From NCBI GenBank assembly GCA_043798215.1, contig JAZDOX010000038.1, positions 5,659-69,658 of the forward strand: a stretch of DNA of 64,000 bases. The letters run 5' to 3'. A model generated the notes under the pieces. It did no database searches, was not told where the DNA came from, and worked only from the letters and a program-made list of their open reading frames with translations. The stretch is from Candidatus Omnitrophota bacterium. GTDB taxonomy: Bacteria > Omnitrophota > Gorgyraeia > Pluralincolimonadales > Pluralincolimonadaceae. Below, in pieces: positions 1-64,000 of this stretch. The position numbers were made by a program, and so were the translations under genes. Positions within the stretch are counted from its first letter, which is position 1. Every line of letters begins with the position of its first letter.

Positions 1-3000
1 TTTATCTATGAATTGCCTGGACAAATAAATGGTCTGTGTAACTTGGTCGGAATAGCCGAACGACCAGTTGTTCTCATCTTCAATTATAATGCCCGGCACA
101 GGCTTTCCATTCGCATCCGTAACATCAACGAGAACCACTTTGGCGGCTTTCAATATGTCAACCACATCTTTATATCCCATTCCCAGTAATTTAGCGAATG
201 TCTCGGAGACAAGGCCATTGTATAAATCAGGCTCGTTAAATCCGCTAACATTACCATCGTATATCGTTGTCTGCGGACTATTTTTACAAGCTTCAAGCAA
301 GTCATCTTCCTCTATGTTGCCAAGGCCTTTTTGGATGGACTGCCCAAGAAAAGACTTAAATTCAAGTTCTATTTCAGCTTCTGTCACCCCGATGGGGGTA
401 AATTCTATTAAATCGCTTTCAATATTATCGAGATCCTCCAACGTTATATCGTAAGGAAGCGCGCCCTCTTCTAAGCAATAGCGCAGTACTCTCCATTGTA
501 ACAATTTTAAGTCCTTTATCGTATTTCTCAAACAAAAGTAATATACCTCGGTATTGGTGCCACCGCCACATCTGAATCCTTTTTCTATCAAATCAACGAT
601 AATCGATTTTGCCGCCGAAGCAAAATCATACGCTTCTTGAATATCATCATATTCTGTAATTATCTCTAACGCGCTTGTGCGGGAATAACCAAGGTTGATT
701 ATACTCTCAAGCATATCTTTCTTAGCCACCGCCTTATCATAACAAAGATCCTCTGTGCCGCTTTCGTTTTTGCCGGTGTATTTAAGAATAAAATCTAAAA
801 GCTCCCGGGAAGCCGAAGTAACCGTGCCGGTGTCTGAGTATACGAAATTGCCCGCACTCGTCTTGATGGCGGCTATCCTTTGCAATTTTGCCTTTATATC
901 CAGCGCGCGATCCAAAGCTTCACTGCAAGACATTCTCGCCAGCATAAAGTTGGCGCAGGCTATATTGAATCCATATTCATTGATTAATTTGTCTCTGACC
1001 AAGAGGCGCTCTTGCGCAATGGCAATTGCTTTGCTAATCCTGTTCTTATTTATAATCCGGAATGCCTCAGAACGAGTTAATCCTAAATCCATTAACTGGC
1101 AAAGTAACGATTTACCGTCCCTTTGGGCTGCTTTAAGCTCATCTATAATATTGATAGAGTGTGAAGAATATAATTCTAAAGATTCCCTATAAGTAAAACC
1201 TTGCAATCCTAATCCCCTTATAATCTCATTGCTGCCGCCTTGTCTCAGGAACTCGATCAAAGCCTTATATCCCTTACCGGAATAGATAAATTCACATAAA
1301 TAAACGCTTACTTTTCCTGTCTTAACTTCTGGGGAATTTTCTATAAGATAGGCCACGTCGCGCGCTCTGCCCAATAAAACCTCTGGATTCCTAGCGCCAT
1401 TGTTAATTAAATTCTGCGCGAAAGAACCGCTGAATCCTATATCTTTTAATTCCCTGATCAGGGAATTAATTTCGCCAAATAACGCGATGGCGTCATTTTC
1501 CGTTATCACCCCGTACGAAATCAAAAGATCCTTCGCGTTGCCATCGCTTAGCATGTCTTTTCTTACACCCCTGGTTGCCTCTATATTTTTGAATACATTA
1601 TCAAGAACAGCCACAGTTTTCACCATATTATAGGAATAGAGGCAATTTATTATTTCATAGACGGCTATTCCAGTTTGAACCAAGCGATCAAATTCGTTCA
1701 CCGGGAAAATCGAAGAGATCAATCTTCTTCTATAAGAAGCGGGATTCTTGCACATTTCATCCGTTATTTTATTATTATAATAATCAACCAGCGTCTTAAG
1801 TCTTGCGCTCAACGCATTATAATCATAGTTGAAATTCTTGTTTAAAATATTCTCCTTCTCTTGCGCGGTTAAAACGCCTTTCTCTTTAAGAAAATCGAGG
1901 CCGCCGCTATAATATCGGACAAGCGCGTTTGCCATTAAGCCGCTCTCTTCCGCTGAAATTCCCGCTTCTTTAAAAGAACCTGTCAACGTTTCTTTTAATT
2001 GGACTTCCTGCCTTGATAAGCCGCCTCCTCTTATCCTGTAAACCCCATTATTTTCGTAGAGAACGGCCGCCATATCCTCAAGCGCGCCGCCGACGAATAC
2101 CTGATTTTCTCTCAATAATCTCCACATCGCTTCCTGAAGTTCCTGGATCTCGGGAATTGAACTGTAGAAGCAGGTAATAACGACGGGATTGCCATCTCCA
2201 TCAAGTAATGGATTTCCGTTGGAATCTTCAAGAATAACCTCTTGTTCTGTCATCGAGAGAGTTGAACGAATGGCATTAAGAGCGGTTTGCTGTGTCGAAG
2301 TTATTATTTCTAATCCTTCATAGCGCTCCAGCTCGGCTATTTGGGCTAGTGCTTCGTTGAGAATAAAGATGGCATAATTGTGGTCTGATTCGCTGTCATT
2401 TTGGTTTCTGGCGTTAACAGCGGCCTTCAGACTGGTTATGGCTCCGTCGCTTAAGACAGCGGAGGCATCATCAATGATAATTTCTCCTTCGAAAATTTGA
2501 TATACCGCGTCAAAAGCGATATGCTCGGCTTCGTGGCAGAAAGCGGCTTCTTGTTCATTCATCGATAAGTCCTTTGATATTAAGATCAAAGAGCCTATCT
2601 TTAAGGCGCGGGCAGGGATTAAATCTCCGGCTTTGTAACCGCTTGGTATTGTATCTGTCGCCTCGTATACGCCAAAGGTGTCTATGCCTAACGCCTTTTG
2701 TATCTTTTCTATTACGCTCTGCGAAACAAGCGAAACTCCGGCGTTAAACTGTCCGCCTAAATCTACGATGGTATTCTCAGTCTCAACCAATTCCCTTAAA
2801 CGAACAACCGCCACGGTTAATTCTTCGGAGCCGCTGGGGGCGATCTCGATATCGCGGATGCGGGCGTCTAACTCGTCGGCAAACGAGCATCCGGCATTTA
2901 TTATCGGCTCGTGAGAATCCTGACTCTGCGCGGCATCTCCGATCTGTTCAACGGTAGACGCTTCCTTCTTGGTCAAAACGATCATATTTTCGATGAGATT

Positions 3001-6000
3001 AAAACCATCAAAGTCCCCTGCCACCTTAACTTCGCCAAGGATAGCGGGCAAGACATCTTTATCTTCATCGAAAAGATATCCGAATTTAGAAGCTTTTATG
3101 GCGGCGATCGCCAAATTCATAACCGAATCCGACATAAATGTGTCGAAAGCGATTACCAGGCTGCCGTTTGGAACCAAGCTGTCGTAGACGGCATTGAGCT
3201 CCTTAACCGCGCAATCCATATTATAGAAAAGAGTCGGATCGACTATAACCGCTATGTCTACGGTATTGGGCCTATCGGCAAAGTAAGCGGCGTTTATGTT
3301 CTGTTTGAGGGTGTCAACCATCTCGAAGCTAATATCCTCAAGCCCAAACAAATCCCTGTTTTCTTTTGCCTCCACCAAAAATTCAAGATTAACATCTATT
3401 CCTTTTATCGCAACCGTCTGGCCTGTGGCTTCTTGAAGGCCTCTTTGAAGCGCTAAAGCGTATGAGCAAGAACCGCAATTAACAGCCACAGCGTTAAGTC
3501 CCTCTTTGGCGGAATAATCTATCCTTGCGCTTCTGAGGGCATAATTAATATTCTCGGCAAATTTAGTGTCCTTCGCATATTGGTCTATTAACATTTGGGC
3601 CTGTTCTTTTATATCGCCTGTCTGCGCCAACACGAATTCTGCGTAATAATTTTCATATCCGGGGCTGCTTAAGAGATTGTATTTGGTCAGGCCTGCGGCA
3701 AGGCTGTCATCCAAAATCATTAACTGCTTTGCAACCTCATCTTTTAAGGCGCGGTTATCGGTTATCCAGTTGGGCAGATAAGAGACAACGATTGGGATTG
3801 CTTCATTGCCGCTCGCAATGCCGCCGGCGGCGTCATTTTGCCAGATGTGATAATAATACTGCTCATCAAAAGACAAATCGGGCTGCGCAATAAATCTTTT
3901 CTCGACTATACCTTCCGAGGCAATTAAAAGATGTGAACGATTTAATTCCGCGGCTCTGTCGTAATAACTAATGTTAGGCGTTAGATCTTTTAATCTCTCT
4001 TTAATCTCGCCAAGATTCGTTGAGGATAGGAAATTGCTGTTGTAAAATAGTGCGGCTTCTTTTACTTTTATACCTAATCTGTCTATTTCAGTATCGCAGA
4101 TATGCTTTATAGAATTGTGACCGTCCATATCATTGACATGGATCAGGACGTAAACATTCTTCCCATCTCTTTCACCCCTAATGATAACCCCGGAGCAGCT
4201 GGATAACTCTAAGATAACCGCAGCCTCGCCTTCCGGTATCTCGGCAACCATGAAATGATCAGTAGGAACATTTATCCTTCCACATATGGGCTCTTCGAAA
4301 CTGATCGTACGTTCAGTAAAGCGCGGGGTTGGCATATTGCTTTCCGATATCTCATAAGTTGTATATTCACTCTTTGTAACCTCTAATAAACCCGACAAAG
4401 TCCAACGTTCATAACTTGTTACCGCCTTTCTTAATTGCGCCTTAAAATCGGTGGTTGTTGCCGGCGAGACTGCGGCCAGCATATCTGAAACATCTACAGT
4501 TATATTTACTATATTATAATAAACGGTTTCGGTCGCGAAATCATCAACCGCCGCGCAAACACACCATCGGTATCCTAATTCGCTCTTATCCAGCGCTCCT
4601 TCTATAGAGAAATCTCCAAATTGCACTAACACTATATCATCGGGCGAATATTTCTCGTAAATCTCATTTAAGCTCTCGCCGTAATAATAACCGGTTACAA
4701 CATCCTTGCCGTCGATGGTCTTTATTACCCCGTAGGCGAAAGACAAAGGTATCTCCAACATAATTTCATTGGCGGCGCAAAGAGCGATATTGAACAAGTC
4801 CGTCTCGGCCTTCTTTGTTGTATATAACTGGCCATTCTGGTGGGTTATTACGCTGGATAAGCTGTCTGCGCTTAAGGGGTTGACGCCTTTAGGTTCTTCA
4901 AAAGACTTAAATGAGTCGCTGGAAGTTTCTCCGATGGCTATTGATTCATCCGACACATACGACCTTACTATCTCAACAGCGGTTGCGGTGGTAGAAACTA
5001 TGCTGTAGGATTCTACGCCGGCAGAAACCAAAGCGGATTCGCCCTTGGCCAACGTAATAGTCGGCTTGCCTGTTGCCCTTAATTCAACGGTTCCGCTTAA
5101 GACAGTGATTATCTGGAACTTCTCGTTCGTCTGCTGGTTAGAGAGAGTTGACATACCGGCCATATCTATCTTATCGACCTTAAAGAACTCGCAATCAACC
5201 AAAGTCTTTATCTCCGGCTGCGAAGTAACTTGAGGCGTCCTTATGAAGTCGTCTTTGGTCGTCTTTCTGAAATCAAGGACGTCCATACATTGGCTTATAT
5301 GAAGCTGTCTCTTTGGAAGCCTGTTCCAGTCCCATGCCCTGTAAGTGATACCGCTTGACTGTTGGATTTCGGCTATTCTGCATCCAGAGCCTATGGCGTG
5401 AATAGTAGTGGAAGGAATATAATACATCTCTCCTTTGGTAACCACGAATTTATTTAGATATTTATCGGCTATATCGATATTGCCGGCGTCTAAGTCTTTT
5501 CTAAATTCATCTCTTCTGTCTATTCCAAGCTCAGGATTATACACCTCTTCCTTAAAACCAAGATACAGAACGCTTCCAGGATCGGCGTCCAGAACATACC
5601 AACATTCGGTTTTGCCCAAATCGCCTTCCTTCTTGGCGTATTCATCATCTGGATGGACCTGAACAGAGAGGTTCTCGCTTGCATCCAAGAACTTAACGAG
5701 GATTGGATTCTCGCCATCGGTTATGTCGTTGATATCTTCGCCCATAATATCTTCACCTGCTATCTTTAACAGGGCGGGTATGGATATCGTAACGCCGCTT
5801 GTGGGTAAAACAACCTGGCTTGGGCTGTCCTTATGTCCGGACACTTCCCAGGACTCGCCTATCTTCTTATTGTCATAGCCGGAGAGGCCTTTCAGCGCGG
5901 CTATGAAATCTCCGCCCCAGGGCTTTTCGACCAAGTTATCCGTCTTCGGCTTTATTATCTGGCTCTTTAATGTGTTTATATCGGTAACAGCGTTATTGTA

Positions 6001-9000
6001 TTGGGTAATATACTCTTGTTTTTTGGCCGCTATCTGGGCAAGAGTAGCTGTCTGCATATTCGTCGCTATCTGGCCAAAGGAATACTGGTTGCCATATTCG
6101 GTCAAAACAACGTCCCAGTCTTTCTTTCCGTCGCGGGCTATATTGGTCTTCATACGGCATCTGCCGTTTACCGGATCATAGACATCGGTTAGAGCCTCGC
6201 CTTGCTTGAGGCTCATATAACCGGCCTCGACCACGTTATAGGCTATAGCATTCTGGGCGTCTAAACGAATTATCTTGGAGCCTATGACAATACAGTTCTC
6301 GACGTTCAATTCTTCGGCTGTTACCCCTATTAAGATACTGTTTACTATCTTGCCGCGTTTTATGTTGCAATCTCTCATAACAGAACCTGAAATAGTAACT
6401 TCCTGAGTTAGGGTGTTTGTCCCATCAACCCATCTATCGTCGGCAACTCCATAGAATTCTCTCATTGCCTTTCCTTCGGCGGAATCTTCCAAAAGCTTCA
6501 TATTGTTCTGATAATAGAGGTTTACCTGGCCGTAGTCCCACCAAAAGCTTCCATTTCCGACGTCTTTGTAGCCGAAGAGCCTCTTATCGGGAGACTGGGT
6601 CTCCAGATAATCTTTTACTTCTTTTGCCTTGCCCGATACACCCGAAGAAGTCCATTTTTGGTAGAGATCGGGATCTGTGTCGAGCTTTTCTTTCTTAGCA
6701 GTAAGTTCGGGATTAAAAACATCGAGAAGTTTATCAAGCGCCACTTTATCCCACGAGAAAGAACCCAAACTCTTTCCAGCCACTCTCTTGTCTTCCTCAT
6801 TTGGCGCAACCAACTCTACAGCCTGGTCATAAGGCGTCTTTTCTCTCAATTGAGCAACATCGTTGTTAGCGCCCAGAATAATCAGGCCGTAATCCTTAAA
6901 ACTCTCATCTAATTCAGCCTCTACTGCCAAAATTTCCACGTGGTGTTCCCCGTCGAAGCTAACATCGGCATTAGGTATAAAGACTTGATCTCCCCAGAAG
7001 ACGCAAAGCCTTCCATCACGGGTATCGGCAAATAGGCCGGTCTGATATATTACTTCCTCAAGAATGGTTACCGGTTCCTTTACCCCGCCAACATCAACCA
7101 ACTGGGGAGCTTTTATCGCCGGCTTGTTGTTGCCCTCGGCGCCCGGAAGAGGAGCCATCCTTGTCCCTTTACCTGCGGTGTGATACATTGCTATCTTCTT
7201 ACCCGCGGCTAACTCGGCCCCCAAATCTATCGAAGAAGCCATAGCCTTTAATTCAGCGTTGTTCCAGGCGTTTAGGCTACCCAATAGATTGCCCGCCCCG
7301 CCTGATGCCCAATCCGCTTCAGAGACCGAAAGAATGACCGCGCCGCTCTTGGTTACCTGACTGCGAGTAGCCTCAAGGCGGGCCTGCCAGTAATTGGCCT
7401 GGTCTTCTGTTGGAGAAACAACAATGATGTAATCGAAACCTTTATTTTGCTCTACAGCTTCCTTCATCTTATTGATAGAACGTTTGTGCTCGACTATCGA
7501 GGAAGTATCCTTTGAAAGCTCACATGTTTCCGCCATAAACGAAGCAAGAATCTTTTTCTTTAGCTTATCCGCCATATCGAATTTGCTACTGGCAGTGTCT
7601 AAATAAAATGCGGGATAGCCTGCGGTGGCAAGAATATTTATGATGAAATCCTCGATATTTAGCTTCAAGGTATTATCAATCCCGCCTTCTATCCTTCCCG
7701 TTGAAGCCAAACTCTGCAATGTCAAAGCCATAGATTCAAGGTAAAAAACGGGGGTATCCTGCAATCCTTCAAAATTATAGGTTGAAAGCAATTCCGTTCC
7801 ACCGGAGACGCTTTGCTTAATGGCCGCCGCAAGGACATTTATTTCGTTTACCAGCGCGGCTTTCATAAGCGTGTCGGAAACGATATCCAGAAAATCTTTA
7901 ACATCGTAGAGAAACAGAGGGTCGGTGGTTTCTTTAGCCGCCACAGCTTTAAGCGTTATCGCCATATTTTTAATGCGGGCGATCATCTTTATTCTCTTAT
8001 CTGCCTTAACAAGATAATCCGGTTCTTCTCCCGCCGCGCCGATCAATATTTCAGGCATAAGCACGAGAAAATCCGTCATCGTCAAATTCTCGCTAAGATA
8101 TAGAATCCCGTTTAAACGGTAATACGATCCGTTATTGGATAGAACCTTAACAAAGCCATCTTCGACAATCTCTACCCCTTCGTTTGTTCCTGTTGCCGCC
8201 GTCATCAGCGCAGCCACAAGCTTTGAGTTATCGTCGATATCTTTTAATTGCAAATCGAATATGTTATTAGCCGAAGCCATAACAACAAATTGCTCATAGC
8301 CGCTCATAGTCTCGGAAATACTCTTATCAAGTGCGCTGTCGTCGGCGGAGGTATGAATGCCGGCTCCGGTGTTACAGGGTTCAATGACGCCTTTCTCGAC
8401 AATATTTCCCTGTAGATGTCCTTCATATCCGGGTATGGTAAGCTCGGCGCCTTCGTGAGCGATAAGAGCTTTTATCTCATCTATCTTATTTTGGGCAATC
8501 AATCTGTCCATAAAATACTTCGAAAGAACTACTATCTTTTCCCCTGTGCCGCTGTCAACATAGGAATAGGCAACGCAATATTTATCCCTGTTTTCCACAT
8601 ATATCGCGGGGGCCTTATTCCAAGTCTCCATAACCTCAATACGAGAACCCTGGAGTGTGTTGGCAGTATTTCTGAATGTCGCAGCTTTTGTAACATCGCT
8701 TATCAAATCGAGATCATCGGCTATCTTATTTAAATCTGCGATTGAAGCGCCGGCTATATCGCCGTAGAATGAACTTGCGCTGGTTCCATTTTGCCAAACG
8801 GTCTTTATCTTTCCTGCCTGCCTTGCCAGCGCTATCTCCACTTCAACTGTTTCGTTTGCGACATTCTCGCCTTTCTGGCCGCCCTGGGTTAAGTCAACGT
8901 TTTCCTTAGACCACTCTTTTGCCTCATCCAAAGGTTTGGCGTCCGTTGCGGATTTATCGTCAATGCCTTTGTTGTAATTCCAGTATAAAGCTCCATCGCC

Positions 9001-12000
9001 ACCCGATGTCTTGGTTGAATTCAAGTTATCTGTCAGCGATTTAGAGGTGTTGGCCGTCTGAAATTCCTCGAGCATCCAGGCTTTACCCGCTGGAACATTG
9101 GATACAAGACCGCTTAAATTTCCCATCCAGTCGTAATAATGCAGGGCGCAGTAATCAAGTTTAGACTGCGCGCCGCTTAAAACGCTTATGTGTTTCGCCG
9201 ATACGCCGGCGGTAATCAGAATATTTTTATTTACGGTTTTTATGACATCGGCGCAGGCATTTATAAATTCGCTTATGTCCGAGCGGCTTATAGGCGAAGA
9301 CGCTTTATAGGCGTCGTTGACAAATTCCCACCCGCCGCCTTCCACAGACTTAATAAGCCATTCCGGCTCGTTAATTATGTCTATCGTCATAAGATTCGGA
9401 TGATTTCCGAAGTCGCTCATAAACGGTTTTAGGAAATTATCGAAGAATTCTTGCCTCTTTTCCACATCGGTAAAGATGGCCGAATAGCCGCCCAACTGCT
9501 CTCCGTTTTCTATTTTAGCCTTATTGGCTATGTGAAAATCAACAAGCGTAAATTCTATTCTTATTCCGAACTCCGCAGCGATATCAAGAAGAACTCTAAT
9601 ATCTGTCTTGAATTGTGTGTTGTATCCGATTATATTTCCGGCGGCGTCGAATAGACTAATACCGTTATCCAATAATCCCATACGCACAAGGCTTATATTG
9701 TGGTCTTTCATATCCTTGAATTGCGCGCGCACAATATCGCTATGTTTGGATACGCCATTTCCTGCCCCGCCAAACCAGTCTGTGGTTCCGAAATTTTGTC
9801 CATAGGAAGAGTTTCCTTGAGAGCCTCTGTAATTTGTGCCCACAAAGAACCTCTGCTCGCCTTCCACGTAGAAGTTGCCGTCTTTGACTTCAACCGGCGC
9901 AAGGCGGCCGGCGGTTTGAAATTTTTCCGCCATTTTTTGGACTTCTTCTGTCTTCTTCTCAAGGTCAACCTTTTCATTATGGGCAGCAACGATATTTTCC
10001 ATCTCAGGGGCGACAACGCCTTCTATCTTTTCCGCCGGCGTTGTAACTTCAGCTATTGAGGGCGCGGGTTCTTTGGCAATATCGGCCTTTCTTCCGGCAA
10101 GTTTAGTTCTTGCAAATTCCGCGAAGGTCCCGTCGGTTGTATTCTCGAATCCGGCTAAATTAATAACCAATACATCCGCCTGCATCCACACCTTCTGGCT
10201 GTTTTCGTCGAAAACAATCCTGAACTTAACCCCGGAGTTCGTAAGATCGGTGTGATATTTGGAATAGACCCTGCCGCCGCTCACAACCTTTCCATCCCCT
10301 ATCACTTCATCCAAAACGTCTATCACTGCTGTAGCGCTGAAAATATCGGTTACGCTACGATCTACCTCGACACTAAAACCCTTGCCTTCGAATTGGCTCG
10401 TAAAATTCCTTATCTTCTCTGAATCGGTCAATCTGAGTATTTCATCTTCTATAGCATTCTTTATGGAATCTATGCTTTGCTCAAGGACGTCTTCGTTTAT
10501 AACATCCTCTAAGTTATCTTCCAGATACTTAAGCATCGCCTGTTTCTTCTCCTCAAGCTCGGCGTCGTCTTTGGCTCCCGTGTCAAGATAGACCTTGAGC
10601 TCCTCAACGTAAGCATTCCAGAGAACTTCTACTACGGCAATCTTATCCTCTAATTCTTTTACTCTGGCATCAACGTCTATAGTCGCGTAATTTATGCCTT
10701 TCTCCGAATCATAACCAAGCGTCTTTTGCTGTTCGAGCAATGTTCTCAACGCAGACTTCCCGCGGCATATAATCTCAAGCCACATAGCGCGTTCGCCGTC
10801 AATGTTGTATTTCTCGGCGCGCAAATCCCAGTAATCGGCTTCGGTTTCGTATTTGGCTTTAACTAACTCTATCGCGTTTTTAATCATAACGGTTATTTCG
10901 TCAACGCAAGCCGCGAGAGATTTAATAGACGGATTATTTGGATTCTTGAGCTGATAATTGGCCGCGGAATTCCACGAATTCGTAAACCCTCCGGCGGCGC
11001 CGGAATTCTCAAATGACGAAAATGTTGCCGTATCTGGATGCTCCACAATAAACGGCATATCTTTAGGCGCGTTTGTTAACGGATTTTCGCCGGTCCGCGA
11101 TTTAACGATGATGAAATTGATGTTATTTATGCCGCCGGTATATTTCAATTCGCCGGCCAAACCCGCCTTTTGCGAAGACAGGCTGACACCTGCCAATTTT
11201 CCGGTTAGGCCTCTGTTAACAATAGGTTGAACGCATTTATCCAGAAAAGATCTAACCTGCTCTAATATAAACGCGTTTGACTGGCTGCTTCCTCCTCCTT
11301 CATCCTTCGCTATAATCTGATCAACGTTGTCAATAAGGACAACCCCCATAAAGGCATCATGATTTATATAATTCTCGACAAAACTATTCCAGAAATTATT
11401 AAAGAAAGCGTCCCCGCTTCCTCCCCTGACTATCTCTGAAAATCCGGCAGCGCCTAAACTATTCTCGTCCAGCAGCGTAAACATAACCTTAATATTGTGT
11501 TTTTTGGCCAAGTCGAGAAGATTCCTCACGTCGGACCTGAAAGTCTCAAGCCAATTAATCACTTTTATCTCGCCGTTTTCGTAACGACCGAACATTGCGC
11601 TTCCATCGCCTAATAAATTCATCGAGATCGCGCGGACGCCATTTTGAGCCATTCTTCCAAGAGCCGCGTCAACTCTTGTAAGATTGGCGGTTATGCCGTT
11701 TGCGGCATCTCCAAAATTCGTTTGGGCCGAACCGAATGCTTGGCCGGTTGTTGCGTCAATAAAGGTGTTTGAACTGGTTCCGCGGACGTTCCATATCTGG
11801 TCATCAAGATATATGTCCGCGCCTTTTACAGTTACGACGCCTGTGCTGGAAACCTTTTGCGCTTCTAACTGATGTAACCGCTGTTTCAATTCATTTGCCG
11901 TAGCGGAAATTTTCGCTTCCAACTCGGCGGCTAAATTAGCCGCCGCTGTCTTGGCATTCTCTTTCAGGAATTCATTGGCGTCTTCAAGTTCGTAGATGTA

Positions 12001-15000
12001 GTTCTTGAAAATACCCTCATAAAGAGGGCCGAGGCCGGAAACAGGCTTAGTAGAGATATCCGCATTGGCACAGAGATTCTTTATATTTTCCGGCATCGCG
12101 TCTAAATCAGCGGCTCTCTTCTGATTTTCTATCTCGGCAATAAGTTCGTTCGAGCGCTGTAAATAGCGTTCTTCGGAGATTTCATTTCGCTCAAAACTGA
12201 AATAAACCTCGTTTAATTGCAATCTCGCATTGGCCATTCTTATTGCGGCCTCATTCGCCCTTTGGACCCTCTCCGCGGCATCATAGATAGCGTTTATGCG
12301 GGTATATTTTTCGTTATTCAAGGAGTTTAATTCCGCCCAGAGAATTCTTGTTGTTTCATCTTCAGTTCTATAAATTCTGTCGCCGGTAGAAGTCAATATA
12401 TCCTTTAACTCCTCCTCTTCCTGCTCTAATTGCGTCTTGGTCGTCTCGATTTTAGCTTCTGCTTCCAGGAACCGGCTGTCTATATCGGTAATTGCCGCTT
12501 TTGTCCCGGATATCATCGAGAGTATCGAGTCGGCTACTATCTCATTGGCCTTAGACTCGGGAAAATTGGCGAAGGTTTTAGCCGATATTTCACCAAGATC
12601 AAGCAAGGAACCTGCCATAACGTTGCGATAATCCTGCCAAGCGGCGGCATTCTCTTCTTCTTTCAGCTCAACTTCCATTGCCGCTTTTTCATAATCTCTG
12701 CCTGTTTGCGCTATCTTTTCGTCAAGGCGCGCCAACTCTGCTTTGTCGATCGTTAATTGCGCCTCCGTATCGGAAAGGATCTTCTGCTGCTCGGCCGCGG
12801 TTAAAGCGGCGCTATCCAAACATTGCTGATAATAGGCCATAACCTCCTCAGTCTGGACAAGCTGCCCCTGCGCGCGGCTGCAATAACGGCCGGATTGATA
12901 AAAATTTTCGGACGCTATTAATAATTGCAGCTTAAGATACGACAACTGTTTTAAGAGGCCGTCGGGATAACGCCGTATCTTGTCGCCAAGTATGGCCGGA
13001 ACGGGAGAATCCCTGCGAGGCGTAACCGTTCTCCCATTGCCTAATAATTCCTGCAACGCCTTAACTTTCATTAGATATATTTGGAATTCTCCGCCAAAAT
13101 CCTGTTCTCTATATTTTTCACGCAAAGTGACAGGATCGAGCTCGGCCAATTTAACATCTATAAAATCAACCGCTTCGTCTATCTGTTGTTTTATCTCCTC
13201 AAGCCAAACCGCGTTCTTCTTCTGGTTCTTATTGGCTATCTCTATATCTATCTTACAAGACTCTGCAACCCCTGCGATATAGGTCATCTCATTCTGTATT
13301 CTTGCTTTTAACGCGGCGGTGTCGCCTACAGCCCAGCCTATCAGATATTCCCTGAAATCCTCAAGCCGCTTAATTCTTTCTTCAACCTTAATCTTTTCCT
13401 TTCCCGCTTCAATGGCTTCTTCGGCGGCCTTCTCTTTGGCAACAATCGCCTGCCCGAGAGCCTCATCGCTCTCTCTGACATAGTTCTCCTTGACTACCAG
13501 CGATTGAGTCCGCTTCATAGTGTCTTCCTTCGTAGGCGCGAAAAGATTATTGAAATAATTAAGGAACTCGGTCTTCCAGCCGATTATTGTGGCTATAGTT
13601 CCGATAATAATGGCCCACGCAACAGGGCCGAGCATCCCTTTCTCGAACCATTTCTTGAAATAGTCGCCCACCTCGGAGAAGGCTATATCGGTGCCTGGTA
13701 TTCTCGTATAACCAACTTTGACCGTAAGGCCTGTATGGGCGGTCTTGTTCCACCAGGAACCTCTTCCTGTCGTTAACTCCGCTATAGCATGCATAACAGC
13801 CGGTATGTGGAAAGTTAAATATAGAGGAGTCCCGAGATTCGCGGTAAAGAGGCGCCATTTCATACCGCGCACAGCCTCGCTCTCATATTGAGTGTTAATT
13901 ACTAACCTTACAGTGTCCCATACCACCGCTCCAAGCAGGCCTGCTGATAGCGTTACTAAAGGCCCTGCGGATAAGAGGGCTGCGGCTGCGGCAGGCAAAG
14001 CTGTAAGGATAGCAAAAGACTTTATCTTTGATGAAGCGGCTGAGCCTGACTCTAACTGGCCGATATATTGCTCAGTCCTTCTTATTTCATTCTGGCAGGA
14101 TAGCCTAAGACGTTCGCCGTCGGCGCGCGCCTTCGCCAAACTCGCTTGCCCCTCTTCTAATCTTCCTTGGGCTATCAATTCATAAGCGTTGTCAAATTGG
14201 AATCTCTTCGGGTTCTTCTTATCGTAGAATTGTTTTATAATTCTGTCGTAGTAAACGTCTCTAGCCACTTGTGAATCTGGGAGGTCTTGTCCAAACTCTC
14301 TTATCTCATCGAGAGCGGCACTCATATCCCTCATAGATTTATCAAAAAGGAACTCATCGTTGGCTCCGGGAGACAAGATAGATATTTCGGTAAGTAGTGT
14401 CTGTATGAGTATCGGGGCAAGGACTAAGCTTAACCCGGCTATAGTCGGATTAAGGCCTAACATCTTAAACCAGCTGAATAGATACTCATAGCCCTGGACT
14501 ATACCGAATAAGCTTAAACCCTGTTTTATCGCAAATCCCAGACCATACAGCATAGTCACAATAGTGGTTGCCATCTGGAATATAGAAGACGATCCGCCGC
14601 CGCCCAAGATAAGCATATAATTGAATATACCGGTTATCCCGACTGTCTTATAGGCTTCCATAATATTTCCGCCGCGGGTATAGACAAGAAGTGTCTGCAG
14701 ATAACCCTTTGTCCAGCGGGATCTTTGGCCGGCCATACGCCCGCCGACATATTCATCTATCGCCTCTTCGCCGGTTACAGTGTTTGCTACCGTAGTTCTG
14801 TATCCTTGGAAGAATATCTGCATGCCAAGGTTGCAGTCTTCGGTTACATTATATCCGTCCCATCCGCCTAATTTCCTCAATGTCTTCACATAAAAGAAGT
14901 TGGAGGTTCCGCCTAACGGAACAAGCGTTCTCTTAGTTATAAAACCAGGCAAGACTAACTTAAACCAGCTCTCGTAATCTCCAACAAAACCTCTGGCGTT

Positions 15001-18000
15001 CCAGGTCCTGGGCCAGTTAAACCAATCGAGCATACCCTGTATGGCGGCAGGAACGTTCCTTCTGGCATAATCGGCGGCTGTCATACGCTTCTTAAATTCT
15101 TCTTTTATGCCATCGGAAGAAGAATTATAATTGGAGTCATTCATAATATCCCGGAGTATATCCATTCCATCACAAGCATCCATAAGAAGATAAAGGTCGT
15201 ATCCGGTAACCTTATTGCCTCCAACAGCGCCGGTTTGATCATTGAGATGCTCCAGTAATTGCTTGGCCCAGCTCTTCTGGTTAGCCTTTAAGAAAACTGG
15301 ATCCACGCGGGAGAGATCTATGCTGCCATCGGAGGCAGTCATCATATCGCACAATACCTCCAAGGACGGGGCTATCTCTTCGGCCTTTTGTTTATAATCA
15401 AACGAGATGCCGAATCTTATGCAGTCGGCATAAAGATCCGGAGCATCAACCTTCAGCCTATCAGCCGAGACGCTATCCGGATCAGCCATAGCTCTATCAG
15501 CCAAATCTTTCATAACCGATTCTATCTTTACATAAGTAAATATCATCTTCTTTACCTGAGGAGGCTCTGGCGCGTCTTCGGCATCCCAGATAACCGCATA
15601 CTCGCCTTTGGTAAAGTGCATAGCGTAGGTTGTGGACCACGGCTTGGTCTGGGCCTGGATCGGCTCGCCAACTAAATTGGGGGCGCGTTTGGGAGTAGGC
15701 ATAATCTGGATCCATTCGGGTATCTGGCCTTTCTCCTGTAAATCGTAGAATATGGATACCGTTTTGGTATCCCACTCCTCGCCGCATATTAATATCTGAA
15801 GTTTGGGATAGTCTACCTTCTTCATATTTTTCATTAAAAGGCCTGCAACATCCTCTTCTCCAACCGCAGGAAGGTACACGGTTACAACAGGCAGGACATC
15901 CCAAGTCCTGACCTCCTGCCTTACTACGTCTTGCCTTACAGAGTCAAGGGATGAAATTATCTCATCGGTATCCGCGTCTGCGCTGAATAACTTCTTTAGG
16001 ATTTCAGTAGAGAAAATGTTCGAATATATCTTTGATACAATTTCTTTCTTTGTTGTTGCGCCTCCCAATCTACTAAGCGCGTCTTTATCGGCCTGCGGGG
16101 CGTATTGGATAAACCTTGAACAAAACTCTGTGTCGTTCATATTATCGAGTATCTCTTCGGCCACCTTCATCGAGAAACGGTCTATTATCTCATCCTTGGT
16201 TAACGTGCCGAATATGGCATCCAATAAAGCGTCTTTATCCTGCGAATTAAGCGTGGCCTGGACATCTGCCCTGCTAAGGATTCTCCTTTCGGGATGCGTC
16301 CCGCGCGGGTCGCGCTCATTGTCATTACGCGTAATCATCTCGACCATCTCGGAAAATGAGCGTTTATTTACTATGTCAAAAGTTAGACTGTTTAATTCTG
16401 CGGGCTCAGGGCTTACTACTTGAGATAAACCAAGGGAATCGGCGGCAGTTTTATTCTTGGCTAAGATGCCCTTAACACACATCCATACCTTATGCGCCAT
16501 AATAATAGTCGACGTGCCTATCATAGCCAGCGTCGAATACTTCAAGAGCGTCATTAAGCTTTCAGAGGGGCCGAATTGCGAAGCGCCCCATGCCACAGCC
16601 GCTGTGATAAGCGCGCCGACAGTTCCGGCAAAGACCTTCTGTCCTGTGGTAAAGGTGGTAAATGAGGTGTGCTCCTTGCCCATATTCTCGCCCATCTTGG
16701 TCATATCTATAAAAGCGGTTTTTCGCGTATTGAGGACACTGGTTAATTCCTGTCTCGCGGTGTCAAGGGTAGTGTCCGCGCCATCGGCAGATAAAGTTTT
16801 TACGGCTTTGGCCGCATCGTTATACATCGCCTGATAAAGTCCGGCGGTAAGGCGGTGGAGCTCGACGAACTTTAACTCCGACTTGGTGTCGGCTCTATAA
16901 ACCATATCGCTGGTAACCGAATCTATCTTTACCTTCACGCCTCCGGGCTGTTTTAATTCTTCGGCTTCGGCTATAGCGGCCTCCGTCTGTGATAATAAAC
17001 TGTTTGTATATACAACCCCGAACCAGCGGTCAAGGGTTTCATCCTCTACATTCTGCTTCTGGGCCTTCTCGGCGTCGTTTAGCCTTCTCATAAGCGGCAT
17101 ATCGCTATAAGCAAGCTCTGGCATAACCATAGTGGCGCTTAAGGAATCGTGCAAACTGTTTAATTCCTGTTTTAAGTTATCGAGGGCATCTTTCTGTTTC
17201 TTGGCGCCGACGTTGAACGTCGGAAGATTGGGATTGTTGATATTGGTGTATAATTCTTGGACGCGGGCTATGATACCGTCAAAGACGGAATTATAATCCG
17301 CTCTATTATTACTTAAATTAAACCTTGAGGTATTAAGCGCAGACTTGGCAGTTTCCAGTTCACTAAGCAAGCCCGAGAGAGCGCTGTTGACTCCGGCGGG
17401 ATCGCAGATGTTCTGAGTCTCTTTTATCTGAACAAGAGCGGCCTTCTGGGCGTTATCAAGATCTCTCCACTTTTGGTCTATTCTCTGTATCGTGGCATCT
17501 AAAGTAGTTTCTGGTATATAATTTTTACTTATAGCTTCTTCCAGAGCAAGGCCGCGATACAAAGCGTCTCTTAACGGCGTAAGCCCGGATATTACCTTAT
17601 CCATAAGCTTTGCCTGGCTTGGCCTGCCTTTTAGCTCATCTACGGTCTTCTTCCACCAGCTCTTGGGGTTTAATATCTTTACCGCATCCGCCCTCATCCA
17701 CTTAATCATCTTGTCAACGAACCCGCCTTTGTGGGTAAGATCGGCGTCATATTTCTTGATGAACCTTCCGGCGGCCTTTAAGGCTTCGTATGGATCAGAG
17801 ACATTAACTACAGGCGCTTGTTTTCCTGCGCCCATCTGGGCTTCATAATGCTCTAACTCTATAGGATTATTGGCTTGTTTTATGAGTTCCAGATTATCGA
17901 GTATGGTTTCGATCTCCTCTCTTTCCGCCACAATACCGTTTGCGGAAAGATCGATAAGGATTTTATCTATCGCTCCTTCGCGTGTTCCGCCTGACTCTGA

Positions 18001-21000
18001 CATAACCTGGTCGTACATCTCGACAATCTCATCTATGGCTTTCCTTAGCTGGTCGGCGTTTTCGGCTTCAGCTTCTTCCTCCATAGTAGCCTCTATCTCG
18101 GCTATCTCTTCGGCCTCTTGTTCACTAACCTCTTCCTCGGCTTCTTCTTGCGAGAGTAAAGGCTCTGCCAAAGCGGTTTCGATTGCGGCGCGTCTTGCGG
18201 CAATCCTGCCTATCAATCCGCCTTGCGGCTGAAGGCTTGTGTCTAAATAGTCATAGAGCTTTCCCTGATTTATAAGTCCATTATTAAAAATCCTATCGAT
18301 TAAATCTTCCGCCTCTTTGAGAAGATTCGAAGCCATAGCCAGATTGCCGGACATCTCGGCTTCTTCAACATATCTTAAGGCCAATTCGTAACAGATGAGA
18401 TCTGTTGCCCCGTCAGCATCCAAAGGAAGAACATCATCGTGCAATCCGGATAATTGAGCTTCCGCGTAACAGCCTTCCTTCAAAGTATCCAAGGAATCAT
18501 AATAATCGCTCCAAATGAATTCCTTGCTTACGCGCCTGTCGGCGGCTTCGGTCAAATCGATCTGGATGTATAAGCTATTGTCTGTGCCGGTTGCTTGGTC
18601 ATAATTCGCGCTAAGCCGCACTCTGTTTGCGACGTGCCTTCCATGCTCAACCGAAAGAACATCTTCTATATCAGCCTCTAATCCTATTTTATTTGCGGCG
18701 AAGGCAAATAACATAGAGAGGCCTAAGCAAGAACCTTCCCGTAGAGCTACAACTTCTCCCGGAAGCGAGATATCTTTGTTATATTTGAAGTTCTCCACGA
18801 TAAAATCGGCAAGCCCTGAAGCTATCTCGGTCTTCTCTTTGATGAGTTCTTCTTCGCTCATCTCGCCTTTGGCGGCTTTGGTTTTAGCGGATTCTAATCT
18901 AGCTTTTGATACGGTTATTAAATTTACTCCTCTGTCGTAAAAAGCCTTTGAGGATATATTATTAACTATTTTATTTACAATAGCAACCTCAGTATCCTTA
19001 TTGAAAAACCTTCCGACTATGAAATCTATCGCGCCAAAGGCAGGGGCTATTTCATTTTTGCCCATAGCGGATGTAAGCTCTGAAATAAGCGAGGACAAAT
19101 TAGACAGCGAAGAGTAAGAGGGCAACTCGCCCTCAAGTTCACTGGCATAGGAATAGATGTATTTCTGCGTCTCTATCTCAATTATCTTATTGTATACGGC
19201 TTTGCGGTCGGCAACTGAACCGACTTTGGCATTGCAATATAGCTTGCTAAATTCACTTATCTTTTCTCTTGCCTGCATAAAATTCGTGTAATTACCTGAA
19301 GCGCCTGCAACCGCCCAATCCGCCTGCATACTATCCAACAGGTCATTATACGCGGCCAAAAGGATCTCTTTATCGCTCATAGCCTCATTAAAGATATCTT
19401 CGAAGAGCTTTCCTTGATTAGACGGTCCGAGAACATATGCGCCTTTATCGTAAGCATCCTTAATTGCTTTCAAAAACGAGATCTTGCTAAAATCAACAAA
19501 TACTATACGGTTATTCGTAAGGAGGCTTATTATTTCGGTTAGTCTCTCGTTAAGCAGTTTACGGTCAGAAACCGCCAATTGGCTAAATTTATTCAACGCA
19601 TCTTGCGCATATTTCTGATCATCCAGATCCGCGGAATCTTTATATTCGATATAAGTATTAAGCCGTATATCCGGTATAGCGACCCTATTGACAATATCGC
19701 TGACATCTATCGCGTCTATAACCCTTGTCCTGTGAGCTATGCTGGCGGAGTCAAAAGCCATCGCGAAATTATTGCCACCGGTAATATAAGGGCCTTTCTT
19801 CGCCTCAACGAAATCTTTTATAGTTCTATCATCGGAAGACAAAGGCATAGTCAGCTTTTGAATCCCAATCAGCTCCATAAGCCGCGGAGCGTTCTCCTGA
19901 AGAGCGCATATCGTGAACTTGCTCCTCATCAATTTTGCCTTGTATTCCAAAACAAACGCCAAATCGTGAAGAAAATCGTTTGTGGCCTTGTCCATAGCAT
20001 TGCCGTTTATGGAATATGTCCCTTCCTCCACCTCTTTTATAGCCTCGACCATTCTCTCCATTAAGCGAACGGCATTCATCTCCTCCATAGCCGCGCGAGC
20101 ATCATCGGCCCCTTTCATATGTGTTATCTCATGACGGACTATCTCTGTTAAAACATCAAAAAAACTTAAGGAGCTGTCTATCTGCAGTTTCTCGACAAAT
20201 TTCGAAAATATATCTCCGGACCTTTCGGTTACGTATCTTGCGCGCGCGGGGCCGTCGGCGTCTCCATTATTCAATTCGCTTCTTGTCTTTAACTCGAGTT
20301 GAACGCCGGATATCTCTTCCAGTATAAGTTTTAGCTGGCCATAATACATAGTGTTTCCGAAAGGATGGTCTATCAAGGCAACGGCCGGGGAGTTATATTG
20401 CCTTAACGCTTCGATATCTTGGCGTAAGCAGCATAACCTATTCTGATTATTGACATAGGCTTTAAAAATCTGATATTGTTCGTCATCGAGTAAATCTCCC
20501 ATCTGCTCTATGTCGGCGTTTAATTTTTCGCCGTTGTTTACGATTACAAACTTCTGCGAAGTATAAGCAGTTAATCTCCGAACCAATTCCATAATACATA
20601 GTTTCATATTCTCAACCATATTAGCATCGGTAATATTTTTCCCCGCGGTTATTTCTTCCGCGCTCGAATATCTGTATATTTGCATCCTGAATCCGCATCT
20701 TAAATCATAATTGGTAAGAGCGAATTTTACTACGTTTAGCGCGGCGTCTATTTGTTCTTTCGTAGATAGACCTTCGGCTCTTATCGTTACTTCCATAGGA
20801 CATTCGGAAGCAAACGGCGCTAAGACGCCCCTTATATTGTAACTGTCAAACATATATCCTTCTAAATCGCCGAATTCGACGCAATAGGGGCCTTGTTTGC
20901 CCGCTACCTCCAGATACAACTTTATTCCGGTAGCCTCCTCTATCTTCTCTCCTATTTCAATGAGCATCTCACAAATGCTAATGTGCAAAGCATAAGCGGT

Positions 21001-24000
21001 TTTGAAAGTCAACTCTTTGGTTAGCGGGCTTGCCGGAATGTCTAAAACGGCATACTCTAAAATTCTTGCGGCTTCTTTTTCCTGAGCCTCAAATGGAAGA
21101 CCCATCTGCTGAAGATATAGGTCCTCGTCCACTTCCGGAATTAAACTAAATTGAACATCCGCTTTAGTTGCGCCGAGATTGCGGTTGTAATAGTCAAGCG
21201 TTTCGTTATAAACTTCCGTTTCTCTAAGATTATTTGCCCTGAATCCCTCTAAGGCGCTCTCGACAAACCGGCGGCCGTCTTCAACGCCTAAAACGCCGAG
21301 GGCTACGTCTAAAAACTCTTCGGTTGAGATACCGACATCGTCGCTGAATTGAGAAAATTGATTACGTATACGCTCTATGAGGTCCTGCGGCGTTACGTTG
21401 GACAGGCTGTCCGCCTTAAAATCAAAGTAAACAGGTCCTTCGTCCGAGTTAATGAAAACCATATTGGCGGGATTAAGGTCAAGAGGCATATTTGCCGTCA
21501 TAGTCGTCCAATCCGCCTTCAATTTCCAAAGTTCAACCCATTTCTTTATTGCCTGCCGCAAGCATTCATTCCTTTCATTAGCGCTTACATTCTCATCCAA
21601 AAGTATATTTTCGAGATTCCAAGCGTTGTCTACATACTGGGCAACCCTCATTGAAAGCAGGCCTTCGCCATCTAAAGAATAGACACCAACCTGCATTGGA
21701 ACAAATTTGCCTTTCGTATCTCTTAAATTTATATCATTTTGATAATCAAACTTGATTTGGAGACTTCCTGCATCGGCCAAATCAAAAATAACTTCGCGCT
21801 GCGCGCCGTCAGGCATCAATATCTTGGCCATATAGATATGGGAATCTTTTTGATCGTTTAATCTCGCGATATCGACATTTATTGTCTCGGCAACACGCTC
21901 TTGAGTCGTTAATTTACTTTGAAGACTAAGAGCCTCGACCCTTACATCGGCGCTTGTATCGCTCATCGCCTCAATTAAAAGCCCGCTTCCCTGCGAAGAA
22001 TCATAGATGCGCTTCTTCTGCTCATCCGATAACGCGAAATTCTGATACATATAGGCGAGATATTGCAACGCGGCCTTTCGAGATTCAACAACCGCGGCCT
22101 CGTCCATTTTAGCTCTTAGGTTGTTGAGCCATTCTATTATTGACAGCGTTATAGATGCCCCGCCTGCAGATTGATGTAAGATAGTCTTTGAGACAGGGTC
22201 TATGCTCACTTTGTAAATTTCATATCCATTCTCATAGACATATTCATAGATATAGCTATAGAAGATCTGCGTCTGGCCGTTATGGGTAACTTCTTCCGTT
22301 CCATCATATAATAAAACGATGTCTTCGCCGGTTTCTACATCCTTAATGGTTACGTCGCTATTTGGCAAAGCAAGTATGGGTTGAATTTTAGCGGCGTTTA
22401 ATTCAATAAGGCGATTATTTACCATTTCGTTTAGAATATACTGGTTATTATCGCTGCCATCGGCTCTTATAAGCCCCTCGTTTATCAGGCGGCGCAGGCC
22501 TGCAGCTACATCCTGCTTTGACAGAATGCCCTTATCTAATGCGGTAGCCCAAATATTCAACTTGCCGTTATCTAAACCGCGGACATTCTGGAGGACGGAT
22601 TCATTATCGCTTTCTTCAAACTCCATTAATAAGCCAATACCGATAGTATCTACTTCTTTCCTCGCATTGGCCAAATTGGATAACTCAAACATAGTATCGC
22701 TAATAAGATTTGTTTTATCTATCGCCTCTTGTATGCTCTGTATATCGAGAGCCTGTTCGGCGGCAGGAACCTTGTCGGTATCGCAATAGGTATAGCTTAC
22801 GCTATGGTCGGTCGGCGACATCTCATTTATATATCTTCTTGTAATCTCTCCGACTTGGCCGTCCACTCCCCAAATCAAGGGGTCAAACCGGCTTATGATA
22901 TCCTGATGCCCAGTATAAGAATCTTCGCCAACAACCATAGCCGCGAATTCGTGGAATAGATACCTGTGGAGTATCGAGTTTAAATCGCTTCTCGCAAAAA
23001 CATTCCTGTCTATGCTGATTACGAGCTTTCCATCGGAAGTTACACCGGTAAAGGCTATCAAGTAGTCTTTATTTCCCCAAACGCGCGGCTCGTGCGTAAC
23101 AAGTTCTATCTTTGCGGGATCATTCAATATCTCTTCTATCTTGGCAAGAATACCGTTTAAATCAGCGGCTAAACCAGGGTTATTTTCGCCAAGGAGTAAC
23201 CTCTCTGTAGCGGTTAAAACGGCTGAGCGGACATCGCGAAGTTTCTCGAACACAAGTTGTTTCCTGCTTTCCGCCATTTGAGCAACTAAACCTTCCGTCT
23301 TTAACTGATCTAATGTTAAAGCATTTACCTTCTCTTTAAAGGTGCCAAAAGCTTTGTTTTTGCCCACCGCGGCGGCAAACTCGTTTTGAGGGGTGGCGGG
23401 ATTATCGAAAATCATACTCTCTTCAACCTTTAAATTAGCAAAATGAAGAGCGAATTGTTTTAGATTGTAAGCGGCTAAGGTGTAAATAGAGGAAATTCCT
23501 TCGTAAGCAGATGTTAAATTCTTAAGAAAATCTATTGCTTCCAGCGCTTCTTCTTGCGTCGAATAGTTTACAGGGCTCATATTGGCAACAACATACTCTA
23601 TCGTCTTCTCATCGGCGTAAAGCAGGTGATGTTTGAGTATCTTTAAGTCATCGGCTGAAATACCGGTTGAAGCTACCATAGAGTCTATGTCATCGCTTGC
23701 ATCGAAGACATAATTGGGATTGTCTTCAAATTCCGCAAGCAAGACGCGGGCGGCCGCGCTTAAATTGCCGAAGTTCATTATCCTTGAGCCGACAGCCTTA
23801 AGGAAATGTTTCTGGGTTTGGGCTAATATATCCGGGGTAAGACGCGAAGCGTATACTTTCTCATATGAAGGCGTCGCCTTCAGCCCCTTACAAAGCTCCT
23901 CATTGAAATCCTCTTCGTCATAAACCTGCCATACCTTCTGGCCGTTGGCGTCGAAAGAACCATTCCACCATCGAATATTATCTTTATCGGCGATCCTTCC

Positions 24001-27000
24001 TAATATCGTAATCCATCCTTCAACGGCTGTTGATTGCGTAACGGAAATCTCAACGTCTTTACCGTCTCTTAGGGCTATCTTGGAAAGCAATGTAACAATT
24101 TCGGTTCCTACGCCGAGGCGCGCATTATTATTTCCTATCGGAAATTTTTCCGACGGCTTTAAGGTCATATTCAAGATGGCGATCTCTTCGGCGCGCAGCG
24201 CAACCCAGACTTCGTCTGGATTGGGATTGTCATAATCTCCGTCGTAATGAATTGTAAAACTCCCGCTCGTCTGGTATTCCACCTCTATCATTTTGCCGTA
24301 TTCGCCGTTCCCATTGGTCTGTTTATGGTTAACAAGAACAACCTTCTCTCCTGTCTTCGCCGGCAAGTCAACAACAGCCGGAACCACAGGACGGTTATAA
24401 ACTCCCTGCCCATTGACAATAAAAGACATACCTGCGGCTGTGGTATCGAACTTGAATGACGCTGTGGGGTCTTCGACTTTATTGGAATCAATCGCCTCGG
24501 GCAATGTCCCGATTGTATAATCACAGTCATAGAATTTGTTCCAAACACCCTTGTGCGAAAGCGGGCCAAGATTAGCTACCGCTATCATCATATCCAATGA
24601 ACTTTTCACGTCTGCCTTTAGAGACGCGCTGTTTTCCATAGGAATGCTTGTTGTATAAGGATTCGCGACGAGGTTTCTCGCATCTATGACCCTTATCTTC
24701 CCGCTGCTATCCATAGTCAGGTTATCCAACAATGTCTCACCAGCGGTCGGATTCCGAACCATAAGACCTTTTCCGGCCAAGTCATTCGTAAACGAGACCG
24801 CCGCTTTAAGGATGCCTGCTACAGCGGTTTCTTTCGCCTCGGGAGTATTATAGGCGGGGTTGTTTTTGATATTCTGGATAGCGGTTTCCAAGGTTATGGC
24901 GCCAGTTCTTATAAGAGTATTTGTTTCGCCGGAGGTCTTTATCTCAAAGGAAACTACCAGATCTTTGGCATAACCTTTTACACTATTCAAACAAGCGGCC
25001 TCAGTAGTTGTGATATTTGTCGTTGTTATCTTTCCATCGGAGACGGCCTTGTCGAAAGCCTTCTGGTTCCAGTTATCGAATGTGGTTATAAGGGCGGGTA
25101 GTTCCGCGCTCGATATGCCTAAATTAGCCAATAAATCCGCCTTATCGGAGAGTTTTCCCGCCGTATAGGCATTTGCAAGTTCAATAATCATACTATCTCT
25201 CTTATTGATCACGAAATTAAATAACCCGCGGTCGAGTTCCGATAATCCGCCTGCTATGGAGGTTTGTTTCTCGGAGAGGTCTTCAGAGGCAGAAGTAACT
25301 GAAATATCCTTTAACTGTGTCAATGCCGATATGAGAGAATCGGACAGAAAGATTTGTCCGCCTTTGGCGGCGTTTAATACCTTGACAACAGGAGGGCCGG
25401 TCTCTTGATTATCGTTAATTACAGCCTCAAGGCGCGTCTGCATACCTTGTTCATTTATATGGACTGCCGCCTGAGCAGAGGCCCCGCCTTGCTCTTTTGG
25501 CAGGACAATATCCGTAAAGGTCTTGCAAATGCTTACCGCGTCTTCAAAAGTTTTTGCCGTCACAAAAGTCAAACTTGTGTCTTTCGCGACATTCACGCCG
25601 GTAATAACATTTTCGCCTGAAGTTTGTATCTTGCTCAACATAGCGTTGGCTTCATTCAATATCTGTGTTGCTTTAATCTCAACGGCCGTTGCGGCTGAGG
25701 CCTCTTCTGCAGTAATATCCGGCATAGCCTTAATGTAAGCCATACCGCTTATTATTTCAGTCATTATATTCTTTATGTTCTCAGCGGTACTCTTTACCAT
25801 AACCGCCAATTGCGCTTCGCCGTCTTGAACAATGCTGCTGATAATTGTGGTCCCAGCCGAGCGCGAATGCAATAGAAAATGGGCCATCGCATTAGATAGC
25901 ACGTTATTGACATTTTTATTAACTATGCCGTTTATCGTGTCAACCCCGTGTAATTCCATCCAGCCCTTTATCGCCTCTGTTCCCACGCCTTGCAGCGTCT
26001 CTGAAATCCTGCTGGTCGCTCCTTGCGAGTCGTTTACCGCTTCCACATATTCCGCGTGCAATCTTATCGCGTTTTTAAGTTCGCCAGGATCGCTTAGATC
26101 AAAACCTTCCTCTCCTTTGGCTATAAGTTCGTCAAATAACGCGGCTTCTTCAAGTTTGCCTTGTTTGGCCAATATACTGCGGAAGACGTTTTCGTTATTA
26201 ACGGTATATCTTTGATCGAGCATATTCTCCAAATCCGCTTTTAACGTCTCTTCGGTAACATAGTATATGCGGGTCGAGTCAAATTCATCGGCGCGGGGAG
26301 CGCGGCCGGCGCCCTGCACAATTTGGGTCCTGTAGGTATCGGAATTGACCCAAAGATCATAACTGCCCATAGGGCTGAAGCCTGTAATACCCGCCCTGTT
26401 GACAAGCAGAATCGCGCCGAAAGGATTGCCGTCGTTATCATACTTGCTGCCCTCGGTTAATAACGCGGCTTTGGCGGCAAGTTCGCTTAATTCCACATCC
26501 GAAGTCAAGTTTTTTACCTGAACTATTTTTTCTAAATCAGACACCTCTATTCCTTTTCCATAAAGCCTGCCTGAAAGCGAAGTTATCTCGCGCGTAAACG
26601 CATCGATTAATTTTTCTTTAACAAGGTCCAGCATATCAGGATCCAGCGATGGAAAGATGGCGCCGCCCGAATAATACAATTTACTGCCGTCGCTTTGCGT
26701 TATTGGTTTTATTTGTCCGCGGCGCGCAAACCATGAGGATAAAAGATCATCGGCAACAGCCTGCGCTTTTTCATCCGCGCCGCCTCTTAACACCACGAGG
26801 ACATTGTTTATATGCTGTCCATTTTCGGCCAAGGCCGTTAACTTTCCTGATATATTCATACTATCCGTAAAGATGTTTTCGCCATCTATCATATCCAAAC
26901 TTAACGTAATAGGGCCGCTTATATACACAACGTCCAATCCTAACGTTGCTTTTATCATCAACGGCACAACCCCTGTGGGATTTCCCTCGGCGTCCACGCC

Positions 27001-30000
27001 GGTCATAGCCGTTGCCGAAGCGCCCGCTATCTTCATATAAGGATTGAGGGTAAAAATCTCGCGCAAACTCGACTGCATTGATGTGACGCTTACTGTTACG
27101 TTCTCCCATATTATCTTAATGGGATCTGCGCCGACGGGGTCCAGACAATTCAATGAAGGATTTTCCGCTATCAGGTTTATGGCTATCATATAGTCAAGAT
27201 CGGAAAAATTGTTGTTGGGCTTGAGGTCTCTTCCATCGCCGGGTTTTACCGTGCCGTCGCTATAGACACCATAGTCATAGCCGTATTTATCGGTCATCGC
27301 GCGGACTACCGAAGCAACCTCGTTTAAGGTGTAAAATTTATCTACTAAGCCGCCAAACTGAACGGACAAAAGCGCGTTATTTATCATAGTGACTTTCACG
27401 GCGTCGCTAAGCGTTGCCGCAGAGAGACTGTTAAAAGCCCTGCTTAGGGCGTCGCCCTCTACCATAATGCCGTTTACTACCAAAGCCGCTTTTATCTGCG
27501 CCTGAGTCGTTAAATCACAGTCTTGCAAGAAAATCCTGCAGTTTTCCTTTGCCACACATCCGTCAACGCCCGGGCTAAAACAAATATCTCCCGATGTCGG
27601 GTGCTTGCCGTAAGCCACAGCAGGATTGTCCTTAAGGTCATTTATGTTGGTTTTCTTCTCAAAGTTACTGTCCTTGATAAAACCCAAAAGATTTTCTTTT
27701 TTGGCGCGTTGCTCCTGCGTCACGTAGACGCCGGCGCCGGAGAGGATAAACTGCTCGGTGCTTATGAAAAGATCGTGTATCTCATCGGCCAGTATGCTGT
27801 TGGTTTCTTGCATAGCGCCGCGCAGCTCAACATCGCCGGTCTTCATATTCAATAGATGCCCGAATGTCTCTTTGCTGCAAACAGGTATAAGATGGCTGTT
27901 TGTAAACGCCTCTATCAACGCCGCCTTTGCCGTCTTTGCCTCTTCTGAGCCGGAAACATTTTTGACATAGGCCTTTTGATATAACTCATCTACGTCTATA
28001 ACCTTTAAACCGACCGCGGCCAGGATATCCGAAACCTTCTTTGCCACAACCGGATCTGCCGCTTCACCGTTTGTGTTCTCTGTTCCGCAAACCTTAGGCA
28101 CGTCTATCTTTTGCAGTAAAAGCAACGCCTGCATCTTATCGCCGGTCTGTAGATATTCCGCGGCAAGCTCCATTATAAAAGTCAGCGTCTTGCCGCCGGA
28201 GGTCTCAATATTTATAACATTCTGACCGTCTAAAAGCTCGAGGCCGACTTTTTGAGCCTCTCTTAATTCCGGATAAGCGTAAAGCGTAAAAAGGGTCTCG
28301 GCAAATGCCAAAGCAACGGCCTTATCGCAGTGTCCGGGTGTTAAGATATTGCCTGTCTGGCCTAAAATGCTGGTTATCTGTTTGCCCGCCGCTTCAAAGC
28401 TGGTTCTTCCCGTTATGCAGCCGTCTATTACGTTCTTTATGCTTTCGCTGTGGGATTGCAGATCCTTAAATCTGGCGTCAACCGCCACAACCTCTGCGTC
28501 GGGGAAGAAGTCCTCGACAAATTTCGCTGAATCCACCTCTATCTTGCCATTTATCTCCTGCGCATACTCGCCGCCTAACGCCTGCGCCATATTCGACACA
28601 CTCAAACCCACAACGTGGGCCAAGAGGGCAAGCTGTCCTTCGTTGCCTAAGGTTGAGACCTTGTTGGAAAGATTACTTTCAGATATAGGCGCAATTAGAA
28701 CAATACCGTTATCTTTCAAAAATTTATTGAACTGGCCTATACCTTCTTGAGAATTTTCCGATACGGTTATTATCCCTCTTTCTTTGGCTATACTTAGAAG
28801 CTGGCGTACCGTTAAACCCGTATCATCAAGAACTATTTTTACACCGCCGGTTTTAACCGCTGCGGCGACAAATGGCGAAGAAGAGGTAATGCTTGGGGCT
28901 GTGATAATAAAACCGTCTCCGCCAGCCGCCTTTAAGGCGCTATTCCACGCTGTTAGGCTTGTATGGTCGTTTAATCTGGCTAACGCGCTGACATTGATAT
29001 TCAGCTCATTAGATATAAAATCGGCCGTCGTCATACCCTTTTCGGATGCCGCCGTTGAGATGAGCTTAGTTTTTTCGGTATAATTACCGAATGTCTTGCC
29101 TGAGGCGTTCTCCGCATCCCCTATCGTCTTGCCGTCAAGATTTCCTACTCCGACACCGCTATACCTGACAAAAATTCCCGCATCGTCATTAGGACTCGGG
29201 GCATAGGCCGTGAAATTAAATCCTAACTTTTCGGCATACGCCTTAAATGTGTTGCCGCCCTGGTTGTCATAGCCGTAAAACTTCGCTAAATCTCCAAAAT
29301 CCATTATTCCAAAACATTTGGCTATGTCGGCTACGGATATGCCAAAATCAATCGCCACAGAACTCAGAGTAAATTTATCGATATCGGCGTCTGTTAGAAG
29401 AGGGTTGGAAAGTTTCGCATTTACTAATATGAAATCGTAGATCTCCGGGCTTTTACTTTTGATACTCCCCAGTTCTATGCCCGCCAATGGCAAACATCCT
29501 GTTTGTTCAATAACTTTTGCTATATCTGAAGCGGCCGATACAGGCAACGCCAAATATTTAAAGCCGAGATGTTCGGCTATCTCAAGAGGAGTTTTATTGA
29601 GAATAGTCGCTGTCTCGCCTATTGACAGATGGAACATAGAAGCCGCCGCCTCAATATCGTTTAGGCCGGAGCCTTTGCTTAGCATCGCTAAAGTGCAGGG
29701 TTTGCCGCCGGAATTATCTTCCAACGCCCTTATCTTATCTGTAATCAACGCGGCCGATTCAACATCGTCTTTTCCTTCAACATAAACCTTAAATATCGGG
29801 GCTAAATATTTCAAAATGAAGTCATCGGTTACGCAATCTATATCGCGGCCTCCTACAATATTGCTGTTCCAAGCGCCTTTTGCCTTTGCCAGCCGTTCCA
29901 ATGTAACACTATCGTCGCCTAAAAGAGACTTTACATACATACTAACGGCATTGCTAAGAGTCCCGCTGCCAAACTCGCTGCTATCAATAAGATAGAGCCT

Positions 30001-33000
30001 CATATTCTCATCGTCTATGCTCCCGCCAAATAGATAAGAATCGACCGCAATGTCTATTAATCCAGAAGAAACGCCGCCGCCAAGCATCCATCCAAAAGTC
30101 GAGTTTAGAATAGGGGTAAAGACGCTTCTATCTATTAATCTCGCGGCGAAATCGCCCACATTCTTATCTACCCAGCTTATGGCGCGATTGAGCAGATCAT
30201 ATTCGCCAAGAAGCTTAACCCTTGCCCCTGCAAGTACCGGACCTAAAGTAGCGTAAAGCCCTGAAACTACCCACATCCTTTCGCTTAATATAGGCGCGGT
30301 TATCGTGTAGAGCATCTCGTCTGCCAAAGATAAAGGAGTCTCGCCCCAGCCGCTGCTTGCGGTCCCGGGCACATTAAGAAATGAACCGCTATATAATAAT
30401 GCTTGCGCCGGCAATCTTAACCATGAGTCCTTCTCTATACCTGACATATCCAAGAGCGAATTTAAAGTCTTTCCGGCAAATGAAAACAACGTATTGTATT
30501 GAGTGGCAACAAGCACGCCTTTGGCTATATTCGCGGCCAATCCCAGAAGAGGATAAACGCACGGCGCTCCCGGTGTCGGCGTCAAAGCAGCCGCCGTCAC
30601 AATAAGAATCGCGGAAGCTGTTGTTAATGCCCCTGCCTTGATTATTCTCTCTGTCCTGTCCGCCTGATGGTTGAGGTAATAACTTTCCGCGGTCTGGCCC
30701 CAAGCAAAGAGAGTATCCAATGAGGTATTCATTGTATCCTTTACCAAATCGAAATATCCGTTCGCAAAATCATAGGCGCCGGCTATATCGCCATCCACAA
30801 GACGCTCGATCACCGTATCTGTATACGCGTATACCAAATTGTAATCCTGGCTTAAGCTTTCTTCAAACGGGTTTTGATCTTCACCAGCAGGTGAAAGAGG
30901 GTCTCCCATAGCCTCTTGATATTCATATTTGTCAAAGACCTGCCGTCCTTGTCCCTTGAAAAAGCCGTTATCGAGACCGAGGTTGACTTTTTCAGCAGCG
31001 GTTCTCATATCAACGCAAAGCAAGAGCGCCGCGAACTTCTTGCTGAAATTTTGCTCTCTTTCCGCGTAGTTGGTCCTGTTGAGAAACTCTTGAACAAGGC
31101 CAAAATCCTGCGTCCGTTCAAACTCTTTCATTAAATTTGCAAACTCGGCTTCCAGCAAATCCAATGCCGCTTCTTCCGCCACTAATTCATTAGCGAGATT
31201 ACGCGCGTCTGCGCCAGTTCCTGTAAATACAAACGAGGAATCGAGACCGGGATTATATGCGGATAACGGAAGGAAATAATCACTGTCTATATAGTCTTTC
31301 AATTCTTTTGCTGTCTTTGGTCCGGCTCCAATAAGCGTAAGCAGATCATTTTCCGCATTCGCCTCGGCGATGGACGGTTCCAAAAACCAGCCTTTTACTA
31401 AGTCCTTACTGCCCTCCTCCGTGATAACCCCTAATTCTTTCAAGACGTCCAATGCCTTAGTGTCTTCTTTTATAAAATCCCTCACCTGCGCCTTGCCGGA
31501 ACCGTCTAATTTTTCAAAGGATCTTATAAAATCTTCTTTCGCTTCGTTATATTTCTCCTCCGCTGAGCGCGCTTCTGTCTCCGTATTTGCTACCTTCGGG
31601 GCTAACTCGTTACATAATTTTTGCTGATCCGCTATTGCCTCCTCCGTAATTATAATCAAACTTCCCTCTTGGGATTTTGCTCTCTGCCACTCGAGCAATG
31701 CCTTTGCGGCGGCGCTATAGTCATTTGCCGCCGCAGACGCTTCATCCTTCTTTTTATAGTAAGCTTTTCCTTCTTTTTTGGCGTTATCCAAAAGGCTCAA
31801 AGATTTAATTACCGCCTCATCTCCGGTCTCCTTCTTTAATGGATCGAAAGAGTTCTGCAGTAATAACCCGCGCATCTGTTTTTCGGCCGCCTGCCAATAC
31901 GCGCTAAATTCTTTGCCGTCGGGCGCAGGGCAGTACAAACCTTGACTTTCCATAAAGCCGAATATTACATCCTGGCGATTGAATATATACGCTTCCTTGC
32001 AAAGGTCAAATAACCCATCATAAAACCCGCCTGATTGAACACACTCATTTAGCAGCGCGTTGGTAAACTGGCCGGGAAGATAACCGCCGACGGTTATCAA
32101 AGTTGCGGCGTCATTTCCTTTGTTATCCAAATAATCGCCCATCTCCAGGCATTGCAAGAACTTCTCAGTCAATAGAGACACCGAACCGCGGCCGCTCATT
32201 ATAAAATCGTTTATCGTAAGCCCATTGGGCTTCAATATCTCTTCATAGAATAAATCCACCCCGTTTATAGCTCCGTATTCGGTATCAACCTCAAAAACCT
32301 CAAGCTCTTTTATGATATTCTGATGGCGTGCCTGCGCCGACCATACTTCGGCGTTATTAAGATCGGTGACGTATAAAACGGCGTTCTCGGAGCTGTTCGG
32401 ATCATAAACAGTTATCGTATTTTTAATTAAATCGGTGGCTGTCTCTATCTTCCTGGTAACAGTATTAAAAACAACTATTCCTTCCGCAATATTTTTGCCG
32501 TTTTCCGGAGATGCGCTAAAGTATGTCCTTGTTGTCAGCCCGGTCTTATCATCGGCAATATCCTGAAAAGAAAGGCGCAATGCCGCGCCGCCGGTATAAT
32601 AATTCGACTGATTATACATATCTATAATTGAAGTTCCGTCGGGATTTTGTTGCAGCGTTATGTCGGCGCCGGTTATTGCTTTATAAGTGGTGGTTATCTT
32701 CCCATCTTTATCTTGTTGTATTATCGTATTAAACAGCCTTGTCTTGCCGCCGCCTATAATGATCGTCCTGCCGCCATCGGGAAGCGTGATTGAGGTAACC
32801 GGGTCGTCGTATGTTATGGCAAACTCAAGTCCTTTAACCGGCGCTGTCTTCAGCGAAGAAACCTCGATGAGGGCGCCGCCGGGAAGGCTAATGCCGTCTA
32901 TAACCGTATCGTGCCCGAGACGCCTGCTGACCACCCTGCCTAAACTGTCTATTATCTGGGCTTCGTCAAGAATATCCTCTTTTAAATAACTTAAATAGTT

Positions 33001-36000
33001 TTCTGGAAGAGGACCCTGAACGATATTCTGCAGCCCGCTCTTGGAATTATATATTTTGACTTCTCTAAATCCGTATTTATCGGCGGCGCCTATAGTCTGA
33101 AGCGTTCTATCGCTGGCGTAATCTTTCAATATCGTCTCTTTTAACTCGAGAAAATTCATTGAACCAACCTCAATTCCATTGGCATCCTTAACAGTCTCTG
33201 TCTTTCTTTCATAGTTGTAGATAGTCTTCGTTCCTGTTTCAAAATCGGAGACTATCCAGGGATATAATCTCGCGCTGCCGTCTTCAAGCCATATCGCCTT
33301 TGTTAGAGAAATTCTATTATCGCCGGCGTCGCTATGAGAACTCATCGTGTCAATTGTTACTATAACCTCTCCTAACCGCGTCTTGTCTTTCTCGTAACCA
33401 TAAAATCCCACTTTGCCTTCGCAATGGCCATCATAGTCTTCCGTGTACTCTTTGGATTCAACCAACGATTCGATTGAACCGCTTTGATTCAACGTTGTAA
33501 TTATCTCGCCGGTATTCAGATTTTTGGATATGGTTCTGTAATCATAGCTATTGCCTAACACGATCTCTTCCTGCCCGGGCAAGAAATCAATATAAGCGTT
33601 ATTTAAAACTACGGGAGCGGCTTTCGAATCTTTTTTAGTATAATCGGTTATCGACTGCGCCCTGCCTTTATTGTCAAAATTTCCGTATACCCCTGTCTTT
33701 ATTCCGCAGTTTTCATCGAATATGCCGGTTGAATAAATTTCGTTAAAGGTTGATTTATCCAAAATATAACACTCAACCGATATCAATTCCTTACCGTCAT
33801 ATATATATTTCTTTATGGCGGCCTTCTCCAGCGCCTCTCCTTCAATATCATCCCGTATATAGTTCAAATTCGCGGCGGCCATCTCAAAATCCGACTCTTT
33901 CAGATCTTCGGTCAACAAGTCAAAATCAAGCAGGCCGTCTTTATAAAATTTAATCTCGCCGTTCTTAAAATCTATGTATATCTGTATCGGCTGATTAAAA
34001 GCGTTCGTCGTATCTAACTTAATGCCTATCTTCCCCCCTGTGGCCTTGTCTTCAACGTAATCGAAATAGTCTTCTTCTACTAACTGCGCGTCGCCTTTCT
34101 TCAGCAACTCGCCGACATAATCGTATCTTATATCCATCCAATCATTAAGCGGAGTTAAGATGTGTTTCTCAAAAAGCCCGCCGCCGACAAAAGCCTCCGG
34201 CGCTTTATTCTCGAGATAACCGACAAGGGCATACCTTAAGGCGTCGTCCATATCGCCTCCGATAAATATGCCCTGCATATTTTCCAAGATATTGTAGGCT
34301 ACTTTTAATGTTTCTGCCTCAAGCCCCTTTTCGATATCGGCAGATTCCAGGATATCCTGACTCTCATTGCTCAACTCTCCGTAACCTGTCCTAAGAGCCC
34401 ATCCGATCAAAGCTCTTATAGCATCGTCCTTTACTCCGCATTTCTTTAGCGTGGAATCTATGGCCATATTCACGCTCTCTTTAGCGGTTGCCGTTACCAT
34501 CTGGCCCAAACCCATCTTCCACTCCTGGCCGGCTTTGACAGGCTGGCCGCTGAAATAGCCGCGAGTAAAGGATGTGCCGGCGGTAGCCAACAAAGACGAC
34601 CATGTCTCATTTAATCCCGCGCTCTCCAGCAAGGATTCAAGGCCCATATTCACCGCCTGATAGATAACATTATCTATCATATAACTCTTAAAACTTTCCC
34701 ATGTGGAGACGGTCGTAACGCCCGCCACGCCGCTGGTTGTTGTGCCCGTTGTCCCGGCCGCTCCCGTCCCGAATAAATTTGAAAGCCATCCGTCCGGAAG
34801 TAACTTCCCTAAACCCTCGCCTACGACTTGTCCAACACAAGAAGTAACAAGTGACGTTATGCCCGCGCCCACACCCGCCATAGGGTCCCTTGTTAAAGTA
34901 GCGGCCTTATAGCCCTGCCAGGTAGCGGCTAAAGCAGGATTCACATAAAATAACACCGCTGTTACAATAAAATCACATACCTTAAACCAATCCTCGTCTG
35001 AATGTTTAACTAGCCACTTGCGGAATTTGCTTCCATTAGCCCAGTCGTCTTTCCAGAGAGAGACCTTTTCTTTATCTATGAAATTGCCGTAATTGTCGTA
35101 TTTATAATAATATTTATCTTCCCCTTTATATCCGCCTCGATACTCGTTGTGATAATAGTAAAGGATCTCGCTTATCGGCATCCCTAAACTGTATTCGATA
35201 TCGCGGATTCTGGTTATATTTTTACCCGGCTGAGTGTCGGCTATGTCGTAACCGCGTATCTGCTTATATGAATTATAGATAAAATCGGTCTTGGTCATAT
35301 CGCCGGTCTTTTCCCATTCGAGCAAACTGTATGGATCGTATTTGGCTGAATATGAGGCGTCTTCATTGCTCATATAATAACCAATAATATTCCCCATTGG
35401 ATCATATGCTATATTGAACATACCGCTGTCTTCGCCGCCATAGATATTCCTTAAAGCCGTGCTAAGCGGTTTGCCTAATAAATCATAACTGGTATAACCC
35501 CTTAAGGCGCTATTAAATATACTATCCCCGCTGTAATTCTCCTCGAGCCAACTTATCATATTGCCTGAATCATCGCGGCTGATATAGCTTTTTACGGTTG
35601 TAAGATCAACGGGCAGACCCGTAAGTTCCCAAGTATAAACATTAAACGTTTTACCAAACCTTGTATAGGGATGATTTACTTTTTCCCACTGCTGGCCGGT
35701 TCCCTCTCTATGCGTCTCAAGGACTTCATTGTAAGCGCCTGAACCATACCAATCCGCCGAATAATTGGTTGTCGTTGTTAAAAATCCCGCGGCTGTTCCA
35801 TCTATCTTATCCCATACGGTTCTGCTAATATCTTTATAACCCTGCATATTGCCGAATCTATCATAAGTAAAAGTTTTATTGCCGAAGACAGAGGGAAGAC
35901 GCCAGCCATTTTCGGCGTCAAGCCATTGGCTGCCGGTATATTCATAACTCAAAAGTTGGTTCTTCCAATTATATTGGTTGTTATACTGTTTATACTGGTC

Positions 36001-39000
36001 GACGATATCTTTAAAACCGGCCGCCGATGTAACTTTCTTAACGTCGAAGCTGGTCGCGTTTCCATAATTATCACGCTCATTTATGGTCCGTATTTCAGTT
36101 ATTGCGGTAACCAGCTTGTGGTTCTCTAATAATGTCGTGGTGGTCGTTGATATATCAACGCGGCCTGTTTCTATATCGGCTTGGTTGGCCTGCGCTATCT
36201 TTACCTCTTGAACTCTGCCGTTCGCGTAGACATCCTTCAGATATTCGTTTTGGGTTAGGATATCGCCCCAAACGTCATAAGTTATAACACTATCTTCCGA
36301 TTCAGCCTTTACTAACTGACTTCCCATATCGAATGAATTTAGGTTATCAAAAATAGCATACCCTATGACTCCCGGCGCGTCGCCATATACACAATAAAAA
36401 TCATAGTTGCAATATTTGCCGCCAACCCCGTTAATCACATGACGCTTACTAACTACGCCGTCTTTATAATACTCCAGCTCAAAGGGTATATCGCTTCCGC
36501 TATACAAAGATCCCTTATGCGTAACTCCTTTATTAAAATTTTGTAGAAAATAGGTTGTATCCGAGACTTTGGCAAAATACTTATCTTCAAAATCATCGAC
36601 GGAGTAGGTTATATCAAAAACTCTGCGGCCATTCCCGATAAAATAAAAATATTCTGTTTTTTCCGACAGAGGCGCCATATCAAAAGACGCGCTGCGAAAA
36701 ACATCATATTTTTCCTGAATCATCTGTGGGGAGCCGCAGTTCCAGTTCAAAAGTTTACTATAATCTATCTCTCCATTTATCTCATCAATAACAGTTAACC
36801 GTTCTGTTTCATAATCTTTGTATAGCAACTCTGCAAAATCTATGCCGCGGCCGGAGCTTGCGTCGTAATCGCCGAAATAATATTGTTCGCGATATTTATA
36901 GATAAGATAATACCTATTTCGAAACTCAACATTTTTCTTTTCAACCTGCTTTATGCCGCCGGTCGGACTATATGTATAACAATATTGCGTATTCCTCTGC
37001 TGGAAGGACTTATCTAACATTTTTCTCTCTGAATTAAACTTGGCGAGTATTTCAATCTCACCCTCGGACGTGTGGTAGATTCCTTCAAGAAGCGCCGCCA
37101 ACTCTTCCGCGCTATCTATATCTTGATTAAAATATACCTTGTCTGAATCAAGCGCGTCCTTTTTAAGGATTACCGCGCCAACTTCATCTTGTATATCATG
37201 CATTGTGATTTCTGAAATGTCTAATTCCGTCGCTATAAAACTATTATTGTAATATCCGGCGGGATCGGCCTCTTTCACATCCAAAAGTGTCAGCCTTATT
37301 TTTTCTCTGCAAAATTCGTCTCTATTACCGGGATTCACATCGATGTAATCTCGGTCATAGATCACTTCATTTTCCCTGCTTAACTGTTGTGACATAAAAG
37401 AATTCGACGCCGAGGGGGCATCTAAAGTTGATTCAACCGTTACATCGCGCGTATATGTGCCATCACCATTAAATAGCAGGCCCCCGTAAGAAACGCTTGC
37501 CGCTGTTGTTCCGCAAGCCGCAAGAAATTCAAGATCCCTGCTTGTGGATGCCGGGCCGTTTATCAGGCGAACCGGACGCTTAAAATCGTCGAGCTCTATC
37601 ATAACTTTGCAATACGCTTTTATAGAACCGTCAAAATTATATTCATTCGCGTATAAGTATTTGGGGTTAAAAAGATCCGCGTTACCCAAAAACTCAAAAG
37701 GCGTATGAATAAATATTTTCTTGCGATATGCGGAAAACACTGTTTTTATCGCGGTTTTCTGATTAATATCGGTTATGCCGGAAGCTATCATCAACGCTTC
37801 CAAATCCTCTGTCGTCTTTATGGTTTGATTAAAATAAATGTTGGCAGTTCCGTCAGGCATAAGTATTTTCCCTGAAAAATCCGTTGTGTTTATGATCGTA
37901 TTCAATAGCTCATTTATAACTGCCGTTGCGGCAGTTGCTCCGCAGACATCCGTTAATTTGGCTTCCAGTTCGCTCTTAAGGAAGCTATTGTTTCCTTTGC
38001 GGCTTGACTTAAAACAGTTCACAGCCGCGGTTATGTCGCCGCTTAAAATTATTCCGGCCGCGGCAAGCCGCGCCTGCAACTCGTTTTCAGTCTCTATTGC
38101 CGGATCAAAGAAAATCTTCGCTCCGTCTTCGGTATCAATAGTATCGTCAAATATTATCTTTGCGTTCAAAAGATTAGCCGCAAGCGCCGCCGCGAGGGCG
38201 CTCTTTAAAAAGCTGGCATTAACTTCTACATCTACCCATTGTCCGCTTAACCGATACTCCAGGAATTCCTCTTCAATGGATTTTGACTCAAAGCTAAATT
38301 GATATCTCCCGTCAGATCCGAAAATGGCGGTCTGATTTCCCAAATCATCATAATAATACTTGGATTTTATGCCGCCCAACGCAAACCGTTCATCGTAAAC
38401 ATAGCCAAAAGTCCCCGCCGCAACCGGAGTAAGGCTGTAGTCTATTTTATCTTCGCTATTTACCTTCTTATAAGCGTACATCGTGTTGTCCGCGGCATGC
38501 ACGTAGTCAAGCCCGGGATCTTCGGCGTAAAGTATATCTCCTGATATGCCATAATAAGTCTTCCATCTCCATACGGCTGTATCGCTCCCGTTGTAAGTGA
38601 CGATATATGCTAATTTGCTCAAACCATAAAAATACCGATTATTTGAGGTTACGATCCCCGCATCATTAAAAGACTCTGTTTTACTAATCTGGCCATCGGA
38701 GCTATAAAAGGTTTTCGCGGAAACATAATAATTAGCGGTCAAATAAGCGTAGTTGTCTTTATTGTTCAATACGTTTGTCCTGTGCGTTTCCAGGTTTGCG
38801 CTTGAATAATCCCCAATACAGGATATATTCACATCGAGAAAACCGTTATTATCGGTATCGTAATAAAAAATCGTCGTGGCTTTCTTGGCCCCGTTTAAGT
38901 TGAATGTATTCGAATATTTTTCGCGGCCGAGAATAGCGCCTGAAGTGTAATAACCCACATAACTTCTCCTGACAGCGTCGGCGGGAATATTATTGCGGTC

Positions 39001-42000
39001 GCTTAAAATAGCGCCGCTCTTATACCAAGTTTCCGTATGTTCCAAGTTGCCGTTTCCGTCATAATAATAGAATGTGGTTTCTTTACTTTCTTGGTTATAG
39101 AATCGCTCTATCTTTCCGGTTAAAAGTCCGGAACTATAATAATATGATACTGCGGGCAGGGCCGAATCCAGATAATTATAGTACTTGCAACTGATATCGT
39201 TGACTCCATCTTTGTCTTTATCGTAATAAAAAATGGTCTCCGCAACGGAGCCGTCGGATGCATACGTGTAAGTCTCGATTTGTCTTCCGGCCGAATTGTA
39301 ATATGCGGAGGTAACCGGCAGATCCGAAACCATTCCAATGTTATCAATCATACATTTTCCGTAAACTGCGACCCCAACCAGTTTTGAATAACTTTTGTTG
39401 GCATATTTACGAAGCAATAGCGATAGGTTAAGAGTGGTCTTTTTCCACTGTCCCGTAGTAAAAGAAGTCGAGCAATACGAAACGTAGATTCTATTTGCTA
39501 TATCGGTTGTGCCTCCATAGCAATCGTCGCCATAGCGATACCGCAATCTGTGGGTCTGGCCGGTTGTATCCATTACGGTAAATTCCAAAATAAATACCTC
39601 GTCAGGAGAAGCCTTTACCAGAGCGCTCACGCTTGGCGAATTATAGATATCGGGATTGCTTACCGTATACTTCACCCCAAATTTCGTCTGGTTATAATAA
39701 TCGGGCTCGGATGAAATTACCTTTACGCATTTGGACGAAGGAATTTCGGGATTGCCCGCATTGGCCAATTCGTATGTCCCGGTTCCCGACGCAACCGTCC
39801 ATTTCAACTTTAATTCAGCCGTCGAAGCGTAACCAAAGTAGTCTACCGCCATAGACACGGGATAATCCGTATCGTAAGCATCCACTCTATCGAGAGTAGC
39901 GTTATTACCGTCTCCGCCATCCACTATTTCGGCATCATAGATATACTTATTGTAGTTGTCTTGCGTTACGCCGTCGGCTTCATAATTTATGACGTAATTA
40001 ATTCCCCAATTCACCATATCCTTATATCCGGTCTCGAATTTTTTCTTCGCGCCTTTTGCCGCGTCGAATCCCGTCGTCTCCCATCCGATTATCTTATTTT
40101 CAGAGTATAAATATTCTGAATAAGTATAGACGCCCGCATCGAGCGTAACCGCGTGATTAATATTATTTTCCTGCGTATCGTCGTAAAAAGTAACGGACTT
40201 TTTATTCGGCCCCTTGGCAGCATCGCTGAATCCAGTTCCTGTAATATCGTAAACGGTTATCTTCTCTATCCTGTCTTCTGTCTCGTAATAATCATATTCG
40301 GAATATGAAAAGACGCCGTATTTATCTTTAGAGATAACGTAAGAAACCCTGCTATCCTGCGTATCGTCAAAATATACCTTTGAGGTTATTTTATATGTAT
40401 CCTGATTATTAGAAACGCAGGAAGCCGTTGTCGCGTCCACGCCTATATCTCCGGAAATGGTTATGCTTAAATTATTGAAATGATCGCCATCGCTATCATA
40501 GTAAAGAGTCGTAGCAACTATTTCCGTTCCATCGGTTGAGGCAAATTTAACGGCCGTCAACCTGCCATAAGTGTCATAATAGGAACAGGATTTAAGCGGG
40601 CCTTTGCCGCTCGTTATGCCATCCCATAAGGTATCCACTTTATACGTCTTTACCATAGAAACCGCGGTATTATCGGCGTCGTTATAACTTATATATTCGG
40701 AGAAGCTATATGTGCCGTCTTCATTCCTGTTGGTTACATAATCCACCTCTTGCCCCCCGGCTTTATAAACTGTCAGCTTCGATTCCAATGGATTTCCCTG
40801 CGCGTCAAATTCGTATCCCAAAACCCAGTCGAGAGTATTGGAATTATTATCGATTGCGGTGTCATCATACTTATAGTCGTAAAGATAAGCCACATCCACG
40901 CCGTTATCCTTATAAGTCCAAACACGACTAATGTCTGTACTGTCAGGCGCATAAATTACTTCCGTTAAGAGGCAATTAGATGCTTCTGCCGCCGCTTTAT
41001 CGCTGAATTCGCCTTTGAATATCTCGGTTCTGCCGACATAACCGTTGTAATAGTCATAAAAAGTAGTGGTTGCCTCCGAATCCTGAGAAGGAGCGCCAAA
41101 ATTAAGTTTATACTCATAGGATCTGTCCAACTCTCTTCCGCCGGGAAGGTATATTGTCTTCTTGACCATATTGTTTGCTAATAGGGCTGAATCGGATACC
41201 GCATCCAAAGCAATAGCGGCAACGGCTTCTTTCATCTTTATCACATAACCTCTACCGGGCTCAAAATCCGTGAAGTCGTTTAGATAATTAAGCCGCACCG
41301 GCGACGCGCTATCATAACCCCACTCATAAGTAAATATCTCCTCGACTAGCCCCGTATTAATAAGAGTATCGACGGCGCAATCGGTAAGGGCGGAGATGCC
41401 GATCCAGTTATAACCTTCGACCAATTCCGGAAGAACCGAATCCACAACATTGCCGTGAATTACAAAACCGGCGTCTTCCGTTACTTTAACCTTATACGCT
41501 ATACCAGAATGCATCTCCCTTAGATCGCCTTTCTGAGTGGAAACTGTGTAGCTTGCTGTTTGTGTTTTTGCCTGAACGCATTTATCCCATATTGATGATA
41601 AAACAACCTCTATGGCGCAATTCTCGGGTTCAAATGGCAAAGATATAAGATTCCATCCTTCTTTTAAACTAATCGAATAGACGATATCGCTGAATTTATA
41701 GTCCGTTATCGTATCAATAGTATCGGGATCGGAATCAACAGTCGTATCGTTATAATTATAAACGCTCGTATAATCTATCGAAACACAATCGACCGCGTAT
41801 GAAATAATCTCTTTTATCTGTCCTTTTTCGTTATAATAGATAGTGGATGTTCTATCATCTTTGTCATAAGGCTCTGTTTCTTTCGCGCATTCATATTTTT
41901 CAATTCGCTCCAGAAGACCGTCACTCGAATAGTAGTAAAACGCGGTTTCTTCTATCGTGCCGTCGATGTTATAAATATATTGCCTCGATGCCGTTAAGCC

Positions 42001-45000
42001 GCCGAGAGCGTCTATGATGTATGCGGTAAAAGACGTGGTTCTGCTATCGAGCATCGCGCATTCATTCCCAAGATCAACCGAACCTATTATCTCCCTGGCA
42101 ACGCGTCCTTTCTCCGCGCCGGCAATATAATAAATCTTGACCGTACTTTCGCCTGTAGATGGATTCGCGACCATCTCATAAAGAAGCGTGTTTCCGCAAT
42201 AAAAAGCCCCTCCGAATTTCTCCTGTTGAGGGTAGGGCATAACTGCAGGTGGCACATTTACTATAGAAAAGGGGTCGCCATAAATAACAGCTTCAGAAAC
42301 CACCGTGTCTTCGAAAATATAATGATATTGATGAATATTTCCGTTATCCGCTTCCGTCATCGAATATAGATTGCCCCATTCGTCATATTTAGAGATTGTC
42401 TGTTTACCGGTATCTTTATTCTTTTCTCGGATCTCGGATAGGTATCCATATGTCGCGTCATAAACGTAAAGATACTCAAAAAGTTCCTTCGTTGCCGTTA
42501 AACGGCCGTGTTCGTCTATCTCGCCCTGAACTATCTTTATTACCCTATTTTTATCAATACCCTCCGTGGCGTAAATTTGTATTTTATTGTCTTCGCTGTT
42601 GGAGGCATATAATAAATTATTATTTACGTCATAGTGGTAATAGGAAATTCTGCCGTCTTGCTTGGTAAAGGTAAGCTCGTAAATTCCGGTATCCGGCGAG
42701 AAGCTCTCGATTACAACGCCGTTTTGAGCGTTAAAGGCCTCTAAATCGGCCTGTGTCCTGCCGGCGGCAAGCTTAACAAGTATGCGGCCTCTGGAAACAT
42801 CCTCCGGTTGGGCGGAATCTATATTCGCGCCTGCTATAAGATTATTATTGTCCAGATATTTATGATACATAGTCTCAAGAGCGGGTGATTCGATAATCTT
42901 TTCGACTAGAGATTCTGTTTGATAGCTAACCTCGCCTTTAGCGTTCACATAAGCAATTGTGCGCGCCATATCGGAATAGACTGTCTTCTGTATCTTGCCA
43001 TAGGGATCTTTTACTATTACCGCTTCTATATTGCCTTCGCTGTCGGTCTCGTAGGTATACTCGGTTACCGCATCTGGATAAACCCTGCTTGCCTCAAAAA
43101 TTATTCTCTCAATTTCCTCGCCTTGGCAGTAAAACTTGGCGTAATATTCGATCGTGTTTTCTTTTATCGCTTTTTTAGATACGGCAAAACCGCGGTAATC
43201 CGCGCAATCGTATTCATATTCAATTTGATTTATAAGCTTATCTCCGCAATATTGCGAAAATAAGACGTCTCTTTGTTGATCATCGTACTCATAGACCTTG
43301 GTATAGTCGCATCCCGTCTCTGTCTTCTTCTCAAGCTTCTTACTGGTCTCGTTAAATTGATAGGTAAATTGGATCTTGTTTTCCGTGTGCATCTTGTCGG
43401 TCATACCTATTAAAAAGCCGTCTTTGTTGTATTCCATAAATTTGTCGGGATATTCAACGGTTGTAATTGCGCCCAGCAAAGGATCGTCCCTATAGGTAAA
43501 GAAATACCTGACTCCGAGAGAATCCGTAACAACCGATATCCTTCCAAACTCATCATAGCCGAAAGCGATATCTCCGGAAGGAAGAACAACTCTCTTTATG
43601 TCAGCGGACTTGGCGCTGTAATCTATGATTGCGCCATCCTGGCAAACCTGTTTAACTATTGTCCCATCAGGAACAATATAGACAACACTGCCAGAAGTAA
43701 ATGGCGAGTTGTATTCCGGAACGTCAAATCGCCATGCGGCGCTCGAAGAGGCGGACTCTAAATCAAGTTTTATGATATCGCCTTTCTTCGCCGTTATTAT
43801 CTGATTATTATTTGCTGTTGTTATGGTAATAGTCTTTGCCTCATAATCTTCTTCGGCATCTTCTACGTTTATCTGCGTCGTAAATGAGGCAGTCTTTATC
43901 CCGCTCGTCTCTTCTATAAGATCAAGCATTATCTGGCCTTTATTCTCGGCTTTAAGGATAAAATTGCTTACAGCCGAGGGAGTTGTAACACAACTCGAGG
44001 ACTCGACCCTAACCGGCGCTTCGTTATAAAAGTTCCATTTGTATTTTCTGAGGTTTTCAGCTTTATCGAGCAATTTATCAAGCAGCTTTACCTTAAGGAT
44101 ATCGCCTCTATGCAACTGGATTACTTTGCCGTTATCGGCATCGGTTACCGTTACTGTCGTCGGCGCGGCGGCTTCTTTCAAAACAACCACGCTTACAGCG
44201 AATATGTCCTTAACCGGCAGATAGGCGGTGTCATCTGTTGAGTAGTTCAAGTCAATATTCGAAGTGCCCCAGTTATTGGCCTTAAAAATCCATTCCATCA
44301 TATTCTCATCCGGAAATGACTGGGCGCCCTGAGGAGTTAATATACTGTAATCCACTCCCGGAAAAGCGCTTGGTGAATACAAAGTTATTTTGGCGGGAGC
44401 ATTAGCGTCATAGTCGGTTAATCGGTAATATTCGGTTATATCCTCCTCATTTATACTCCTCTGCCAAACACAATTCTTGGTTACATTCACGATAAAGAAA
44501 TCACGGCCATTGAGAACGCAGTTTGTCGCGTCATCAACTCCAGCATAAGATATCCATTGCGCGCCGTTCCATTTCGATATCGAAGTAGCTGTGCCGTTTC
44601 CATTCTGCTTATTTATCTCATCTATGATTATTTTGGCTGTGGAAATTGTATTTACCGGCAAAGTGACATAGTTGCCGCCGGTTGTCAAACTTATGTCCGC
44701 AGCAAGCAAGGCGCTTGTTGCGAGGGCGTCTTTCGAGATGGAAAGGCACAGGGAACTTGCCCTGTCAGTTGTTATCGTCAGCTTCTCGCCGGCTGTTATG
44801 CTATAGCTGCCTGCAAGACTAGTTCCGGAAGCATTACCGACACTTAAAATTTTCCCGCCCTGGTCAGCGGCCAAATCAATTAACTGTTGAACGGTCAATC
44901 CTGAAATAACGGGCGGCATTACTGTCTTGCTTATCCCTTCGGATAAATCGAGCACGGCGAAAGCCCCGTAGCCTTCATATGTCTTTAACTCGCCCATGCC

Positions 45001-48000
45001 ATCCGAATAAAGTATTACCCTGCCTGTAGCGTCATAGAGCTCCTCGCTTCCATTCTCGAACTCAATGGCTCTTAAGGTATCCGAGGCGTCGAAATGGCGT
45101 TCGTAGGAGAGCATCTTTGAGCCGTCGGTATTGGTAAGTTCATCCGAAAGCGCCATTCCAAACCTCAATGCCTTAAGGCGTTCGTATCTATCTACTATCG
45201 CGTAAGGCGAGTTATTATCAAAGAGAATCTTCCCTTGTATGTTGTCATTTGTCTCAATCAGAAAACCATTCGAATCGAATTCATAACTGGTCTTTATCTT
45301 CGGGAAGAGATCGATATTGGGATTTATATAGTATAATCCACCGCTGCAGTTATAAAAGAAATCCCTGTTGAGCGCGCTTAGAATTATCCGATAGCCATCC
45401 ACGGGAATATCAGAGGTCTTGTTCGTATAACCTTCCAGCGAATTATCGTCAAAATACACTCTCTGTATGCCGTTTGAAGCCAAAATAATATCTTCGTTTC
45501 TGCACCCGAGGCGCGTCTTAAGGTCGTTCTTGGCGTTATTAAACAAACTAAACGTAGCTTGTATAAGAACCGAGTCTTTTACGTAAACACCCGTTGTGTC
45601 AGTGTGATACTCCACTATTCCATACGAAGGATATGTCATCTTTATGATATAGCCTGTAACAGCCGCATCTCCGGGCGCAATATCTCTGTATCCATCGAGA
45701 GTTGCGTCTGTAAACCGCGTTTTAACGCAGGATAGTATTTCGATATCGGCTATAGCCGCGCCTGTCAGGGTAATAAAATTTTGACGCGCCTGCCGCGCTA
45801 TAAGATAACCATCTTTATCGGTTTGATTAAGAGTAAGTTGGTGGGTCATTGTATCCGTAAGATAGCGAAAGACCATATGATCCGCTTTCAAATCTACAAT
45901 AATGCCGTTGTTATCTTTATCTACTCCGGCAAGCTGGATATCGTTGGCGGTTATGGCAGTTGCGTAAACAGTTGCGAATGTCGAGATTAATTTTGTTCGC
46001 GCATCGGCAATTGAGGTTAAGTTGATCTCTGGGTCAAGAAAATAACTGGCTGCGTTGCTGTGATAGGTATAGGTCGCGCCGTTTACCGAAAACTCAATAA
46101 CATAGCCATTTGTAGGAGAAGGTGCAGTGCTCCCGCCTGCGTTATAACCATCAAGAGTGGCGTTGCCGAAGGTCTTGGCCAATAGCGAACTTGAGTATAG
46201 CTTAATATCGCTTTCGGCGGAACATTTTACGATACCAAATAAGCTTGTTCTGGCGCTTTTTATTAGACTATACGCGGAAGAAAAGACAGGATTCATTTTT
46301 ACTATAGTGATATCGGCTTGTGTTTGCGAGTCTTTTTGCGGGAAGATATGATATTCACATTCTATGCCGCCAGACTCAAGCATAACTTTATAGCCTTTAT
46401 AAGAGGCGGCCACAACAGGACTCGCGAGATATCCGCCAAGAGTGCCGTCTTCAAACAGAACCTCGGTTATGTTTTTGACTGTTATATTTGTAGCTCCCAA
46501 GCCCGTCCATTCATTGCGGGCAGTCTGGATATAGGCCAGGGTTTGCTTCATCTCGGGATCGAGGTCAAAAACGCCTGTTTTAGCGTTGGTATGGTACTCA
46601 TATGAGGTTTCACCGTAAGCAAGCACAATATCCAAACCCACCGTTATGGTATTCTGGGTTTTTGTGCGGTAGCCTCCAAGCGAATCATCCGCCCAGAACT
46701 CATAATCGGCTCTTATAAGTTGTATCTTATCGGTTGTTATATTAAGGCGGGCAGCCAAATCCGCCCTTAAGGCGTTTACAACGTTTTTGGTGTCATATTT
46801 CATCTCGAGGGTTGTGGATATGAGATTATTAAGGGCGTCTCTTTCTTCGGTCTTTGTTATCGTCTCGTTGGTTATGGCGGTGGGAATAGTTACGGAGCCG
46901 CCGTTTAGGTTGACTTGCCTTCCACCTTGATCGGTTATGCTTAAAAGCTTTCCGGTCTGGTTATCGAATTTATAGAGTACTCCGTTTGAGACTAATTCGA
47001 CGGTCGTTATCACCTCACAACCCTTTGACTGGTCGTAGACTTTAGTATAAGTTATCCTCTCAGTCTTTCCGTCGGAGTAGAACTTGCCTGTCAGAAGGCC
47101 GTCTCTTAAACTCATAGTAACGCCACGATCATCCTGGATGATTTTATCCCTTCCATTCTGCGATTCGATTCCCGAGACTATCGCTGATGGCTTATAGAAA
47201 GTGGTTGTCTCTTTTCTAACTATCTCGCCCTCGCTTACAAGCTCACTCTTTGTCTCTATAATACCGCCATCATCGCTAATAGCGTATTCAAGCCAGCCTA
47301 TAACATCGCCGCTACTATTGTAATTTACTTTCCTTACGCTTAGTGGATCCGCCTCGGCTGCCTTCCACTCGCTGTCCACCTTAACAGCAACGCGTTTGTT
47401 CGTCATAATATCGCCGTGAGCCTGTATCGTTGAGATTGCCGGATCCGAAGGATATATCACAAAACCGTCATCTTCGGCTATTCTTACATTATCAACATAA
47501 ATCTGGCCGCTTGCCGTAGCTCCGTTAACAACAAGGGCAATCCCTCGCACATCGTCTAAGTCGGCTACCGGTATCGAGAAGCTGTCCGTCGTGCCGGCTT
47601 TTCTCCATCCAGGAGAACTGACGTCAAAGACTATTGTGTTGGCGCCGGAATTTAAAACCTGGGCCTCGCATTCATACCATACTTGGCCCTCTCCGGTTGA
47701 AAGGGCGACATTTACCGTCTTTTGCGCGCCGGGATTGTATATGTCGAACTTGAACCTTGCCATATTGACAGCGCCTTCTTCGGGAAGGGATTCCGTTGTT
47801 ACAGACCACATCTCTTCTATGCCTTCAAGCTTGAAGACAGCTTTATCGTATCCGCCCACAAAAGTAAGCTCTAAAGAATTTAACCCTTCGGTAACATAAC
47901 TTGTGGAAATGTCTATCTCTCTGGCGCCGGTTGTGGTATCGGCCGCCCAACTGGACTCTAAGCTATGAATAGGGCTCTCGCAATCATCGAATAAGACATC

Positions 48001-51000
48001 TCTCATACCTTCGTAGCCTAAGTTCCAGAAGCAGGAACCGTTTACCCCTGTATTCTGCATCTCGGCATAGTATTCCTGGAACCTGGTTACTCTGTCCAGC
48101 TCGTCGTACTGGGGATAACGGTATTGCTTTATCTCGCCGAAGCCGCCCCAGTATATGTATCCCACGGTATGAATTCCGTATTCCTCCATAATGACGGGCT
48201 TTCCTATCTTGTTATGGGCGTCCTCCAAATGCTGCCTTATCCATTTTAAATGCCTTTCAGAGTCATCTTCGGTGGGGAATGAGTTAAACTCCGACTTGTC
48301 TATATATGTCCTGAAAGTGCAAAAGTCTATGCTGGGGCAGCCATCTCTCCATTCGCTCATAACAGGGCTATTGGCGCCTTCCTGCCAGCTTACAAGGGTA
48401 TCGGTAGATTTGTTGTCGCTTATGAAGTCTATTCCGCTGGAGCCGTTTGTGACACCGTAAATCCAGTGGTTGTAGGGAAAATCCTGCCATTCGAACTCTT
48501 CGGCTTCCTCTATGGGCATAATGTAGTTACCTTCCTCGCCACATCCTATCATATGGTTGGGGTCTATGGCATCTACGTAATTGGACATCTCCACTATCCA
48601 GTTATGGACCCAGCCGCCTGAGACATCGCTCTTGCAGCGGGGTTCGTTGAAGACCTCCCATGCAAGTATCGTGGGGTCGTCTTTATATCTTATGCCGGTT
48701 ATGGAGTTTGTCCTATTTAACAGGTAGGTCACGTAATCCTTATACCACTGCTTGCACCAATCATTGACGTAGAACTGGTCGTGGAAGGGGTCGTTCTGGC
48801 CTATCGGGTCTACTTCGTTTCCATATTTATCAAAATCGGGCAGGCTCTCGGGATGTTCTTCGTAAGCCCATCTCATATACTGGTACATACCGCCGTAATG
48901 ACCCCAGTTGTCTACCAGTGGGAGTATGAGACGTATGCCTAATTTACCGGCAGTAGCTATCATCCTGTCTAAATGCTGGAAGGCGCTTTCGTTCCAGACG
49001 CCTCTTTCGGGTTGGTAGCTTGAAGGTTCTCCTTCTCCAAATGCCCATGTCCGGACTACAGTGCAGCCCATATTCTTTGCGGAGGTCAAGACGTTCTCTA
49101 TGACATCGTCTGACTTCTCGAAGAGATACTCGGAGTTGGCGCCCGCAAAGAAGAAGCTTTCTCCGTTTAAGACAAAGTTGGTGCCGGAGGCCTCTACTAT
49201 GCCGTAGTTTTCCTGCGTATAGGCAGAGGACAGCTCTTCTCCTCCTATGGCAACGTTATCTATGTATATGGTCCCTTTATAATCGGTGTTCGCCCAGAAC
49301 TGTATGCCTACCTTTATTATGGATTTAAGCTCTTTATCGGTCATAATCCTGGTTCCTTCATAGTCGGCAAGGTCGGCTAAATCGAATTCCAGGGTATTGG
49401 CATTAAGTCCGCCTACTAACTGGCAGTTGCTGTGGAACCATATGTAGTCTTTTGTGACATCATCATAGCTGGCTACCCAGATGGTTGCGGCAAAATCTGC
49501 CGTTCCTGATTCGGGGGAGCTGAACTTAACATCGGCTGTTATCTTCTTATGATCTTTATTGCTTAAGTTTATGGGAGGGGTATACATAATTCCGGTAAAA
49601 CCTTTTTTGTCCTTGTCAAGGCCTGTGTCCACATCGAAGTCGGTATCCATAGCAAGTGAGTTGTCTTTCCAGTAGACAGAGTCGAAGGCATCCGCGCCCC
49701 AACCGCTGTCTGTGTCCCAGCAGGGAATCTCATTTACACAGTTGGAGTTGCTAAAATCGTAAAGATAGCTTTGCGGAACAAATTCTCCGGCGGTGGATTC
49801 ATAGGAGTATTCGTAGGCGAAACCATCTCCTAAGGCCTCTTCTTTTATAAGGCGGTTCTGGATATCGTAGCTTCTCTTCCTTATAACGTAAGAGCCGTCG
49901 CCGCTTAAAGATTTATCCAGACTCGAGAACTTCCAGCTCACATTACCTTCAGGCTTGTTATCGTAGTATTTCCAGATAGATGGATAGGTGCCGGCTTTTG
50001 GATCGTAGGTGGCTGCTCCAACCAAAGCGCCGTTATGGCCATTTCCGGAGAGGTCAAGGGCTGTCTTGGTGGCGTAATCGTGATATAGCACAAGACCGCC
50101 TAAGGCGATAGATCCTTCCTTGCCGGCCTTAATCTCATCACTCTCAAGCGCCCTGTCATAGACCCTGAGAGAAGATACGGAACCGTTTAAATTCCTGGCG
50201 ATCTGTAAATTGGCGCTATTAAGTTTAAGTTTAATACCCGTTTTACCTGGAACAGTACTGCTTAGAGGCGCGTTGTTATTTAAATAAAAAGTTAGATTTG
50301 CAGTAGCGGTATCATAAGTAAAAGCTATGTAATTCCAGCTGCCGGCGGTAATCGCAAAATTATACGCTACGGTAGAATTATCGGCAAATGCCAAGCATAC
50401 GGTTATGGTATTGCTGGCTATCTGCTTCAACCCGTATGAGTTAAAATCGTAATCTCGCGTCAGCAAATAAGTCGAATTATTTAAGCTATTGAATTTAACC
50501 CAGGCCTCAACAGTTACTTCGTTCTCTATGTTCGGACTGGGGACGGAGCAGCTGATATAAGAGTCGTTTCCGGTCAAATTAAGACCTGATTTGGCGCTGC
50601 CAAGATAATCCACGCTCTTTATTTTACCATCAGGATAATATGAAGTTTGCTCAAGGATATTGTTTAAGGAATCCTTTTTAACGGAATCTACGAGGACATT
50701 ATCTACCACATTGTATTCATAGGTAAATTTATTGCCTGCCGCATCCACATAATCCACAAGCCGGCTTCCCCCGCCTATTACGGCAAACTCGCTGAAATGC
50801 CTGCGGCCGATAAAAGTCCACTCTTCGTTATAATCGAACTGCCAATTTTCACCGGTATTCTCGTTGGAGCAAAGAGTCGTTTTATAGATAACCGTCCCTG
50901 TCTGCTGAAGTTTCTTGTCGACAAATTTGTACTTAACCGCGCTTGGATAGGCCGCTATGGCATAATAGCATCCGTCATTTGAATTATAATCGAATTCCGA

Positions 51001-54000
51001 ACTTAGTATGCTTACGTTAAATTTATCGGCGGAAGCAACAATTCCCAGATTTACCATATCATCGCGAATAGCCTGCTTGAAGGCAAAATCATCGCTATTG
51101 TGATAAACGGCATCCGTCTCGGCAAGCCTCATCTCTTTGGCAAGTTCATTATCGTATTTGTCGTACCATAAGTAATACTTACAGGAAGCATCGGAAGCTT
51201 TCTTTATCGTCAGCTTCATCCAGTGATTGACGGCAGCATCTTCAGCGACACTTTCTATGATGGTATTTACCGCATTCTCTTTGAGGCCGCGGAATAAATC
51301 CACCGAAGCCATAAGAGCGTAATCTATATGAGCCGAATTAAAAACGCTACACCCGCTTACGGTAAAAACAACATCTTTGTATTTACCTTGAAAGGTCACT
51401 GTCCCACCCTGCTTTATGTACTCTATCTGACTTGTTTGGCCATCCAAGTCATAATAATATGAAAGGTATTGATGTTTTTCTGCGGGGCCATTATCGAATC
51501 CTAAACCGGTCTCGGCGCCGTAGGTATATTTATCGACGCTCTTTTGTTTGCCATCCAAATAATATTTGTAGTCTGTTATTATCTTCTTGCTGTAGGGTTG
51601 CGGCGCGCCTGTCGGAGAGAGGTATTGTTTCTCGGTTATATTAGATACGTTTCCCGATGCCTCATAAGCGTAAGAGGCTATCCATAACTCTAGATTATTA
51701 CCAGCGGCATCCTTGACGTATTTAGTATACCCACTCAAGCAGCTGCCGCCGGATTTGTATTCGGCTATAAAATAGTAGATATAGGACTCTGATCCGGAGG
51801 CTGTCTTATATATATTAACTATATCTTCATTTTTATACCTGCTGAAGTCATAGTTTGTGGTCACGGTCTTGATCGCCTGATGAGAAGAATTCTTATCTAT
51901 AACAACGCTCAAGTATAAATAACCTACGCCGTAAGAGGCGCTTATCTGCTTATAATTACCGGCTGCGTCAGCAGGAGTATTCCAGCTGCATACCAAAGTA
52001 TCTCCTGTCTCGGTATAATTCAGAGTATATTGCACATTATTATATTTATAGACAGCCGAATAGCCCGCCGAAGAGATGGCCGCCGACACGAAAGCAACGG
52101 AAGCCGGCAGTTCGTCTTCAAGTAAAAGTTCAAAAAAACTTCTGAGATCTTCTTTCCCCTCAAAACATATCGAATCGTCTCCTACGGTCTTATTCTCATA
52201 GAGCCAATAGACTTTATCTACGTCGGTCTTTACTCCAACAACATCTATAGACGCATAATTAGCGATCTTTTTGGAGGGAATCCAGCTGCATCCCGAAGAA
52301 CAGACTATACAATAAGCTTGCATCCAGTCAATTATCGACGTATCGGCCAATGCCGTTCCTAAGGTATTCTTTATCTGCGTGCAGTTTCCTCCCGCGGCAA
52401 CAATCTCGGCCTTGACTTCGGCAACGGTGTAATCACAGCCGTAGACAAAGGTAACAAGGTTATCTCCGGCTATAAGGCTTACAGCTGTCTTCTCCTGGGA
52501 CTTGGCAAGATTGCCTTTGCTTAAATAGCAGAGGCTGGCTTCTCCTATATTCACCACTACATAGGCCTCTCCAGCCTTAAGCTCAGTCACAGCGGGATCT
52601 TTTAGAGAAACATTGACACCCTGGTCATTAAGCTCTTGAATGAATTCGGACGCGGTATAGGTGTGGTTCTCTATCCAGGGCATAATTATGGCGCTTTCGC
52701 CCTGGGCTATGTAGACGCTCCTGTTCCAGTCGACAATTGTTTCGGATTTTTTAACGCCGTCTTCATAATAGTCGCTTATGGTAACCTGACCTAAGTCATT
52801 TACGGACTCTATAACGCGGCCTCCTGAATCGAGGATATTCGGATAAAGGCCGCTTGCCTTTATAGCTTTAAGCTCTCTATCGGTTAAAGGCGTTATCGAT
52901 TTGTCTATAATGTCTTCTGTTCTTACAAGGGCGGCCTTGTCCCACTGATTAATAAATATATCCTTTTTAGCGGATATGGTATTGCCGTTTATGTCTATAT
53001 AAGAAACGGCATCTTTATTTACATCCGTTAAAACTATATAATGGCCGCCTGCCAAATGGCAGATAACAGGCAAAAAGCCCTCTTCTTTACTATAAGCGTA
53101 TATATCCAGAAGATCCTCATAATCAAGGAGGGCGCCGATAAGATGGACATCATATCCTTTTGCAGCTTCCTTAATAGCGTACATAGAAGTCTGGAGTTTA
53201 CCCGATGTCTCGTCGTTTATTACACCGTTTAAGATGTCTATTAAAAGCGTCTCTTCGGCAAGCTTATCTTCTTTTACTCCTGTAAGTAAGCTAATGGCTC
53301 TTGAGGCGCAGTTGATTACATTATCTATCTGGGTATTGAGCCATTCCGATATCTTTAAGAAGGCCTCTTTTGTGAAATTAGAGACAGACTCTACTATGGA
53401 TAGGACGTTTTCTATTATGGATTTTCCTGAAGACTGCGCGGGAGCCGGCTCAATAGAAGCTTTTTCTTCTTGTGTTATTTCAGAAGCCTGGTCGTAAAGG
53501 GCCTCTTTCGAAACCGCGGACGGCTCCTCCGCTTCCGGCTCAACAACAACCGGAATCCCTGTTATAACGGCTTCTTCCGGTTCAACCGCCGCGGGAAGAG
53601 GTTCTTCGGAATCTATAATATTTAAAGGTTCTTGCAAGGACGCCGGCGCGGCAGGGCTTTCCTCGTAGTCGTCGGATAATATCTCCGGCGGCTGTTCTTC
53701 CTGCGCTTGTTTATCAGGGGCTTCGGTAAAGACCGACTCTATCACCTCATCGGATTCTATCGAATGGGGCTTATCCTGTGGTTTCTTGCCGCCTCCAAGC
53801 AGGACCTTTAATGGCGAGGTCAGTATATCCACAGCGCCTGTTACTATATCTTCCGAGAGATTTAGGCCTTTAGGAATTAAGCCAATCATATCTTTGGTCA
53901 AGTTAAAGGAGAATTCCCCTGTCTTGATTAAAGCGTCTGTTCCAATCTCAACTGGCTTGAATATATTAAAACCTTCCTTATCTTCGGAAGGAGCCGCGGA

Positions 54001-54678: not shown

Positions 54679-54685
54679 CAATTAG

Positions 54686-54692
54686 CTCCCCC
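54686..54692 (-). promoter_or_regulatory. Shine-Dalgarno (GGGGGAG) for the giant ORF, 7-nt spacer to ATG
   Basis: Minus-strand sequence reads GGGGGAG-CTAATTG-ATG. An in-frame TAA sits immediately upstream of the ATG. Confidence 0.55.
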
Positions 54693-54891
54693 TATTTTAG
54701 CTTTTTGATATACTGAAAATAAAAGACAAAAAATGCGCCCGCCTTATTTTTAATTAAATAAGTGGGCTAAACCGAGATTAAACGCGCTATCTCCTCTTTT
54801 TTCAATAGTAATTTCTCCTTTAAAAGATAATCATTTACATAATATTAATATAAAATTCACAAAGAATTAACGATTCTTTATTGACTTTTTA

Positions 54892-54920
54892 AGCATACAG
54901 TATAAGCTTATTTATGTCAA
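54892..54920 (-). promoter_or_regulatory. Candidate sigma70-like promoter for the giant ORF (TTGACA, 17-nt spacer, TATGCT)
   Basis: Minus-strand TTGACA at 54920..54915. A 17-nt spacer precedes TATGCT at 54897..54892, which matches TATAAT at 4 of 6 positions and keeps T1, A2 and T6. This would give a roughly 200-nt 5' UTR. Confidence 0.3.
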
Positions 54921-55075
54921 GGGTAATTTTTTGTCTTTTTAAGGTAAAATCTGCTGTGGCGGGATTCGGCCCTGCCTGCCGGCAAGGTAGGGATTATTGT
55001 AATTTGAGAGCGTTGAAAAACCCTCAAAAAGCCGTTGTTCATATGGTAAAACTATGCTCTTGAATGTACTAAATT

Positions 55076-55156
55076 GGGACGCAGATAAACGCAGATTATC
55101 AGGATTTTTTAGACTTATCTGCGTAATCCCTATTTTCTGCGAAAATCTGCGTCCAG
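55076..55156. promoter_or_regulatory. Nested inverted-repeat element built from four ACGCAGAT(A/T)A / T(T/A)ATCTGCGT half-sites. Related ATCTGCG and GGGATT motifs recur at 54953..54975.
   Basis: GGGACGCAGAT (55076-86) pairs with ATCTGCGTCCA (55145-55). ACGCAGATTA (55090-99) pairs with TTATCTGCGT (55115-24). GACGCAGATAA (55079-89) matches TTATCTGCGTA (55115-25). The element lies in the divergent cinA / giant-gene intergenic region. Confidence 0.4.
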
Positions 55157-55254
55157 ACGGCCTTTTGCAATGCTCTCAATTTTTAAATTTATTTTTTTCA
55201 TATAACATATATTATAGGTTTGTCTATTTTTATGTCATTAAAATTGTCCTGTAG

Positions 55255-55274
55255 GGTTCAGGCCTGCCTGAACC
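55255..55274. promoter_or_regulatory. Perfect 8-bp stem / 4-nt loop hairpin (GGTTCAGG-CCTG-CCTGAACC). An imperfect GC-rich dyad follows at 55301..55319.
   Basis: Read directly from the sequence. Its function is unknown. A TATAAT hexamer abuts it at 55275..55280 but lacks a good -35. Confidence 0.3.
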
Positions 55275-55387
55275 TATAATTTAAACCAAATAGACAACGG
55301 GACGGGCAGGCCCGCCCCCTACACGTTTTCCATCAGCGCGCAGTTTTCAAGAATAAAGATTTTCGCCTGGAGCCGCACATTGAAAAT

Positions 55388-55416
55388 TTGACAGTAAGTC
55401 TCTCCTGAACTATAAT
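55388..55416 (+). promoter_or_regulatory. Consensus sigma70 promoter (TTGACA-17 nt-TATAAT) for cinA. The predicted TSS falls at or next to the ATG, so the mRNA would be leaderless.
   Basis: TTGACA at 55388..55393. A 17-nt spacer precedes TATAAT at 55411..55416. The ATG is at 55424, 7 nt after the -10. No Shine-Dalgarno lies between them. Confidence 0.55.
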
Positions 55417-55423
55417 GTTTTAA

Positions 55424-56746
55424 ATGGAAGCTGAAATAATCTCTATAGGAACCGAGATTCTTCTTGGGCAAATATTAAACACAAATCAACAATATCTCTC
55501 TTCGCGGCTTGCCGCGCTTGGAATTGACGTTTACCGCCATTCAACCGTCGGAGATAACCCTGAAAGGCTTATTTCCGCAATCCGGCAGGGCATTGAGCGT
55601 TCGGATATCGTAATTACTACCGGCGGATTGGGGCCTACGGTTGACGATATAACGCTTAAAGCTATTGCTTCCGCCTTCTCCAAAAAATTGATCTTTAATA
55701 AAGATCTCGCCGCGCAAATAAAAGCGCGCTTCGGAAGACAATGCGTTAATATGCCCAAAGAAAATCTGTGTCAGGCTTACGCGCCGGAAGACGCCGCGAT
55801 ATTAAAAAATAACGAGGGAACGGCGCCCGGTTTTATCATCGAGAAAAACGGCAAGATATTCATCGCCCTGCCCGGACCGCCGCGAGAACTCAAGCCGATG
55901 TTTGATAAATATGTCTTGGCATACCTTAAGAAAAAAACACGATCAGGCTGGATAATAAAAACCCGCGCCCTGAACATAACCGGTTTGCCCGAATCGGCCG
56001 TAGATAATAAAGTAGGAGACCTTCTGCGCGGCGCGCCGCCGGTTACAGTCGGAATATTCGCTTCCCCGTCTCTTGTCGAATTAAAGATAACCGCCAAAGC
56101 AAAAACCGAAAAACAGGCCAACGCGCTGATAGATAAGATGGATAAAAAAATTGCCGCGCGTTTAGGAGATTACATATTTGGGCGCGACAACGAGACTCTT
56201 GAAGGCGCCGTCGGGCAATTGTTAAAACGCTCTGGAAAAACACTCGCCGTAGCCGAATCCTTGACCGGCGGCCTAATCTCAAGCAGAATCACGGATGTGG
56301 CGGGAAGCTCGAAATATTTTATGATGGGCGGCGTAGCTTATTCAAATGAGACGAAGATCTCAAAACTTAAAATTCCCACGGGATTAATCAGGAAATACGG
56401 CGCCGTAAGCCGTGAGGCCGCGATTAAAATGGCGAAAAATGTGAGAGAGATCGTAGGAACCGATTACGGATTAAGCGTAACCGGAATCGCCGGACCTGAC
56501 GGCGCGACAAAAACCAAGCCGGTCGGGCTTGTCCATATCGCTGTCTCGACCCAAGAAGAAACAATCTGCCGGAAGTTCAATTTCATAGGCAGTCGAACGG
56601 TCATAAAATTCAACAGTTCTCAGGCCGCTCTCGATTTATTGAGAAAATATCTTACTGCTCAAAATAACAGATGTCATTCCCCGACTTGCAGACTGGGTCA
56701 CAATGTAGTTGCTCGATTTATCGAGCACAACATATCGGCCCAATAA
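55424..56746 (+). CDS. cinA: CinA family competence/damage-inducible protein (MoCF-binding N-domain plus CinA/PncC-like C-domain). The last roughly 30 codons derive from a repeat element.
   Basis: Translated MEAEIISIGTEILLGQILNTNQQYLSSRLAALGIDVYRHSTVGDNPERLISAIRQGIERSDIVITTGGLGPTVDDITLKAIA ... LAVAESLTGGLISSRITDVAGSSKYFMMGGVAYSNETK ... GLSVTGIAGPDGATKTKPVGLVHIAVS. The native-looking end ...ALDLLRKYL is followed by a tail TAQNNRCHSPTCRLGHNVVARFIEHNISAQ encoded by the 110-bp repeat. Confidence 0.85.
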   Translation: MEAEIISIGTEILLGQILNTNQQYLSSRLAALGIDVYRHSTVGDNPERLISAIRQGIERSDIVITTGGLGPTVDDITLKAIASAFSKKLIFNKDLAAQIKARFGRQCVNMPKENLCQAYAPEDAAILKNNEGTAPGFIIEKNGKIFIALPGPPRELKPMFDKYVLAYLKKKTRSGWIIKTRALNITGLPESAVDNKVGDLLRGAPPVTVGIFASPSLVELKITAKAKTEKQANALIDKMDKKIAARLGDYIFGRDNETLEGAVGQLLKRSGKTLAVAESLTGGLISSRITDVAGSSKYFMMGGVAYSNETKISKLKIPTGLIRKYGAVSREAAIKMAKNVREIVGTDYGLSVTGIAGPDGATKTKPVGLVHIAVSTQEETICRKFNFIGSRTVIKFNSSQAALDLLRKYLTAQNNRCHSPTCRLGHNVVARFIEHNISAQ

Positions 56747-56790
56747 ATTGGGCAGCTACAATATGTTGATCTATTTAGTCGAGAAAAAGG
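56681..56790. repeat. Copy 1 of a roughly 110-bp structured repeat element (MITE- or ncRNA-like). It overlaps the 3' end of cinA.
   Basis: About 85% identical to 59078..59187. Shared features are GTCATT(C/G)CCCGACTTG(C/G)AGACTG...CACAATGTAGTTGCTCGATTTATCGAGC (a GCTCGAtttATCGAGC hairpin) ... a G-C-C-C-(A/G)-A-T hairpin ... GCA(G/A)CTACAATAT. Confidence 0.6.
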
Positions 56791-56871
56791 GTTACGACCC
56801 AGTCTGCGAGCCGGACAATGACGATATAAGATTAAATCTCAAATACATAGAAGAAAGTGTTTTTACAAAAA

Positions 56872-57450
56872 ATGGAAGAATTGATCCGATCCTTTATTGC
56901 AATTGAATTAAGCTGGGAAACGCGCGATGAATTGTCGCGCCTTCAAGCCGCCCTCAAAAAGTTAAACGCCGACATAAAATGGGTTGAGCCGGATTCCATT
57001 CATCTTACCCTTAAATTTCTAGGCGAAGTTGATTCCTGTAAAATCAAAGAGGCGGAAGAAATCCTAAATGAAGCGGCAAGCGCTTTGCCGGGGCCGTTTA
57101 ATTTAAGATTGAGCGGCATAGGCGTTTTCCCAAGATCAAACTATCCTAAGGTAATATGGGCCGGCCTCGCCGAAGGAACAACCGAGACAACCCAATTAGC
57201 CCAAACGCTTGATAAAAAACTGCGAGATCTTGGATTTTCTTTGGAGACAAGGGAATTTCTTCCTCACATAACACTTGGCAGAGTAAGATCTTTACGCAAT
57301 AAGGACGATTTGATTAAAATGATAGACTCTACAAAATTTGAACCGGCCTCGATAACAAAAGTAGACCGCCTCACGCTCTTCAAAAGCCGGCTGACTGCGC
57401 AAGGCGCCGTTCATGCCCCCATCTTTACCGCTAAAATAAAAACCAGTTGA
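56872..57450 (+). CDS. thpR: RNA 2',3'-cyclic phosphodiesterase / 2'-5' RNA ligase (2H phosphoesterase, LigT/ThpR family)
   Basis: Two H-x-(T/S)-x motifs: SIHLTLKFLG and LPHITLGRV. The track ORF begins at a GTG at 56857. The ATG at 56872 (MEELIRSFIAIEL...) is the likelier start. The 3' end overlaps convergently with pgpA by about 40 nt. Confidence 0.8.
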   Translation: MEELIRSFIAIELSWETRDELSRLQAALKKLNADIKWVEPDSIHLTLKFLGEVDSCKIKEAEEILNEAASALPGPFNLRLSGIGVFPRSNYPKVIWAGLAEGTTETTQLAQTLDKKLRDLGFSLETREFLPHITLGRVRSLRNKDDLIKMIDSTKFEPASITKVDRLTLFKSRLTAQGAVHAPIFTAKIKTS

Positions 57451-57869
57451 GTGGTAAAATTCGCGTAAAGACCCGCGGCAATATCATCCAGGATAACGCC
57501 CCAGGGACTGGCGATCTTCTCTAATCTCTTAATGGGAAAAGGTTTGGTTATATCGAATAATCTAAATGCCGCGAAAGCCGTTAAGATAAAGACGGTTTTT
57601 TGCGGAATAAATAACAGCGCCGTCATCATTCCCGCCGCCTCGTCAATAACTATCCGCGCGGAGTCAGCTTTTCCAAATATCTTCTCCGCTTCGCTTACCA
57701 CAAAAAATTCGATCAGGATCAAACCTGCCAGACAGCTGAAATATAGCGCCGGCGGATCTTTAACAATAAAGTAAAAAATAAGCCCGCCCATAGAGCCGAT
57801 CGTGCCCGGCATAAGCGGCGCATATCCCAAATAAAAAAATGTGCTCAATATCCTTATAACCGTTTTCAC
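57411..57869 (-). CDS. pgpA: Phosphatidylglycerophosphatase A
   Basis: Translated ...VIRILSTFFYLGYAPLMPGTIGSMGGLIFYF...IVIDEAAGMMTALLF...FRLFDITKPFPIKRLEKIASPWGVILDDIAAGLYA. The likely start is the GTG at 57869..57867, which overlaps the pgsA TGA stop (GTGA). The longer ATG-initiated ORF reaching 57968 would overlap pgsA by about 100 nt. Confidence 0.75.
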   Translation of the reverse strand: MKTVIRILSTFFYLGYAPLMPGTIGSMGGLIFYFIVKDPPALYFSCLAGLILIEFFVVSEAEKIFGKADSARIVIDEAAGMMTALLFIPQKTVFILTAFAAFRLFDITKPFPIKRLEKIASPWGVILDDIAAGLYANFTTQLVFILAVKMGA

Positions 57870-58438
57870 GCAAATATCTTTCTGTTGCGCCAAAGAAACG
57901 AAACGCCTGAAATAAGCGTCAGAATAACGGCGATAAGGATAGAGATAAATATAAGATTCAAGACCCATCTTTCGGTCCCGTCATTCCAAAAGCTAAGATA
58001 TTTTGCGGCGTCCCTGAGCATCAAAAAAATAAGAACTATAAATATAGCTATCATCTGCGAGACCGTCTTATGCTTTCCCGCTTCCTCGGCCTCGATGACC
58101 CTGCCTCTCCCAAGCGCGAATATCCTTAAACCGGTTACCGCCGCTTCCCTCGTGATAATTATCACGACTGTCCATGCCGGAATAAGCCTTAACTCGACGA
58201 ACGCCAAAAAAGCGGCCAAAATAAGAATCTTGTCGGCAACCGGATCCATAAACTTCCCGAAATCGGTAATCTGGTTTCTTGTCCGAGCAAGATAGCCGTC
58301 AAGATAATCCGTCGCGCAAGCGGCGGAAAAAGTCAGAAAAGCCAGGAATTTCGCTCCTGTCCACCGCGCGAAAAGAAAATACATAAATACAAACGTTAAA
58401 ATAATTCTCGATATCGTAAGTTTATTTGATAAATTCAT
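57866..58438 (-). CDS. pgsA: CDP-diacylglycerol--glycerol-3-phosphate 3-phosphatidyltransferase
   Basis: Translated MNLSNKLTISRIILTFVF...ATDYLDGYLARTRNQITDFGKFMDPVADKILILAAF. The CDP-alcohol phosphatidyltransferase motif D-x2-DG-x2-AR-x8-G-x3-D-x3-D is present. Confidence 0.85.
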   Translation of the reverse strand: MNLSNKLTISRIILTFVFMYFLFARWTGAKFLAFLTFSAACATDYLDGYLARTRNQITDFGKFMDPVADKILILAAFLAFVELRLIPAWTVVIIITREAAVTGLRIFALGRGRVIEAEEAGKHKTVSQMIAIFIVLIFLMLRDAAKYLSFWNDGTERWVLNLIFISILIAVILTLISGVSFLWRNRKIFA

Positions 58439-58508
58439 CTTGGTATGAACCTGTTGCGAAATATCATTTTTTGCAATTTCCCGCCTTTATTATCCTAAAC
58501 ACAACAAT

Positions 58509-58606
58509 GTCATTCTGTGGCTTGACCACAGAATCCAGACATAAAAATAACTTTTAGCGTGACTGGATTCCCGCTAACAGATTGCGGGAATGACGTCTTG
58601 CAACTT
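58509..58606. repeat. REP-like palindromic units: A1 at 58509..58540 and A2 at 58561..58606. The consensus has CTGGATT and AATGAC flanks around a variable stem-loop.
   Basis: A1 is GTCATTCTGTGG-CTTGAC-CACAGAATCCAGAC. A2 is GACTGGATTCCCGC-TAACAGATT-GCGGGAATGACGTCTTGCAACTT. A2 is the reverse complement of 59208..59251. Confidence 0.5.
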
Positions 58607-58655
58607 AAAACAATTGAACTCATACAACTACTCGTGGTTCCGCGATACATTATTT

Positions 58656-59033
58656 TTAGTCTACAAGAAAATTGCTAAGAACGATGGATTTCAACCTTTC
58701 GAAATCAACGGGCTTTGTAACGTAGTCGCAACTTCCCGCGTCGGCGCATCTTCCGGATTCTTCGACATCCCAAATCGCGCTTACAATAACAACGGGAATA
58801 TTGGAATCAATCTCTTTAATCCGCTTGAGAGTCTCAAAGCCGCTCATCCCGGGCATCAATATATCCAGGATCACAAGCCCGGGTTTTTCAATCATAATTC
58901 TATGCAGGGCCTCTTCTCCCGACTGCGCCACTACTAATCTCCAGTTCTCGGCGCTTAATTTAATCGCTAATAACTCCAACTGTTGAACATCGTCGTCAAC
59001 TATTAAAACAGACCTTTTAGATTTTTCGTCCAT
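58656..59033 (-). CDS. Standalone response regulator receiver (REC, CheY-like) protein
   Basis: Translated MDEKSKRSVLIVDDDVQQLELLAIKLSAENWRLVVAQSGEEALHRIMIEKPGLVILDILMPGMSGFETLKRIKE...IPVVIVSA. It has the phospho-acceptor Asp context and lacks an output domain. A strong AAGGAGG Shine-Dalgarno sits 6 nt upstream. Confidence 0.85.
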   Translation of the reverse strand: MDEKSKRSVLIVDDDVQQLELLAIKLSAENWRLVVAQSGEEALHRIMIEKPGLVILDILMPGMSGFETLKRIKEIDSNIPVVIVSAIWDVEESGRCADAGSCDYVTKPVDFERLKSIVLSNFLVD

Positions 59034-59077
59034 TACCGCCCTCCTTGGTATTATCGTAACTCTTCGCCCATAAAATT

Positions 59078-59187
59078 GTCATTGCCCGACTTGGAGACTG
59101 TGCCACAATGTAGTTGCTCGATTTATCGAGCCTGATATGTTAGCCCGATGAATCGGGCAACTACAATATCTTGATGAATTTAGCTGG
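59078..59187. repeat. Copy 2 of the roughly 110-bp structured repeat element
   Basis: See copy 1. The internal hairpin GCCCAAtaaaTTGGGC (copy 1) becomes GCCCGAtgaaTCGGGC (copy 2). This is a compensatory A-T to G-C change that preserves pairing. Confidence 0.6.
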
Positions 59188-59207
59188 TGCAAGCGGTTTC
59201 ATAAGCC

Positions 59208-59305
59208 TCTTTGCTTCAAGTTGCAAGACGTCATTCCCCGATTTATTCGGGGAATCCAGTCATGCTATAAAATGTGATTCCGTGTCTGGATTACCCGCAC
59301 AGGGC
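59208..59305. repeat. REP-like palindromic units: B1 at 59208..59251 (inverted copy of A2) and B2 at 59274..59305
   Basis: B1 is AAGTTGCAAGACGTCATTCCCCGA-TTTAT-TCGGGGAATCCAGTC. B2 is GTCTGGATTACCCGC-ACAGG-GCGGGTAATGAC. The flanks are conserved and the stems covary. Confidence 0.5.
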
Positions 59306-59374
59306 GGGTAATGACTTATGAAACCGCTGGAGAATAACATTTAAAACTACTCGATCGTAACGCTCATTTATTAA

Positions 59375-61474
59375 TCAAACCTTCTTTAACCTTCTGATTT
59401 CCTGCAACAAATTTTCGGCAGAAAGACCTCCTTTCTGCTCGATGTGTTCAACGTTGCCGTTAAGCTTCTCTTTATCTTTAAGGGTTATGCTCTTTGCCGT
59501 AAGCACGATTATCGGAATATCCTTAAGCAAAGGATTACTTTTCATCTCCTCAATCACCTTAAAACCGCTCATCCTCGGCATCATTAAATCAAGAATCATT
59601 AAATCGGGCCTGGACTTAATCGCTAACTCTACGCCTTCTTTGCCGTTAAATGCCTTGATGGTCTTGAATCCCGCCGATCTAAGAGTTACCTCCGTAAGTT
59701 CCACCGCGTAAGGATCATCGTCCACGACAAGAATATTTATCGGCTTTCCATTTCTCGCCCCATCCATCATCCCAAACCTTCCCAAAATCTGAAAAAGTTT
59801 ACTCTTGTCCACGGGCTTAACCAGATAATCAATGGCTCCAAATTTCGAGGCCTCGCCGCTGTCTTCCATGACAGAAACTACTATAACGGGAATATCCTTA
59901 GTCTCGGGCAAATCCTTCAGCTCTTGAAGAACCTGCCAACCGTTCTTCTTGGGCAAATTAATATCCAGCGCAACTATATCCGGCTTTAGTTCCCTGGCCT
60001 TGTTAACCGCTTCCTCGCCGTCAAAAGCCGATAGAACATTATATCCTTCGGATCGAAGCGCTTCTGAAAGAAGCTCATTCTCCTGTGGATTATCTTCGAC
60101 TACTAATATGCTGGGAGTTTTATCTGCCAAAGCCGAAACAGCGCTCTTTTTAGCCGCTTTTTTTATCTCCACTATTGAGATTCCAACTTTCTCGCCAAAA
60201 GCCTTAACGCATCTGTCCAGCGAATAAACAACAGGAAACGTAAATATAAATTTGCTGCCCTTGCCTTCTTCGCTTTCCAACCAAATCTTTCCTCCGTGTA
60301 TCTCGATCAAGGTCTTTACCAGCGATAACCCCAGTCCGGTGCCGGAATATTGCCGCGAATACCCTTCATCAGCCTGCTGAAAAGGCTCAAATATGCGTTC
60401 CCAATCTTCTTTTTTGATACCGATTCCGCTATCAATTACCGAAATCTGAAATTCCTCTTTATCCTTTAAAAAAAGGGTCTCGATTTTAACGCTTCCTTCC
60501 TCAGGAGTAAACTTAATGGCATTGCTTAAAAGATTATACATTACCTGCTTGAACATCTTCTTATCGGCTGTCATCATTGGCGAATCCGCCAAATCTGGAA
60601 CCGTCAAGGATATCTTCTTCTTTAAAGCTAAAACCTTGACAACATCATTAACTTCCTTAATAACCTCGTCCGGGAAAAACTGTTCGGGACTAACCTGAAT
60701 CTTTCCGGCCTCGATACTCGCTAAATCAAGAAGGTCATTTATCAATTGCAAAAGGTGCCTTCCGGAAGTAAGGATATTATTCAAGTATTTTCCCTGAGTC
60801 GCGTTTAAGCCTCCGGATATGCCGTCCAATAAAACCTCGGAAAAACCTATTACGGAATTTAGCGGCGTTCTTAGTTCGTGGCTGACATTGGTTAAGAATT
60901 TAGATTTAGCCTCGCTTGCCCTGACTAACTCCTTATTAAGAATGACTAACTGCCGCGTCTTTGCCTCTACCCTTACCTCCAATTCCTTATTCCATACCTC
61001 AAGTTCCATTTTCGCTTTTTCGAGTTCTTGGTTTCTGGTCTCCAGCTCCTTTAATATCCTGCGATTTTCGTTCTTTAACCTGTATTCTTCCAATAAATTC
61101 TTAACGGTTAATCTCAAATCTTCGTTTTCCCAGGGCTTCTCGATATATTTGCTTAATCCCGCGTTGTTTATGGCATATATGGCCGAATCCAAGCCGGCGT
61201 ATCCTGTCAGCAAAATCTTTACGGTTTCTGGATGTTTCTTATGCACCATCTCCAGAAATTCCGCGCCCTTCATTCCCGGCATTACATGATCGGCAATCAC
61301 CATTTCCAAGTTCATTTGACCCTTTTCGAGTTCGTCTATAATCTGAAGGGCGTCTTCGGCGCTCTCAGCCAATCTTATATCATGGGTCTGACCCGCCAGA
61401 TCTTCCAAATTAAACCTCAACGAAACCAATACTGTCTGCTCATCATCAACGCATAATATTATTCCTTTAGACAC
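59375..61474 (-). CDS. Hybrid sensor histidine kinase / response regulator (N-terminal REC, coiled coil, HisKA, HATPase_c, two C-terminal REC domains)
   Basis: Translated MSKGIILCVDDEQ... (REC) ...FLTNVSHELRTPLNSVIGF (H-box) ... IDSGIGI...GTGLGLSLV (N/G boxes) ... ILVVEDNPQENELL... and ILVVDDDPYAVEL... (two further REC domains). Its start overlaps the upstream kinase stop by 8 nt. Confidence 0.9.
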   Translation of the reverse strand: MSKGIILCVDDEQTVLVSLRFNLEDLAGQTHDIRLAESAEDALQIIDELEKGQMNLEMVIADHVMPGMKGAEFLEMVHKKHPETVKILLTGYAGLDSAIYAINNAGLSKYIEKPWENEDLRLTVKNLLEEYRLKNENRRILKELETRNQELEKAKMELEVWNKELEVRVEAKTRQLVILNKELVRASEAKSKFLTNVSHELRTPLNSVIGFSEVLLDGISGGLNATQGKYLNNILTSGRHLLQLINDLLDLASIEAGKIQVSPEQFFPDEVIKEVNDVVKVLALKKKISLTVPDLADSPMMTADKKMFKQVMYNLLSNAIKFTPEEGSVKIETLFLKDKEEFQISVIDSGIGIKKEDWERIFEPFQQADEGYSRQYSGTGLGLSLVKTLIEIHGGKIWLESEEGKGSKFIFTFPVVYSLDRCVKAFGEKVGISIVEIKKAAKKSAVSALADKTPSILVVEDNPQENELLSEALRSEGYNVLSAFDGEEAVNKARELKPDIVALDINLPKKNGWQVLQELKDLPETKDIPVIVVSVMEDSGEASKFGAIDYLVKPVDKSKLFQILGRFGMMDGARNGKPINILVVDDDPYAVELTEVTLRSAGFKTIKAFNGKEGVELAIKSRPDLMILDLMMPRMSGFKVIEEMKSNPLLKDIPIIVLTAKSITLKDKEKLNGNVEHIEQKGGLSAENLLQEIRRLKKV

Positions 61475-63437
61475 GCTTGGCTTCCTCCACTTGTTTTAAC
61501 GACTCTTTAGCTAATGCGGCCTTAATGGGCAAAACCACCTCAAAGCTTGTCTTGCCCGGAACCGATTCAACGTTAATCCGGCCGTTATGCTTCTCTACTA
61601 TCTGCTGGCAAATCCCCAACCCCATTCCCGTTCCCTTTGCTTTTGTCGTAAAAAACGGTTCGAATATCTTCCCTGATATCTCCTTGGGTATTCCGGGGCC
61701 GTCATCGGTAATCTTAACCGCCGCCATATCATCCTTTCGGTATGTTTCGATAACAATCTTGCCCTTGCCTTTCATTGCCTCGCAAGCGTTAAGAATGATG
61801 TTAGTCCATACCTGATTAAGCTCATTTACATAACAGGTGATTTTGGGAAGATCGGAAAAATTCTTTATAACTTCTATCCCGCCCCTTAACTCATTATTTA
61901 AGATCGTAAGCGAAGTATTAATGCCTTCATAAATATCAACCTCTTCCACCTTGGATTGATCGAGACGGGAATACGCTTTAAGGGCCTTGACTAATTCTAT
62001 AATCCTTTCGGTGCCGATATCAACACTCCTTAAATTGATAAAATACCTGCCTATATCTTGCAAGGTTTTCAACAATAATTTGGCGTCGGTTCTCGAAAGC
62101 AAATCGGCCATCCCCGCAAGCTCATCTTTAAGATGGAATTCGGCCAAAACACGCTCGGCTCCGGCAGGCAAATGAAGGTTTAGCTCGTTGGCTTTTTCTC
62201 TAATCTGCTTTGCCTGGTTCTCTTCTTCTTTAAGGCTCATCCCATTGCGCGTAAGAGTATTCGCGGCTGTCTTCTTGATTATCTCTAAATAAAAGGCTTT
62301 ATCCTTCTCATTAAAATTGAATTTGTCAATATTGACGATGTCGAAAAATATCCTCTCCATATTTGCTAAAACAAAAGAGATCGAAGACCTGATTACTCCG
62401 GCAGGGGTGTTTACCTCATGCGCTATGCCCGCTATCAGGCGGCCCAAAGAAGCCATCTTCTCCGATTGCACCAGCAAAACTTCATTATCCTTTAAATCCT
62501 TATAAGCTTTTTCTAATTTTTTGTTGGCCATACTGAGTTCTTCTGTCCTTGCCTCGACTTTCTTCTGCAAATCGCGGTTAAGTTCTTCTATCTCTCTAAC
62601 CGAATTTAAGAGCGCCGTATTCTGGCCTTCGTAAAGCTCGGCGCCCTCCTTTGCGATATTCTTATAATCCATAGCTCGTCCTATAAGATACCCGCTTAAA
62701 AGCAACGCTGCGAGAAACAACATATCTTCCGCCGAACCCGAAAAATATAACTTCCCGCTAATAGAATAAGCGATCCAAGCGATAAAAGCTCCTGTCAGAG
62801 ATCCTAAATATCCAAATAGCTGAGACGGTTTATTAACCCATGTTATTTCATATACGCAGCTGTCATCGCCTCTTGCCTGACATTTCGAATGATTTACTTT
62901 AGCCAAGGGAAGCCCCCATACTGTCGGTATGGAAGCGTAATTTCCCTGAAGGTACCGGCAGTTGTTGACGGTTTGAACAAATTCATCTAAATAATGAACT
63001 TTAATAATCGCTTTATTTTTTTTTAGCTCTAATAAACTAAGCTCGGCGGCCCTGCTAAGGTTATGGTTAAACCTGATTATATTCCCATAAGTTAAGGCGG
63101 GATTACTTAACACTCTTAGAATAAAGTGAAGACTTCCATAAGATTCTATTTTGGCGGCACAGGTTCCTGCTTCAAAGAGCGCATCGGAATTTCCGGCATA
63201 CTCCACTAACTTATCAAAAAGAGACGTATAATAACTAAACGTCAGCCAGTTATTTTCGTTCTCCAAATATTCTAACGGCATTCCTGTATTATGAATGAAT
63301 TTTTTTAACTCCTCTTTTCCATATTTACTCTCAAAATAGACCAAAAATGGTTTAATCGTTCTACAGTTCATTTCTAACCGGCTCTTAGAAAAACTTACAT
63401 TGGGCATCAAAGCTACCTTTTCTTTTTTATCAGCCAT
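61467..63437 (-). CDS. Sensor histidine kinase with a long N-terminal sensor/membrane region
   Basis: Translated ...GRLIAGIAHEVNTPAGVIRS (H-box) ... ILNACEAM...ITDDGPGIP...GTGMGLGICQQIVEKHNGRINVESVPGKTSF (HATPase_c). Coiled-coil segments are present. It is co-directional with and overlaps the downstream hybrid kinase, so the two are operonic. Confidence 0.85.
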   Translation of the reverse strand: MADKKEKVALMPNVSFSKSRLEMNCRTIKPFLVYFESKYGKEELKKFIHNTGMPLEYLENENNWLTFSYYTSLFDKLVEYAGNSDALFEAGTCAAKIESYGSLHFILRVLSNPALTYGNIIRFNHNLSRAAELSLLELKKNKAIIKVHYLDEFVQTVNNCRYLQGNYASIPTVWGLPLAKVNHSKCQARGDDSCVYEITWVNKPSQLFGYLGSLTGAFIAWIAYSISGKLYFSGSAEDMLFLAALLLSGYLIGRAMDYKNIAKEGAELYEGQNTALLNSVREIEELNRDLQKKVEARTEELSMANKKLEKAYKDLKDNEVLLVQSEKMASLGRLIAGIAHEVNTPAGVIRSSISFVLANMERIFFDIVNIDKFNFNEKDKAFYLEIIKKTAANTLTRNGMSLKEEENQAKQIREKANELNLHLPAGAERVLAEFHLKDELAGMADLLSRTDAKLLLKTLQDIGRYFINLRSVDIGTERIIELVKALKAYSRLDQSKVEEVDIYEGINTSLTILNNELRGGIEVIKNFSDLPKITCYVNELNQVWTNIILNACEAMKGKGKIVIETYRKDDMAAVKITDDGPGIPKEISGKIFEPFFTTKAKGTGMGLGICQQIVEKHNGRINVESVPGKTSFEVVLPIKAALAKESLKQVEEAKRV

Positions 63438-63447
63438 TTTTTACCCA

Positions 63448-64000
63448 TTATTTAATTTCTTTGAATATCTTTCCTGATTCATAGTCTATTTTTGGGGTCG
63501 TAATCTTAAAAAGAGCGGTAAAGATAAGGCTGCCGAAATAATCCTTATGCTTCATATACATAAAAAGGCGCTCGATTTGAGCGCCAAGGGTTACTTTAGT
63601 GGAAATTGTCGTCATACCCATTTCAAGTTTTTTCTTTCCTTCTGTAATCGATAGTTTAATGATCTCATACAGACTATTAAAATAAATTGAATAGCGTTTA
63701 TTGTATTCATAATCTACGCCTACAAACATTGGCCTTAAGGTATAATCATCAATCAAAACCAACATAAAACCTAATATTTGCATCTCTTTCTTTAGTAAAA
63801 TTACTTTTGCTTTTCCGTTTAAATAGAGGCTGATGTTTCGAAAGAAATCCTCAGTTAAAATTTCTCTGCGGTATTCCTTCGCGCGTTCATAAGTATTTCT
63901 CCATAACTTTAATAAATCAGGCGCTATATCGTCAAAATTCTCTTTGACTTCAACATGAATTCCATTATTAGAAGCTCGTCTAATATGTTTCTTTATGTTG
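63448..64000 (-). CDS. FemAB/BioF2-like GNAT-fold acetyltransferase family protein, 5'-partial in window (N-terminus beyond 64000)
   Basis: The frame stays open upstream of the track's ATG at 63783: ...LLKLMENTYERAKEYRREILTEDFFRNISLYLNGKAKVILLKKEMQILGFMLVLIDDYTLRPMFVGVDYEY... The family assignment rests on the motif pattern only. Confidence 0.45.
   Translation of the reverse strand, partial: NIKKHIRRASNNGIHVEVKENFDDIAPDLLKLWRNTYERAKEYRREILTEDFFRNISLYLNGKAKVILLKKEMQILGFMLVLIDDYTLRPMFVGVDYEYNKRYSIYFNSLYEIIKLSITEGKKKLEMGMTTISTKVTLGAQIERLFMYMKHKDYFGSLIFTALFKITTPKIDYESGKIFKEIK

Follow-up and report, generated by a model that had tools for sequence, protein, structure and literature searches.

The window analysed here, a stretch of 64,000 nucleotides from contig JAZDOX010000038.1 of a Candidatus Omnitrophota assembly, carries on its minus strand a single open reading frame that runs off the left end. 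Full translation of the minus strand from position 54681 to base 1 yields no stop in 18,227 codons, as against 1,433 and 1,370 stops in the other two minus-strand frames and 658, 742 and 992 in the three plus-strand frames. An in-frame TAA (54684-54682) directly precedes the stop-free frame, whose first codon lies at 54681-54679, and the start candidate is the ATG at 54678-54676, codon 2 of the frame, which gives a giant ORF (1..54678, minus strand) of at least 18,226 codons; the left end of the window cuts it, so the 3' end and the C-terminus lie beyond the window and the length is a lower bound. A Shine-Dalgarno-like GGGGGAG (54686..54692, minus strand), read directly in the sequence, is located 7 nt before the ATG, and a promoter-like TTGACA-17-TATGCT (54892..54920, minus strand) matches the consensus only. 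A preliminary description had proposed exactly such an unbroken ORF with this start, hidden from the ORF list supplied with the DNA; the complete stop count bears this out, and the absence from the list is explained by the fact that the list omits ORFs running off an end of the source. The same description regarded the plus-strand ORFs as antisense shadows of the giant ORF. Positions 1-54600 of the plus strand contain just five ORFs of at least 140 aa, and neither these nor one further ORF of 102 aa has a Pfam match, which is consistent with that view.

All seven flanking genes that are complete stop at TAA or TGA and are of ordinary length, so the missing stops are not due to an unusual genetic code; given that none of the three stop codons occurs in frame, an alternative code is ruled out. 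No Rfam family and no tRNA was detected in the window.

Integrity of the reading frame and taxonomic placement

The coding signature is uniform along the giant ORF and leaves no non-coding-like gaps: over all 18 bins of 1,000 codons, the purine fraction at codon position 1 stays at 0.65-0.72 and GC2 at 0.34-0.41. Because the chain combines enzymes that elsewhere occur as free-standing proteins (mannanase, GT2 glycosyltransferase, mannose-6-phosphate isomerase), it could be supposed that adjacent genes in the same frame, with no stops between them, are translated separately from internal starts, and 11 in-frame ATGs are indeed preceded by a ribosome-binding-site-like motif. Such ATGs, however, are no more common in frame (3.4%) than out of frame (4.6-6.0%), and a stop-free run of 18,227 codons would arise by chance with a probability of about 1e-491, calculated from base composition. 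Moreover, related ORFs of 5,000-7,300 aa also read continuously, and earlier work on giant ORFs describes transcription as single mRNAs (Seymour et al. 2023, as cited for single transcripts in 10.1101/2023.11.21.568195). Together with the gapless coding signature, these observations make separate translation from internal starts highly improbable.

It could also be argued that the assembler joined unrelated ORF fragments or strain variants in frame, such that the 54.7-kb frame exists in no cell. Giant genes assembled from metagenomes are known to require curation (10.1101/2023.11.21.568195), and no independent assembly of this contig was found in the collections searched; an exact 40-mer from the left end of the window had no match in GTDB genomes or JGI metagenomes. 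Against this, the ORF contains no tandem nucleotide repeats, and its dispersed repeats are imperfect matches of at most 34 nt, so it holds nothing that would prompt a collapse or mis-join. All segments are homogeneous in codon usage and tetranucleotide signature: relative synonymous codon usage correlates with that of the flanking genes (RSCU r=0.94), and the tetranucleotide signature of ORF segments correlates at r=0.93-0.96 with the window and at 0.79-0.87 with the flank. Any joins would also have had to keep the frame and avoid stops, and residues 8286-9768 of the product are colinear, across several modules, with an independent Omnitrophota giant fragment. An artefact of assembly thus appears very remote.

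The 9.3 kb upstream of the giant ORF encode cinA (plus strand), ligT (plus), pgpA (minus) and pgsA (minus), which were recognised by Pfam at 55424..58438 and used for taxonomic placement, together with a response regulator, two histidine kinases and a GNAT/FemAB-like gene. The products of cinA-ligT-pgpA-pgsA are 45-87% identical to those of Candidatus Omnitrophota metagenome-assembled genomes (MAGs), and the order of the four genes is kept in most loci long enough to show it. Among the 13 closest cinA relatives (52-87% identity), 11 come from Candidatus Omnitrophota/Omnitrophica MAGs and two from genomes binned as 'uncultured Planctomycetia'; weaker matches, at about 40%, are found in Clostridia. 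By these gene comparisons, the host genome belongs to the Omnitrophota. Conservation of the giant gene next to cinA in the relatives is ruled out: a discoidin-domain protein of about 1,100 aa is encoded there instead, and 1,000-aa pieces of the giant product had no match in the relatives' cinA loci.

Domain architecture of the giant product

In-frame domain matches are spread from residue 128 to residue 17,177 and comprise RHS, C39, LamG, GH5, GT2, mannose-6-phosphate isomerase (PMI) and methyltransferase families; all features described below are encoded on the minus strand. The chain begins with a predicted hydrophobic anchor or signal-anchor at aa 58-80 (54442..54510), with a Kyte-Doolittle peak of 1.84 over aa 55-73, followed by RHS/YD repeats at aa 128-207 (54061..54300; NCBIfam RHS_core E 9e-5, 20 bits against a cutoff of 2000); a further RHS repeat lies far downstream at aa 3696-3724 (43510-43596; Pfam RHS_repeat, 24.9 bits). 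A C39-peptidase-like domain near the N-terminus, at aa ~451-588 (52918..53331), is marginal: the match to Pfam PF03412 scores 23.2 bits against a cutoff of 22 (E 6.4e-5), covers only aa 497-588 and falls to 20.8 bits when the sequence is scanned in a 5,000-aa piece. The candidate catalytic residues Gln451, Cys458, His547 and Asp563 were picked by eye, with the Cys region outside the Pfam match; the region had no match among PDB sequences, and a single-sequence AF2 model of it (pLDDT 44) was unusable and was not taken to a fold search. Carbohydrate-related modules follow, beginning with a Concanavalin/LamG lectin-like domain at aa 1371-1518 (50128..50571; Pfam Laminin_G_3, 60.3 bits, E 3e-16) and a weak mannanase galactose-binding-like module at aa 1703-1809 (49255..49575; Pfam Mann_GBD_bact, E 1.4e-3, below cutoff). 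Next to the latter, aa 1824-2235 (47977..49212) resemble GH5 endo-beta-1,4-mannanases (PDB 8gf3_A, E 4.7e-52; also 9m20 and 3pz9, with E 2.9e-46 to 3pz9_A over aa 1833-2171) and retain both the acid/base motif NEP (2012) and the nucleophile Glu in EEYG (2166), so that the sequence identifies an apparently intact GH5 mannanase. Two repeated modules of about 200 aa at aa 2682-3125 (45307..46638; 26% identity, E 8e-9 by self-BLAST) complete this part. The composition of the chain changes from rich in Y, G, D, N, S and T early on to rich in E, K, Q and R after about aa 7500, and we infer that the first ~6,500 residues form an external arm.

The only block conserved with other giant ORFs, at aa 8286-9810 (25252..29826), was delimited by BLASTP colinearity and HMMER and consists of helical modules and a SecA-like motor. 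It is colinear across several modules with residues 1991-3222 of its best relative, P0001 (MBU1006332.1), from a Candidatus Omnitrophica MAG, and also with P0002-P0005 and P0007 (BLASTP). An HMMER search of 1.84 billion representative proteins returned only seven matches for this block, all of them ORFs or ORF fragments of 5,010-7,348 aa; P0001 fills its whole 15,030-bp contig, P0004 was likewise deposited as partial, and P0003 carries the source annotation 'YD repeat-containing protein'. Similarity to known giants is confined to aa 8286-9810 and does not exceed 37% identity, so that about 8% of the chain has a detectable relative.

Within this block, aa ~8805-9500 (26182..28269) resemble a divergent SecA ATPase, with the motifs SGGKT (8829), ADEIHD (8966), AGASAT (9219) and GRAPR (9459). 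Different searches gave different answers for the block. Taken alone it had no significant match by Pfam, PDB sequence or BLASTP; the family profile was negative against the PDB by hmmsearch, Pfam SecA_DEAD (PF07517) matches one of the seven family members, no close relative of aa 8750-9800 was found in JGI metagenomes, and word-indexed homologue searches of 5.8 billion clusters found nothing for the SecA-like block, the seven-sequence alignment or the last 1,200 aa. Comparison of the seven-sequence alignment A1 with residues 202-472 of E. coli SecA by hhalign gave a probability of 83% (E 8.5e-6), and in a Foldseek search of the PDB with a low-confidence model of the block (mean pLDDT 52) the top 11 matches were all SecA, the best at E 1.6e-7. 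A very divergent SecA-like ATPase within the chain is thus recognised, by way of either the seven-sequence profile or the low-confidence model. As in canonical SecA (E. coli b0098; B. subtilis PDB 1tf2 and 3jv2), a colinear Walker A motif (GGKT) is present, the Walker B region DEIHD...ILSG corresponds to DEVDSILIDEARTPLIISG, AGASAT to LAGMTGTA, and GRAPR...TRIYY to GRSGRQGD..SRFYL, with an insertion at the position of the preprotein-binding domain. Canonical SecA, in contrast, is a free protein of about 900 aa with helical scaffold and wing domains, which are not recognisable here, where the motor lies in the interior of a chain more than 18,000 residues long.

The distal part is rich in candidate enzymes. 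A GT2 glycosyltransferase of the processive-synthase type at aa ~12940-13381 (14539..15864; Pfam Glyco_trans_2_3, 39.9 bits) contains the motifs DAED (13033) and QRSRW (13319), the NCBIfam CelA and PgaC matches being weak. Two GH5-like paralogues follow: the first, at aa 14250-14500 (11182..11934), was recognised by self-BLAST against aa 14890-15161 (E 5e-18) and in the alignment does not have the NEP acid/base motif, and the second, mannanase-like, at aa 14890-15260 (8902..10014; PDB 2c0h_A, E 1.2e-4), keeps NEP (15104) and LEEF (15204). A class I mannose-6-phosphate isomerase at aa 16246-16569 (4975..5946) is identified by its sequence, with a match to PDB 1qwr_A (E 7.5e-32), the Pfam domains PMI_typeI_cat and MPI_cupin_dom, and a score above the NCBIfam equivalog cutoff (TIGR00218 manA, 136.8 bits against 116.2). 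The remaining matches are weak: aa 16033-16141 (6259..6585) resemble the C-terminal portion of a sugar-1-phosphate nucleotidyltransferase (E 4e-5 to the NCBIfam glgC models, far short of the cutoff), and aa 17057-17177 (3151..3513) a SAM-dependent methyltransferase (in Pfam, E 2e-3 to Methyltransf_31 and E 6.5e-3 to Ubie_methyltran, neither of which reaches the cutoff). A nucleotidyltransferase that had been seen by eye at aa 15,740-16,000 was rejected for want of significant support in NCBIfam or the PDB, and aa 15700-16250 gave no significant or relevant PDB match. Two HExxH motifs, HEITH at aa 11517 (20119..20133) and HEAEH at aa 17383 (2521-2535), are regular-expression matches with no family match. 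Between these landmarks, about 8,000 consecutive residues (aa 5,001-13,000) had no credible Pfam match and aa 5,001-15,000 no PDB sequence match, and self-BLAST detected only two internal duplications in the whole product.

About 10 hydrophobic helices, called by a hydropathy scan and not by DeepTMHMM, fall in five clusters at aa 55-80, 6568-6620, 8013-8059, 12683-12736 and 13367-13700. After the N-terminal anchor come one or two predicted helices at the putative end of the external arm (34822..34980), a pair at 30505..30645, a further pair at 16474..16635 and a group of about four or five after the GT2 domain (13582..14583). An anchor combined with multiple predicted transmembrane helices indicates a membrane-targeted product. 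The topology is nevertheless problematic, as the last predicted helix leaves the two distal GH5-like domains on one side together with the cytosolic-type isomerase; either helices were missed or some domains would work in an unexpected compartment.

The side-by-side presence of GH5, normally extracellular, and PMI, normally intracellular, with no predicted helix between them would be accommodated if the giant were a precursor, translated as one chain and cut by its own C39-like and HExxH sites or by other proteases into many enzymes, some secreted and some cytoplasmic. The C39-like domain near the N-terminus and the two HExxH motifs would fit such a polyprotein, a possibility also raised by West-Roberts et al. 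(10.1101/2023.11.21.568195). On the other hand, the C39 match is marginal and excludes the catalytic Cys region, and no giant Omnitrophota protein has known cleavage sites or processed products; for the 39,678-aa protein of Ca. Velamenicoccus archaeovorus, whose detection by proteomics in earlier work is summarised in the same source, the peptides were assigned to one protein. We consider the polyprotein unlikely, if still worth weighing; it is compatible with the reading that we favour, that of a genuine giant gene, and does not exclude it.

Relationship to known giant proteins

Giant surface-protein genes of Omnitrophota have been described since 2022-2023 and are already catalogued by the thousand, the catalogue of Nielsen & Lui listing 5,761 proteins of at least 10 kAA. 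Published ORFs reach 85,804 aa (10.1101/2023.11.21.568195) and 147,155 aa. Proteins of 10,000 aa or more are encoded by 93.8% of the complete genomes of Omnitrophota (10.64898/2026.06.07.730766), so that more than 18,000 codons are mid-range for this phylum; the statement in the preliminary description that the protein ranks among the largest predicted for any bacterium was overstated. Its assignment to the Omnitrophota type of giant ORF agrees with the flanking genes, which place the window in that phylum, and with the presence of hallmark domains of published giants in one frame. With at least 18,226 codons, the ORF falls within the size class of Nielsen & Lui (at least 10,000 aa), while the visible part is below the 30,000 aa above which West-Roberts et al. 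speak of 'giant' proteins, the chain continuing past the window.

The same architecture, with an N-terminal C39 domain, an in-chain SecA DEAD domain, glycosyltransferase, glycoside hydrolase and methyltransferase domains and many transmembrane helices, has been published (10.1101/2023.11.21.568195; 10.64898/2026.06.07.730766). Among the closest known systems are the Archaeovorins, whose type sequence is the 39,678-aa protein of Ca. V. archaeovorus LiM (Kizina et al. 2022; 10.1101/2023.11.21.568195). Like the present product, they are encoded in Omnitrophota by one ORF tens of kilobases long and have a hydrophobic anchor and a C39-like peptidase (a marginal match here) in the N-terminal region, a divergent in-chain SecA-like ATPase and multiple transmembrane helices. 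Common to both are also mixed glycosyltransferase, glycoside hydrolase, methyltransferase-like and peptidase-like modules (here GT2, three GH5, a weak methyltransferase and C39-like), RHS-like beta-rich regions, and a chain that mostly has no detectable family. Unlike the Archaeovorins, in which NUDIX and HEAT domains are frequent, the product showed no HEAT, TPR, NUDIX or GT1/GT5 domains at E<=0.5 and no glycolytic-enzyme domains, and its recognisable enzymes centre on mannose or mannan (one clear and two weaker GH5 domains, a mannan-binding-like module and PMI). Furthermore, most published loci have type II/IV secretion genes upstream (10.1101/2023.11.21.568195), and none were found in the 9.3 kb here; secretion/pilus genes are frequent at this position, though not universal (13 of 14 loci; 10.64898/2026.06.07.730766), and pilZ, solute-binding and GH genes are found downstream of published giant loci.

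The multi-enzyme metabolic cluster class (Nielsen & Lui 2026, 10.64898/2026.06.07.730766), in a study in which C39 and SecA_DEAD form the two largest architecture clusters, is similar in that the chain is made up of many different domains, none of them a dominant repeat, and nucleotide tandem repeats are absent here; 80% of the clusters in that study are singletons, as is the present sequence. Transmembrane density here is about one helix per 1,500-1,800 residues, the median in that study being 16 helices in proteins of at least 10 kAA. The class differs in that fewer Pfam families, about 8, are recognised here, and in that the flank holds housekeeping and two-component genes and not secretion, pilus, CAZyme or transposase genes. 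Two further classes were compared. Dockerin-type giants (West-Roberts 2023) are characterised by features not seen here, as no 1,000-aa piece matched PF00404 or PF18884 at E<=0.5 and the product has almost no internal repeats. RHS/YD-repeat surface proteins and toxins share the scattered RHS/YD repeats, but only a few isolated repeats score here, and neither an RHS core with the PxxxxDPxGL cleavage motif nor a toxin tip was found.

Proposed function and implications

On the basis of these data, we consider it probable, at roughly 85%, that the locus is a genuine, very long Omnitrophota protein-coding gene and that its predicted product is a new and strongly divergent representative of the phylum's giant multi-enzyme proteins with a membrane anchor, whether 'Archaeovorin'-like or of the multi-enzyme class. 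How such a chain might work can be outlined tentatively. The N-terminal hydrophobic segment would anchor the chain, and the first ~6,500 residues, with their RHS/YD repeats, LamG lectin, mannan-binding-like module and GH5 beta-mannanase, would reach out from the cell surface as a long exported arm, binding and cutting glycans of the cell envelope of a host or prey. The ~10 predicted transmembrane helices in their five clusters would stitch the chain into the membrane, and the in-chain SecA-like ATPase may help to drive the chain's own translocation or insertion. At the membrane, the distal GT2 synthase with its own helix bundle, the two GH5-like domains, the isomerase and the methyltransferase-like region would process or re-polymerise sugars, and the C39-like and HExxH sites may cut the chain after synthesis. 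As a whole, this combination of an anchored chain, an exported glycan-cutting arm, SecA-like self-translocation and distal sugar processing remains conjectural, and we would put somewhat less than even weight on it.

A more specific version, in which the parts form one mannose-centred pathway on a single chain, is improbable enough to be offered as speculation. The SecA-like motor would thread out the arm of 6,500 residues, whose lectin and GH5 mannanase would strip mannan or mannose-rich glycans from the host envelope. On the predator's side, the sugar would be converted and re-polymerised by the isomerase, a possible nucleotidyltransferase and the membrane-embedded processive GT2. The protein would then be a self-exporting 'harvest-and-rebuild' glycan conveyor, with an architecture that sets it apart as its own family among the giants of Omnitrophota. 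If this were true, new folds would be expected in the rest of the chain, the roughly 90% that has no relative among some 15 billion proteins.

The giant ORF changes nothing in current knowledge of the limits of protein size and represents no new kind of system. Giant Omnitrophota genes are real and common, lists of complete ORFs hide exactly such genes, and each intact 5' end with a readable order of domains is a data point on how these chains are constructed. The recurring plan is clear here: an anchor, a C39-like domain, a long arm that we infer to be external, a SecA-like motor and membrane-embedded, enzyme-rich distal parts. In addition, the unusually coherent mannose/mannan theme of this protein suggests a concrete substrate.

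An uninterrupted open reading frame

Translated completely, as the preliminary description had suggested, the minus-strand frame that starts at window position 54681 is free of stop codons all the way to base 1 (18,227 codons), against 1,433 and 1,370 stops in the remaining two minus-strand frames and 658-992 in the plus-strand frames. From the base composition, the chance of a stop-free run of this length is ~1e-491. An in-frame TAA (54684-54682) lies directly upstream of the open frame, and the ATG at 54678-54676, proposed earlier as the start, follows a GGGGGAG by 7 nt; ~210 nt further upstream on the same minus strand is a sequence match to a promoter-like TTGACA-17-TATGCT. Purine content at codon position 1 (0.65-0.72) and GC2 (0.34-0.41) are flat in every one of the eighteen 1,000-codon bins, and independent domain matches, from residue 128 through 17,177 of the product, lie in this single frame. 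The unbroken frame is confirmed and the earlier reading of it as a single Omnitrophota-type giant ORF is supported, the visible gene being incomplete at its 3' end. Its absence from the ORF track has one sole cause, namely that the list leaves out ORFs running off the source, and the plus-strand ORFs inside it are without a family match, in agreement with their description as antisense shadows.

No tandem repeats were found inside the giant ORF and its dispersed repeats are imperfect matches of at most 34 nt, and so the ORF offers no sequence that would lead an assembler to collapse or mis-join it. In tetranucleotide profile, 8-kb segments correlate with the window at 0.93-0.96, and synonymous codon usage in each third of the ORF correlates with that of seven flanking genes at 0.89-0.95. 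Since the flanking genes have ordinary lengths and use TAA or TGA as stop codons, a genetic-code effect is excluded as the cause of the open frame. ATGs with a Shine-Dalgarno-like motif in front of them show no enrichment in frame (3.4%, versus 4.6-6.0% in the other frames), and there is thus no sign of internal starts.

Domain organization

Hydropathy places a hydrophobic anchor at residues 58-80, followed by RHS/YD repeats (family matches), further ones of which occur within the long N-terminal arm; a C39-peptidase match at residues ~451-588 is marginal (23.2 bits versus a cutoff of 22). Up to about residue 6,560, Tyr, Gly, Asp, Asn, Ser and Thr make up 40-53% of the chain. The arm includes a LamG lectin domain (60 bits), a weakly matched mannanase-type galactose-binding module, two repeated modules of ~200 residues each, and a clear GH5 endo-beta-1,4-mannanase (PDB 8gf3, E 4.7e-52) in which the NEP and EEYG motifs are kept. 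Hydrophobic clusters lie at residues 6568-6620, 8013-8059, 12683-12736 and 13367-13700. Between residues 5,001 and 13,000 no credible Pfam match was obtained, nor any match by PDB sequence search between 5,001 and 15,000, and internal duplication is almost absent from the ORF.

The distal part contains a GT2 glycosyltransferase that bears the DAED and QRSRW motifs characteristic of processive synthases and is followed by its own helix cluster, a coiled-coil-like Glu/Lys-rich stretch, two GH5-like paralogues, and a class I mannose-6-phosphate isomerase (136.8 bits versus the NCBIfam equivalog cutoff of 116.2; PDB 1qwr, E 7.5e-32), together with weak matches to a nucleotidyltransferase (its C-terminal part) and to a methyltransferase. 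One of the GH5-like paralogues (residues 14250-14500; window 11182-11934, minus strand) has DNV instead of the NEP acid/base motif and may be a binding-only paralogue; the other two of the three GH5-like domains keep both catalytic motifs. Two HExxH motifs are also present in the distal part, and the chain could be cut post-translationally by the C39-like or HExxH sites, a live variant that we regard as less likely than not.

The SecA-like core

The sole block with relatives anywhere comprises residues 8286-9810, for which HMMER, run exhaustively over 1.84 billion representative proteins, returned seven hits. Five of the seven are ORFs between 5,010 and 7,348 residues long, and at least two of these (P0001 and P0004) are contig-limited fragments. 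The best hit (P0001, MBU1006332.1; E 2e-53, 37% identity) comes from a Candidatus Omnitrophica MAG, in which this partial protein takes up the whole of a 15,030-bp contig; one further relative is from a Chlamydiota MAG. Colinear SecA-type motifs (SGGKT, ADEIHD..ILSG, AGASAT and GRAPR..TRIYY) can be recognized at residues ~8805-9500. The 7-sequence profile matches residues 202-472 of E. coli SecA with a probability of 83% (E 8.5e-6), Pfam SecA_DEAD is hit in one of the seven family members, and the top 11 PDB matches of an AlphaFold model are all SecA structures (best E 1.6e-7); the mean pLDDT of this model is 52, with values of 70-90 across the first nucleotide-binding domain. The window's SecA-like sequence alone gave no match by Pfam, PDB sequence search or BLASTP. 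A word-indexed homologue search likewise returned nothing for the last 1,200 visible residues, the SecA-like block or its 7-sequence alignment; as HMMER recovered relatives at up to 37% identity, negatives of the indexed search do not indicate absence for proteins this divergent.

The P0001 fragment ends (residues ~4985-5010) in a second SecA-like Walker A segment, much closer to the canonical form (KIAEMATGEGKTITIAL), so that a divergent and a conventional SecA-type module may occur together in some giant ORFs; no second copy was seen in the visible part of the window's ORF. Arrays of ~45-residue helical modules starting with G-[LFIM]-[ST]-x3-A occur on the minus strand at 28619-29826 (residues 8286-8688) and ~501-2001 (residues 17560-18060). 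The former, with a sub-threshold LysM hit, is conserved in P0001 (residues 1991-2153) and lies just before the SecA-like block; the latter has no homologue by word-indexed search.

Genomic context

Upstream of the giant gene are cinA, ligT, pgpA, pgsA, a response regulator, a hybrid histidine kinase, a second kinase and a GNAT/FemAB-like gene. A CinA query against one-genome-per-species GTDB contigs yielded 17 loci, of which 15 at 52-87% identity belong to Candidatus Omnitrophota/Omnitrophica MAGs (13) or to bins labelled 'uncultured Planctomycetia' (2), the remaining two being Clostridia at ~40%. The order cinA, LigT, PgpA, PgsA is kept in most sufficiently long loci (41-75% identity), which, with the CinA hits, assigns the window to an Omnitrophota bacterium. 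In the relatives, a ~1,100-aa protein carrying three F5/8 type C (discoidin) carbohydrate-binding domains, rather than a giant gene, is encoded upstream of cinA (minus strand of the loci L018:6687-9986, L016:1393-4767 and L003:4809-8117 from related Omnitrophota MAGs). As pieces of the giant also had no match in related cinA loci, the giant gene is not at a conserved position; the site next to cinA may be one at which surface glycan-binding proteins vary.

The response regulator, the hybrid histidine kinase (three receiver domains) and the second histidine kinase are consecutive (58656-63437, minus strand), on the giant gene's strand and 4-9 kb upstream of it, and a regulatory link is possible. 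A ~150-nt structured element is present twice on the plus strand (56673-56822 and 59077-~59230), with 83% identity across 107 nt and a 28-mer core that the two copies share exactly and that none of the 18 retrieved loci contains. The first copy overlaps the 3' end of cinA, where the last ~15-30 CinA residues have no counterpart in homologues, and the second lies between the response-regulator and hybrid-kinase genes. The element folds as a long hairpin (MFE -69.3 kcal/mol, z = -8.5), belongs to no Rfam family and resembles a MITE- or REP-like intergenic repeat.

Relation to known giants and proposed function

Omnitrophota ORFs of at least 20 kb have been described as transcribed as one mRNA (Seymour et al. 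2023, as cited in 10.1101/2023.11.21.568195), and a 39,678-aa protein of Ca. Velamenicoccus archaeovorus as increasing in Methanosaeta-attached cells (Kizina et al. 2022, as cited there). West-Roberts et al. (10.1101/2023.11.21.568195) reported giants of up to 85,804 aa with an N-terminal C39, numerous TM helices and a divergent in-chain SecA DEAD, the 'Archaeovorin' class also having glycosyltransferases, glycoside hydrolases, methyltransferases and peptidases. Nielsen & Lui 2026 (10.64898/2026.06.07.730766) counted 5,761 proteins of at least 10 kAA (80% sequence singletons; maximum 147,155 aa); 93.8% of complete Omnitrophota genomes encode at least one, and the largest architecture clusters are those of C39 and SecA_DEAD. 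Against these published lengths, the earlier placing of this protein among the largest predicted for any bacterium does not stand. The present gene resembles the Omnitrophota giants in host phylum, length of at least 10 kAA, membrane targeting and SecA-like module. Its C39 match is marginal, the NUDIX, HEAT and GT1/GT5 domains of the Archaeovorin set were not detected in the Pfam scans, and the type II/IV secretion neighbourhood common in the West-Roberts loci is absent on its visible side. It is therefore filed as a very divergent Omnitrophota giant, closest to the Archaeovorin or multi-enzyme class. A dockerin-type giant was ruled out by Pfam scans of the chain. The gene type is already known and its existence will not surprise a specialist; its particular feature is the predicted mannose/mannan-centred domain set.

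From the domain order, the composition shift and the literature, we infer how the product of this single frame might work. Together with the N-terminal anchor, the first ~6,500 residues would make up an exported arm whose lectin and RHS-like repeats bind, and whose GH5 mannanase cuts, glycans on the envelope of a host or prey cell; ~10 helices would stitch the chain into the membrane; the in-chain SecA-like ATPase would aid export or insertion of the chain itself; and the part with GT2, GH5-like, isomerase and methyltransferase-like domains would handle sugars at the membrane. We assign this mechanism as a whole a probability of roughly 0.4. A difficulty is that the last predicted helix does not separate two GH5-like domains from the isomerase, an enzyme normally found in the cytosol; the proteins of West-Roberts et al. 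(10.1101/2023.11.21.568195) pose the same problem with sugar-phosphate enzymes. That the protein is a self-exporting mannan 'harvest-and-rebuild' machine is an improbable reading. With its coherent mannan theme, intact 5' end and near-total lack of relatives, the gene is a reasonable candidate for biochemistry and, if such a machine were real, it would define an architectural family of its own.

What the first reader, a model, noticed from the sequence alone, without database searches (positions are those of the whole stretch)
4950..15900. A mannose-themed enzymatic cassette is fused in-frame: PMI-like cupin, NDP-sugar pyrophosphorylase plus LbH, two GH-A barrels, and the GT2 synthase
C-terminal to the GT2 module the same ORF encodes two TIM-barrel glycosidase-like domains (one with NEPE), then GxGTRxxPL nucleotidylyltransferase plus hexapeptide repeats, then a KPWGG/GESWE-x-S-x-H phosphomannose-isomerase-like cupin. 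This is the AlgA/ManC-like enzyme logic for GDP-mannose supply. Together with the GH5 beta-mannanase-like domain at 48-49 kb, it suggests a self-contained mannan-type polysaccharide synthesis and remodelling machine. It could also be a polyprotein.
Basis: partly seen in the sequence, partly recalled or inferred. Interest (0 to 1): 0.8.

Follow-up and report, generated by a model that had tools for sequence, protein, structure and literature searches.

The report
Mannan-making module inside a giant gene
One enormous bacterial gene (over 18,000 amino acids, from the little-known phylum Omnitrophota) carries, fused in a single reading frame, a membrane sugar-polymer synthase, a mannan-cutting enzyme with a dead twin, and two enzymes that make activated mannose; this suggests these giant proteins build polysaccharide as well as degrade it.

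Summary
Window 1-54678 (minus strand) is one stop-free ORF of at least 18,227 aa that runs off the window. The flanking CinA gene places it in Candidatus Omnitrophota, and the gene fits the published 'Archaeovorin'-type giant genes.

Inside 4950-15900, in order, lie:
- a processive membrane GT2 synthase (DxD, TED and QRSRW motifs; fold closest to hyaluronan and cellulose synthases);
- one more transmembrane helix and a ~570-aa coiled coil;
- a degenerate GH5-like domain (NEPEW replaced by DNVDQ);
- an intact GH5 domain whose family profile matches only beta-1,4-mannanases;
- ~475 aa of unknown sequence;
- a complete embedded bifunctional enzyme: a sugar-1-phosphate nucleotidyltransferase with a left-handed beta-helix, then a class I phosphomannose isomerase.

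Free-living relatives of that last enzyme (about 43% identical) also occur fused to phosphomannomutase. Relatives of this GT2 are linked twice more to ManC-type mannose-1-phosphate guanylyltransferases: once fused in another Omnitrophota giant, once as the adjacent gene.

The best reading is a beta-mannan-type synthesis and trimming module with its own activated-mannose supply. Three caveats remain. No phosphomannomutase is present in the visible ORF. The donor sugar is inferred, not shown. No transmembrane helix separates the GH5 domains from the cytosol-type enzymes, which leaves a topology problem. I rate it a new variant of a known kind.

The parts
1..54678 (-). One giant ORF of at least 18,226 aa. 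It starts at ATG 54678 and its C-terminus lies beyond the window start. An N-terminal membrane anchor sits at aa 55-80 and a C39-peptidase-like domain at aa ~450-590.
   Evidence: No stops in 18,227 codons, against about 1,400 in each other frame of the strand. Shine-Dalgarno GGGGGAG precedes the start. Pfam C39 hit. The flanking CinA is 61-71% identical to Omnitrophota MAG genes.
16471..16647 (-). N-terminal transmembrane hairpin of the GT2 synthase module (aa 12679-12737).
   Evidence: Hydropathy scans. Short relatives also have two transmembrane helices before the GT domain.
14647..15894 (-). GT2 catalytic (GT-A) domain, aa 12930-13345. Motifs: DAED at 15568-15588, TED at 14824-14847, QRSRW at 14713-14727. 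It carries a ~160-aa insertion (aa 13050-13212, window 15046-15534) relative to relatives.
   Evidence: PF13632 at 41 bits, above the cutoff. All 40 invariant columns of a 104-sequence family alignment are retained. The insertion was mapped by BLAST. The AF2 core has pLDDT ~90, and the best PDB matches are hyaluronan synthases, BcsA, PcManGT, CesA and chitin synthase.
13573..14646 (-). Transmembrane and interface-helix region of the synthase (aa 13346-13703). It includes a gating-loop-like motif WWNKTAH (13735-13755) followed by one further strong transmembrane helix (aa 13682-13703).
   Evidence: Hydropathy scans. The W-x-K-T-x-H motif is family-invariant and sits at the very C-terminus of ~625-aa relatives. 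P0121 and P0355 share the order motif, extra transmembrane helix, coiled coil.
11866..13572 (-). Coiled-coil-like stalk of ~570 aa, rich in E, A, L and K (aa 13704-14272).
   Evidence: Composition and sequence. There are no Pfam hits. The closest GT2 relative P0121 has an equivalent C-terminal helical tail. That it forms a coiled coil is inferred from composition only.
11002..11865 (-). Degenerate GH5-like domain (GH-A1, aa ~14273-14560). The catalytic NEPEW is replaced by DNVDQ (11317-11337) and the C-terminal third cannot be aligned. It is probably a binding pseudo-enzyme.
   Evidence: BLASTP against GH-A2 gives 2e-19. The family HMM gives 2e-28 but over beta-strands 1-6 only. No Pfam or PDB hit.
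9901..11001 (-). Linker of ~370 aa between the two GH5-like domains. It is helical and of unknown function.
   Evidence: No Pfam hit. No hit among the 150 listed (of 715) matches in the full HMMER search of 1.84 billion representatives.
8884..9900 (-). Intact GH5 beta-mannanase-like domain (GH-A2, aa 14928-15266). Acid/base E15105 lies in NEPEW (9358-9372), the H-Y-Y motif at 9127-9147, and the nucleophile E15206 in LEEF (9058-9075).
   Evidence: PF00150 at 30.1 bits, above the cutoff of 23.5. 715 family members were found, the best 42% identical. The invariant columns include E287 = aa 15206. The family profile hits only GH5 beta-1,4-mannanases: 2c0h at 1.4e-26, then 5y6t, 3vup and 4oou.
7459..8883 (-). 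Segment of ~475 aa with unknown function (aa 15267-15741). It has no transmembrane helix.
   Evidence: No hit in Pfam, NCBIfam, the word-indexed search, or among the 150 listed (of 715) matches of the representative search. Hydropathy scans.
6418..7458 (-). Sugar-1-phosphate nucleotidyltransferase domain (aa 15742-16088). Motifs: GKGTRMAPLPG at 7141-7173, FWGDQ at 6985-6999, REK at 6835-6849, DTDP at 6667-6681, WWDYG at 6529-6543.
   Evidence: It retains all 36 invariant columns of a 70-sequence family alignment. AF2 model pLDDT is 95.3. Foldseek top matches are FKP GDP-fucose pyrophosphorylase, ADP-glucose pyrophosphorylases, GMPPA/B and VTC1. Sequence hits are weak: GlgC 4e-7 and PF00483 at 18.4 bits.
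6007..6417 (-). Left-handed beta-helix (aa 16089-16180) plus C-terminal helices, completing the transferase.
   Evidence: Short beta-strands in regular succession at model residues 355-446. The structural neighbours all have this domain. There is no Pfam Hexapep hit.
4951..5964 (-). Class I phosphomannose isomerase (aa 16240-16577). Motifs: KPWGG at 5911-5925, GESWEVSGH at 5833-5859, SVQVHPDD at 5644-5667, KTECWY at 5596-5613, TIHAIGSG at 5383-5406.
   Evidence: PF20511 and PF21621. TIGR00218 at 137.4 bits, above the cutoff of 116.2. 1qwr at 7e-34 over its full length, with the HPDD, TECWY and HA motifs aligned.
48082..49164 (-). A separate, strongly conserved GH5 endo-beta-mannanase domain in the N-terminal part of the same ORF (aa ~1840-2200). 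It is preceded by a weak mannanase galactose-binding-like match.
   Evidence: PDB hits 8gf3 at 7e-53, 3pz9 at 2e-50 and 1rh9 at 2e-45. Pfam hits.

Best explanation
The segment is a polysaccharide synthesis module built into a giant membrane protein of an Omnitrophota bacterium.

**Shown.** The following are fused in one frame, in this order:
- a complete membrane-embedded processive GT2 synthase (two transmembrane helices, the GT-A domain, then the transmembrane/interface region);
- one extra transmembrane helix;
- a long helical stalk;
- a dead GH5-like domain;
- a GH5 domain of a beta-mannanase-like family with both catalytic glutamates;
- an unknown segment;
- a whole captured bifunctional enzyme (nucleotidyltransferase with beta-helix, plus class I phosphomannose isomerase).

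**Inferred.**
1. The isomerase converts fructose-6-phosphate to mannose-6-phosphate.
2. A phosphomannomutase supplied in trans, or encoded beyond the window, makes mannose-1-phosphate.
3. The transferase makes NDP-mannose, most likely GDP-mannose.
4. The GT2, an inverting enzyme, polymerises it into a beta-linked mannose-containing chain and threads it through its own membrane channel.
5. The stalk carries the two GH5-type domains, which bind (dead copy) and trim (live copy) the emerging chain, much as BcsZ does for bacterial cellulose.
6. The product would contribute to the cell's surface coat or to its contact with host or prey cells.
For: **One ORF.**

**Domain identities and intact catalytic or invariant residues.**
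- GT2.
- GH5.
- Transferase.
- Isomerase.

**Fusion evidence for the transferase's substrate.** The same transferase family occurs in four arrangements: transferase-isomerase-phosphomannomutase (1,440 aa), transferase-isomerase (835 aa), phosphomannomutase-transferase (1,000 aa), and alone.

**Three independent links between this GT2 lineage and mannose-1-phosphate transferases.**
- Ours.
- P0297, a 6,414-aa Omnitrophota fragment. It carries a GH5-like domain, a homologous GT2, a PF00483 transferase whose only NCBIfam hits are GMP_PMI (9.6e-40) and mannose-1-phosphate guanyltransferase, and PGM_PMM domains.
- The gene next to the closest GT2 relative P0121, which also best matches GMP_PMI at 4.5e-20.

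**Recurrence of the GT2 and GH5-like pairing.** GT2 plus this GH5-like family recur together in 5 of 17 other very large proteins, four from Omnitrophota and one from Elusimicrobiota. One of them (P0355) adds an epimerase/dehydratase domain that also hits the GDP-mannose-dehydratase model.

**Chemical coherence (from established knowledge).** GT2 enzymes invert, so GDP-alpha-mannose gives beta-mannosides. Plant CslA GT2 enzymes make beta-1,4-mannan this way. The GH5 relatives here are beta-1,4-mannanases.
Against: - **Topology.** By hydropathy on two scales there is no transmembrane segment from aa 13704 to 18227. The GH5 domains (normally outside the cytoplasm) and the transferase-isomerase (which need cytosolic GTP and sugar phosphates) are therefore predicted to lie on the same side of the membrane. 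From the position of the gating-loop-like motif, that side is the outside. In the relative P0355, strong transmembrane helices do separate the GH5 from the cytosol-type enzyme. In P0297, two transmembrane helices follow the motif.
- **Missing step.** No phosphomannomutase is present in the visible ORF.
- **Donor not established.** The GT2's nearest named relatives are annotated as cellulose- or PNAG-synthase-like, and its best structural matches use UDP-sugars.
- **Nucleotide not established.** The closest fold uses GTP (FKP), but the next closest use ATP.
- **No close orthologue.** The best match to the transferase-isomerase segment is 44% identical and nothing is near-identical, so conservation of the whole arrangement cannot be tested.
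- **Model and prediction limits.** The GT2 model is only moderate (mean pLDDT 68.8), and the transmembrane predictions come from simple scales, not a trained predictor.
Confidence: 0.5

Rival explanations
1. Degradation and salvage only. This is the published view of these giant proteins. The GH5 domains digest mannans or glycoproteins of prey or the environment. The isomerase and transferase process the released sugars. The GT2 is functionally unrelated or glycosylates something else.
For: - West-Roberts et al. 2023 interpret 'Archaeovorin'-type giants as attachment and cell-wall degradation machines. They report sugar-phosphate enzymes predicted to lie outside the cell.
- The N-terminal part of this ORF has a strong GH5 mannanase, a LamG domain and RHS repeats.
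- The topology prediction puts the GH5 domains and the transferase-isomerase on one side of the membrane.
Against: - Released mannose would need a kinase and ATP before either enzyme could act on it, and neither is available outside the cell.
- A nucleotidyltransferase is an anabolic enzyme, not a salvage-to-glycolysis step.
- The GT2 is a complete processive synthase with all invariant residues.
- The GT2 recurs with this GH5-like family and with mannose-1-phosphate transferases in other proteins and loci, which argues for a functional link.
Confidence: 0.15
2. Polyprotein. The giant chain is cut, for instance by its own N-terminal C39-like peptidase, into separate enzymes that then act in different compartments. 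On this view the in-frame fusion serves co-expression and is not one working machine.
For: - A C39 peptidase-like domain with plausible Cys and His residues lies near the N-terminus.
- West-Roberts et al. raise this possibility for these proteins.
- The transferase-isomerase segment matches a complete free-living enzyme end to end.
- In the P0121 locus the equivalent parts are separate adjacent genes.
Against: - Cleavage alone does not move a segment back across the membrane, so it does not by itself solve the topology problem.
- No recognisable double-glycine leader sites were found at the module boundaries (inspection only).
- No proteomic evidence is available.
- This rival is compatible with the main explanation rather than exclusive of it.
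Confidence: 0.15
3. The GT2 makes a non-mannose polymer (cellulose-like, PNAG-like or hyaluronan-like) from UDP-sugars. The transferase-isomerase supplies GDP-mannose for something else, such as protein or lipid glycosylation or a compatible solute. The GH5 domains act on foreign mannan.
For: - The named relatives of the GT2 are 'cellulose synthase/PNAG synthase-like' or 'XagB'. The NCBIfam hits are XrtP-associated GT, CelA and PgaC.
- The best structural matches are UDP-sugar synthases.
- Free-living transferase-isomerase-mutase proteins sit in housekeeping neighbourhoods.
Against: - Those names are generic, and all the NCBIfam scores are far below the curated cutoffs.
- The closest GT2 relative and a second Omnitrophota giant are each linked to a ManC-type mannose-1-phosphate guanylyltransferase.
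- The hydrolases fused next to the synthase are mannanase-like rather than cellulase-like or PNAG-hydrolase-like.
Confidence: 0.15
4. Artefact or decaying sequence: an assembly chimera, or a pseudogene-like mosaic whose domains no longer work.
For: - GH-A1 is degenerate.
- Most of the ORF has no recognisable domains.
- The source contig is not in the searched collections.
Against: - 54.7 kb without a stop in one frame, against about 1,400 stops in each other frame.
- Composition is uniform across the ORF.
- Every family-invariant residue is retained in the GT2, the transferase and the GH5, and the isomerase passes a curated equivalog cutoff.
- A proper Shine-Dalgarno motif precedes the start codon.
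Confidence: 0.02

Closest known systems
Archaeovorin-type giant proteins of Candidatus Omnitrophota (West-Roberts et al. 2023, bioRxiv 10.1101/2023.11.21.568195; the V. archaeovorus 39,678-aa protein)
   Same: - Same phylum, judged from the flanking gene.
- An ORF of tens of kilobases with an N-terminal anchor and a C39 peptidase-like domain.
- Scattered glycosyltransferase, glycoside hydrolase and methyltransferase-like domains in mostly unannotatable sequence.
- Cytosol-type sugar-phosphate enzymes in regions predicted to lie outside the cell.
   Different: - The paper stresses GT5 and GT1 domains and a degradative role. Term searches of it find none of 'glycosyltransferase', 'family 2', 'cellulose synthase', 'nucleotidyl', 'pyrophosphorylase', 'exopolysaccharide' or 'mannan'; the only isomerases it names are triosephosphate, glucose-phosphate, isopentenyl-diphosphate and peptidyl-prolyl isomerases, not a phosphomannose isomerase.
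- No SecA-DEAD or NUDIX domain is seen in the visible 18,227 aa.
ManC / AlgA / XanB bifunctional mannose-1-phosphate guanylyltransferase and mannose-6-phosphate isomerase (type II PMI; TIGR01479)
   Same: The same two activities sit on one chain in the same order, transferase first and isomerase second. They serve polysaccharide synthesis, as in alginate and xanthan.
   Different: - The families differ. The transferase here has no Pfam model and is closest in fold to FKP and GlgC, with a beta-helix. The isomerase is class I (TIGR00218, PF20511/PF21621), not the PF01050 type II cupin.
- True ManC-type transferases occur instead in the related giant P0297 and next to P0121.
Uncharacterised transferase-isomerase(-phosphomannomutase) fusion proteins of Dehalococcoidia/Chloroflexota and others (P0001-P0024)
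   Same: They are 40-44% identical over the full 836 aa, with the same domain order. All invariant residues are shared.
   Different: They are free-standing proteins of 835-1,450 aa in housekeeping neighbourhoods, and many also carry the phosphomannomutase. Here the unit is embedded in a giant chain and lacks the mutase.
Synthase-dependent exopolysaccharide systems: BcsA with BcsZ (cellulose), hyaluronan synthase, plant CslA mannan synthase
   Same: - A processive membrane GT2 with DxD, TED and QxxRW motifs and a gating-loop-like motif. The fold matches hyaluronan synthase and BcsA.
- A partner endo-hydrolase of matching specificity, analogous to BcsZ.
- The CslA precedent for a GT2 making beta-mannan from GDP-mannose (established knowledge).
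   Different: - Synthase, hydrolase and nucleotide-sugar enzymes are separate proteins in the known systems.
- There is no PilZ domain here.
- There is a 160-aa insertion in the GT-A domain, plus an extra transmembrane helix and a coiled coil after the gating loop.
- Sequence similarity to BcsA is marginal. No comparison with CslA sequences was possible.
FKP, the L-fucokinase / GDP-fucose pyrophosphorylase of Bacteroides (PDB 9iit, 9iis)
   Same: It is the best structural match to the transferase plus beta-helix model (E about 1e-12, TM-score 0.54-0.60). It is also a GDP-sugar pyrophosphorylase fused to another enzyme of the same pathway.
   Different: Sequence identity is only about 10%. There is no kinase domain here. 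The fusion partners (isomerase, mutase) point to mannose, not fucose.

Membership tests
Class I (type I) phosphomannose isomerase | Match to curated family models above their cutoffs (TIGR00218; PF20511 catalytic domain plus PF21621 cupin domain) | tested here: met
   TIGR00218 at 137.4 bits against a cutoff of 116.2. PF20511 at 30.1 bits against 22, and PF21621 at 43.4 bits against 27.
Class I (type I) phosphomannose isomerase | Metal-binding and active-site motifs (Q-x-H-P, K-x-E, H-A; zinc ligands Gln/His/Glu/His in the C. albicans enzyme, from established knowledge) | tested here: met
   SVQVHPDD, KTECWY and TIHAIG are present. In the alignment to 1qwr, the HPDD of that motif, KTECWY and the HA of TIHAIG fall on identical residues; 1qwr has K where the giant has the motif's Q. 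Assignment of the ligands is by motif, not by a structure of this protein.
Sugar-1-phosphate nucleotidyltransferase (NTP_transferase superfamily) with C-terminal left-handed beta-helix | Pfam PF00483 and PF00132 (Hexapep) above their gathering scores | tested here: not met
   PF00483 at 18.4 bits, below the cutoff of 21.2. No Hexapep hit even at E up to 10. Homologues carry no precomputed Pfam domain over this region.
Sugar-1-phosphate nucleotidyltransferase (NTP_transferase superfamily) with C-terminal left-handed beta-helix | The fold (Rossmann-like domain plus beta-helix) and the signature motifs G-x-G-T-R, G-D, E-K and D | tested here: met
   AF2 model at pLDDT 95.3 with a beta-helix at residues 355-446. 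Foldseek matches FKP-GFPP, GlgC, GMPPA/B and VTC1 at E 1e-12 to 1e-9. GKGTR, FWGDQ, REK and DTDP are invariant in the family.
ManC/AlgA-type bifunctional GMP-PMI (TIGR01479) | A type II isomerase cupin (PF01050) C-terminal to a PF00483 transferase, with a match to TIGR01479 | tested here: not met
   No TIGR01479 or PF01050 hit on the window segment. The isomerase is class I.
Glycoside hydrolase family 5 (clan GH-A), beta-mannanase-like: GH-A2 | PF00150 above its cutoff, the acid/base Glu in N-E-P, and the nucleophile Glu on strand 7 | tested here: met
   PF00150 at 30.1 bits against 23.5. E15105 in NEPEW and the invariant E15206. The family profile aligns over its full length, including both Glu residues, to the mannanase 2c0h at 1.4e-26. 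Activity on mannan was not tested.
Glycoside hydrolase family 5: GH-A1 | The same features as for GH-A2 | tested here: not met
   No Pfam or PDB hit. NEPEW has become DNVDQ, and the region holding H-x-Y and the nucleophile cannot be aligned. It is homologous but not a functional member.
Processive membrane-integrated GT2 synthases (BcsA, HAS, chitin synthase, CslA type) | A GT-A domain with DxD, TED and Q-x-x-R-W, flanked by transmembrane helices that form a channel, plus a gating loop | tested here: met
   PF13632 at 41 bits. DAED, TED, QRSRW and W-x-K-T-x-H are all invariant in the 104-sequence family. Transmembrane helices lie on both sides of the GT domain. The fold matches hyaluronan synthase, BcsA, CesA and chitin synthase. 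The transmembrane part of the model has only moderate confidence.
Beta-mannan synthase (use of GDP-mannose by the GT2) | Donor specificity for GDP-mannose | not testable with these tools
   The evidence is by association only: fused or adjacent mannose-1-phosphate transferases in three cases, and mannanase-like partner domains.
Archaeovorin-type Omnitrophota giant protein (West-Roberts et al. 2023) | Omnitrophota origin, an ORF of tens of kilobases, an N-terminal signal or anchor with a C39 peptidase, and GT, GH and methyltransferase content | tested here: met
   CinA flank is 61-71% identical to Omnitrophota MAG genes. The ORF is at least 54.7 kb. C39, GH5, GT2 and weak methyltransferase hits are present.
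Archaeovorin-type Omnitrophota giant protein (West-Roberts et al. 2023) | A divergent SecA-DEAD domain (present in most full-length giants), and NUDIX and SAM-methylase domains | tested here: inconclusive
   No SecA or NUDIX hit at E up to 0.01 in the visible 18,227 aa. The methyltransferase signal is weak only, at E 0.003. The C-terminal part of the gene lies outside the window.

The most novel reading that the evidence does not exclude
The topology prediction is right. The transferase-isomerase, together with the GH5 domains, is displayed outside the predator's own cytoplasmic membrane on a long stalk. It works only when that end of the giant protein is inside, or in contact with, the cytoplasm of an attached host or prey cell. 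On this reading, a nucleotide-sugar pathway is delivered as part of a giant surface protein, to divert the victim's fructose-6-phosphate and GTP into activated mannose.
Probability: 0.08. Interest if true: 0.85.

Novelty: new variant of a known kind. Interest (0 to 1): 0.6.

Why it matters
**Current view and how this changes it.** Giant Omnitrophota genes are currently read as weapons for attachment and cell-wall digestion, and most of their sequence cannot be annotated. This segment shows a coherent biosynthetic block: an activated-mannose supply, a processive synthase and a matching endo-hydrolase. The same logic recurs in other Omnitrophota giants with non-homologous supply enzymes. That gives a concrete, testable function for part of these proteins: making a beta-mannan-type surface polymer.

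**A sharper open question.** It also sharpens an open puzzle that both papers on these proteins already note. How can cytosol-type sugar-nucleotide enzymes sit in regions predicted to be outside the cell?

**Two by-products.**
- A widespread nucleotidyltransferase family of ~500 aa has no Pfam model. It occurs in bacteria, archaea and algae, and its fusions point to mannose-1-phosphate as its substrate.
- A large GH5-like family is closest to the animal-type mannanases. Pfam mostly misses it.

Tried and rejected
- **Source genome not found.** An exact 54-mer search of the genome collection found no match. Exact look-ups of two flanking proteins found nothing on record. A metagenome scan with the transferase-isomerase segment found no relative above 44% identity over the full segment, and no giant gene.
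- **Word-indexed homologue search with aa 14270-15740.** It found nothing at E up to 1e-3. The full HMMER search later found 715 GH5-family hits, so that negative came from the word filter.
- **Hidden phosphomannomutase.** An HMM built from the mutase parts of 14 relatives, run at maximum sensitivity over the whole ORF, found nothing.
- **Internal translation start for the transferase-isomerase**, which would have solved the topology problem. The in-frame Met at aa 15739 lines up with the homologues' starts but has no Shine-Dalgarno motif, unlike the true start. Not supported.
- **An overlooked transmembrane helix between the GH5 domains and the transferase.** The only weakly hydrophobic stretch is aa 15533-15551, which contains Asp, Glu and Pro. 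It fails on the Hessa scale.
- **Synteny.** Related Omnitrophota genomes have an unrelated ~1,085-aa gene next to CinA, not a giant.
- **Neighbourhoods of free-living relatives.** Those of the transferase-isomerase proteins and of a GH5-family member are housekeeping or uninformative.
- **Other negatives.** Sequence-only PDB searches of the transferase segment and of the region after the isomerase gave nothing useful. The AlphaFold-database fold library was not available. Double-glycine peptidase sites at the module boundaries were inspected only, and none was convincing.

Full report
**What is in the window.** On the minus strand, the frame that ends at 54681 is open for 18,227 codons down to base 1 and runs off the window. 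The other two frames of that strand hold 1,433 and 1,370 stops. The first ATG (54678) has GGGGGAG seven bases upstream. Composition is even across the ORF, at 41-47% G+C with steady negative GC skew. Past its start codon (window 55.4-63.4 kb) are ordinary genes: CinA, LigT and two histidine kinases. CinA is 61-71% identical to genes of Candidatus Omnitrophota genomes. The exact sequence is not in the genome, metagenome or protein collections searched.

The ORF has an N-terminal hydrophobic anchor, a C39-peptidase-like domain, a LamG domain, a GH5 mannanase and RHS repeats. Long stretches have no Pfam match at all. This is the pattern described for the 'Archaeovorin' class of giant Omnitrophota proteins.

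- **GT2.** It passes Pfam (PF13632, 41 bits) and has DAED, TED and QRSRW. It also has a W-x-K-T-x-H motif that is invariant in a 104-sequence family alignment.
- **Second barrel (aa 14928-15266).** It passes PF00150 (30.1 bits against a cutoff of 23.5).
- **First barrel (aa 14273-14560).** It has no database hit of its own. It is a clear paralogue of the second (BLASTP 2e-19; family HMM 2e-28). Its NEPEW has become DNVDQ, and the part that should carry the nucleophile no longer aligns. It is a dead copy.
- **Nucleotidyltransferase.** It falls below Pfam's cutoff, and the hexapeptide model does not fire. Homologues are abundant, however. A model built on 70 of them is very confident (pLDDT 95.3, pTM 0.94) and shows a Rossmann-like domain followed by a beta-helix. 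Its nearest solved structures are the GDP-fucose pyrophosphorylase part of FKP, then ADP-glucose pyrophosphorylases and GDP-mannose pyrophosphorylases.
- **Isomerase.** It passes NCBI's curated equivalog model for class I mannose-6-phosphate isomerase (137.4 bits against 116.2). It aligns over its full length to the B. subtilis enzyme 1qwr (7e-34), with the HPDD, TECWY and HA motifs in place.

**What the module boundaries say.** The transferase-isomerase segment (aa 15742-16577) corresponds residue for residue to whole free-living proteins of ~836 aa, at 40-44% identity. The same transferase family also occurs in three other arrangements:
- transferase-isomerase-phosphomannomutase (~1,440 aa, mostly Dehalococcoidia);
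- phosphomannomutase-transferase (~1,000 aa);
- alone (~500 aa), in bacteria, archaea and eukaryotic algae.

None has a Pfam domain over the transferase part. These fusions are the best available evidence that the transferase acts on mannose-1-phosphate. The giant ORF retains all 36 invariant columns of that family. An HMM of the mutase part finds nothing anywhere in the 18,227 aa, so the middle step of the pathway is missing from the visible protein.

**The GT2 module.** It is a complete synthase. It has two transmembrane helices (aa 12679-12737), a GT-A domain with a ~160-aa insertion, and a transmembrane/interface region up to the W-x-K-T-x-H motif. The model is moderate overall (pLDDT 68.8) but about 90 in the catalytic core. 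Its best structural matches are hyaluronan synthases, bacterial cellulose synthase, a Pyrobaculum mannosyltransferase, plant CesA and chitin synthase.

The ordinary ~625-aa relatives end a few residues after the W-x-K-T-x-H motif. Three proteins instead continue with one strong transmembrane helix: the giant, its closest relative P0121 (33% identity) and the Omnitrophota fragment P0355. In the giant and P0121 that helix is followed by a long helical tail.

**The GH5 family.** The word-indexed search found nothing. The full HMMER search found 715 relatives of the intact barrel, the best 42% identical and ~570 aa long. Pfam recognises only 7 of 42 of them. A profile of the family hits only GH5 endo-beta-1,4-mannanases in the PDB, across both catalytic glutamates: 2c0h at 1.4e-26, then 5y6t, 3vup and 4oou. 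The separate GH5 at 48.1-49.2 kb is a much closer mannanase relative (8gf3, 7e-53).

**Recurrence elsewhere.** This is the key comparative result. Among the 150 listed representative-search hits, 17 are proteins of at least 1,500 aa. Five of these also contain a GT2 homologous to ours. Four are from Omnitrophota and one from Elusimicrobiota.

- **P0297** (6,414 aa, partial) has the GH5-like domain, the GT2, a PF00483 transferase (65 bits) and PGM_PMM domains. The only NCBIfam hits of that transferase are the ManC-type models: GMP_PMI at 9.6e-40 and mannose-1-phosphate guanyltransferase at 1e-19.
- **P0355** has GT2, then a transmembrane helix, then GH5, then more transmembrane helices, then an epimerase/dehydratase domain that also hits the GDP-mannose-dehydratase model.
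- **The P0121 locus** has a 1,179-aa protein as the next gene, and its transferase also best matches GMP_PMI at 4.5e-20.

This synthase lineage is therefore tied three times to mannose-1-phosphate transferases of two unrelated families. That is hard to explain unless activated mannose is its substrate. GT2 enzymes invert the anomeric configuration, so GDP-alpha-mannose would give a beta-mannoside. That is the bond beta-mannanases cut. Both points come from established knowledge of CAZy family GT2 and of the plant CslA mannan synthases.

**The main difficulty.** Two hydropathy scales find no membrane-spanning segment between aa 13704 and the end of the window. If the gating-loop-like motif is cytosolic, as it must be to reach the active site, the single helix after it sends everything downstream to the outside. 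That includes the stalk and both GH5-type domains, but also the transferase-isomerase, which needs nucleotide triphosphate and sugar phosphates.

In P0355 strong transmembrane helices lie between the GH5 and the cytosol-type enzyme. In P0297 two helices follow the motif before the transferase. The present ORF is therefore the odd one out. An internal start codon is not supported. Both papers on these proteins report the same kind of conflict for other sugar-metabolism domains. I could not run a trained topology predictor, so this remains an open point and not a refutation.

**Comparison with what is known, and novelty.**
- Giant Omnitrophota genes with carbohydrate-active domains are known. 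The general idea of 'sugar metabolism modules' in them has been noted.
- Term searches of the two papers for words naming a processive GT2 synthase, a mannanase-like hydrolase and its dead copy, or a mannose-activating unit returned no such description, nor a biosynthetic reading of these proteins; the texts were searched by term, not read in full.
- The resemblance to ManC/AlgA is functional only.

I rate it a new variant of a known kind.

**Confidence.**
- About 0.95 that the anatomy is as described.
- About 0.5 that it works as a beta-mannan-type synthesis and trimming module fed by its own transferase-isomerase.

Noticed in passing
window 1-54678 (minus strand): The whole window up to 54.7 kb is one ORF of at least 18,227 aa that continues beyond base 1. 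Only about a tenth of it has any Pfam match. Its true length and C-terminal content are unknown.
   Followed up: partly
window 52912-53334 (aa ~450-590): A C39-peptidase-like domain lies near the N-terminus, with a plausible catalytic Cys (NCASRA, C457) and His (GGHYIVL). It could cut the giant chain or other substrates. No convincing double-glycine sites were seen at the module boundaries.
   Followed up: partly
window 48082-50570 (aa ~1371-2200): The N-terminal, probably extracellular, part carries a LamG-type domain, a weak mannanase galactose-binding-like match, and a well-conserved GH5 endo-beta-mannanase (8gf3, E 7e-53). This is a second, independent mannan-directed activity in the same protein.
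   Followed up: partly
window 45306-46635 (aa ~2682-3125): An internal duplicated segment of ~160 aa (26-28% identity). Apart from the GH5 pair, it is the only internal paralogy in the ORF. There is no domain assignment.
   Followed up: no
window 3154-3489 (aa ~17065-17176): A weak SAM-methyltransferase-like signal lies downstream of the isomerase (Methyltransf_31, E 0.003-0.007, below cutoff). It could modify the sugar or the polymer. A PDB sequence search of the region found nothing.
   Followed up: partly
proteins P0025-P0120 (relatives of window 6007-7458): A widespread family of ~500-540-aa nucleotidyltransferases with a beta-helix has no Pfam model. It occurs in bacteria, archaea and eukaryotic algae (for example Chrysophaeum and Mantoniella transcripts) and is mostly annotated 'hypothetical'. 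Its fusions to phosphomannomutase and class I phosphomannose isomerase suggest an unrecognised mannose-1-phosphate nucleotidyltransferase family.
   Followed up: partly
L018 (JGI 3300032731 contig Ga0335114_11352236), 1-18797: The closest GT2 relative sits in a row of large same-strand genes: VWA protein; Metallophos/LigT-like protein; GT2; HD plus ManC-like transferase; a 544-aa unknown; and a 5,459-aa protein with another transferase. It looks like an unfused counterpart of part of the giant gene.
   Followed up: partly
L002, L007-L011, L015, L017 (Omnitrophota relatives of the CinA flank): In related genomes the gene next to CinA is an unrelated ~1,085-aa secreted-looking protein, not a giant gene. 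The giant gene's position is therefore not conserved.
   Followed up: yes
window 59375-63437 (minus strand): Two adjacent sensor kinases lie beyond the giant gene's start. One is a hybrid with three matched receiver-domain stretches. No link to the giant gene was examined.
   Followed up: no

Follow-up and report, generated by a model that had tools for sequence, protein, structure and literature searches.

A membrane GT2 synthase module of cellulose/hyaluronan-synthase type, apparently active, inside a giant Omnitrophota protein

The window (the whole 64,000-nt stretch of Omnitrophota DNA analyzed here) contains a giant open reading frame, and within it lies a complete, to judge by its sequence apparently active, membrane GT2 glycosyltransferase of the cellulose/hyaluronan-synthase type. 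Taking alignments and structural modeling together, this is probably an intact membrane-integrated enzyme of the cellulose-synthase/hyaluronan-synthase fold, polymerizing and exporting a glycan from within the giant chain.

The giant reading frame and its synthase module

Six-frame scanning and translation give a stop-free frame of 18,227 codons on the minus strand, from 54681 to 1 (ORF 1..54681, start ATG at 54678), with the C-terminal end cut off at the window edge (base 1). All features below are on this strand, and positions are those of the window. A run of 54.7 kb without a stop codon at 44% G+C cannot be chance, and base composition is even across the GT2 module. The module was delimited by homology to relatives: BLASTP matches of P0003–P0008, P0015, and P0022 to the giant are confined to a single stretch, 13555..16941 (giant aa 12,581-13,709). 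An earlier note on this DNA had put it at 13561-16680, internal to a polypeptide of more than 18,000 aa. The internal position holds (residues ~12,580-13,710 of the 18,227-codon frame) and the coordinates fit the module, except that homology begins slightly upstream, at ~16941. Within the window, 4,585 aa of the giant lie downstream of the module's terminal motif.

The module begins with a membrane hairpin: TM1 (aa 12,679-12,703; 16573..16647), seen in hydropathy and as AlphaFold helix 14-35, and TM2 (aa 12,710-12,737; 16471..16554), seen in hydropathy and the model and followed by a K-rich flank that points to the cytoplasm. In the family profile alignment, this region falls on the two helices that precede the GT domain in BcsA. 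A helical linker of ~190 aa (15904..16470), modeled as low-confidence helices, then leads to the catalytic domain; in alignment A2, it is long only in the giant and in P0003, P0004, and P0005.

The N-terminal half of the GT-A domain (15550..15903; pLDDT >90; invariant columns D304, K346, D366, and D369) includes D12,971 (15769-15771), TKP (15640-15648), and the DxD-type DAED (15574-15585), aligned to BcsA DDG, HAKAGN, and DAD, respectively. The DxD stretch, YAVIWDAEDAPEP, starts at aa 13,028 (15562-15600), with DAED at residues 13,033-36. Next comes a helical insertion of ~165 aa (aa 13,045-13,210; 15052..15549), which by alignment A2 is a hallmark of the large-protein subfamily: the DxD-to-TED spacing is 247 aa in the giant and 148-286 aa in its clade, against a median of 93 aa in ordinary relatives. 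The C-terminal half of the domain (14740..15051), matched by PF13632 and 44% identical to stand-alone P0001 by BLASTP, has the catalytic-base motif TED (14836-14844, residues 13,280-82; invariant E614 and D615) in the sequence NVTEDCNLGM, from aa 13,278 (14821-14850). It is followed by an interface helix (14677..14739) in which GQRSRWTKGY, from aa 13,318 (14701-14730), includes QRSRW (14713-14727, residues 13,319-23; invariant Q652, R655, and W656), aligned to BcsA QRGRW.

Hydropathy and the model place hydrophobic helices after the catalytic domain at aa 13,347-13,388, 13,412-13,436, 13,547-13,596, and 13,679-13,703. The first two, TM3 (14518-14643) and TM4 (14374-14448), together 14374..14643 and AlphaFold helices 672-721 and 745-769, are counterparts of BcsA TM5 and TM6, profiles A1 and A5 aligning through BcsA 395-457. 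A conserved “GP.D” is followed by a soluble coiled-coil insertion of ~110 aa with K/R-rich flanks (14047..14373; alignment A2, model helices 786-878), and then by an inserted hydrophobic hairpin (aa 13,547-13,596; 13894..14043), supported by hydropathy, alignment A2, and the model, and missing in P0006 and P0015. A weakly hydrophobic helix (13771-13878) lies at the interface helix 3 position, followed by the terminal motif WWNKTAH (13735-13755; both within 13735..13878), of which alignment A5 shows W, K, T, and H to be invariant; the motif is 324 aa from QxxRW in the giant, as against a canonical ~136 aa in the stand-alone family. This motif, [FYW]W.KT.H in the family, is collinear with the BcsA gating-loop position, and from that collinearity we infer that it is equivalent to the gating loop FxVTxK; sequence alignments to BcsA and HAS end before it. 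An extra membrane helix follows (aa 13,679-13,703; 13573..13647; hydropathy, alignment A2). It is found in the large-protein subfamily, is absent from proteins ending at the motif, and is the strongest hydropathy peak of the entire giant.

Family membership, fold, and relatives

Pfam PF13632 (Glyco_trans_2_3) matches the module at 39.8 bits (gathering score 27; E 5.8e-10), and HMMER, run exhaustively against 1.84 billion proteins, returned 2,940 matches at E<=1e-3 (best 4e-90), including 383 at E<=1e-30. For the synthase, none of the NCBIfam equivalogs scores as high as its cut-off. Of the 21 columns invariant in a 67-sequence family alignment the giant retains every one, among them D, DAED, TED, and QRSRW, and D, DxD, TED, and QxxRW occur in the expected order. 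The family profile matches BcsA at 3e-21 over residues 58-457, that is, over the two pre-GT helices, the GT domain, the QxxRW helix, and TM5-TM6. The AlphaFold model has pTM 0.71 and core pLDDT >90; membrane and interface helices pack against the GT domain in the manner of solved synthases, and all of the top 22 Foldseek matches in the PDB are HAS, BcsA, or PcManGT. The earlier description of two TM helices, a GT2 domain with DxD, TED, and QxxRW, and C-terminal TM helices is thus confirmed by motifs, helices, and profile score, and of the checks it had proposed, a GT2 profile search and an AlphaFold model of the excised module came out in its favor.

The module is distinct from each of the characterized enzymes. 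To BcsA (PDB 4P00/4HG6/5EJ1; E. coli 9FMV) it has ~15% sequence identity; it lacks the PilZ domain and equivalents of TM1-2, has three large insertions and one helix past the gating-loop position rather than two, and sits mid-chain in a protein of >18,000 aa. Class I HAS (Chlorella virus HAS 7SP7/8SNC, Xenopus HAS1 8SMM) are 10-13% identical and end in a WGTR-type motif in place of W.KT.H. PcManGT, a Pyrobaculum membrane mannosyltransferase (PDB 6YV7), has a “minimal cellulose-synthase-like fold,” but the profile matches it over just a portion of the GT domain.

The direct parent family is the stand-alone MshEN-GT2 family (COG1215-type), 38-49% identical over the catalytic core. By alignments A1 and A2, its core from hairpin to terminal motif is collinear with the giant, and all invariant residues are common to both. 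These ordinary relatives, 450-1,300 aa long, often begin with an MshEN domain that binds c-di-GMP (P0001, P0002, and the protein at L070 have it), and they terminate ~28 aa past W.KT.H. The giant's module has three insertions and continues for >4,500 aa, and it is without MshEN: no match was found upstream of the hairpin in Pfam searches of 1,000-aa segments covering those residues. One fragment of the stand-alone family is labeled XagB by JGI; in Xanthomonas, a polysaccharide that depends on XagB is a contributor to biofilm (PMC3609779). Relatives are already labeled cellulose-synthase-like in public databases.

The module itself belongs to a separate clade of nine large proteins, from 1,192 to >18,000 aa, marked by three lineage-specific insertions and one extra helix. 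Three of the nine are recorded as Candidatus Omnitrophota at NCBI; two related MAG contigs are labeled “uncultured Planctomycetia bacterium.”

Proposed mechanism and alternatives

If the module is a processive synthase, its catalytic domain would face the cytoplasm and use an NDP-sugar. Acting as an inverting enzyme, it would extend a beta-linked glycan at its non-reducing end, with the growing chain held at the QRSRW tryptophan. The chain would be passed outward between the module's membrane helices, of which the core has only four plus the inserted ones by model and alignment, possibly as an oligomer or with participation of the inserted helices; the module would also anchor the giant chain in the cytoplasmic membrane. 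The glycan might serve as a coat, a tether, or a matrix. Processivity, sugar donor, and membrane topology are all predicted here. For topology, the K/R flanks fit a cytoplasmic GT domain, and the MshEN domain of relatives is cytoplasmic, but by a plain helix count over the giant, one of two domains, the GT domain or ManA further along the chain, would end up on the wrong membrane side.

A local supply of activated hexose, such as a mannose nucleotide, is suggested by other domains. Downstream of the module in the same polypeptide is a class I mannose-6-phosphate isomerase (ManA; aa 16,254-16,569; 4975..5922), matched by NCBIfam TIGR00218 (138.3 bits, cut-off 116.2, E 3.5e-40) and by Pfam PMI_typeI_cat and MPI_cupin_dom. 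Also downstream is a tentative sugar-1-phosphate nucleotidylyltransferase-like domain (aa ~15,830-16,142; 6256..7194). This assignment is weak: NCBIfam GlgC matches at E 3.9e-7, far under its cut-off, and Pfam NTP_transferase at E 0.0036, also under cut-off, although the signature AGKGTRMAPL is conserved in genes right after the GT2 genes at L083 and L002. For P0003, the closest relative, the next gene, itself a giant one, has a PGM_PMM domain.

The module could instead be a non-processive membrane GT2, handing a single sugar, such as mannose donated by GDP-mannose, to a protein, a glycolipid, or a lipid carrier, with no polymer channel, on the model of PcManGT, DPMS/GtrB-type enzymes, or glycolipid synthases. 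This is unlikely, if the least so of the alternatives. The family shows no variation in QxxRW, TED, or the terminal W.KT.H; it is by sequence closer to BcsA, which scores above PcManGT and aligns ~80 more residues, with profile homology reaching TM5-TM6; and a BcsB-family gene is in an operon with one MshEN-bearing stand-alone relative. No BcsB partner gene was found inside the window, and Pfam searches of the giant's visible part found no BcsB-, PilZ-, or MshEN-like parts. As to the small number of helices, streptococcal-type hyaluronan synthases also function with few. That the module is instead a catalytically dead relic, retained only as a membrane anchor or scaffold, might be argued from the large insertions interrupting both GT domain and membrane region, and from the absence of recognizable function in most of the giant (Pfam, overlapping 1,000-aa tiles); it is nevertheless highly improbable, with every nucleotide-binding and catalytic residue retained among the 21 invariant ones, the same motifs kept in nine clade members only 25-47% identical, and the insertions at surface positions of a confidently modeled core.

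The module might also not act inside an 18,000-aa chain at all, the long frame being an assembly or fusion artefact, or the product being cleaved, for example by its own C39-like peptidase domain (aa 497-588, Pfam), to yield a synthase of ordinary size. Relatives bearing the same module include complete proteins of just 1,192 and 2,076 aa, two relatives have a pair of adjacent ORFs for the region that in the giant is a single ORF, and cleavage of giant proteins has been raised as a possibility (West-Roberts et al., 2023). Against artefact stand the stop-free length and even composition described above, and comparable giant ORFs are well documented, proteomics of a related organism having detected them; no sites of cleavage were identified. 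This alternative seems quite improbable, and a synthase working within the giant chain is the preferred reading.

The giant chain and other giant proteins

The N-terminal part of the chain has a signal-anchor-like segment by hydropathy (aa 55-80, ending AWAGG; 54442..54519); a similar motif occurs in P0004, P0007, and P0015. Carbohydrate-directed modules follow, together spanning 48169..50571: Laminin_G_3 (50128-50571; Pfam E 3e-16), a mannanase-type galactose-binding/CBM-like domain (49255-49575; Mann_GBD_bact E 3e-5), and a GH42/GH5-like region (48169-49110; Glyco_hydro_42 22.7 bits, cut-off 21; Cellulase E 5e-4). There is also a weak methyltransferase match (Pfam E 2e-3).

The earlier note had considered the arrangement to be of a kind with no described precedent. 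This was overstated. The note's interpretation as a whole is partly supported, its cellulose/hyaluronan-synthase-type reading by fold, motifs, and BcsA homology. Membrane GT2 enzymes fused with large accessory domains occur in AcsAB cellulose synthase and myosin-motor chitin synthases, at ~1,500-2,500 aa and with the synthase in a terminal position; the giant has it internally, in a chain roughly ten times as long. Giant proteins of Omnitrophota that include glycosyltransferases and membrane helices have also been published (“Archaeovorins,” West-Roberts et al., 2023; Seymour et al., 2023; a 2026 preprint, 10.64898/2026.06.07.730766). Like them, the giant combines a very long ORF and few recognizable domains with membrane helices, and the domain types in common are C39 peptidase, Laminin_G_3, glycoside hydrolase, glycosyltransferase, methyltransferase-like, and sugar-phosphate enzyme domains; close relatives of the module that have names come from Omnitrophota MAGs. 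The Archaeovorin papers, however, name GT5 and GT1 (starch-synthase-type) transferases rather than a membrane GT2 synthase. Archaeovorins are also typified by a SecA_DEAD-like domain (most members) and a NUDIX hydrolase, neither of which turned up as a Pfam match (E<=0.01) when the visible 18,227 aa were scanned as overlapping 1,000-aa tiles. They have type II/IV secretion-like genes nearby, whereas the 9 kb adjoining the giant gene's 5' end has no such genes, but housekeeping and kinase genes: cinA, RNA 2',3'-cyclic phosphodiesterase, pgpA, pgsA, and two histidine kinases.

A synthase inside a giant protein suggests that these poorly understood giants build glycans, besides degrading them. 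A more speculative and rather doubtful extension is that the whole chain is a glycan factory, in which ManA, the nucleotidyltransferase-like domain and, in relatives, PGM/PMM would activate hexose as cytoplasmic modules, the GT2 module would polymerize and export it, and the N-terminal lectin, CBM, and hydrolase modules would hold, trim, or deliver the product on the outside. If this were true, the factory would build a coat or tether used by Omnitrophota on their hosts, and giant proteins would be biosynthetic machines, beyond degradative or adhesive roles.

A GT2 synthase-type module in the giant ORF

The giant ORF, on the minus strand, is stop-free from 54681 (with an ATG at 54678) to base 1 of the window, a length of 18,227 codons with the C-terminal end cut off by the window edge, and its G+C content is even throughout (0.41–0.47). 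By Kyte-Doolittle analysis, nine 19-residue segments in these 18,227 amino acids are strongly hydrophobic, and four of the nine are inside a single internal module (13555–16941, aa ~12,580–13,710); two further helices, N-terminal to the catalytic domain, emerge at a lower hydropathy threshold. Pfam Glyco_trans_2_3 matches the module at 39.8 bits (gathering score 27, E 5.8e-10), and DxD-type, TED, and QxxRW motifs start at aa 13,028, 13,278, and 13,318. An earlier note had proposed a complete processive GT2 synthase module within a protein of more than 18,000 aa, without known precedent. With a family match above the gathering score, and motifs and flanking helices present, the module is confirmed; the coordinates proposed for it (13561–16680) are essentially right, homology with its relatives starting slightly upstream, at about 16941. 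The identity and architecture read from it also hold, with processivity a prediction, but “no described precedent” was too strong, as discussed below. Recent insertion of the module as foreign DNA was considered and rejected: its G+C (0.46–0.47) is in line with that of its surroundings.

All 21 invariant columns of a 67-sequence family alignment are kept in the giant protein. Residues kept include D12,971, K13,013 (in TKP), D13,033 and D13,036 (DAED), E13,281 and D13,282 (TED), and Q13,319, R13,322, and W13,323 (QRSRW), which the family profile pairs with the BcsA motifs DDG, HAKAGN, DAD, TED, and QRGRW. The GT2 copy is complete and, judged by these residues, predicted to be active. Compared to the stand-alone relative P0001, the module has a linker of ~190 aa following the hairpin; a helical insertion of ~165 aa in the DxD–TED interval; a coiled-coil insertion of ~110 aa plus a hydrophobic hairpin in the C-terminal membrane region; and one extra membrane helix past the terminal motif. 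The class-specific region of plant CesA occupies the same site as the DxD–TED insertion.

An AlphaFold2 model of the module from the 67-sequence alignment has a pTM of 0.71 and a mean pLDDT of 68.9, with the GT-A core above 90, most membrane helices at 70–90, and the linker and parts of the insertions poor. In this model, the membrane part contributes to the structural match of the module. The family profile matches BcsA at 3e-21 (BcsA residues 58–457), and when the C-terminal half alone is made into a profile, its alignment covers BcsA TM5 and extends into TM6. By collinearity, the third, weak helix of the module would be the counterpart of BcsA interface helix 3, and the terminal W.KT.H would lie at the position of the gating-loop FxVTxK, with the common pattern aromatic-x-x-T-x-basic (the alignments end before the motif, and its placement too is by collinearity).

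Stand-alone and large-protein relatives

An exhaustive HMMER search of 1.84 billion representative proteins recovered 2,940 relatives of the module at E<=1e-3 and 383 at E<=1e-30, most of them stand-alone proteins of 450–1,300 aa. Many have the order MshEN (c-di-GMP-binding) domain, two-helix hairpin, GT-A domain, two clear membrane helices, a weaker hydrophobic helix, and an invariant terminal motif, [FYW]W.KT.H, within ~28 residues of which the protein ends. Their spacing is very regular: 93 aa from DxD to TED, 37 aa from TED to QxxRW, and ~136 aa from QxxRW to the terminal motif. No MshEN, PilZ, or BcsB-like parts were found in the giant protein by Pfam and NCBIfam tile searches. None of the relatives reaches an NCBIfam equivalog cut-off, with only weak matches to CelA, PgaC, MftF, EpsU, and NfrB, and the family is therefore considered uncharacterised; membership of the NfrB, PgaC, NodC, or CelA families was rejected, the NCBIfam scores being far under the cut-offs. 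Other surveys added little: a word-index search with the full module found two stand-alone relatives, one with alignment A2 found no match, one with the core alignment A4 found only fragments of 108–217 aa, and the hits of a metagenome scan were all ordinary stand-alone enzymes (395–1,665 aa), with no more giant-type copies among them.

Genomic context is informative for a few of the stand-alone forms. At one locus (L070, 6096–10777), an MshEN-GT2 gene is two genes downstream of a BcsB-family gene in the same operon, which suggests a cellulose-synthase-like secretion system regulated via MshEN instead of PilZ. At another (L010), the relative is fused to additional GT2 and GT4 domains, and a nucleotidyltransferase gene comes after it. 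One relative fragment is labelled XagB in its JGI record, the sole basis of any XagB link; an XagB-dependent polysaccharide contributes to Xanthomonas biofilm (PMC3609779).

The best eight HMMER matches (P0003–P0008, P0015, and P0022) have the insertions of the module. Their host proteins are of 1,026–4,677 aa, several cut by contig ends, although P0004 (2,076 aa) and P0006 (1,192 aa) appear complete; similarity of the giant protein to all eight is confined to the module. In a quick neighbour-joining distance tree of the catalytic core (148 sequences), which is not a rigorous phylogeny, the giant and these eight group together as a nine-member clade that includes no other sequence. Three of the eight are named as Candidatus Omnitrophota proteins in NCBI records, P0003 being MFA6141912.1, “MAG: glycosyltransferase”; the JGI label of P0003, P0007, and one P0015 cluster member is [quoted passage not shown] In the genome collection, “uncultured Planctomycetia bacterium” is the title given to two related contigs. 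From these names, the most likely origin of the window is Omnitrophota or a close PVC relative. In P0003, the closest relative, a NAGPA (phosphodiester glycosidase) domain (aa 3645–3731), not seen in the giant, lies downstream of the GT2 module. What is a single ORF in the window corresponds to two adjacent large ORFs at two of the relatives' loci, L083 (110–14143 and 14412–24143) and L002 (3–6881 and 6995–11626), a split suggesting that giant genes have undergone fusion or fission.

Remainder of the giant protein, sugar supply, and topology

Few domains were recognised when overlapping 1,000-aa tiles of the giant were surveyed with Pfam and NCBIfam. From the N-terminus, these are a minus-strand C39-family peptidase-like domain (52918–53193, aa 497–588; 23.2 bits, cut-off 22), Laminin_G_3 (aa 1,371–1,518, E 3e-16), a mannanase-type galactose-binding/CBM-like domain (aa 1,703–1,809), and a GH42/GH5-like region (aa 1,858–2,171); toward the C-terminus, a class I mannose-6-phosphate isomerase (ManA; minus strand, 4975–5922, aa 16,254–16,569; TIGR00218, 138.3 bits, cut-off 116.2) is followed by a weak methyltransferase-like match (aa 17,057–17,177). 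An RHS repeat was also weakly matched. A signal-anchor-like segment (54442–54519, aa 55–80) ends in AWAGG, and its pattern, hydrophobic-F..[QE]...WA.GG, which P0004, P0007, and P0015 share, may represent a targeting or processing signal specific to the lineage. If the segment is a signal anchor, the C39-like domain would be on the non-cytoplasmic side, and may then be relevant to self-processing. The 5′ neighbours of the gene (55424–63437) are cinA, an RNA 2′,3′-cyclic phosphodiesterase gene, pgpA, pgsA, and two hybrid histidine kinase genes, with no type II/IV secretion-like genes on this side; many Omnitrophota giant genes are reported to adjoin such genes. C-termini of P0003, P0004, P0007, P0015, and orfA of L002 are conserved (...Y..Y[RE]..M..L...A). 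An HMM of this end found no match in the visible part of the giant, whose true C-terminus is thus probably beyond the window.

In the proposed working of the module, the catalytic domain would face the cytoplasm, take an NDP-sugar, and extend a beta-linked glycan, which would exit through the helix bundle. A cytoplasmic glycosyltransferase domain fits the K/R-rich flanks; it also fits the relatives in which this hairpin comes after an MshEN domain, itself cytoplasmic. The donor may be supplied locally. Directly upstream of ManA is a putative sugar-1-phosphate nucleotidylyltransferase-like domain (minus strand, 6256–7194, aa ~15,830–16,142) with the signature AGKGTRMAPL, weakly matching GlgC (E 3.9e-7) and Pfam NTP_transferase (E 0.0036), both under cut-off. 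L083 and L002 conserve it too, in the large genes located after their GT2 genes. The assignment is tentative, since a single-sequence AlphaFold model (pLDDT 35) gave it no support, a PDB search with the sequence yielded only a marginal match to a FAS1-domain protein (E 0.039), and one with a three-sequence profile yielded none. The gene after P0003, the second ORF of L083 (14412–24143; 3,454 aa as called, overrunning the end of the fetched locus), has PGM/PMM domains and includes a stretch homologous to aa 15,718–15,935 of the giant; this stretch is also found in the ORF following the GT2 ORF of L002. Together, ManA, PGM/PMM, and the nucleotidyltransferase-like domain would cover fructose-6-P to mannose-6-P to mannose-1-P to NDP-mannose, which hints at local supply of a putative donor by enzymes in the same chain and in neighbouring genes.

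Membrane topology is harder to reconcile. At the N-terminus, aa 55–80 (AWAGG) resemble a Sec signal or anchor, and the modules after them are of lectin and hydrolase type, so the hairpin at aa 12,679 must be preceded by an odd number of spans; only three or four weak candidates are present. A lone strong helix comes after the terminal motif, and with it ManA and the nucleotidyltransferase-like domain would end up extracellular. By simple span counting, one of the two, the GT2 domain or the ManA region, falls on the wrong side of the membrane. P0006 has the same problem in miniature, and West-Roberts et al. likewise noted implausible localisations of sugar-phosphate enzymes in giant proteins, and suspected overlooked helices.

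Alternative readings and significance

Sequence comparison and modelling establish the fold, intact residues for nucleotide binding and catalysis, helices homologous to those lining the BcsA channel, and conservation across a diverged clade. The module could nevertheless be an enzyme of the PcManGT type, making single transfers with no channel, which we regard as unlikely, though worth keeping in mind. That it is a dead relic serving as an anchor is very improbable, given its intact motifs.

A further reading, that the module acts only after cleavage or that the ORF is a fusion or artefact, would draw on the small size of the complete relatives P0004 and P0006, the two-ORF arrangement at related loci, and the C39-like domain in the giant itself; we consider it improbable. 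A synthase-type module working within the giant chain is the reading preferred here.

Omnitrophota giant ORFs are known for few annotated domains, Laminin_G_3, many predicted membrane helices, and C39/S8 peptidases, and have been reported with glycosyl hydrolases, transferases (GT5 and GT1 are named), methyltransferases, and sugar-phosphate enzymes. The present protein fits this description, except that neither SecA_DEAD nor NUDIX was found in its visible part. The main texts compared here on Omnitrophota giant proteins make no mention of a GT2 or cellulose-synthase-type membrane module, nor does a survey of huge proteins, and a literature search found no paper joining Omnitrophota, cellulose synthase, and giant. 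What is new is thus a specific feature within an already known protein class, and a subfamily within an established enzyme superfamily; the system as such is of a known kind.

Few known proteins match those of Omnitrophota and their relatives in length, and almost nothing about these giants has been explained. The functions proposed for them in print centre on attachment and cell-wall degradation; a synthase-type module with its own clade, catalytically intact by its motifs, and with sugar-activating enzymes in the same chain, differs from these. To the known glycosyltransferases it contributes a synthase subfamily marked by a DxD–TED insertion and extra helices, and its presence in the giant is an extreme case of domain fusion. 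Its active site should face the cytoplasm, which would make it a fixed landmark for checking disputed topology predictions, and as an enzyme that can be excised and assayed it gives a way into the function of at least one class of giant proteins.

Follow-up and report, generated by a model that had tools for sequence, protein, structure and literature searches.

A C39-family peptidase domain and a candidate double-glycine-type site in cis near the N-terminus of a giant open reading frame of Candidatus Omnitrophota

The window analyzed here, a stretch of 64,000 nucleotides from a Candidatus Omnitrophota bacterium, contains on its minus strand a stop-free frame that runs from 54681 to 1, spanning 18,227 codons and continuing past the window edge. 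The sole upstream ATG of this frame lies at 54678. Residues are numbered here with aa 1 at codon 54681-54679, and subtracting 1 yields the count from the initial Met. The genes beside this giant open reading frame (ORF) comprise cinA, ligT, pgpA, pgsA and two histidine kinases; no gene for an ABC exporter or a double-glycine-leader protein was found in the flanking ~9 kb, and the Pfam models ABC_membrane and ABC_tran returned no match in the 18,227 residues or in the neighboring genes. The features on which the analysis centers are the following.

1..54678, minus strand: giant ORF of at least 18,226 residues with its ATG start at 54678, delineated from the stop-free frame, start codons, Pfam and hydropathy.
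54445..54501, minus strand: N-terminal hydrophobic segment RAISLTIAFVFLLEQVAWA, aa 61-79, identified by hydropathy as a signal peptide or signal anchor.
52909..53370, minus strand: C39-family (papain-like) cysteine peptidase domain, aa 438-591, supported by PF03412, the family profile, AlphaFold and Foldseek.
52852..52887, minus strand: double-glycine-leader-like recognition element LTDRELKAIKAS, aa 599-610, with the predicted scissile bond at Ser610/Gly611.

Giant proteins of Omnitrophota that bear a C39 domain near the N-terminus ("Archaeovorins"), together with the idea that they are cleaved, were published in 2023 (West-Roberts et al., bioRxiv 10.1101/2023.11.21.568195), and a cluster of giant proteins with a PF03412 architecture has also been described (bioRxiv 10.64898/2026.06.07.730766). 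The giant ORF analyzed here fits this N-terminal-C39 type, since it spans many thousands of codons and encodes a C39 domain shortly after a signal-like N-terminus. Its downstream content fits the Archaeovorin type as well, with glycosyltransferase, methyltransferase and glycoside-hydrolase regions and internal membrane helices. Pfam scans reveal RHS/YD repeats, Laminin_G_3, a GH42-like region, phosphomannose isomerase, a weak methyltransferase match and a GT2 region that adjoins a cluster of transmembrane helices, located by hydropathy at aa 13,408-13,700; the Glyco_trans_2_3 match has an E-value of 4.6e-9, and the GH42-like and Methyltransf_31 matches fall under their cut-offs. Only two relatives were found among 185,579 species genomes, both of them Candidatus Omnitrophota metagenome-assembled genomes (MAGs), and the protein of the orthologue L001 is 45% identical to the giant ORF and collinear with it from the start codon. 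One distant member of the family belongs to Victivallales, and a metagenome contig scan yielded no relatives. We find no difference in kind from the Archaeovorins, of which the giant ORF constitutes another member and one more case of the reported N-terminal C39 domain.

Since the hydrophobic segment RAISLTIAFVFLLEQVAWA comes after a basic stretch, RKLRNSDIKAIVKR, we predict an extracytoplasmic location for the chain downstream of it. The orthologue L001 has a counterpart of this segment, and most of the complete homologues of the Cys type (as defined below by the residue at the nucleophile position) carry a hydrophobic segment in their first ~45 residues.

A reading made from the sequence alone had placed a papain/C39-like Cys-His peptidase candidate near the N-terminus of this protein, and this proposal is borne out. 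The domain matches Pfam PF03412 (Peptidase_C39) over positions 44-129 of the 133 in the profile, at 26.7 bits where the curated cut-off is 22 (E 5e-6), which exceeds chance by far, and an exhaustive HMMER search recovers 213 homologues at E<=1e-3. All 37 of the aligned family members match PF03412, with a best E-value of 7e-14. The location is also correct, since the domain lies ~2.5% into the visible ORF, ~380 residues past the signal/anchor segment, in what we read as a giant surface protein of the Omnitrophota type. Queried against solved structures, the family profile matches the PCAT1 peptidase (7n87, E 7e-10), LahT150 (6mpz, 1e-6) and ComA (3k8u, 7e-5), as well as, weakly, the C39-like domain of HlyB (E 2e-3). 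A phmmer search of PDB sequences with the domain alone yielded no match, and a three-sequence profile yielded C39 matches that were weak; a word-indexed protein search returned no match for either of these queries and two proteins for the 37-sequence profile. The alignment-based AlphaFold model of the domain (pLDDT 90.6, pTM 0.87) predicts a papain-like C39 fold with confidence, and its best Foldseek matches are the peptidase domains of PCAT1, LahT150 and ComA, with target-normalised TM scores of 0.64-0.68. The structural results reported here rest on this model, a single-sequence run having reached a pLDDT of 40. We consider it practically certain that the stretch encodes a C39-family domain whose triad looks catalytic, and the protease of the giant ORF is apparently active.

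Both of the strings that the sequence-only reading had quoted as evidence are located in frame inside 52900-53340, and they contain the predicted triad.

53308..53310, minus strand: Cys458, predicted nucleophile, in NVINCASRAISLL, at a helix N-terminus.
53041..53043, minus strand: His547, predicted general base, in GGHYIVLTDVNKDAVSYID, at the start of a beta strand.
52993..52995, minus strand: Asp563, third member of the triad, in GGHYIVLTDVNKDAVSYID, 16 residues past His547.
53329..53331, minus strand: Gln451, possible oxyanion-hole Gln, 7 residues ahead of Cys458.

These Cys, His and Asp positions are kept in the homologues. In an alignment of 151 rows, the nucleophile position holds Cys in 66 and Ser in 81, and hence one or the other in 147; the replacement of Cys by Ser is seen in one subfamily, and the 15 closest homologues listed (P0001-P0015) all have Cys. 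His occupies the position of His547 in 145/151 rows, and that of Asp563 is held by Asp in 90/151 and by Glu in 42/151, together 132/151. The HMMER alignment to the Pfam model leaves out the N-terminal part that bears the Cys, so the equivalence of the Cys rests on the structural model and on spacing. In the model, Cys458 opens helix 34-43, His547 opens strand 123-130 and Asp563 follows strand 134-138. The triad of LahT150 is Cys27/His101/Asp117 (PMC6363468), and its His-Asp spacing of 16 equals that between His547 and Asp563. The position of Gln451 holds Gln in 66/151 rows and Arg in 32/151, being kept in L001 and not in L002; the corresponding Gln of LahT150 lies 6 residues ahead of the Cys, and its role has itself been questioned (PMC6363468).

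Directly behind the domain, 12 residues past the canonical end of the C39 fold, lies LTDRELKAIKAS, with Leu at P12, Thr at P11, Glu at P8, Leu at P7, Ile at P4, Lys at P3, Ala at P2 and Ser at P1, and with Gly as the next residue. This is a close match to the double-glycine leader consensus. In its published form the consensus has Leu at -12, three further residues, Glu at -8 and Leu at -7, with a hydrophobic residue at -4 and a GG, GA or GS end, and the leader binds as a two-turn helix (PMC6363468); it is also given as LSXXELXXIXGG (PMC1538908). In PDB 6mpz, Leu-12, Leu-7 and Val-4 of the leader occupy the binding groove. The model gives LTDRELKAIKAS a helix of two turns and then an extended conformation, with pLDDT values of 83-96. 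The L001 protein has a canonical K-G-S/G site. A motif of the form L[ST]xxE.xxI[RK]G[AGS] occurs at the equivalent position in more than 110 homologues, and a strict pattern, [EDQ]xxx[LIVMT]xG[AGS] at 36-100 residues past the His, is found in 95/140 homologues against 0.06 expected per interval searched. Positions left free in the strict pattern also show preferences, with Leu at P12 in 76/95, Ser or Thr at P11 in 64/95 and Arg or Lys at P3 in 74/95. When sites are scored on P13-P3 only, P2 is Gly in 114/116 relatives and P1 is Ala, Ser or Gly in 115/116. The Ala at P2 of LTDRELKAIKAS is the single such case among 40 Cys-type relatives, so the site of the giant ORF may itself be weak or dead, with cutting slow or lost. 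It is the top-scoring site in the visible giant protein, with a score of 14.1 that lies inside the range of shuffled sequences (mean of the maxima 10.5, highest 18). In the Ser-type subfamily the motif sits directly before a membrane helix and might there be a juxtamembrane helix, and the conserved helix behind the domain could also be a structural or autoinhibitory element.

We propose that, after export, the amphipathic helix of LTDRELKAIKAS would dock in the leader-binding groove through L599, L604 and I607, that the extended K-A-S stretch would then sit in the active site, and that the C39 domain would cut once, in cis, after Ser610. Such a cut would part the N-terminal ~610 residues, comprising the signal/anchor, a YD-like region, an acidic linker and the peptidase, from the remaining residues, at least 17,600 in number. 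We infer the docking geometry, the cleavage and its purpose, whereas the sequences and the model show the domain family, the fold, the conservation of triad and motif and the one-to-one coupling between site and domain. From the sequences, we see even prospects that the C39 domain and its site form a one-domain, one-site cassette for maturation or release, and we lean slightly toward self-cleavage by the cassette across the family. For the member in the giant ORF itself, the same evidence leaves self-cleavage somewhat doubtful, and oxidation outside the cytoplasm may inactivate a thiol protease.

The sequence-only reading had further raised the possibility that the giant protein is a self-processing polyprotein, which its protease could cleave into functional units. 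This reading is supported in part: the evidence favors the peptidase but not the polyprotein as proposed, given that the visible 18,227 residues contain one C39 domain and one candidate site of the double-glycine type. No extra C39 copies were found in the visible giant ORF, and no further positions score above shuffled controls. GG dipeptides show no enrichment (110, where 92 are expected), and loose leader-like matches number two only. Across 150 homologous proteins we count 124 strong sites, more than one of them in only 5 proteins, and these correspond nearly one-to-one with C39 domains instead of being scattered at domain junctions. One domain with one site, and sites that are coupled to domains, fit a single self-cut and not a dissection. 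Cutting by the N-terminal C39 domain at many junctions, which would set free the glycosyltransferase, the isomerase, the hydrolase and further units as proteins in their own right, is an idea already put forward for giant proteins of Omnitrophota (bioRxiv 10.1101/2023.11.21.568195). In 27/150 relatives there are indeed 2-4 C39 copies per chain, several of them with a motif of their own, which would point to a few cuts in those proteins. The single-site count refers to the visible residues of an ORF that extends past the window. Against such dissection stand the counts given above, the tie of homologue sites to C39 domains and not to inter-enzyme junctions, and the Pfam scan of the giant ORF, which yielded no second protease family, its HExxH motifs lacking support. 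We regard many-junction cutting as quite unlikely.

The domain may instead act in trans, on surface proteins of prey or host or on separately encoded double-glycine-leader proteins, in which case the helix behind it would be an inhibitory pseudo-substrate or part of the fold. A predicted extracytoplasmic location on a class of protein linked to predation is consistent with this explanation, as are the known C39 toxin domains that cut foreign proteins at Gly-Gly and the Ala at P2 of LTDRELKAIKAS, which would suit a non-cleavable pseudo-substrate. Some of the extra C39 copies in relatives look active yet have no motif behind them, so that action in trans must also exist. Conversely, nearly all relatives have Gly at P2 and one of Ala, Ser and Gly at P1, which corresponds to what a true substrate needs and exceeds the needs of an inhibitory helix, and the flanking ~9 kb offer neither a leader protein nor an exporter; on balance, we judge action in trans by this domain to be rather improbable. 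It is very improbable that the domain is a dead, HlyB-like C39 domain that binds or tethers the polypeptide, for instance as an export chaperone of the giant chain. This parallel was raised by West-Roberts et al. (bioRxiv 10.1101/2023.11.21.568195), and it draws on the weak HlyB match of the family profile and on the degenerate copies, devoid of Cys and His, that occur in some relatives, but Cys, His and Asp are kept here and in the 15 closest listed relatives, and alternation between Cys and Ser with retention of His is what a working nucleophile would show, and not what decay would. The domain might also be a transferase or cyclase of papain fold, of the BtrH/CtaG type, for CtaG structures are among the Foldseek matches (E ~4e-4 to 2e-3) and BtrH-N appears weakly in sequence searches; these structural alignments, at an rmsd of ~10 A and a target TM of 0.3, are much inferior to those with C39 peptidase domains, and PF03412 is assigned in all 37 members, making this explanation scarcely credible.

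The C39 domain of the giant ORF resembles those of the PCAT/AMS exporters (PCAT1, ComA, LahT) in Pfam family, in fold and in the arrangement Cys...His-16-Asp, in which a helix carries the Cys and strands carry the other two residues, and its candidate element resembles their leaders in L-12, E-8, L-7, the hydrophobic residue at -4 and the small pair at -2/-1. In contrast to these cytoplasmic domains, it is predicted to be extracytoplasmic, is neither fused to nor located beside an ABC transporter, and has its candidate recognition element in cis, C-terminal to the domain on the same polypeptide; it differs also in ~15 residues of added helix between Cys and His, and Ser replaces Cys in half of the wider family. 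Unlike the non-catalytic C39-like domain of HlyB, it retains Cys458, as do P0001-P0015 the equivalent residue. The release of giant adhesins by proteolysis close to the anchor, as of LapA by LapG, and the way in which MARTX toxins process themselves through a cysteine protease domain provide an analogy of function only, that of one specific cut by an anchor or between modules of a giant secreted protein. LapG (C93) and the MARTX protease (C80) belong to unrelated families, LapG is a separate protein, and MARTX toxins are cut at several sites once inositol hexakisphosphate has activated their processing. A precedent for cutting in cis is the C39 toxin domain of StbD, which cuts itself after a Gly-Gly in the adjacent linker and is blocked in this by Gly-to-Ser changes (bioRxiv 10.64898/2026.05.07.723447). 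This CdiA-like StbD-CT domain (PDB 8ssk) likewise belongs to a very large secreted protein and matches the model structurally, but its site is N-terminal to the domain, whereas the candidate site in the giant ORF is C-terminal, and it is a toxin at the C-terminus that target cells receive by delivery, whereas the giant-ORF domain lies near the N-terminus of its carrier.

Whether giant proteins of Omnitrophota, with tens of thousands of residues, operate as one chain or as cut pieces is a question raised by the papers that describe them. The terms "double-glycine", "GG motif" and "leader" are absent from the 2023 paper (bioRxiv 10.1101/2023.11.21.568195), and "cleav" and "processing" from the 2026 paper (bioRxiv 10.64898/2026.06.07.730766), so the motif in cis and the pattern of one domain with one site appear to be undescribed there. 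With the only conserved candidate site directly behind each C39 domain, the single self-cut reading predicts one defined cut per domain, not dissection, at Ser610/Gly611 here and at [RK]-G-[AS]/x in relatives. As a tentative generalization, which we hold to be rather doubtful, the C39 domain and the L[ST]xxE.xxI[RK]G[AGS] motif might constitute a self-contained, single-turnover, self-cleaving cassette that severs large surface proteins by their membrane anchors in Omnitrophota and related PVC bacteria, existing in versions with Cys and Ser nucleophiles. The Cys type would then cut behind an N-terminal signal/anchor, and the Ser type directly before C-terminal membrane helices. Should this hold, it would provide the first residue-level predictions of cut positions in giant bacterial proteins, and would exemplify an extracellular C39 peptidase that has a papain fold but uses serine as its nucleophile.

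Several minor observations concern other candidate elements of the giant ORF. The peptide sequence covering A609 of the candidate site is PLTDRELKAIKASGLYPN. The AWA/GG stretch after the hydrophobic segment (Gly80-Gly81) was rejected as a double-glycine site, as it has a low family-matrix score and is not conserved in L001; it fits an ordinary signal-peptidase A-x-A site. Two HExxH motifs had been reported at 20126..20112 and 2563..2546; both motifs are present, and their coordinates were slightly off, with HEITH at 20133-20119 (aa 11517) and HEAEH at 2535-2521 (aa 17383). As zincin protease domains they were discarded, having no support from Pfam or PDB sequences. Their number, two against 0.10 expected, is reached in 0.4% of shuffles.

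We analyzed the giant open reading frame (ORF) on the minus strand of the window, numbering residues from the codon at 54681; its sole upstream ATG lies at 54678, and Met-based counts are lower by one. Its features are as follows:

54681 to 1, running off the window, minus strand: giant ORF, stop-free, 18,227 codons
aa 61-79, minus strand: hydrophobic segment RAISLTIAFVFLLEQVAWA (hydropathy), with a basic stretch just before it
53310-53308, minus strand: Cys458, predicted nucleophile of the C39 domain
53043-53041, minus strand: His547, predicted catalytic His of the C39 domain
52995-52993, minus strand: Asp563, predicted triad Asp of the C39 domain
52887-52852, minus strand: double-glycine-leader-like element LTDRELKAIKAS, aa 599-610 (translation), followed by GLYPN; 8 residues past the fold end
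20119-20133, minus strand: HExxH motif HEITH, aa 11517
2521-2535, minus strand: HExxH motif HEAEH, aa 17383
aa 13,408-13,700, minus strand: clear membrane-helix cluster (hydropathy), adjoining a GT2 domain

The C39-like candidate proposed in the sequence-only reading proves to be a genuine C39 peptidase domain, and its triad looks catalytic. Both strings on which that proposal drew are present in the giant ORF frame where it had placed them, and the Pfam Peptidase_C39 model recognizes the domain (26.7 bits against a curated threshold of 22, E 5e-6) through a match to the half of the profile that contains His and Asp. A search of 185,579 species genomes yielded only two relatives, both from Candidatus Omnitrophota MAGs. 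In one, L001, the order of the window is kept, beginning at the start codon and passing through anchor, YD-like region and C39 domain, the last being 45% identical and retaining Gln, Cys, His and Asp. When 1.84 billion representative proteins were searched exhaustively with HMMER, 213 homologues were obtained at E<=1e-3. In the alignment of the best 150 of these 213 (151 rows), His547 is matched by His in 145/151 rows, Asp563 by Asp in 90/151 and Glu in 42/151, and the nucleophile by Cys in 66/151 and Ser in 81/151, so that Cys or Ser occupies 147/151. Cys is found in the 15 closest relatives among the matches listed (P0001-P0015), whose domains lie 150-800 residues from the N-terminus, mostly behind an N-terminal hydrophobic segment. 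PF03412 is matched by 37/37 members of the trimmed alignment, and the family profile matches the solved peptidase domains of the exporters PCAT1 (E 7e-10), LahT150 (1e-6) and ComA (7e-5), as well as the C39-like domain of HlyB (2e-3). No identical or close copy of the window peptidase domain or of the cinA product was detected in protein and contig collections. One distant member is annotated from Victivallales, and the family therefore extends beyond Omnitrophota.

AlphaFold modeled the domain with a pLDDT of 90.6 and a pTM of 0.87 from the 37-sequence alignment, and with a pLDDT of only 40 from the single sequence. In the model a helix begins at Cys458, a strand begins at His547 and Asp563 comes after the next strand; the His-to-Asp spacing of 16 is that of LahT150. 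The best Foldseek matches in the PDB are the PCAT1, LahT150 and ComA peptidase domains (probability 1.00, target-normalised TM 0.64-0.68), with alignments covering the entire target domain. With a confident papain-fold model and Cys/His conservation both examined, the peptidase assignment thus stands unrefuted.

The canonical fold ends at about aa 591, where DKAALVRTED aligns to the last PCAT1 strand. The element behind it fits the double-glycine leader consensus (Leu-12, x3, Glu-8, Leu-7, hydrophobic at -4 and a final GG/GA/GS, PMC6363468; often given as LSXXELXXIXGG, PMC1538908) at all recognition positions, the sole exception being the final pair, Ala-Ser. To judge from the homologous sequences, such elements are characteristic of the family. 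A match to [EDQ]xxx[LIVMT]xG[AGS] lies 36-100 residues past the catalytic His in 95/140 homologues, against 0.06 per window expected from the background of the same proteins, and positions left free in the pattern are also biased (counting back from the predicted scissile bond Ser610-Gly611, Leu at P12 in 76/95, Ser/Thr at P11 in 64/95 and Arg/Lys at P3 in 74/95). Scoring P13-P3 alone identifies a clear element in 116/139 homologues, in which P2 is Gly in 114/116 and P1 is Ala/Ser/Gly in 115/116. The window element is modeled at pLDDT 83-96 as two helical turns and then an extended stretch, a shape shared with the leader in its LahT150-bound form (PMC6363468), and it may contact the active site.

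These observations favour, by inference from sequence, a single self-cut directly behind the peptidase. The C39 domain would cut its own chain once, in cis and in a single turnover, freeing the N-terminal ~610 residues and leaving the multi-enzyme part undissected. A family-site position matrix run over all 18,227 residues ranked aa 610 first with a score of 14.1 (maxima in shuffled controls, mean 10.5, SD 3.1) and yielded no second candidate above the controls. The visible ORF shows no GG enrichment (110 dipeptides observed, 92 expected) and no further C39 copy. In the homologues, strong sites were found almost exclusively behind C39 domains: the 150 homologous proteins (~296,000 residues outside domains) hold 124 strong sites, nearly all so placed, and only 5/150 carry more than one, the second lying behind a second domain copy in 2 of those. 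Given this pairing of one site with one domain, a single cis cut is favoured over dissection of the multi-enzyme chain; the self-processing polyprotein envisaged earlier is supported only in part, and one predicted self-cut is the better account. A direct precedent is the toxin StbD, whose C39 domain cuts its own chain in cis at a Gly-Gly of the adjoining linker and is blocked by Gly-to-Ser changes (bioRxiv 10.64898/2026.05.07.723447). The predicted site is nonetheless atypical in the window protein: none of the other Cys-type relatives, in a set of 40, shares its Ala609 at P2, and its cleavage may therefore be inefficient or absent; the conserved helix could alternatively be a pseudo-substrate or structural element. 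The family probably acts in trans as well, because some active-looking extra copies lack the motif.

The positive-inside flank of the N-terminal anchor places the C39 domain, by prediction, outside the cytoplasm, unlike PCAT domains, with its thiol exposed to oxidation. The next strongly hydrophobic segment appears only at ~aa 6,568, which, with aa 8,013, is a weak candidate helix. Within 54439-54678 (minus strand), the signal-like segment is preceded by an unusually long extension of ~55 polar residues, acidic and Pro-rich. The AWA-GG at the segment's end bears only superficial likeness to a double-glycine site; it is an ordinary signal-peptidase-type site, and its GG is not kept in L001. The neighbouring genes (cinA, ligT, pgpA, pgsA, two histidine kinases) are of housekeeping type, with no ABC transporter among them.

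The HExxH motifs noted earlier exist, slightly displaced from the positions first assigned; two are somewhat above chance (0.10 expected by composition, >=2 in 0.4% of shuffles). Neither has a surrounding Pfam or PDB sequence match, and the motifs lend no support to a further protease. Other Pfam content is sparse, comprising RHS/YD repeats, Laminin_G_3, a GH42-like stretch, GT2, phosphomannose isomerase and a weak methyltransferase match. The GT2 glycosyltransferase domain immediately precedes at least five hydrophobic helices (~13,580-15,040, aa 13,212-13,700, minus strand), an arrangement resembling a membrane-embedded polysaccharide synthase.

The window domain adds a member to a described class, and the cleavage hypothesis is already in print: West-Roberts et al. 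suggested that C39 domains might cleave Omnitrophota giants into smaller polypeptides, or other substrates (bioRxiv 10.1101/2023.11.21.568195), and the PF03412 group is the largest architecture cluster among 916 long Omnitrophota proteins (bioRxiv 10.64898/2026.06.07.730766). Because 'double-glycine', 'GG motif' and 'leader' are absent from the former text and 'cleav' and 'processing' from the latter, the cis recognition element and domain-site coupling appear to be new detail within our limited literature search.

About half of the family (81/151 rows; P0016-P0149) carries the motif LHFGQSAF, with Ser for Cys and His and Asp/Glu kept, and may represent a serine-nucleophile version of the papain-fold domain, one that might suit oxidising conditions outside the cell. 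These domains, to which nothing in the visible stretch of the giant ORF corresponds, sit 1,300-4,700 residues into long proteins and are followed by IRGA-F and directly by membrane helices. Two to four domain copies share one chain in 27/150 relatives; examples are P0002, P0003, P0004, P0009, P0015, P0017, P0077 and P0093. Some of the extra copies look active and have a motif of their own, some look active but have none and are followed by Pro-rich linkers, and some are devoid of Cys and His with a degenerate TKGT-FF element kept. The second MAG relative (L002:2-3091, JBFZAV010000067.1) combines a Cys-type domain with the motif LSDDEMRLTTGA before Gly, and behind these come NTVKNVATNVS-like repeats in tandem and, at the C-terminus, a membrane region rich in Gly; its protein ends after ~1,030 residues, and the cassette is therefore not confined to giant proteins. 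Finally, in the 333-residue P0152 a C39-like domain is joined to the membrane domain of VKOR (vitamin K epoxide reductase), a possible sign that C39 domains outside the cytoplasm are connected with thiol-redox control.

Follow-up and report, generated by a model that had tools for sequence, protein, structure and literature searches.

A probable MITE with IS1182-family ends and a REP-hairpin core, present in two copies, one of them at the 3′ end of cinA in a Candidatus Omnitrophota bacterium

Introduction

In the 64-kb stretch of Candidatus Omnitrophota DNA analysed here (the window), a structured repeat of about 110 bp occurs twice, once over the 3′ end of cinA and once upstream of a response-regulator gene. 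What kind of element is it, and how did it come to supply the end of a housekeeping gene? An earlier note on this DNA had offered three options, a MITE, a structured RNA or a terminator-like element. The MITE is the one retained, given ends of the IS1182 family and related elements of 115–215 bp in both orientations; the structured RNA and the terminator are not. The window element is probably a MITE that carries a REP dimer between IS1182-family ends, most likely lying inside a GTCATT-type palindromic repeat.

The repeat and its nested layers

The two-copy repeat is real. Positions 56672–56778 and 59077–59183 form a direct repeat of 107 nt with 83% identity and no gaps, and copy 1, used as a blastn query against the window, gives an E value of 9.4e-28. 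The repeat search found two copies and no third in the 64-kb window. The 22-mer GTAGTTGCTCGATTTATCGAGC occurs exactly twice in the window, with 0 occurrences expected (100 shuffles). The earlier note had identified the correct pair, with both intervals shifted by about 8 nt; the true start of copy 1 is 56672, not 56681. Both hairpins quoted there are found in the sequence. Copy 1 as a whole is a 150-nt nested palindrome (56673–56822) with 44-nt arms that are 73% complementary.

The ~110-bp unit is composite, its first 16–17 nt most likely belonging to a target repeat rather than to the element. It is built as three nested layers, half of a palindromic repeat, a MITE and a REP-hairpin core. Outermost are 16–17 nt (TGTCATTSCCCGACTTG) that form the left half of a palindromic repeat of GTCATT type. 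The inverted ends of the MITE (SAGACTGKGYCACAAT) match the ends of an IS1182-family insertion sequence, and the core is a head-to-head dimer of GTAG-tagged REP hairpins, GTAGTTGC-NNNN-TTYA-NNNN-GC. The copies have about 107 nt in common rather than 118 because both insertions lie in the same type of repeat, which adds 17 nt on the left, and because the right third of copy 2 has decayed. The layers are located as follows.

56672–56688, plus strand: left half of the GTCATT-type (CGTC/TGTC-tagged) palindromic repeat, the presumed target of copy 1, TGTCATTCCCCGACTTG; the identical 17 nt stand at the same place in the cinA end of the closest relative (locus L114)
56689–56806, plus strand: MITE copy 1, 118 bp; boundaries from alignment with metagenomic MITEs of 115–132 bp that have the same ends as well as the GTAG dimer and CTACAAYATRTTG block
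56705–56726, plus strand: GTAG-REP unit A of copy 1, GTAGTTGC-TCGA-TTTA-TCGA-GC, a unit also found in many phyla
56738–56759, minus strand: GTAG-REP unit B of copy 1, reading GTAGCTGC-CCAA-TTTA-TTGG-GC on the minus strand; the cinA TAA is in its loop
56807–56823, minus strand: right half of the presumed palindromic target of copy 1, reading CGTCATTGTCCGGCTCG on the minus strand; pairs with 56672–56688 in the 44-nt inverted repeat
59077–59093, plus strand: left half of the presumed target of copy 2, a GTCATT-type repeat in its G variant, TGTCATTGCCCGACTTG
about 59094–59209, plus strand: MITE copy 2, about 116 bp; ungapped identity ends at 59183 and gapped alignments extend weakly
59110–59131, plus strand: GTAG-REP unit A of copy 2, with the same sequence as in copy 1
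59143–59164, minus strand: GTAG-REP unit B of copy 2, GTAGTTGC-CCGA-TTCA-TCGG-GC, bearing the paired A>G / T>C change
59210–59229, no strand assigned: degenerate right flank of copy 2, TTTG CTTCAAGTTGCAAGAC, read from the sequence and the weakest assignment

The REP-hairpin core

All four REP units of the window are 22 nt long and begin with GTAG, and they have 6-bp stems and 4-nt loops with every stem position paired. A conserved unpaired GTAG (GTRG) at one end of a stem-loop is a feature of these REPs according to PMC3733652. The dimer resembles a REPIN: its spacer is 11 nt, and in the RNAfold structures of both copies unit A is paired with unit B; copy 2 contains an inverted repeat (I3) with 23-nt arms, 87% complementary. 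A genome scan for this REP class returned more than 113 matching stretches from many phyla, with head-to-head dimers of the same form, and the heterodimer of TCGA and CCAA units recurs with a 5–13-nt spacer in loci of Zixibacteria, Ignavibacteria, Planctomycetes and Chloroflexi. While four units are present in the 64-kb window, single Poribacteria chromosomes, for example, hold at least ten matching stretches.

Selection on the hairpin structure, which the earlier note read from a compensatory base change, is supported at the level of the family. In the REP family 193 of 232 stem cells are paired, compared with 144 ± 4.7 in shuffles, and in the MITE alignment the figures are 97.8% and 82.5%, with nine pairs changed on both sides. 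The stem difference itself, GCCCAAtaaaTTGGGC in copy 1 and GCCCGAtgaaTCGGGC in copy 2, is present and retains base pairing, but it amounts to the exchange of one common, already existing stem variant of the REP class for another. It is the hairpin and not the stem sequence that is conserved in this class, which accounts for the paired A>G / T>C change that separates the copies.

The MITE, its relatives and the partner insertion sequence

MITE copy 1 has no ORF of its own. Its inverted ends are CAGACTGGGTC(ACAAT) at 56689–56704 and (GGTTAC)GACCCAGTCTG at 56790–56806, CAGACTGGGTC and GACCCAGTCTG being complementary at 11 of 11 positions. Terminal inverted repeats are 11–16 bp long, with the consensus GAGACTGTGTCRCAAT, and the end helix (columns 1–11 with 115–125 of the MITE alignment) is 98% paired, with two double changes. 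In copy 2 the left end (GAGACTGTGCCACAAT, 59094–59109) is intact; the right third (59184–59209) has diverged, just AGCCTC (59204–59209) remains of the right end, and no right end is recognisable at four or fewer mismatches.

Scanning metagenomes with the outer arm yielded 39 loci, in which the GTCATT flank accompanies the end by construction, as the search pattern demanded it. Thirteen distinct full-length metagenomic copies share the ends; ten measure 115–132 bp, L149 93 bp, L123 and L150 191 bp, and L144 215 bp. Several carry a GTAG REP dimer at the same position, collinear with the window element, and one 119-bp MITE is found, with 1 nt different, at two separate sites (L124 and L126), and in the other orientation in L122 and L146. 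In metagenomic MITEs the ends, the spacing and the CTACAAYATRTTG block surround a different REP dimer; no MITE with exactly the GTAGTTGC cargo was found outside the window.

About 100 nt past the same left end, an ORF beginning with MAYKCGSREQITLFPQSIDEYIGEEHPV is present in L127, L130, L138, L139, L141, L142 and L145. It matches the NCBIfam IS1182 family transposase with 149 bits over profile positions 4–152 of 488, where the contig of the closest insertion sequence includes just its N-terminal 152 aa and the cut-off of 270 bits applies to the full length; it also matches Pfam DUF772. A complete related insertion sequence of 1,695 bp, in L163, has perfect 16-bp ends (GAGGCTGTGTCGCAAT) and contains DUF772 and DDE_Tnp_1/DDE_Tnp_1_6, split between two ORFs. 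The 64-kb window contains no IS1182 transposase. Since the ends are those of the IS1182 family, the element would be mobilised in trans by a DDE transposase encoded elsewhere in the genome.

The REP class and RAYT genes

REPs of this class lie within 200 nt of a RAYT (HUH/Y1 transposase) gene in all five loci examined, from several phyla, and on both sides of it in four (L115/L118, L119, L120 and L121); in L024 the gene runs to the contig end and REPs are visible on the upstream side only. The units concerned are GTAGTTGC, GTAGTCGC and GTAGTTCG, and the profiles matched by the RAYT gene are Pfam Y1_Tnp, at E 8.5e-9, and NCBIfam REP_Tyr_transpos, at 75.7 bits with a cut-off of 80. No RAYT gene was found in the 64-kb window.

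These genes bear on the explanation that the repeat is a plain REPIN/BIME, in which the GTAG-REP dimer alone would be the mobile unit, spread by a RAYT via single-stranded hairpin intermediates, and the longer arms would be local palindromes or older REPs that received the copy. Besides the RAYT genes flanked by this REP class, it can draw on the core, which is a textbook head-to-head GTAG dimer, on the free-standing dimers of the same class that occur without inverted ends in many phyla, and on the description of REP dimers, in PMC3116915 and PMC3733652, as RAYT-associated miniature mobile DNA. What makes it unlikely is the DNA beyond the dimer: the window copies also have in common a 16-nt end of transposon type and, on the right of the dimer, about 24 nt more, and the same surroundings enclose a different dimer in the metagenomic MITEs, with the ends found on IS1182-family insertion sequences as well.

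A MITE with a REP-dimer cargo could also have two handles, its ends being moved by an IS1182-family transposase and the cargo moved or processed by a RAYT, with the REP class and RAYT forming one cross-phylum system. This extension is tentative and rather doubtful. If it were true, one REP/RAYT system would hitch-hike on a second transposition system, and the GTAGTTGC-stem-TTYA-stem-GC class with its RAYT of 137–149 aa would be a single system, almost unchanged in metagenome-assembled genomes (MAGs) labelled as some ten phyla (Omnitrophota, Poribacteria, Zixibacteria, Ignavibacteria, Planctomycetes, Chloroflexi, Nitrospirae, Nitrospinota, Elusimicrobiota and Actinomycetota), contrary to the usual view of REPIN–RAYT pairs as lineage-specific and vertically inherited.

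Insertion into palindromic repeats

In the metagenomic relatives, the places where ends of this family occur are loops or centres of palindromes that form hairpins, and TTG is often present on either side. Both the C and the G variant of the GTCATT-type target are seen at metagenomic insertion sites, each with the matching right half (TCGGGG or TCGGGC), and the halves covary, GCCCGA...TCGGGC as against CCCCGA...TCGGGG. The same ends lie within other palindromes, between CCGAGGC and GCCTCGG in L163 and L167 and between CCGCT and AGCGG in L085. The insertion in the window would likewise most likely be at the centre of a GTCATT-type palindromic repeat. The right target half of copy 1 resembles the right flanks of L129 and L136 (CAAGCCGGAGTATGAC and CACGCCGGAGAATGCC), and the right flank of copy 2 is paired with 59082–59095 by RNAfold and adjoins the next CGTC-type REP dimer (59229–59317). 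Intact GTCATT-type units are located in the window at 58508, 58595 (minus strand), 59229 and 59317 (minus strand). All the REP-like repeats of the window fall in one 4.2-kb stretch, and the two copies lie 2.4 kb apart.

TTG flanks both sides in 9 of the 14 full-length copies (13 metagenomic ones and window copy 1); in the other 5 the first bases of the right flank are not TTG. Copy 1 of the window is without the TTG duplication, its flanks being CTTG and CGAG; those of copy 2 are TTG and TTTG. In four of the five (L129, L136, L144 and the window copy) the right flank resembles the inverted complement of the left one, so GTCATT...CTTG could belong to a longer, 32-bp inverted end and not to the target.

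The tail of CinA

55424–56746, plus strand: cinA (competence/damage-inducible protein A), 440 aa, an ORF with Pfam MoCF_biosynth, CinA_KH and CinA

The CinA profile is matched over positions 2–155 of 155 at residues 257–410, which places the domain end at residue 410, and CinA homologues are mostly 410–412 aa long. The ORF ends in CHSPTCRLGHNVVARFIEHNISAQ and a TAA (56744–56746) in the loop of the second hairpin, REP unit B. The repeat does provide the tail and the stop, as the earlier note claimed, though with 24 codons (residues 417–440) instead of 30. Residues 411–416 (TAQNNR) lie between the domain end and the repeat, residues 417–421 come from the target repeat, and residues 422–440 with the stop come from the MITE. 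Comparison with related C-termini shows that the tail is not conserved, as expected of an insertion.

The closest CinA relative (P0002/L114, 87% identity) carries TGTCATTCCCCGACTTG at the same position of cinA, followed by A-TC...GGAATCCAG and a TGA stop, with no MITE end. Its CinA stops 19 residues earlier, inside the loop of the unoccupied repeat. This is not a clean empty site: to the right the sequence is different, and just 49 nt of contig remain after the cinA stop. Copy 1 appears to have entered a repeat with which the cinA stop overlapped beforehand; the TGA at which the closest relative stops would have been displaced by the insertion, and CinA would have gained 19 residues before the TAA in the REP loop.

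Transcription context and other explanations

Copy 2 does lie in the leader of the response regulator, 43 nt upstream of its ATG (59033) and on the strand opposite to it, within the 341-nt spacer that separates the regulator from the upstream hybrid kinase gene (stop 59375). It is improbable that the two copies are a structured RNA selected for a function in cis (as mRNA stabiliser, attenuator or intercistronic processing site) and duplicated as both operons need it. Both copies are between co-directional genes and probably transcribed, their plus-strand folding is far more stable than that of shuffles (z = −9.0 for copy 1, with an MFE of −67.8 kcal/mol, and −4.7 for copy 2), their stems covary, and REPs are reported to affect mRNA stability and termination (PMC3733652). 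However, with cinA on the plus strand and the kinase–regulator pair on the minus strand, the copies are oppositely oriented relative to transcription. Copy 1 is predicted to be partly translated, relatives of the element stand in unrelated contexts in both orientations, and covariation is equally expected of DNA hairpins recognised by a RAYT. Rfam gave no gathering-score match in the window, and searching 55000–59600 at E up to 10 added just three sub-threshold ones. Only one of these touches a copy: SMAD5-AS1_3, a eukaryotic lncRNA model (58972–59091; 19.3 bits, with a gathering score of 60; E 0.45, chance level), overlaps the first 15 nt of copy 2. A dedicated structured RNA is not supported, given the Rfam result and the opposite orientations. 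An effect of the MITE on mRNA stability or on the expression of ligT or the response regulator is possible as a by-product.

Local segmental duplication or gene conversion between nearby palindromic regions, without transposition, would suit two copies only, so close together in the stretch that holds the REP-like repeats. It is nevertheless very improbable: the left edge of the GTCATT repeat is precisely where similarity gives way to unrelated flanks, the target halves are different known variants (C and G), and a family with the same ends is present in unrelated metagenomes. An intrinsic terminator or terminator-like element downstream of cinA and the kinase gene, brought to mind by G+C-rich hairpins close to gene 3′ ends, is almost certainly wrong, as no T run follows either hairpin, a terminator scan of 55000–59600 found no site in 56672–56823 or 59077–59229, and the cinA stop lies inside the second hairpin.

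Comparison with known systems

The element is essentially ordinary non-coding mobile "junk" DNA of bacteria, composed of known kinds, MITE and REP/REPIN. Its core agrees with the GTAG REPs, REPINs and RAYTs as set out by Nunvar 2010 (PMC2817692), Bertels & Rainey 2011 (PMC3116915) and Di Nocera 2013 (PMC3733652): a 22-nt imperfect palindrome after an unpaired GTAG, heterodimers arranged head to head across a short spacer, covarying stems with fixed tag and loop, and a position between co-directional genes, overlapping a gene end and providing its stop. The flanking of Y1/RAYT genes by the same REP class (5 of 5 loci) is the layout of a REPtron. Unlike in those systems, the dimer here is not free-standing but the cargo of a transposon-ended element, and its class recurs with hardly any change in MAGs labelled as about ten phyla, while most REP families described so far are restricted to a species or genus.

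With bacterial MITEs that descend from DDE insertion sequences (review: PMC3184786) the element shares its size of about 118 bp, its lack of coding sequence, a TIR consensus identical to that of an autonomous insertion sequence (IS1182 family), variants of size and cargo with common ends, insertion in both orientations and, in most relatives, an apparent short flanking duplication. It differs in having a REP dimer and not a deleted insertion sequence as its interior, in its use of hairpin loops, and not of a simple sequence, as insertion targets, and in the lack of a clear flanking duplication at the window copies.

A strong preference for the interior of a palindromic repeat, left as two halves around the insert, is known from the REP-targeting insertion sequences IS1397, ISKpn1, IS621, ISPpu9/10, ISPa11 and ISRm22, of the IS3, IS110, IS4, IS256 and IS5 families (Tobes & Pareja 2006, PMC1525189); here the probable partner is of the IS1182 family and the window insert would be its miniature derivative. 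Finally, as with the in-frame palindromic inserts exemplified by the Rickettsia RPEs and by the intragenic REPs listed in PMC3733652, repeat DNA would be translated in a housekeeping protein whose conserved domain stays intact, but as a predicted C-terminal extension through loss of a stop and not as an internal insert.

Anatomy of the Two Copies

A repeat search of the window yielded one long two-copy family, at 56672–56778 (copy 1) and 59077–59183 (copy 2), each copy being 107 nt long and the two aligning without gaps at 83% identity; copy 1 matches the window by blastn with an E value of 9.4e-28. The 22-mer GTAGTTGCTCGATTTATCGAGC occurs exactly twice in the window and in none of 100 shuffles, and no third copy was found within the 64 kb by 22-mer, arm and blastn searches. 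The two copies of about 110 bp described in an earlier note are thus present, as are their hairpins and the GCCCAAtaaaTTGGGC/GCCCGAtgaaTCGGGC paired difference, with the intervals corrected by about 8 nt, since copy 1 starts at 56672. Copy 1 forms a 150-nt nested palindrome (56673–56822; minimum free energy −67.8 kcal/mol, z −9.0). Both copies have a nested anatomy, in which a REP dimer lies within a MITE, and the MITE most likely within a GTCATT-type palindromic target repeat.

Features of the region (window coordinates; target halves and MITE limits as proposed)
55424–56746, plus strand, cinA
56672–56688, copy 1, left target half
56689–56806, copy 1, MITE (118 bp)
56807–56823, copy 1, right target half
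56857–57450, plus strand, ligT/thpR-like
57411–57968, minus strand, pgpA
57866–58438, minus strand, pgsA-like
58656–59033, minus strand, response regulator
59077–59093, copy 2, target half
59094 to about 59209, copy 2, MITE
59375–61474, minus strand, hybrid kinase

Copy 1 overlaps the 3' end of cinA, while copy 2 lies antisense to the regulator gene in the spacer between kinase and regulator, 43 nt ahead of the regulator's ATG, so that the two have opposite orientations relative to transcription. The right third of copy 2 is decayed, and the copy abuts a CGTC-type REP dimer (59229–59317).

The REP Dimer and Its Family

The second hairpin of each copy, read on the minus strand, differs from the first by three mismatches; each copy therefore contains two inverted 22-mers, GTAGTTGC-NNNN-TTYA-NNNN-GC, 11 nt apart (units A and B). 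The same formula describes the GTAG-tagged REPs and head-to-head dimers in the definition of Di Nocera et al. (PMC3733652), and also REPINs (PMC3116915), and the core belongs to the GTAG-REP head-to-head dimer family. The pattern TGTAGTTGCYCGANNNNTCGRGC, run against one genome per species, matched at least 113 stretches, and among the matches listed the metagenome-assembled genomes (MAGs) were labelled Poribacteria, Zixibacteria, Ignavibacteria, Planctomycetes, Chloroflexi, Nitrospirae, Nitrospinota, Elusimicrobiota, Omnitrophota, Actinomycetota, and Proteobacteria. Many of the listed matches are head-to-head dimers, and the TCGA + CCAA heterodimer exactly as in copy 1, with a spacer of 5–13 nt, was found in several phyla. 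Two of the loci, L013 and L032, lack the TTYA loop, lie in G+C-rich, coding-looking sequence, and look like chance matches. BIME-like tandem arrays of GTAGTTGC dimers, with an 85-nt period or adjacent units, were seen in an Elusimicrobiota MAG (L085, 4690–4868) and at loci L007, L009, and L097. A fuzzy search of the listed 113 genome loci for the outer arms found none; Rfam gave no relevant match, either for the whole window at gathering score or for 55000–59600 at E values up to 10, and searches of the available literature library with the REP strings returned just unrelated primer-like matches and no relevant context.

Covariation was assessed on 58 distinct units chosen by tag and loop alone, not by the scan pattern. 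At the four variable stem pairs, 193 of 232 cells were complementary, as against 144 ± 4.7 in shuffles, none of 2000 shuffles reaching as high, and alternative pairs occur at every stem position (CCAA/TTGG, CCGA/TCGG, CTCA/TGAG, CTGA/TCAG, TCAA/TTGA, CCCA/TGGG, GCGA/TCGC). In the MITE alignment (A2), the ends and both hairpins were 97.8% paired versus 82.5% in shuffles and 22–41% in slid controls, and nine pairs have both partners changed (0 of 500 shuffles). What the REP class conserves is structure. The compensatory change pointed out earlier is accordingly genuine, but it is no private event: it exchanges one very common stem variant of a large family for another, both being among the commonest.

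REP units of this class also accompany RAYT genes. At an Anaerolineae locus (L024) three tandem units lie 86 nt upstream of a gene of 143 aa, which matches Pfam Y1_Tnp (E 8.5e-9) and scores higher against the NCBIfam REP-associated tyrosine transposase (75.7 bits, under the cut-off of 80) than against IS200; its homologues are 137–149 aa long, some being called RayT by JGI, and the RAYT-like genes of the five loci named here span 134–149 aa. At four further independent RAYT loci, in a Planctomycetes MAG (L115/L118), a 5.8-Mb genome (L119), a MAG that also gave several scan matches (L120), and an Actinobacteria MAG (L121), class units flank the gene on either side at 200 nt or less, and at one of the four a unit overlaps the gene's stop. 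REPs on both sides of a RAYT gene constitute the REPtron layout (PMC3733652); the L024 gene reaches the contig end, so that its upstream side alone is visible. The REP forms beside RAYT genes are nearly the same, GTAGTTGC/GTAGTCGC/GTAGTTCG-stem-TTYA-stem, and such sameness across phyla is unusual for REP families.

Transposon Ends and Probable Insertion Target

A metagenome scan with GTCATTSCCCGACTTGNAGACTG retrieved 39 loci, many at contig ends, whose interiors after the shared start fall into three classes: (a) a GTAG REP dimer of a different stem type with CTACAACATATTG after it, the whole aligning collinearly with the window element in alignment A2; (b) other palindromes; and (c) an ORF starting MAYKCGSREQITLFPQSIDEYIGEEHPV, which matches Pfam DUF772 and scores 149 bits against the IS1182 family over the N-terminal third of that profile. 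A full IS1182-family relative of 1,695 bp with perfect 16-bp ends GAGGCTGTGTCGCAAT is present at L163 (2882–4576), its transposase being divided between two ORFs (DUF772; DDE_Tnp_1/DDE_Tnp_1_6); the element occupies the middle of another, long palindrome (CCGAGGC | GCCTCGG), and this locus is present in five samples. Ten of the 13 full-length distinct metagenomic MITEs are 115–132 bp long, the others being 93 bp (L149), 191 bp (L123, L150), and 215 bp (L144). They occupy differing sites, one 119-bp element being found in both L124 and L126, and occur in both orientations. The Elusimicrobiota MAG locus L085 carries a 143-bp MITE (3668–3810) that shares the inverted ends and sits in a further small palindrome. 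The ends are common to the window element, an IS1182-family IS and its MITEs, which supports the MITE among the identities proposed earlier. The exact composite of this end and this REP cargo, AGACTGNGNCACAATGTAGTTGC, had no match in the metagenome collection. The window encodes neither an IS1182-type transposase nor a RAYT, which makes the copies non-autonomous; they would be mobilised in trans by an IS1182-family transposase, and a RAYT may act on the REP cargo.

The limits of the mobile unit admit two readings. The GTCATT stretch is taken as the target; in support, repeats of the GTCATT type stand unbroken in the window, with CTTGA as their loop (at 58508), and the same ends occur in other palindromes. 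The two halves of the repeat around the element covary, left with right (GCCCGA...TCGGGC versus CCCCGA...TCGGGG), and TTG stands on both sides in nine of 14 full-length copies (the 13 metagenomic ones and window copy 1). Alternatively, GTCATT...CTTG (16–17 nt) could be part of one 32-nt arm, i.e., a 32-bp inverted end. The right flank lacks TTG in the other five copies and mirrors the left in four of these, window copy 1, which has no TTG duplication, included, so that such an end is possible for this copy; it is less likely overall, since most right flanks run on into REP-dimer sequence (TCGGGGAATCCAG), and the intact repeats and other palindromes likewise speak against it. These ends would seem to prefer hairpin loops.

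Local duplication of one copy from the other is disfavoured relative to two insertions, because the flanks beyond the target halves are unrelated and the two target halves are different variants. The terminator-like option is rejected, there being no T run and no match at either copy in a terminator scan of 55000–59600. The element may affect mRNA.

Origin of the CinA Tail

CinA has 440 residues, the last of its Pfam CinA domain being residue 410, and most of the best 120 homologues are 410–412 aa long and end in ...LDLLRRSL; by sequence comparison, the tail is not conserved among relatives, in agreement with its proposed origin by insertion. The closest relative among the homologues listed (P0002, at locus L114; 87% identity) ends in ...TAQNNRCHSPT*. 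Its DNA has TGTCATTCCCCGACTTG in common with the window and then reads A-TCCCCGCC...GGAATCCAG, so that cinA there stops at the TGA within CTTGA. In the window CTTG is followed directly by the MITE, and the frame stays open through another 19 residues (CRLGHNVVARFIEHNISAQ) until a TAA in the unit B loop; the tail is therefore two-layered, residues 417–421 deriving from the older repeat and 422–440 from the MITE. L114 gives no clean empty site: it differs on the right, and its contig breaks off 49 nt past the cinA stop.

The cinA–ligT junction is a repeat hot spot in Omnitrophota, the phylum of the MAG that holds the window. In a 68% CinA relative with the same cinA–ligT–pgpA synteny (L168, 1833–1876), the last ~15 cinA codons are an in-frame CGTC-tagged repeat, CGTCATTGCGAG...CGAAGCAATCTC, and the ligT start overlaps the cinA stop. 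Several other tails among the homologues listed (RCHCE..AKQS.., LLSPxGRGLR) look repeat-encoded. In P0006, an Omnitrophota CinA homologue of 603 aa, CinA is fused in frame with the downstream LigT-like phosphoesterase, which may be another result of stop loss at this repeat-prone junction.

Other Repeats near the Copies

Five REP-like dimers of three classes lie within 4.2 kb (55200–59400), and a tag-plus-hairpin scan gave no further ones in the remaining 60 kb of the window. Two intact CGTC/TGTC-tagged dimers (58508–58597 and 59229–59317; tag-ATT...stem...AAT-CCAG) have covarying stems ATTCCCCGA, ATTCCCGC, ATTCTGTGG, and ATTACCCGC; this class appears to be the repeat split by the MITE copies. 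A perfect 14-nt inverted repeat, AGCGGTTTCATAAG/CTTATGAAACCGCT (59192–59205 and 59315–59328), brackets the second dimer, its left arm lying inside the decayed right part of the copy 2 MITE. A second, inverted MITE remnant right of 59317 was rejected (local alignment score 17, shuffle maximum 22; not significant). A third class forms a head-to-head dimer just upstream of cinA (55250–55323; GTAGGGTTCAGGcctgCCTGAACC ... GGCAGGCCCGCCCCCTAC), followed at 55388–55416 by a perfect sigma-70-like promoter match (TTGACA-17-TATAAT, 12/12). Further upstream, at 55077–55154, there is an unrelated inverted repeat with 30-nt arms, 77% complementary, and an 18-nt spacer. Read on the minus strand, the TGTCAT with which the target repeat ends is ATGACA, and there both copies have a weak outward-facing promoter-like match (9/12; 56649–56677 and 59053–59082), that of copy 2 being directed to the response-regulator gene.

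Comparison with Known Systems

Three nested layers of palindromic repeats at one gene end can rewrite the C-terminus of a housekeeping protein, here in an uncultivated phylum. The transposon end GAGACTGTGTCRCAAT and the REP class GTAGTTGC-N4-TTYA-N4-GC are searchable signatures for annotating MAGs of Omnitrophota and other candidate phyla, in which these repeats break assemblies and produce spurious protein tails.

REPs, REPINs, RAYTs, MITEs, and REP-targeting ISs have all been described before (PMC3733652, PMC3116915, PMC2817692, PMC1525189). The REP-targeting ISs of Tobes and Pareja belong to the families IS3, IS110, IS4, IS256, and IS5, IS1182 not being listed (PMC1525189). Two features are out of the ordinary: the MITE has a REP dimer as its cargo, and the REP/RAYT class is near-identical in many phyla; the latter, if confirmed, would be a useful test of the horizontal spread of REPIN–RAYT systems.
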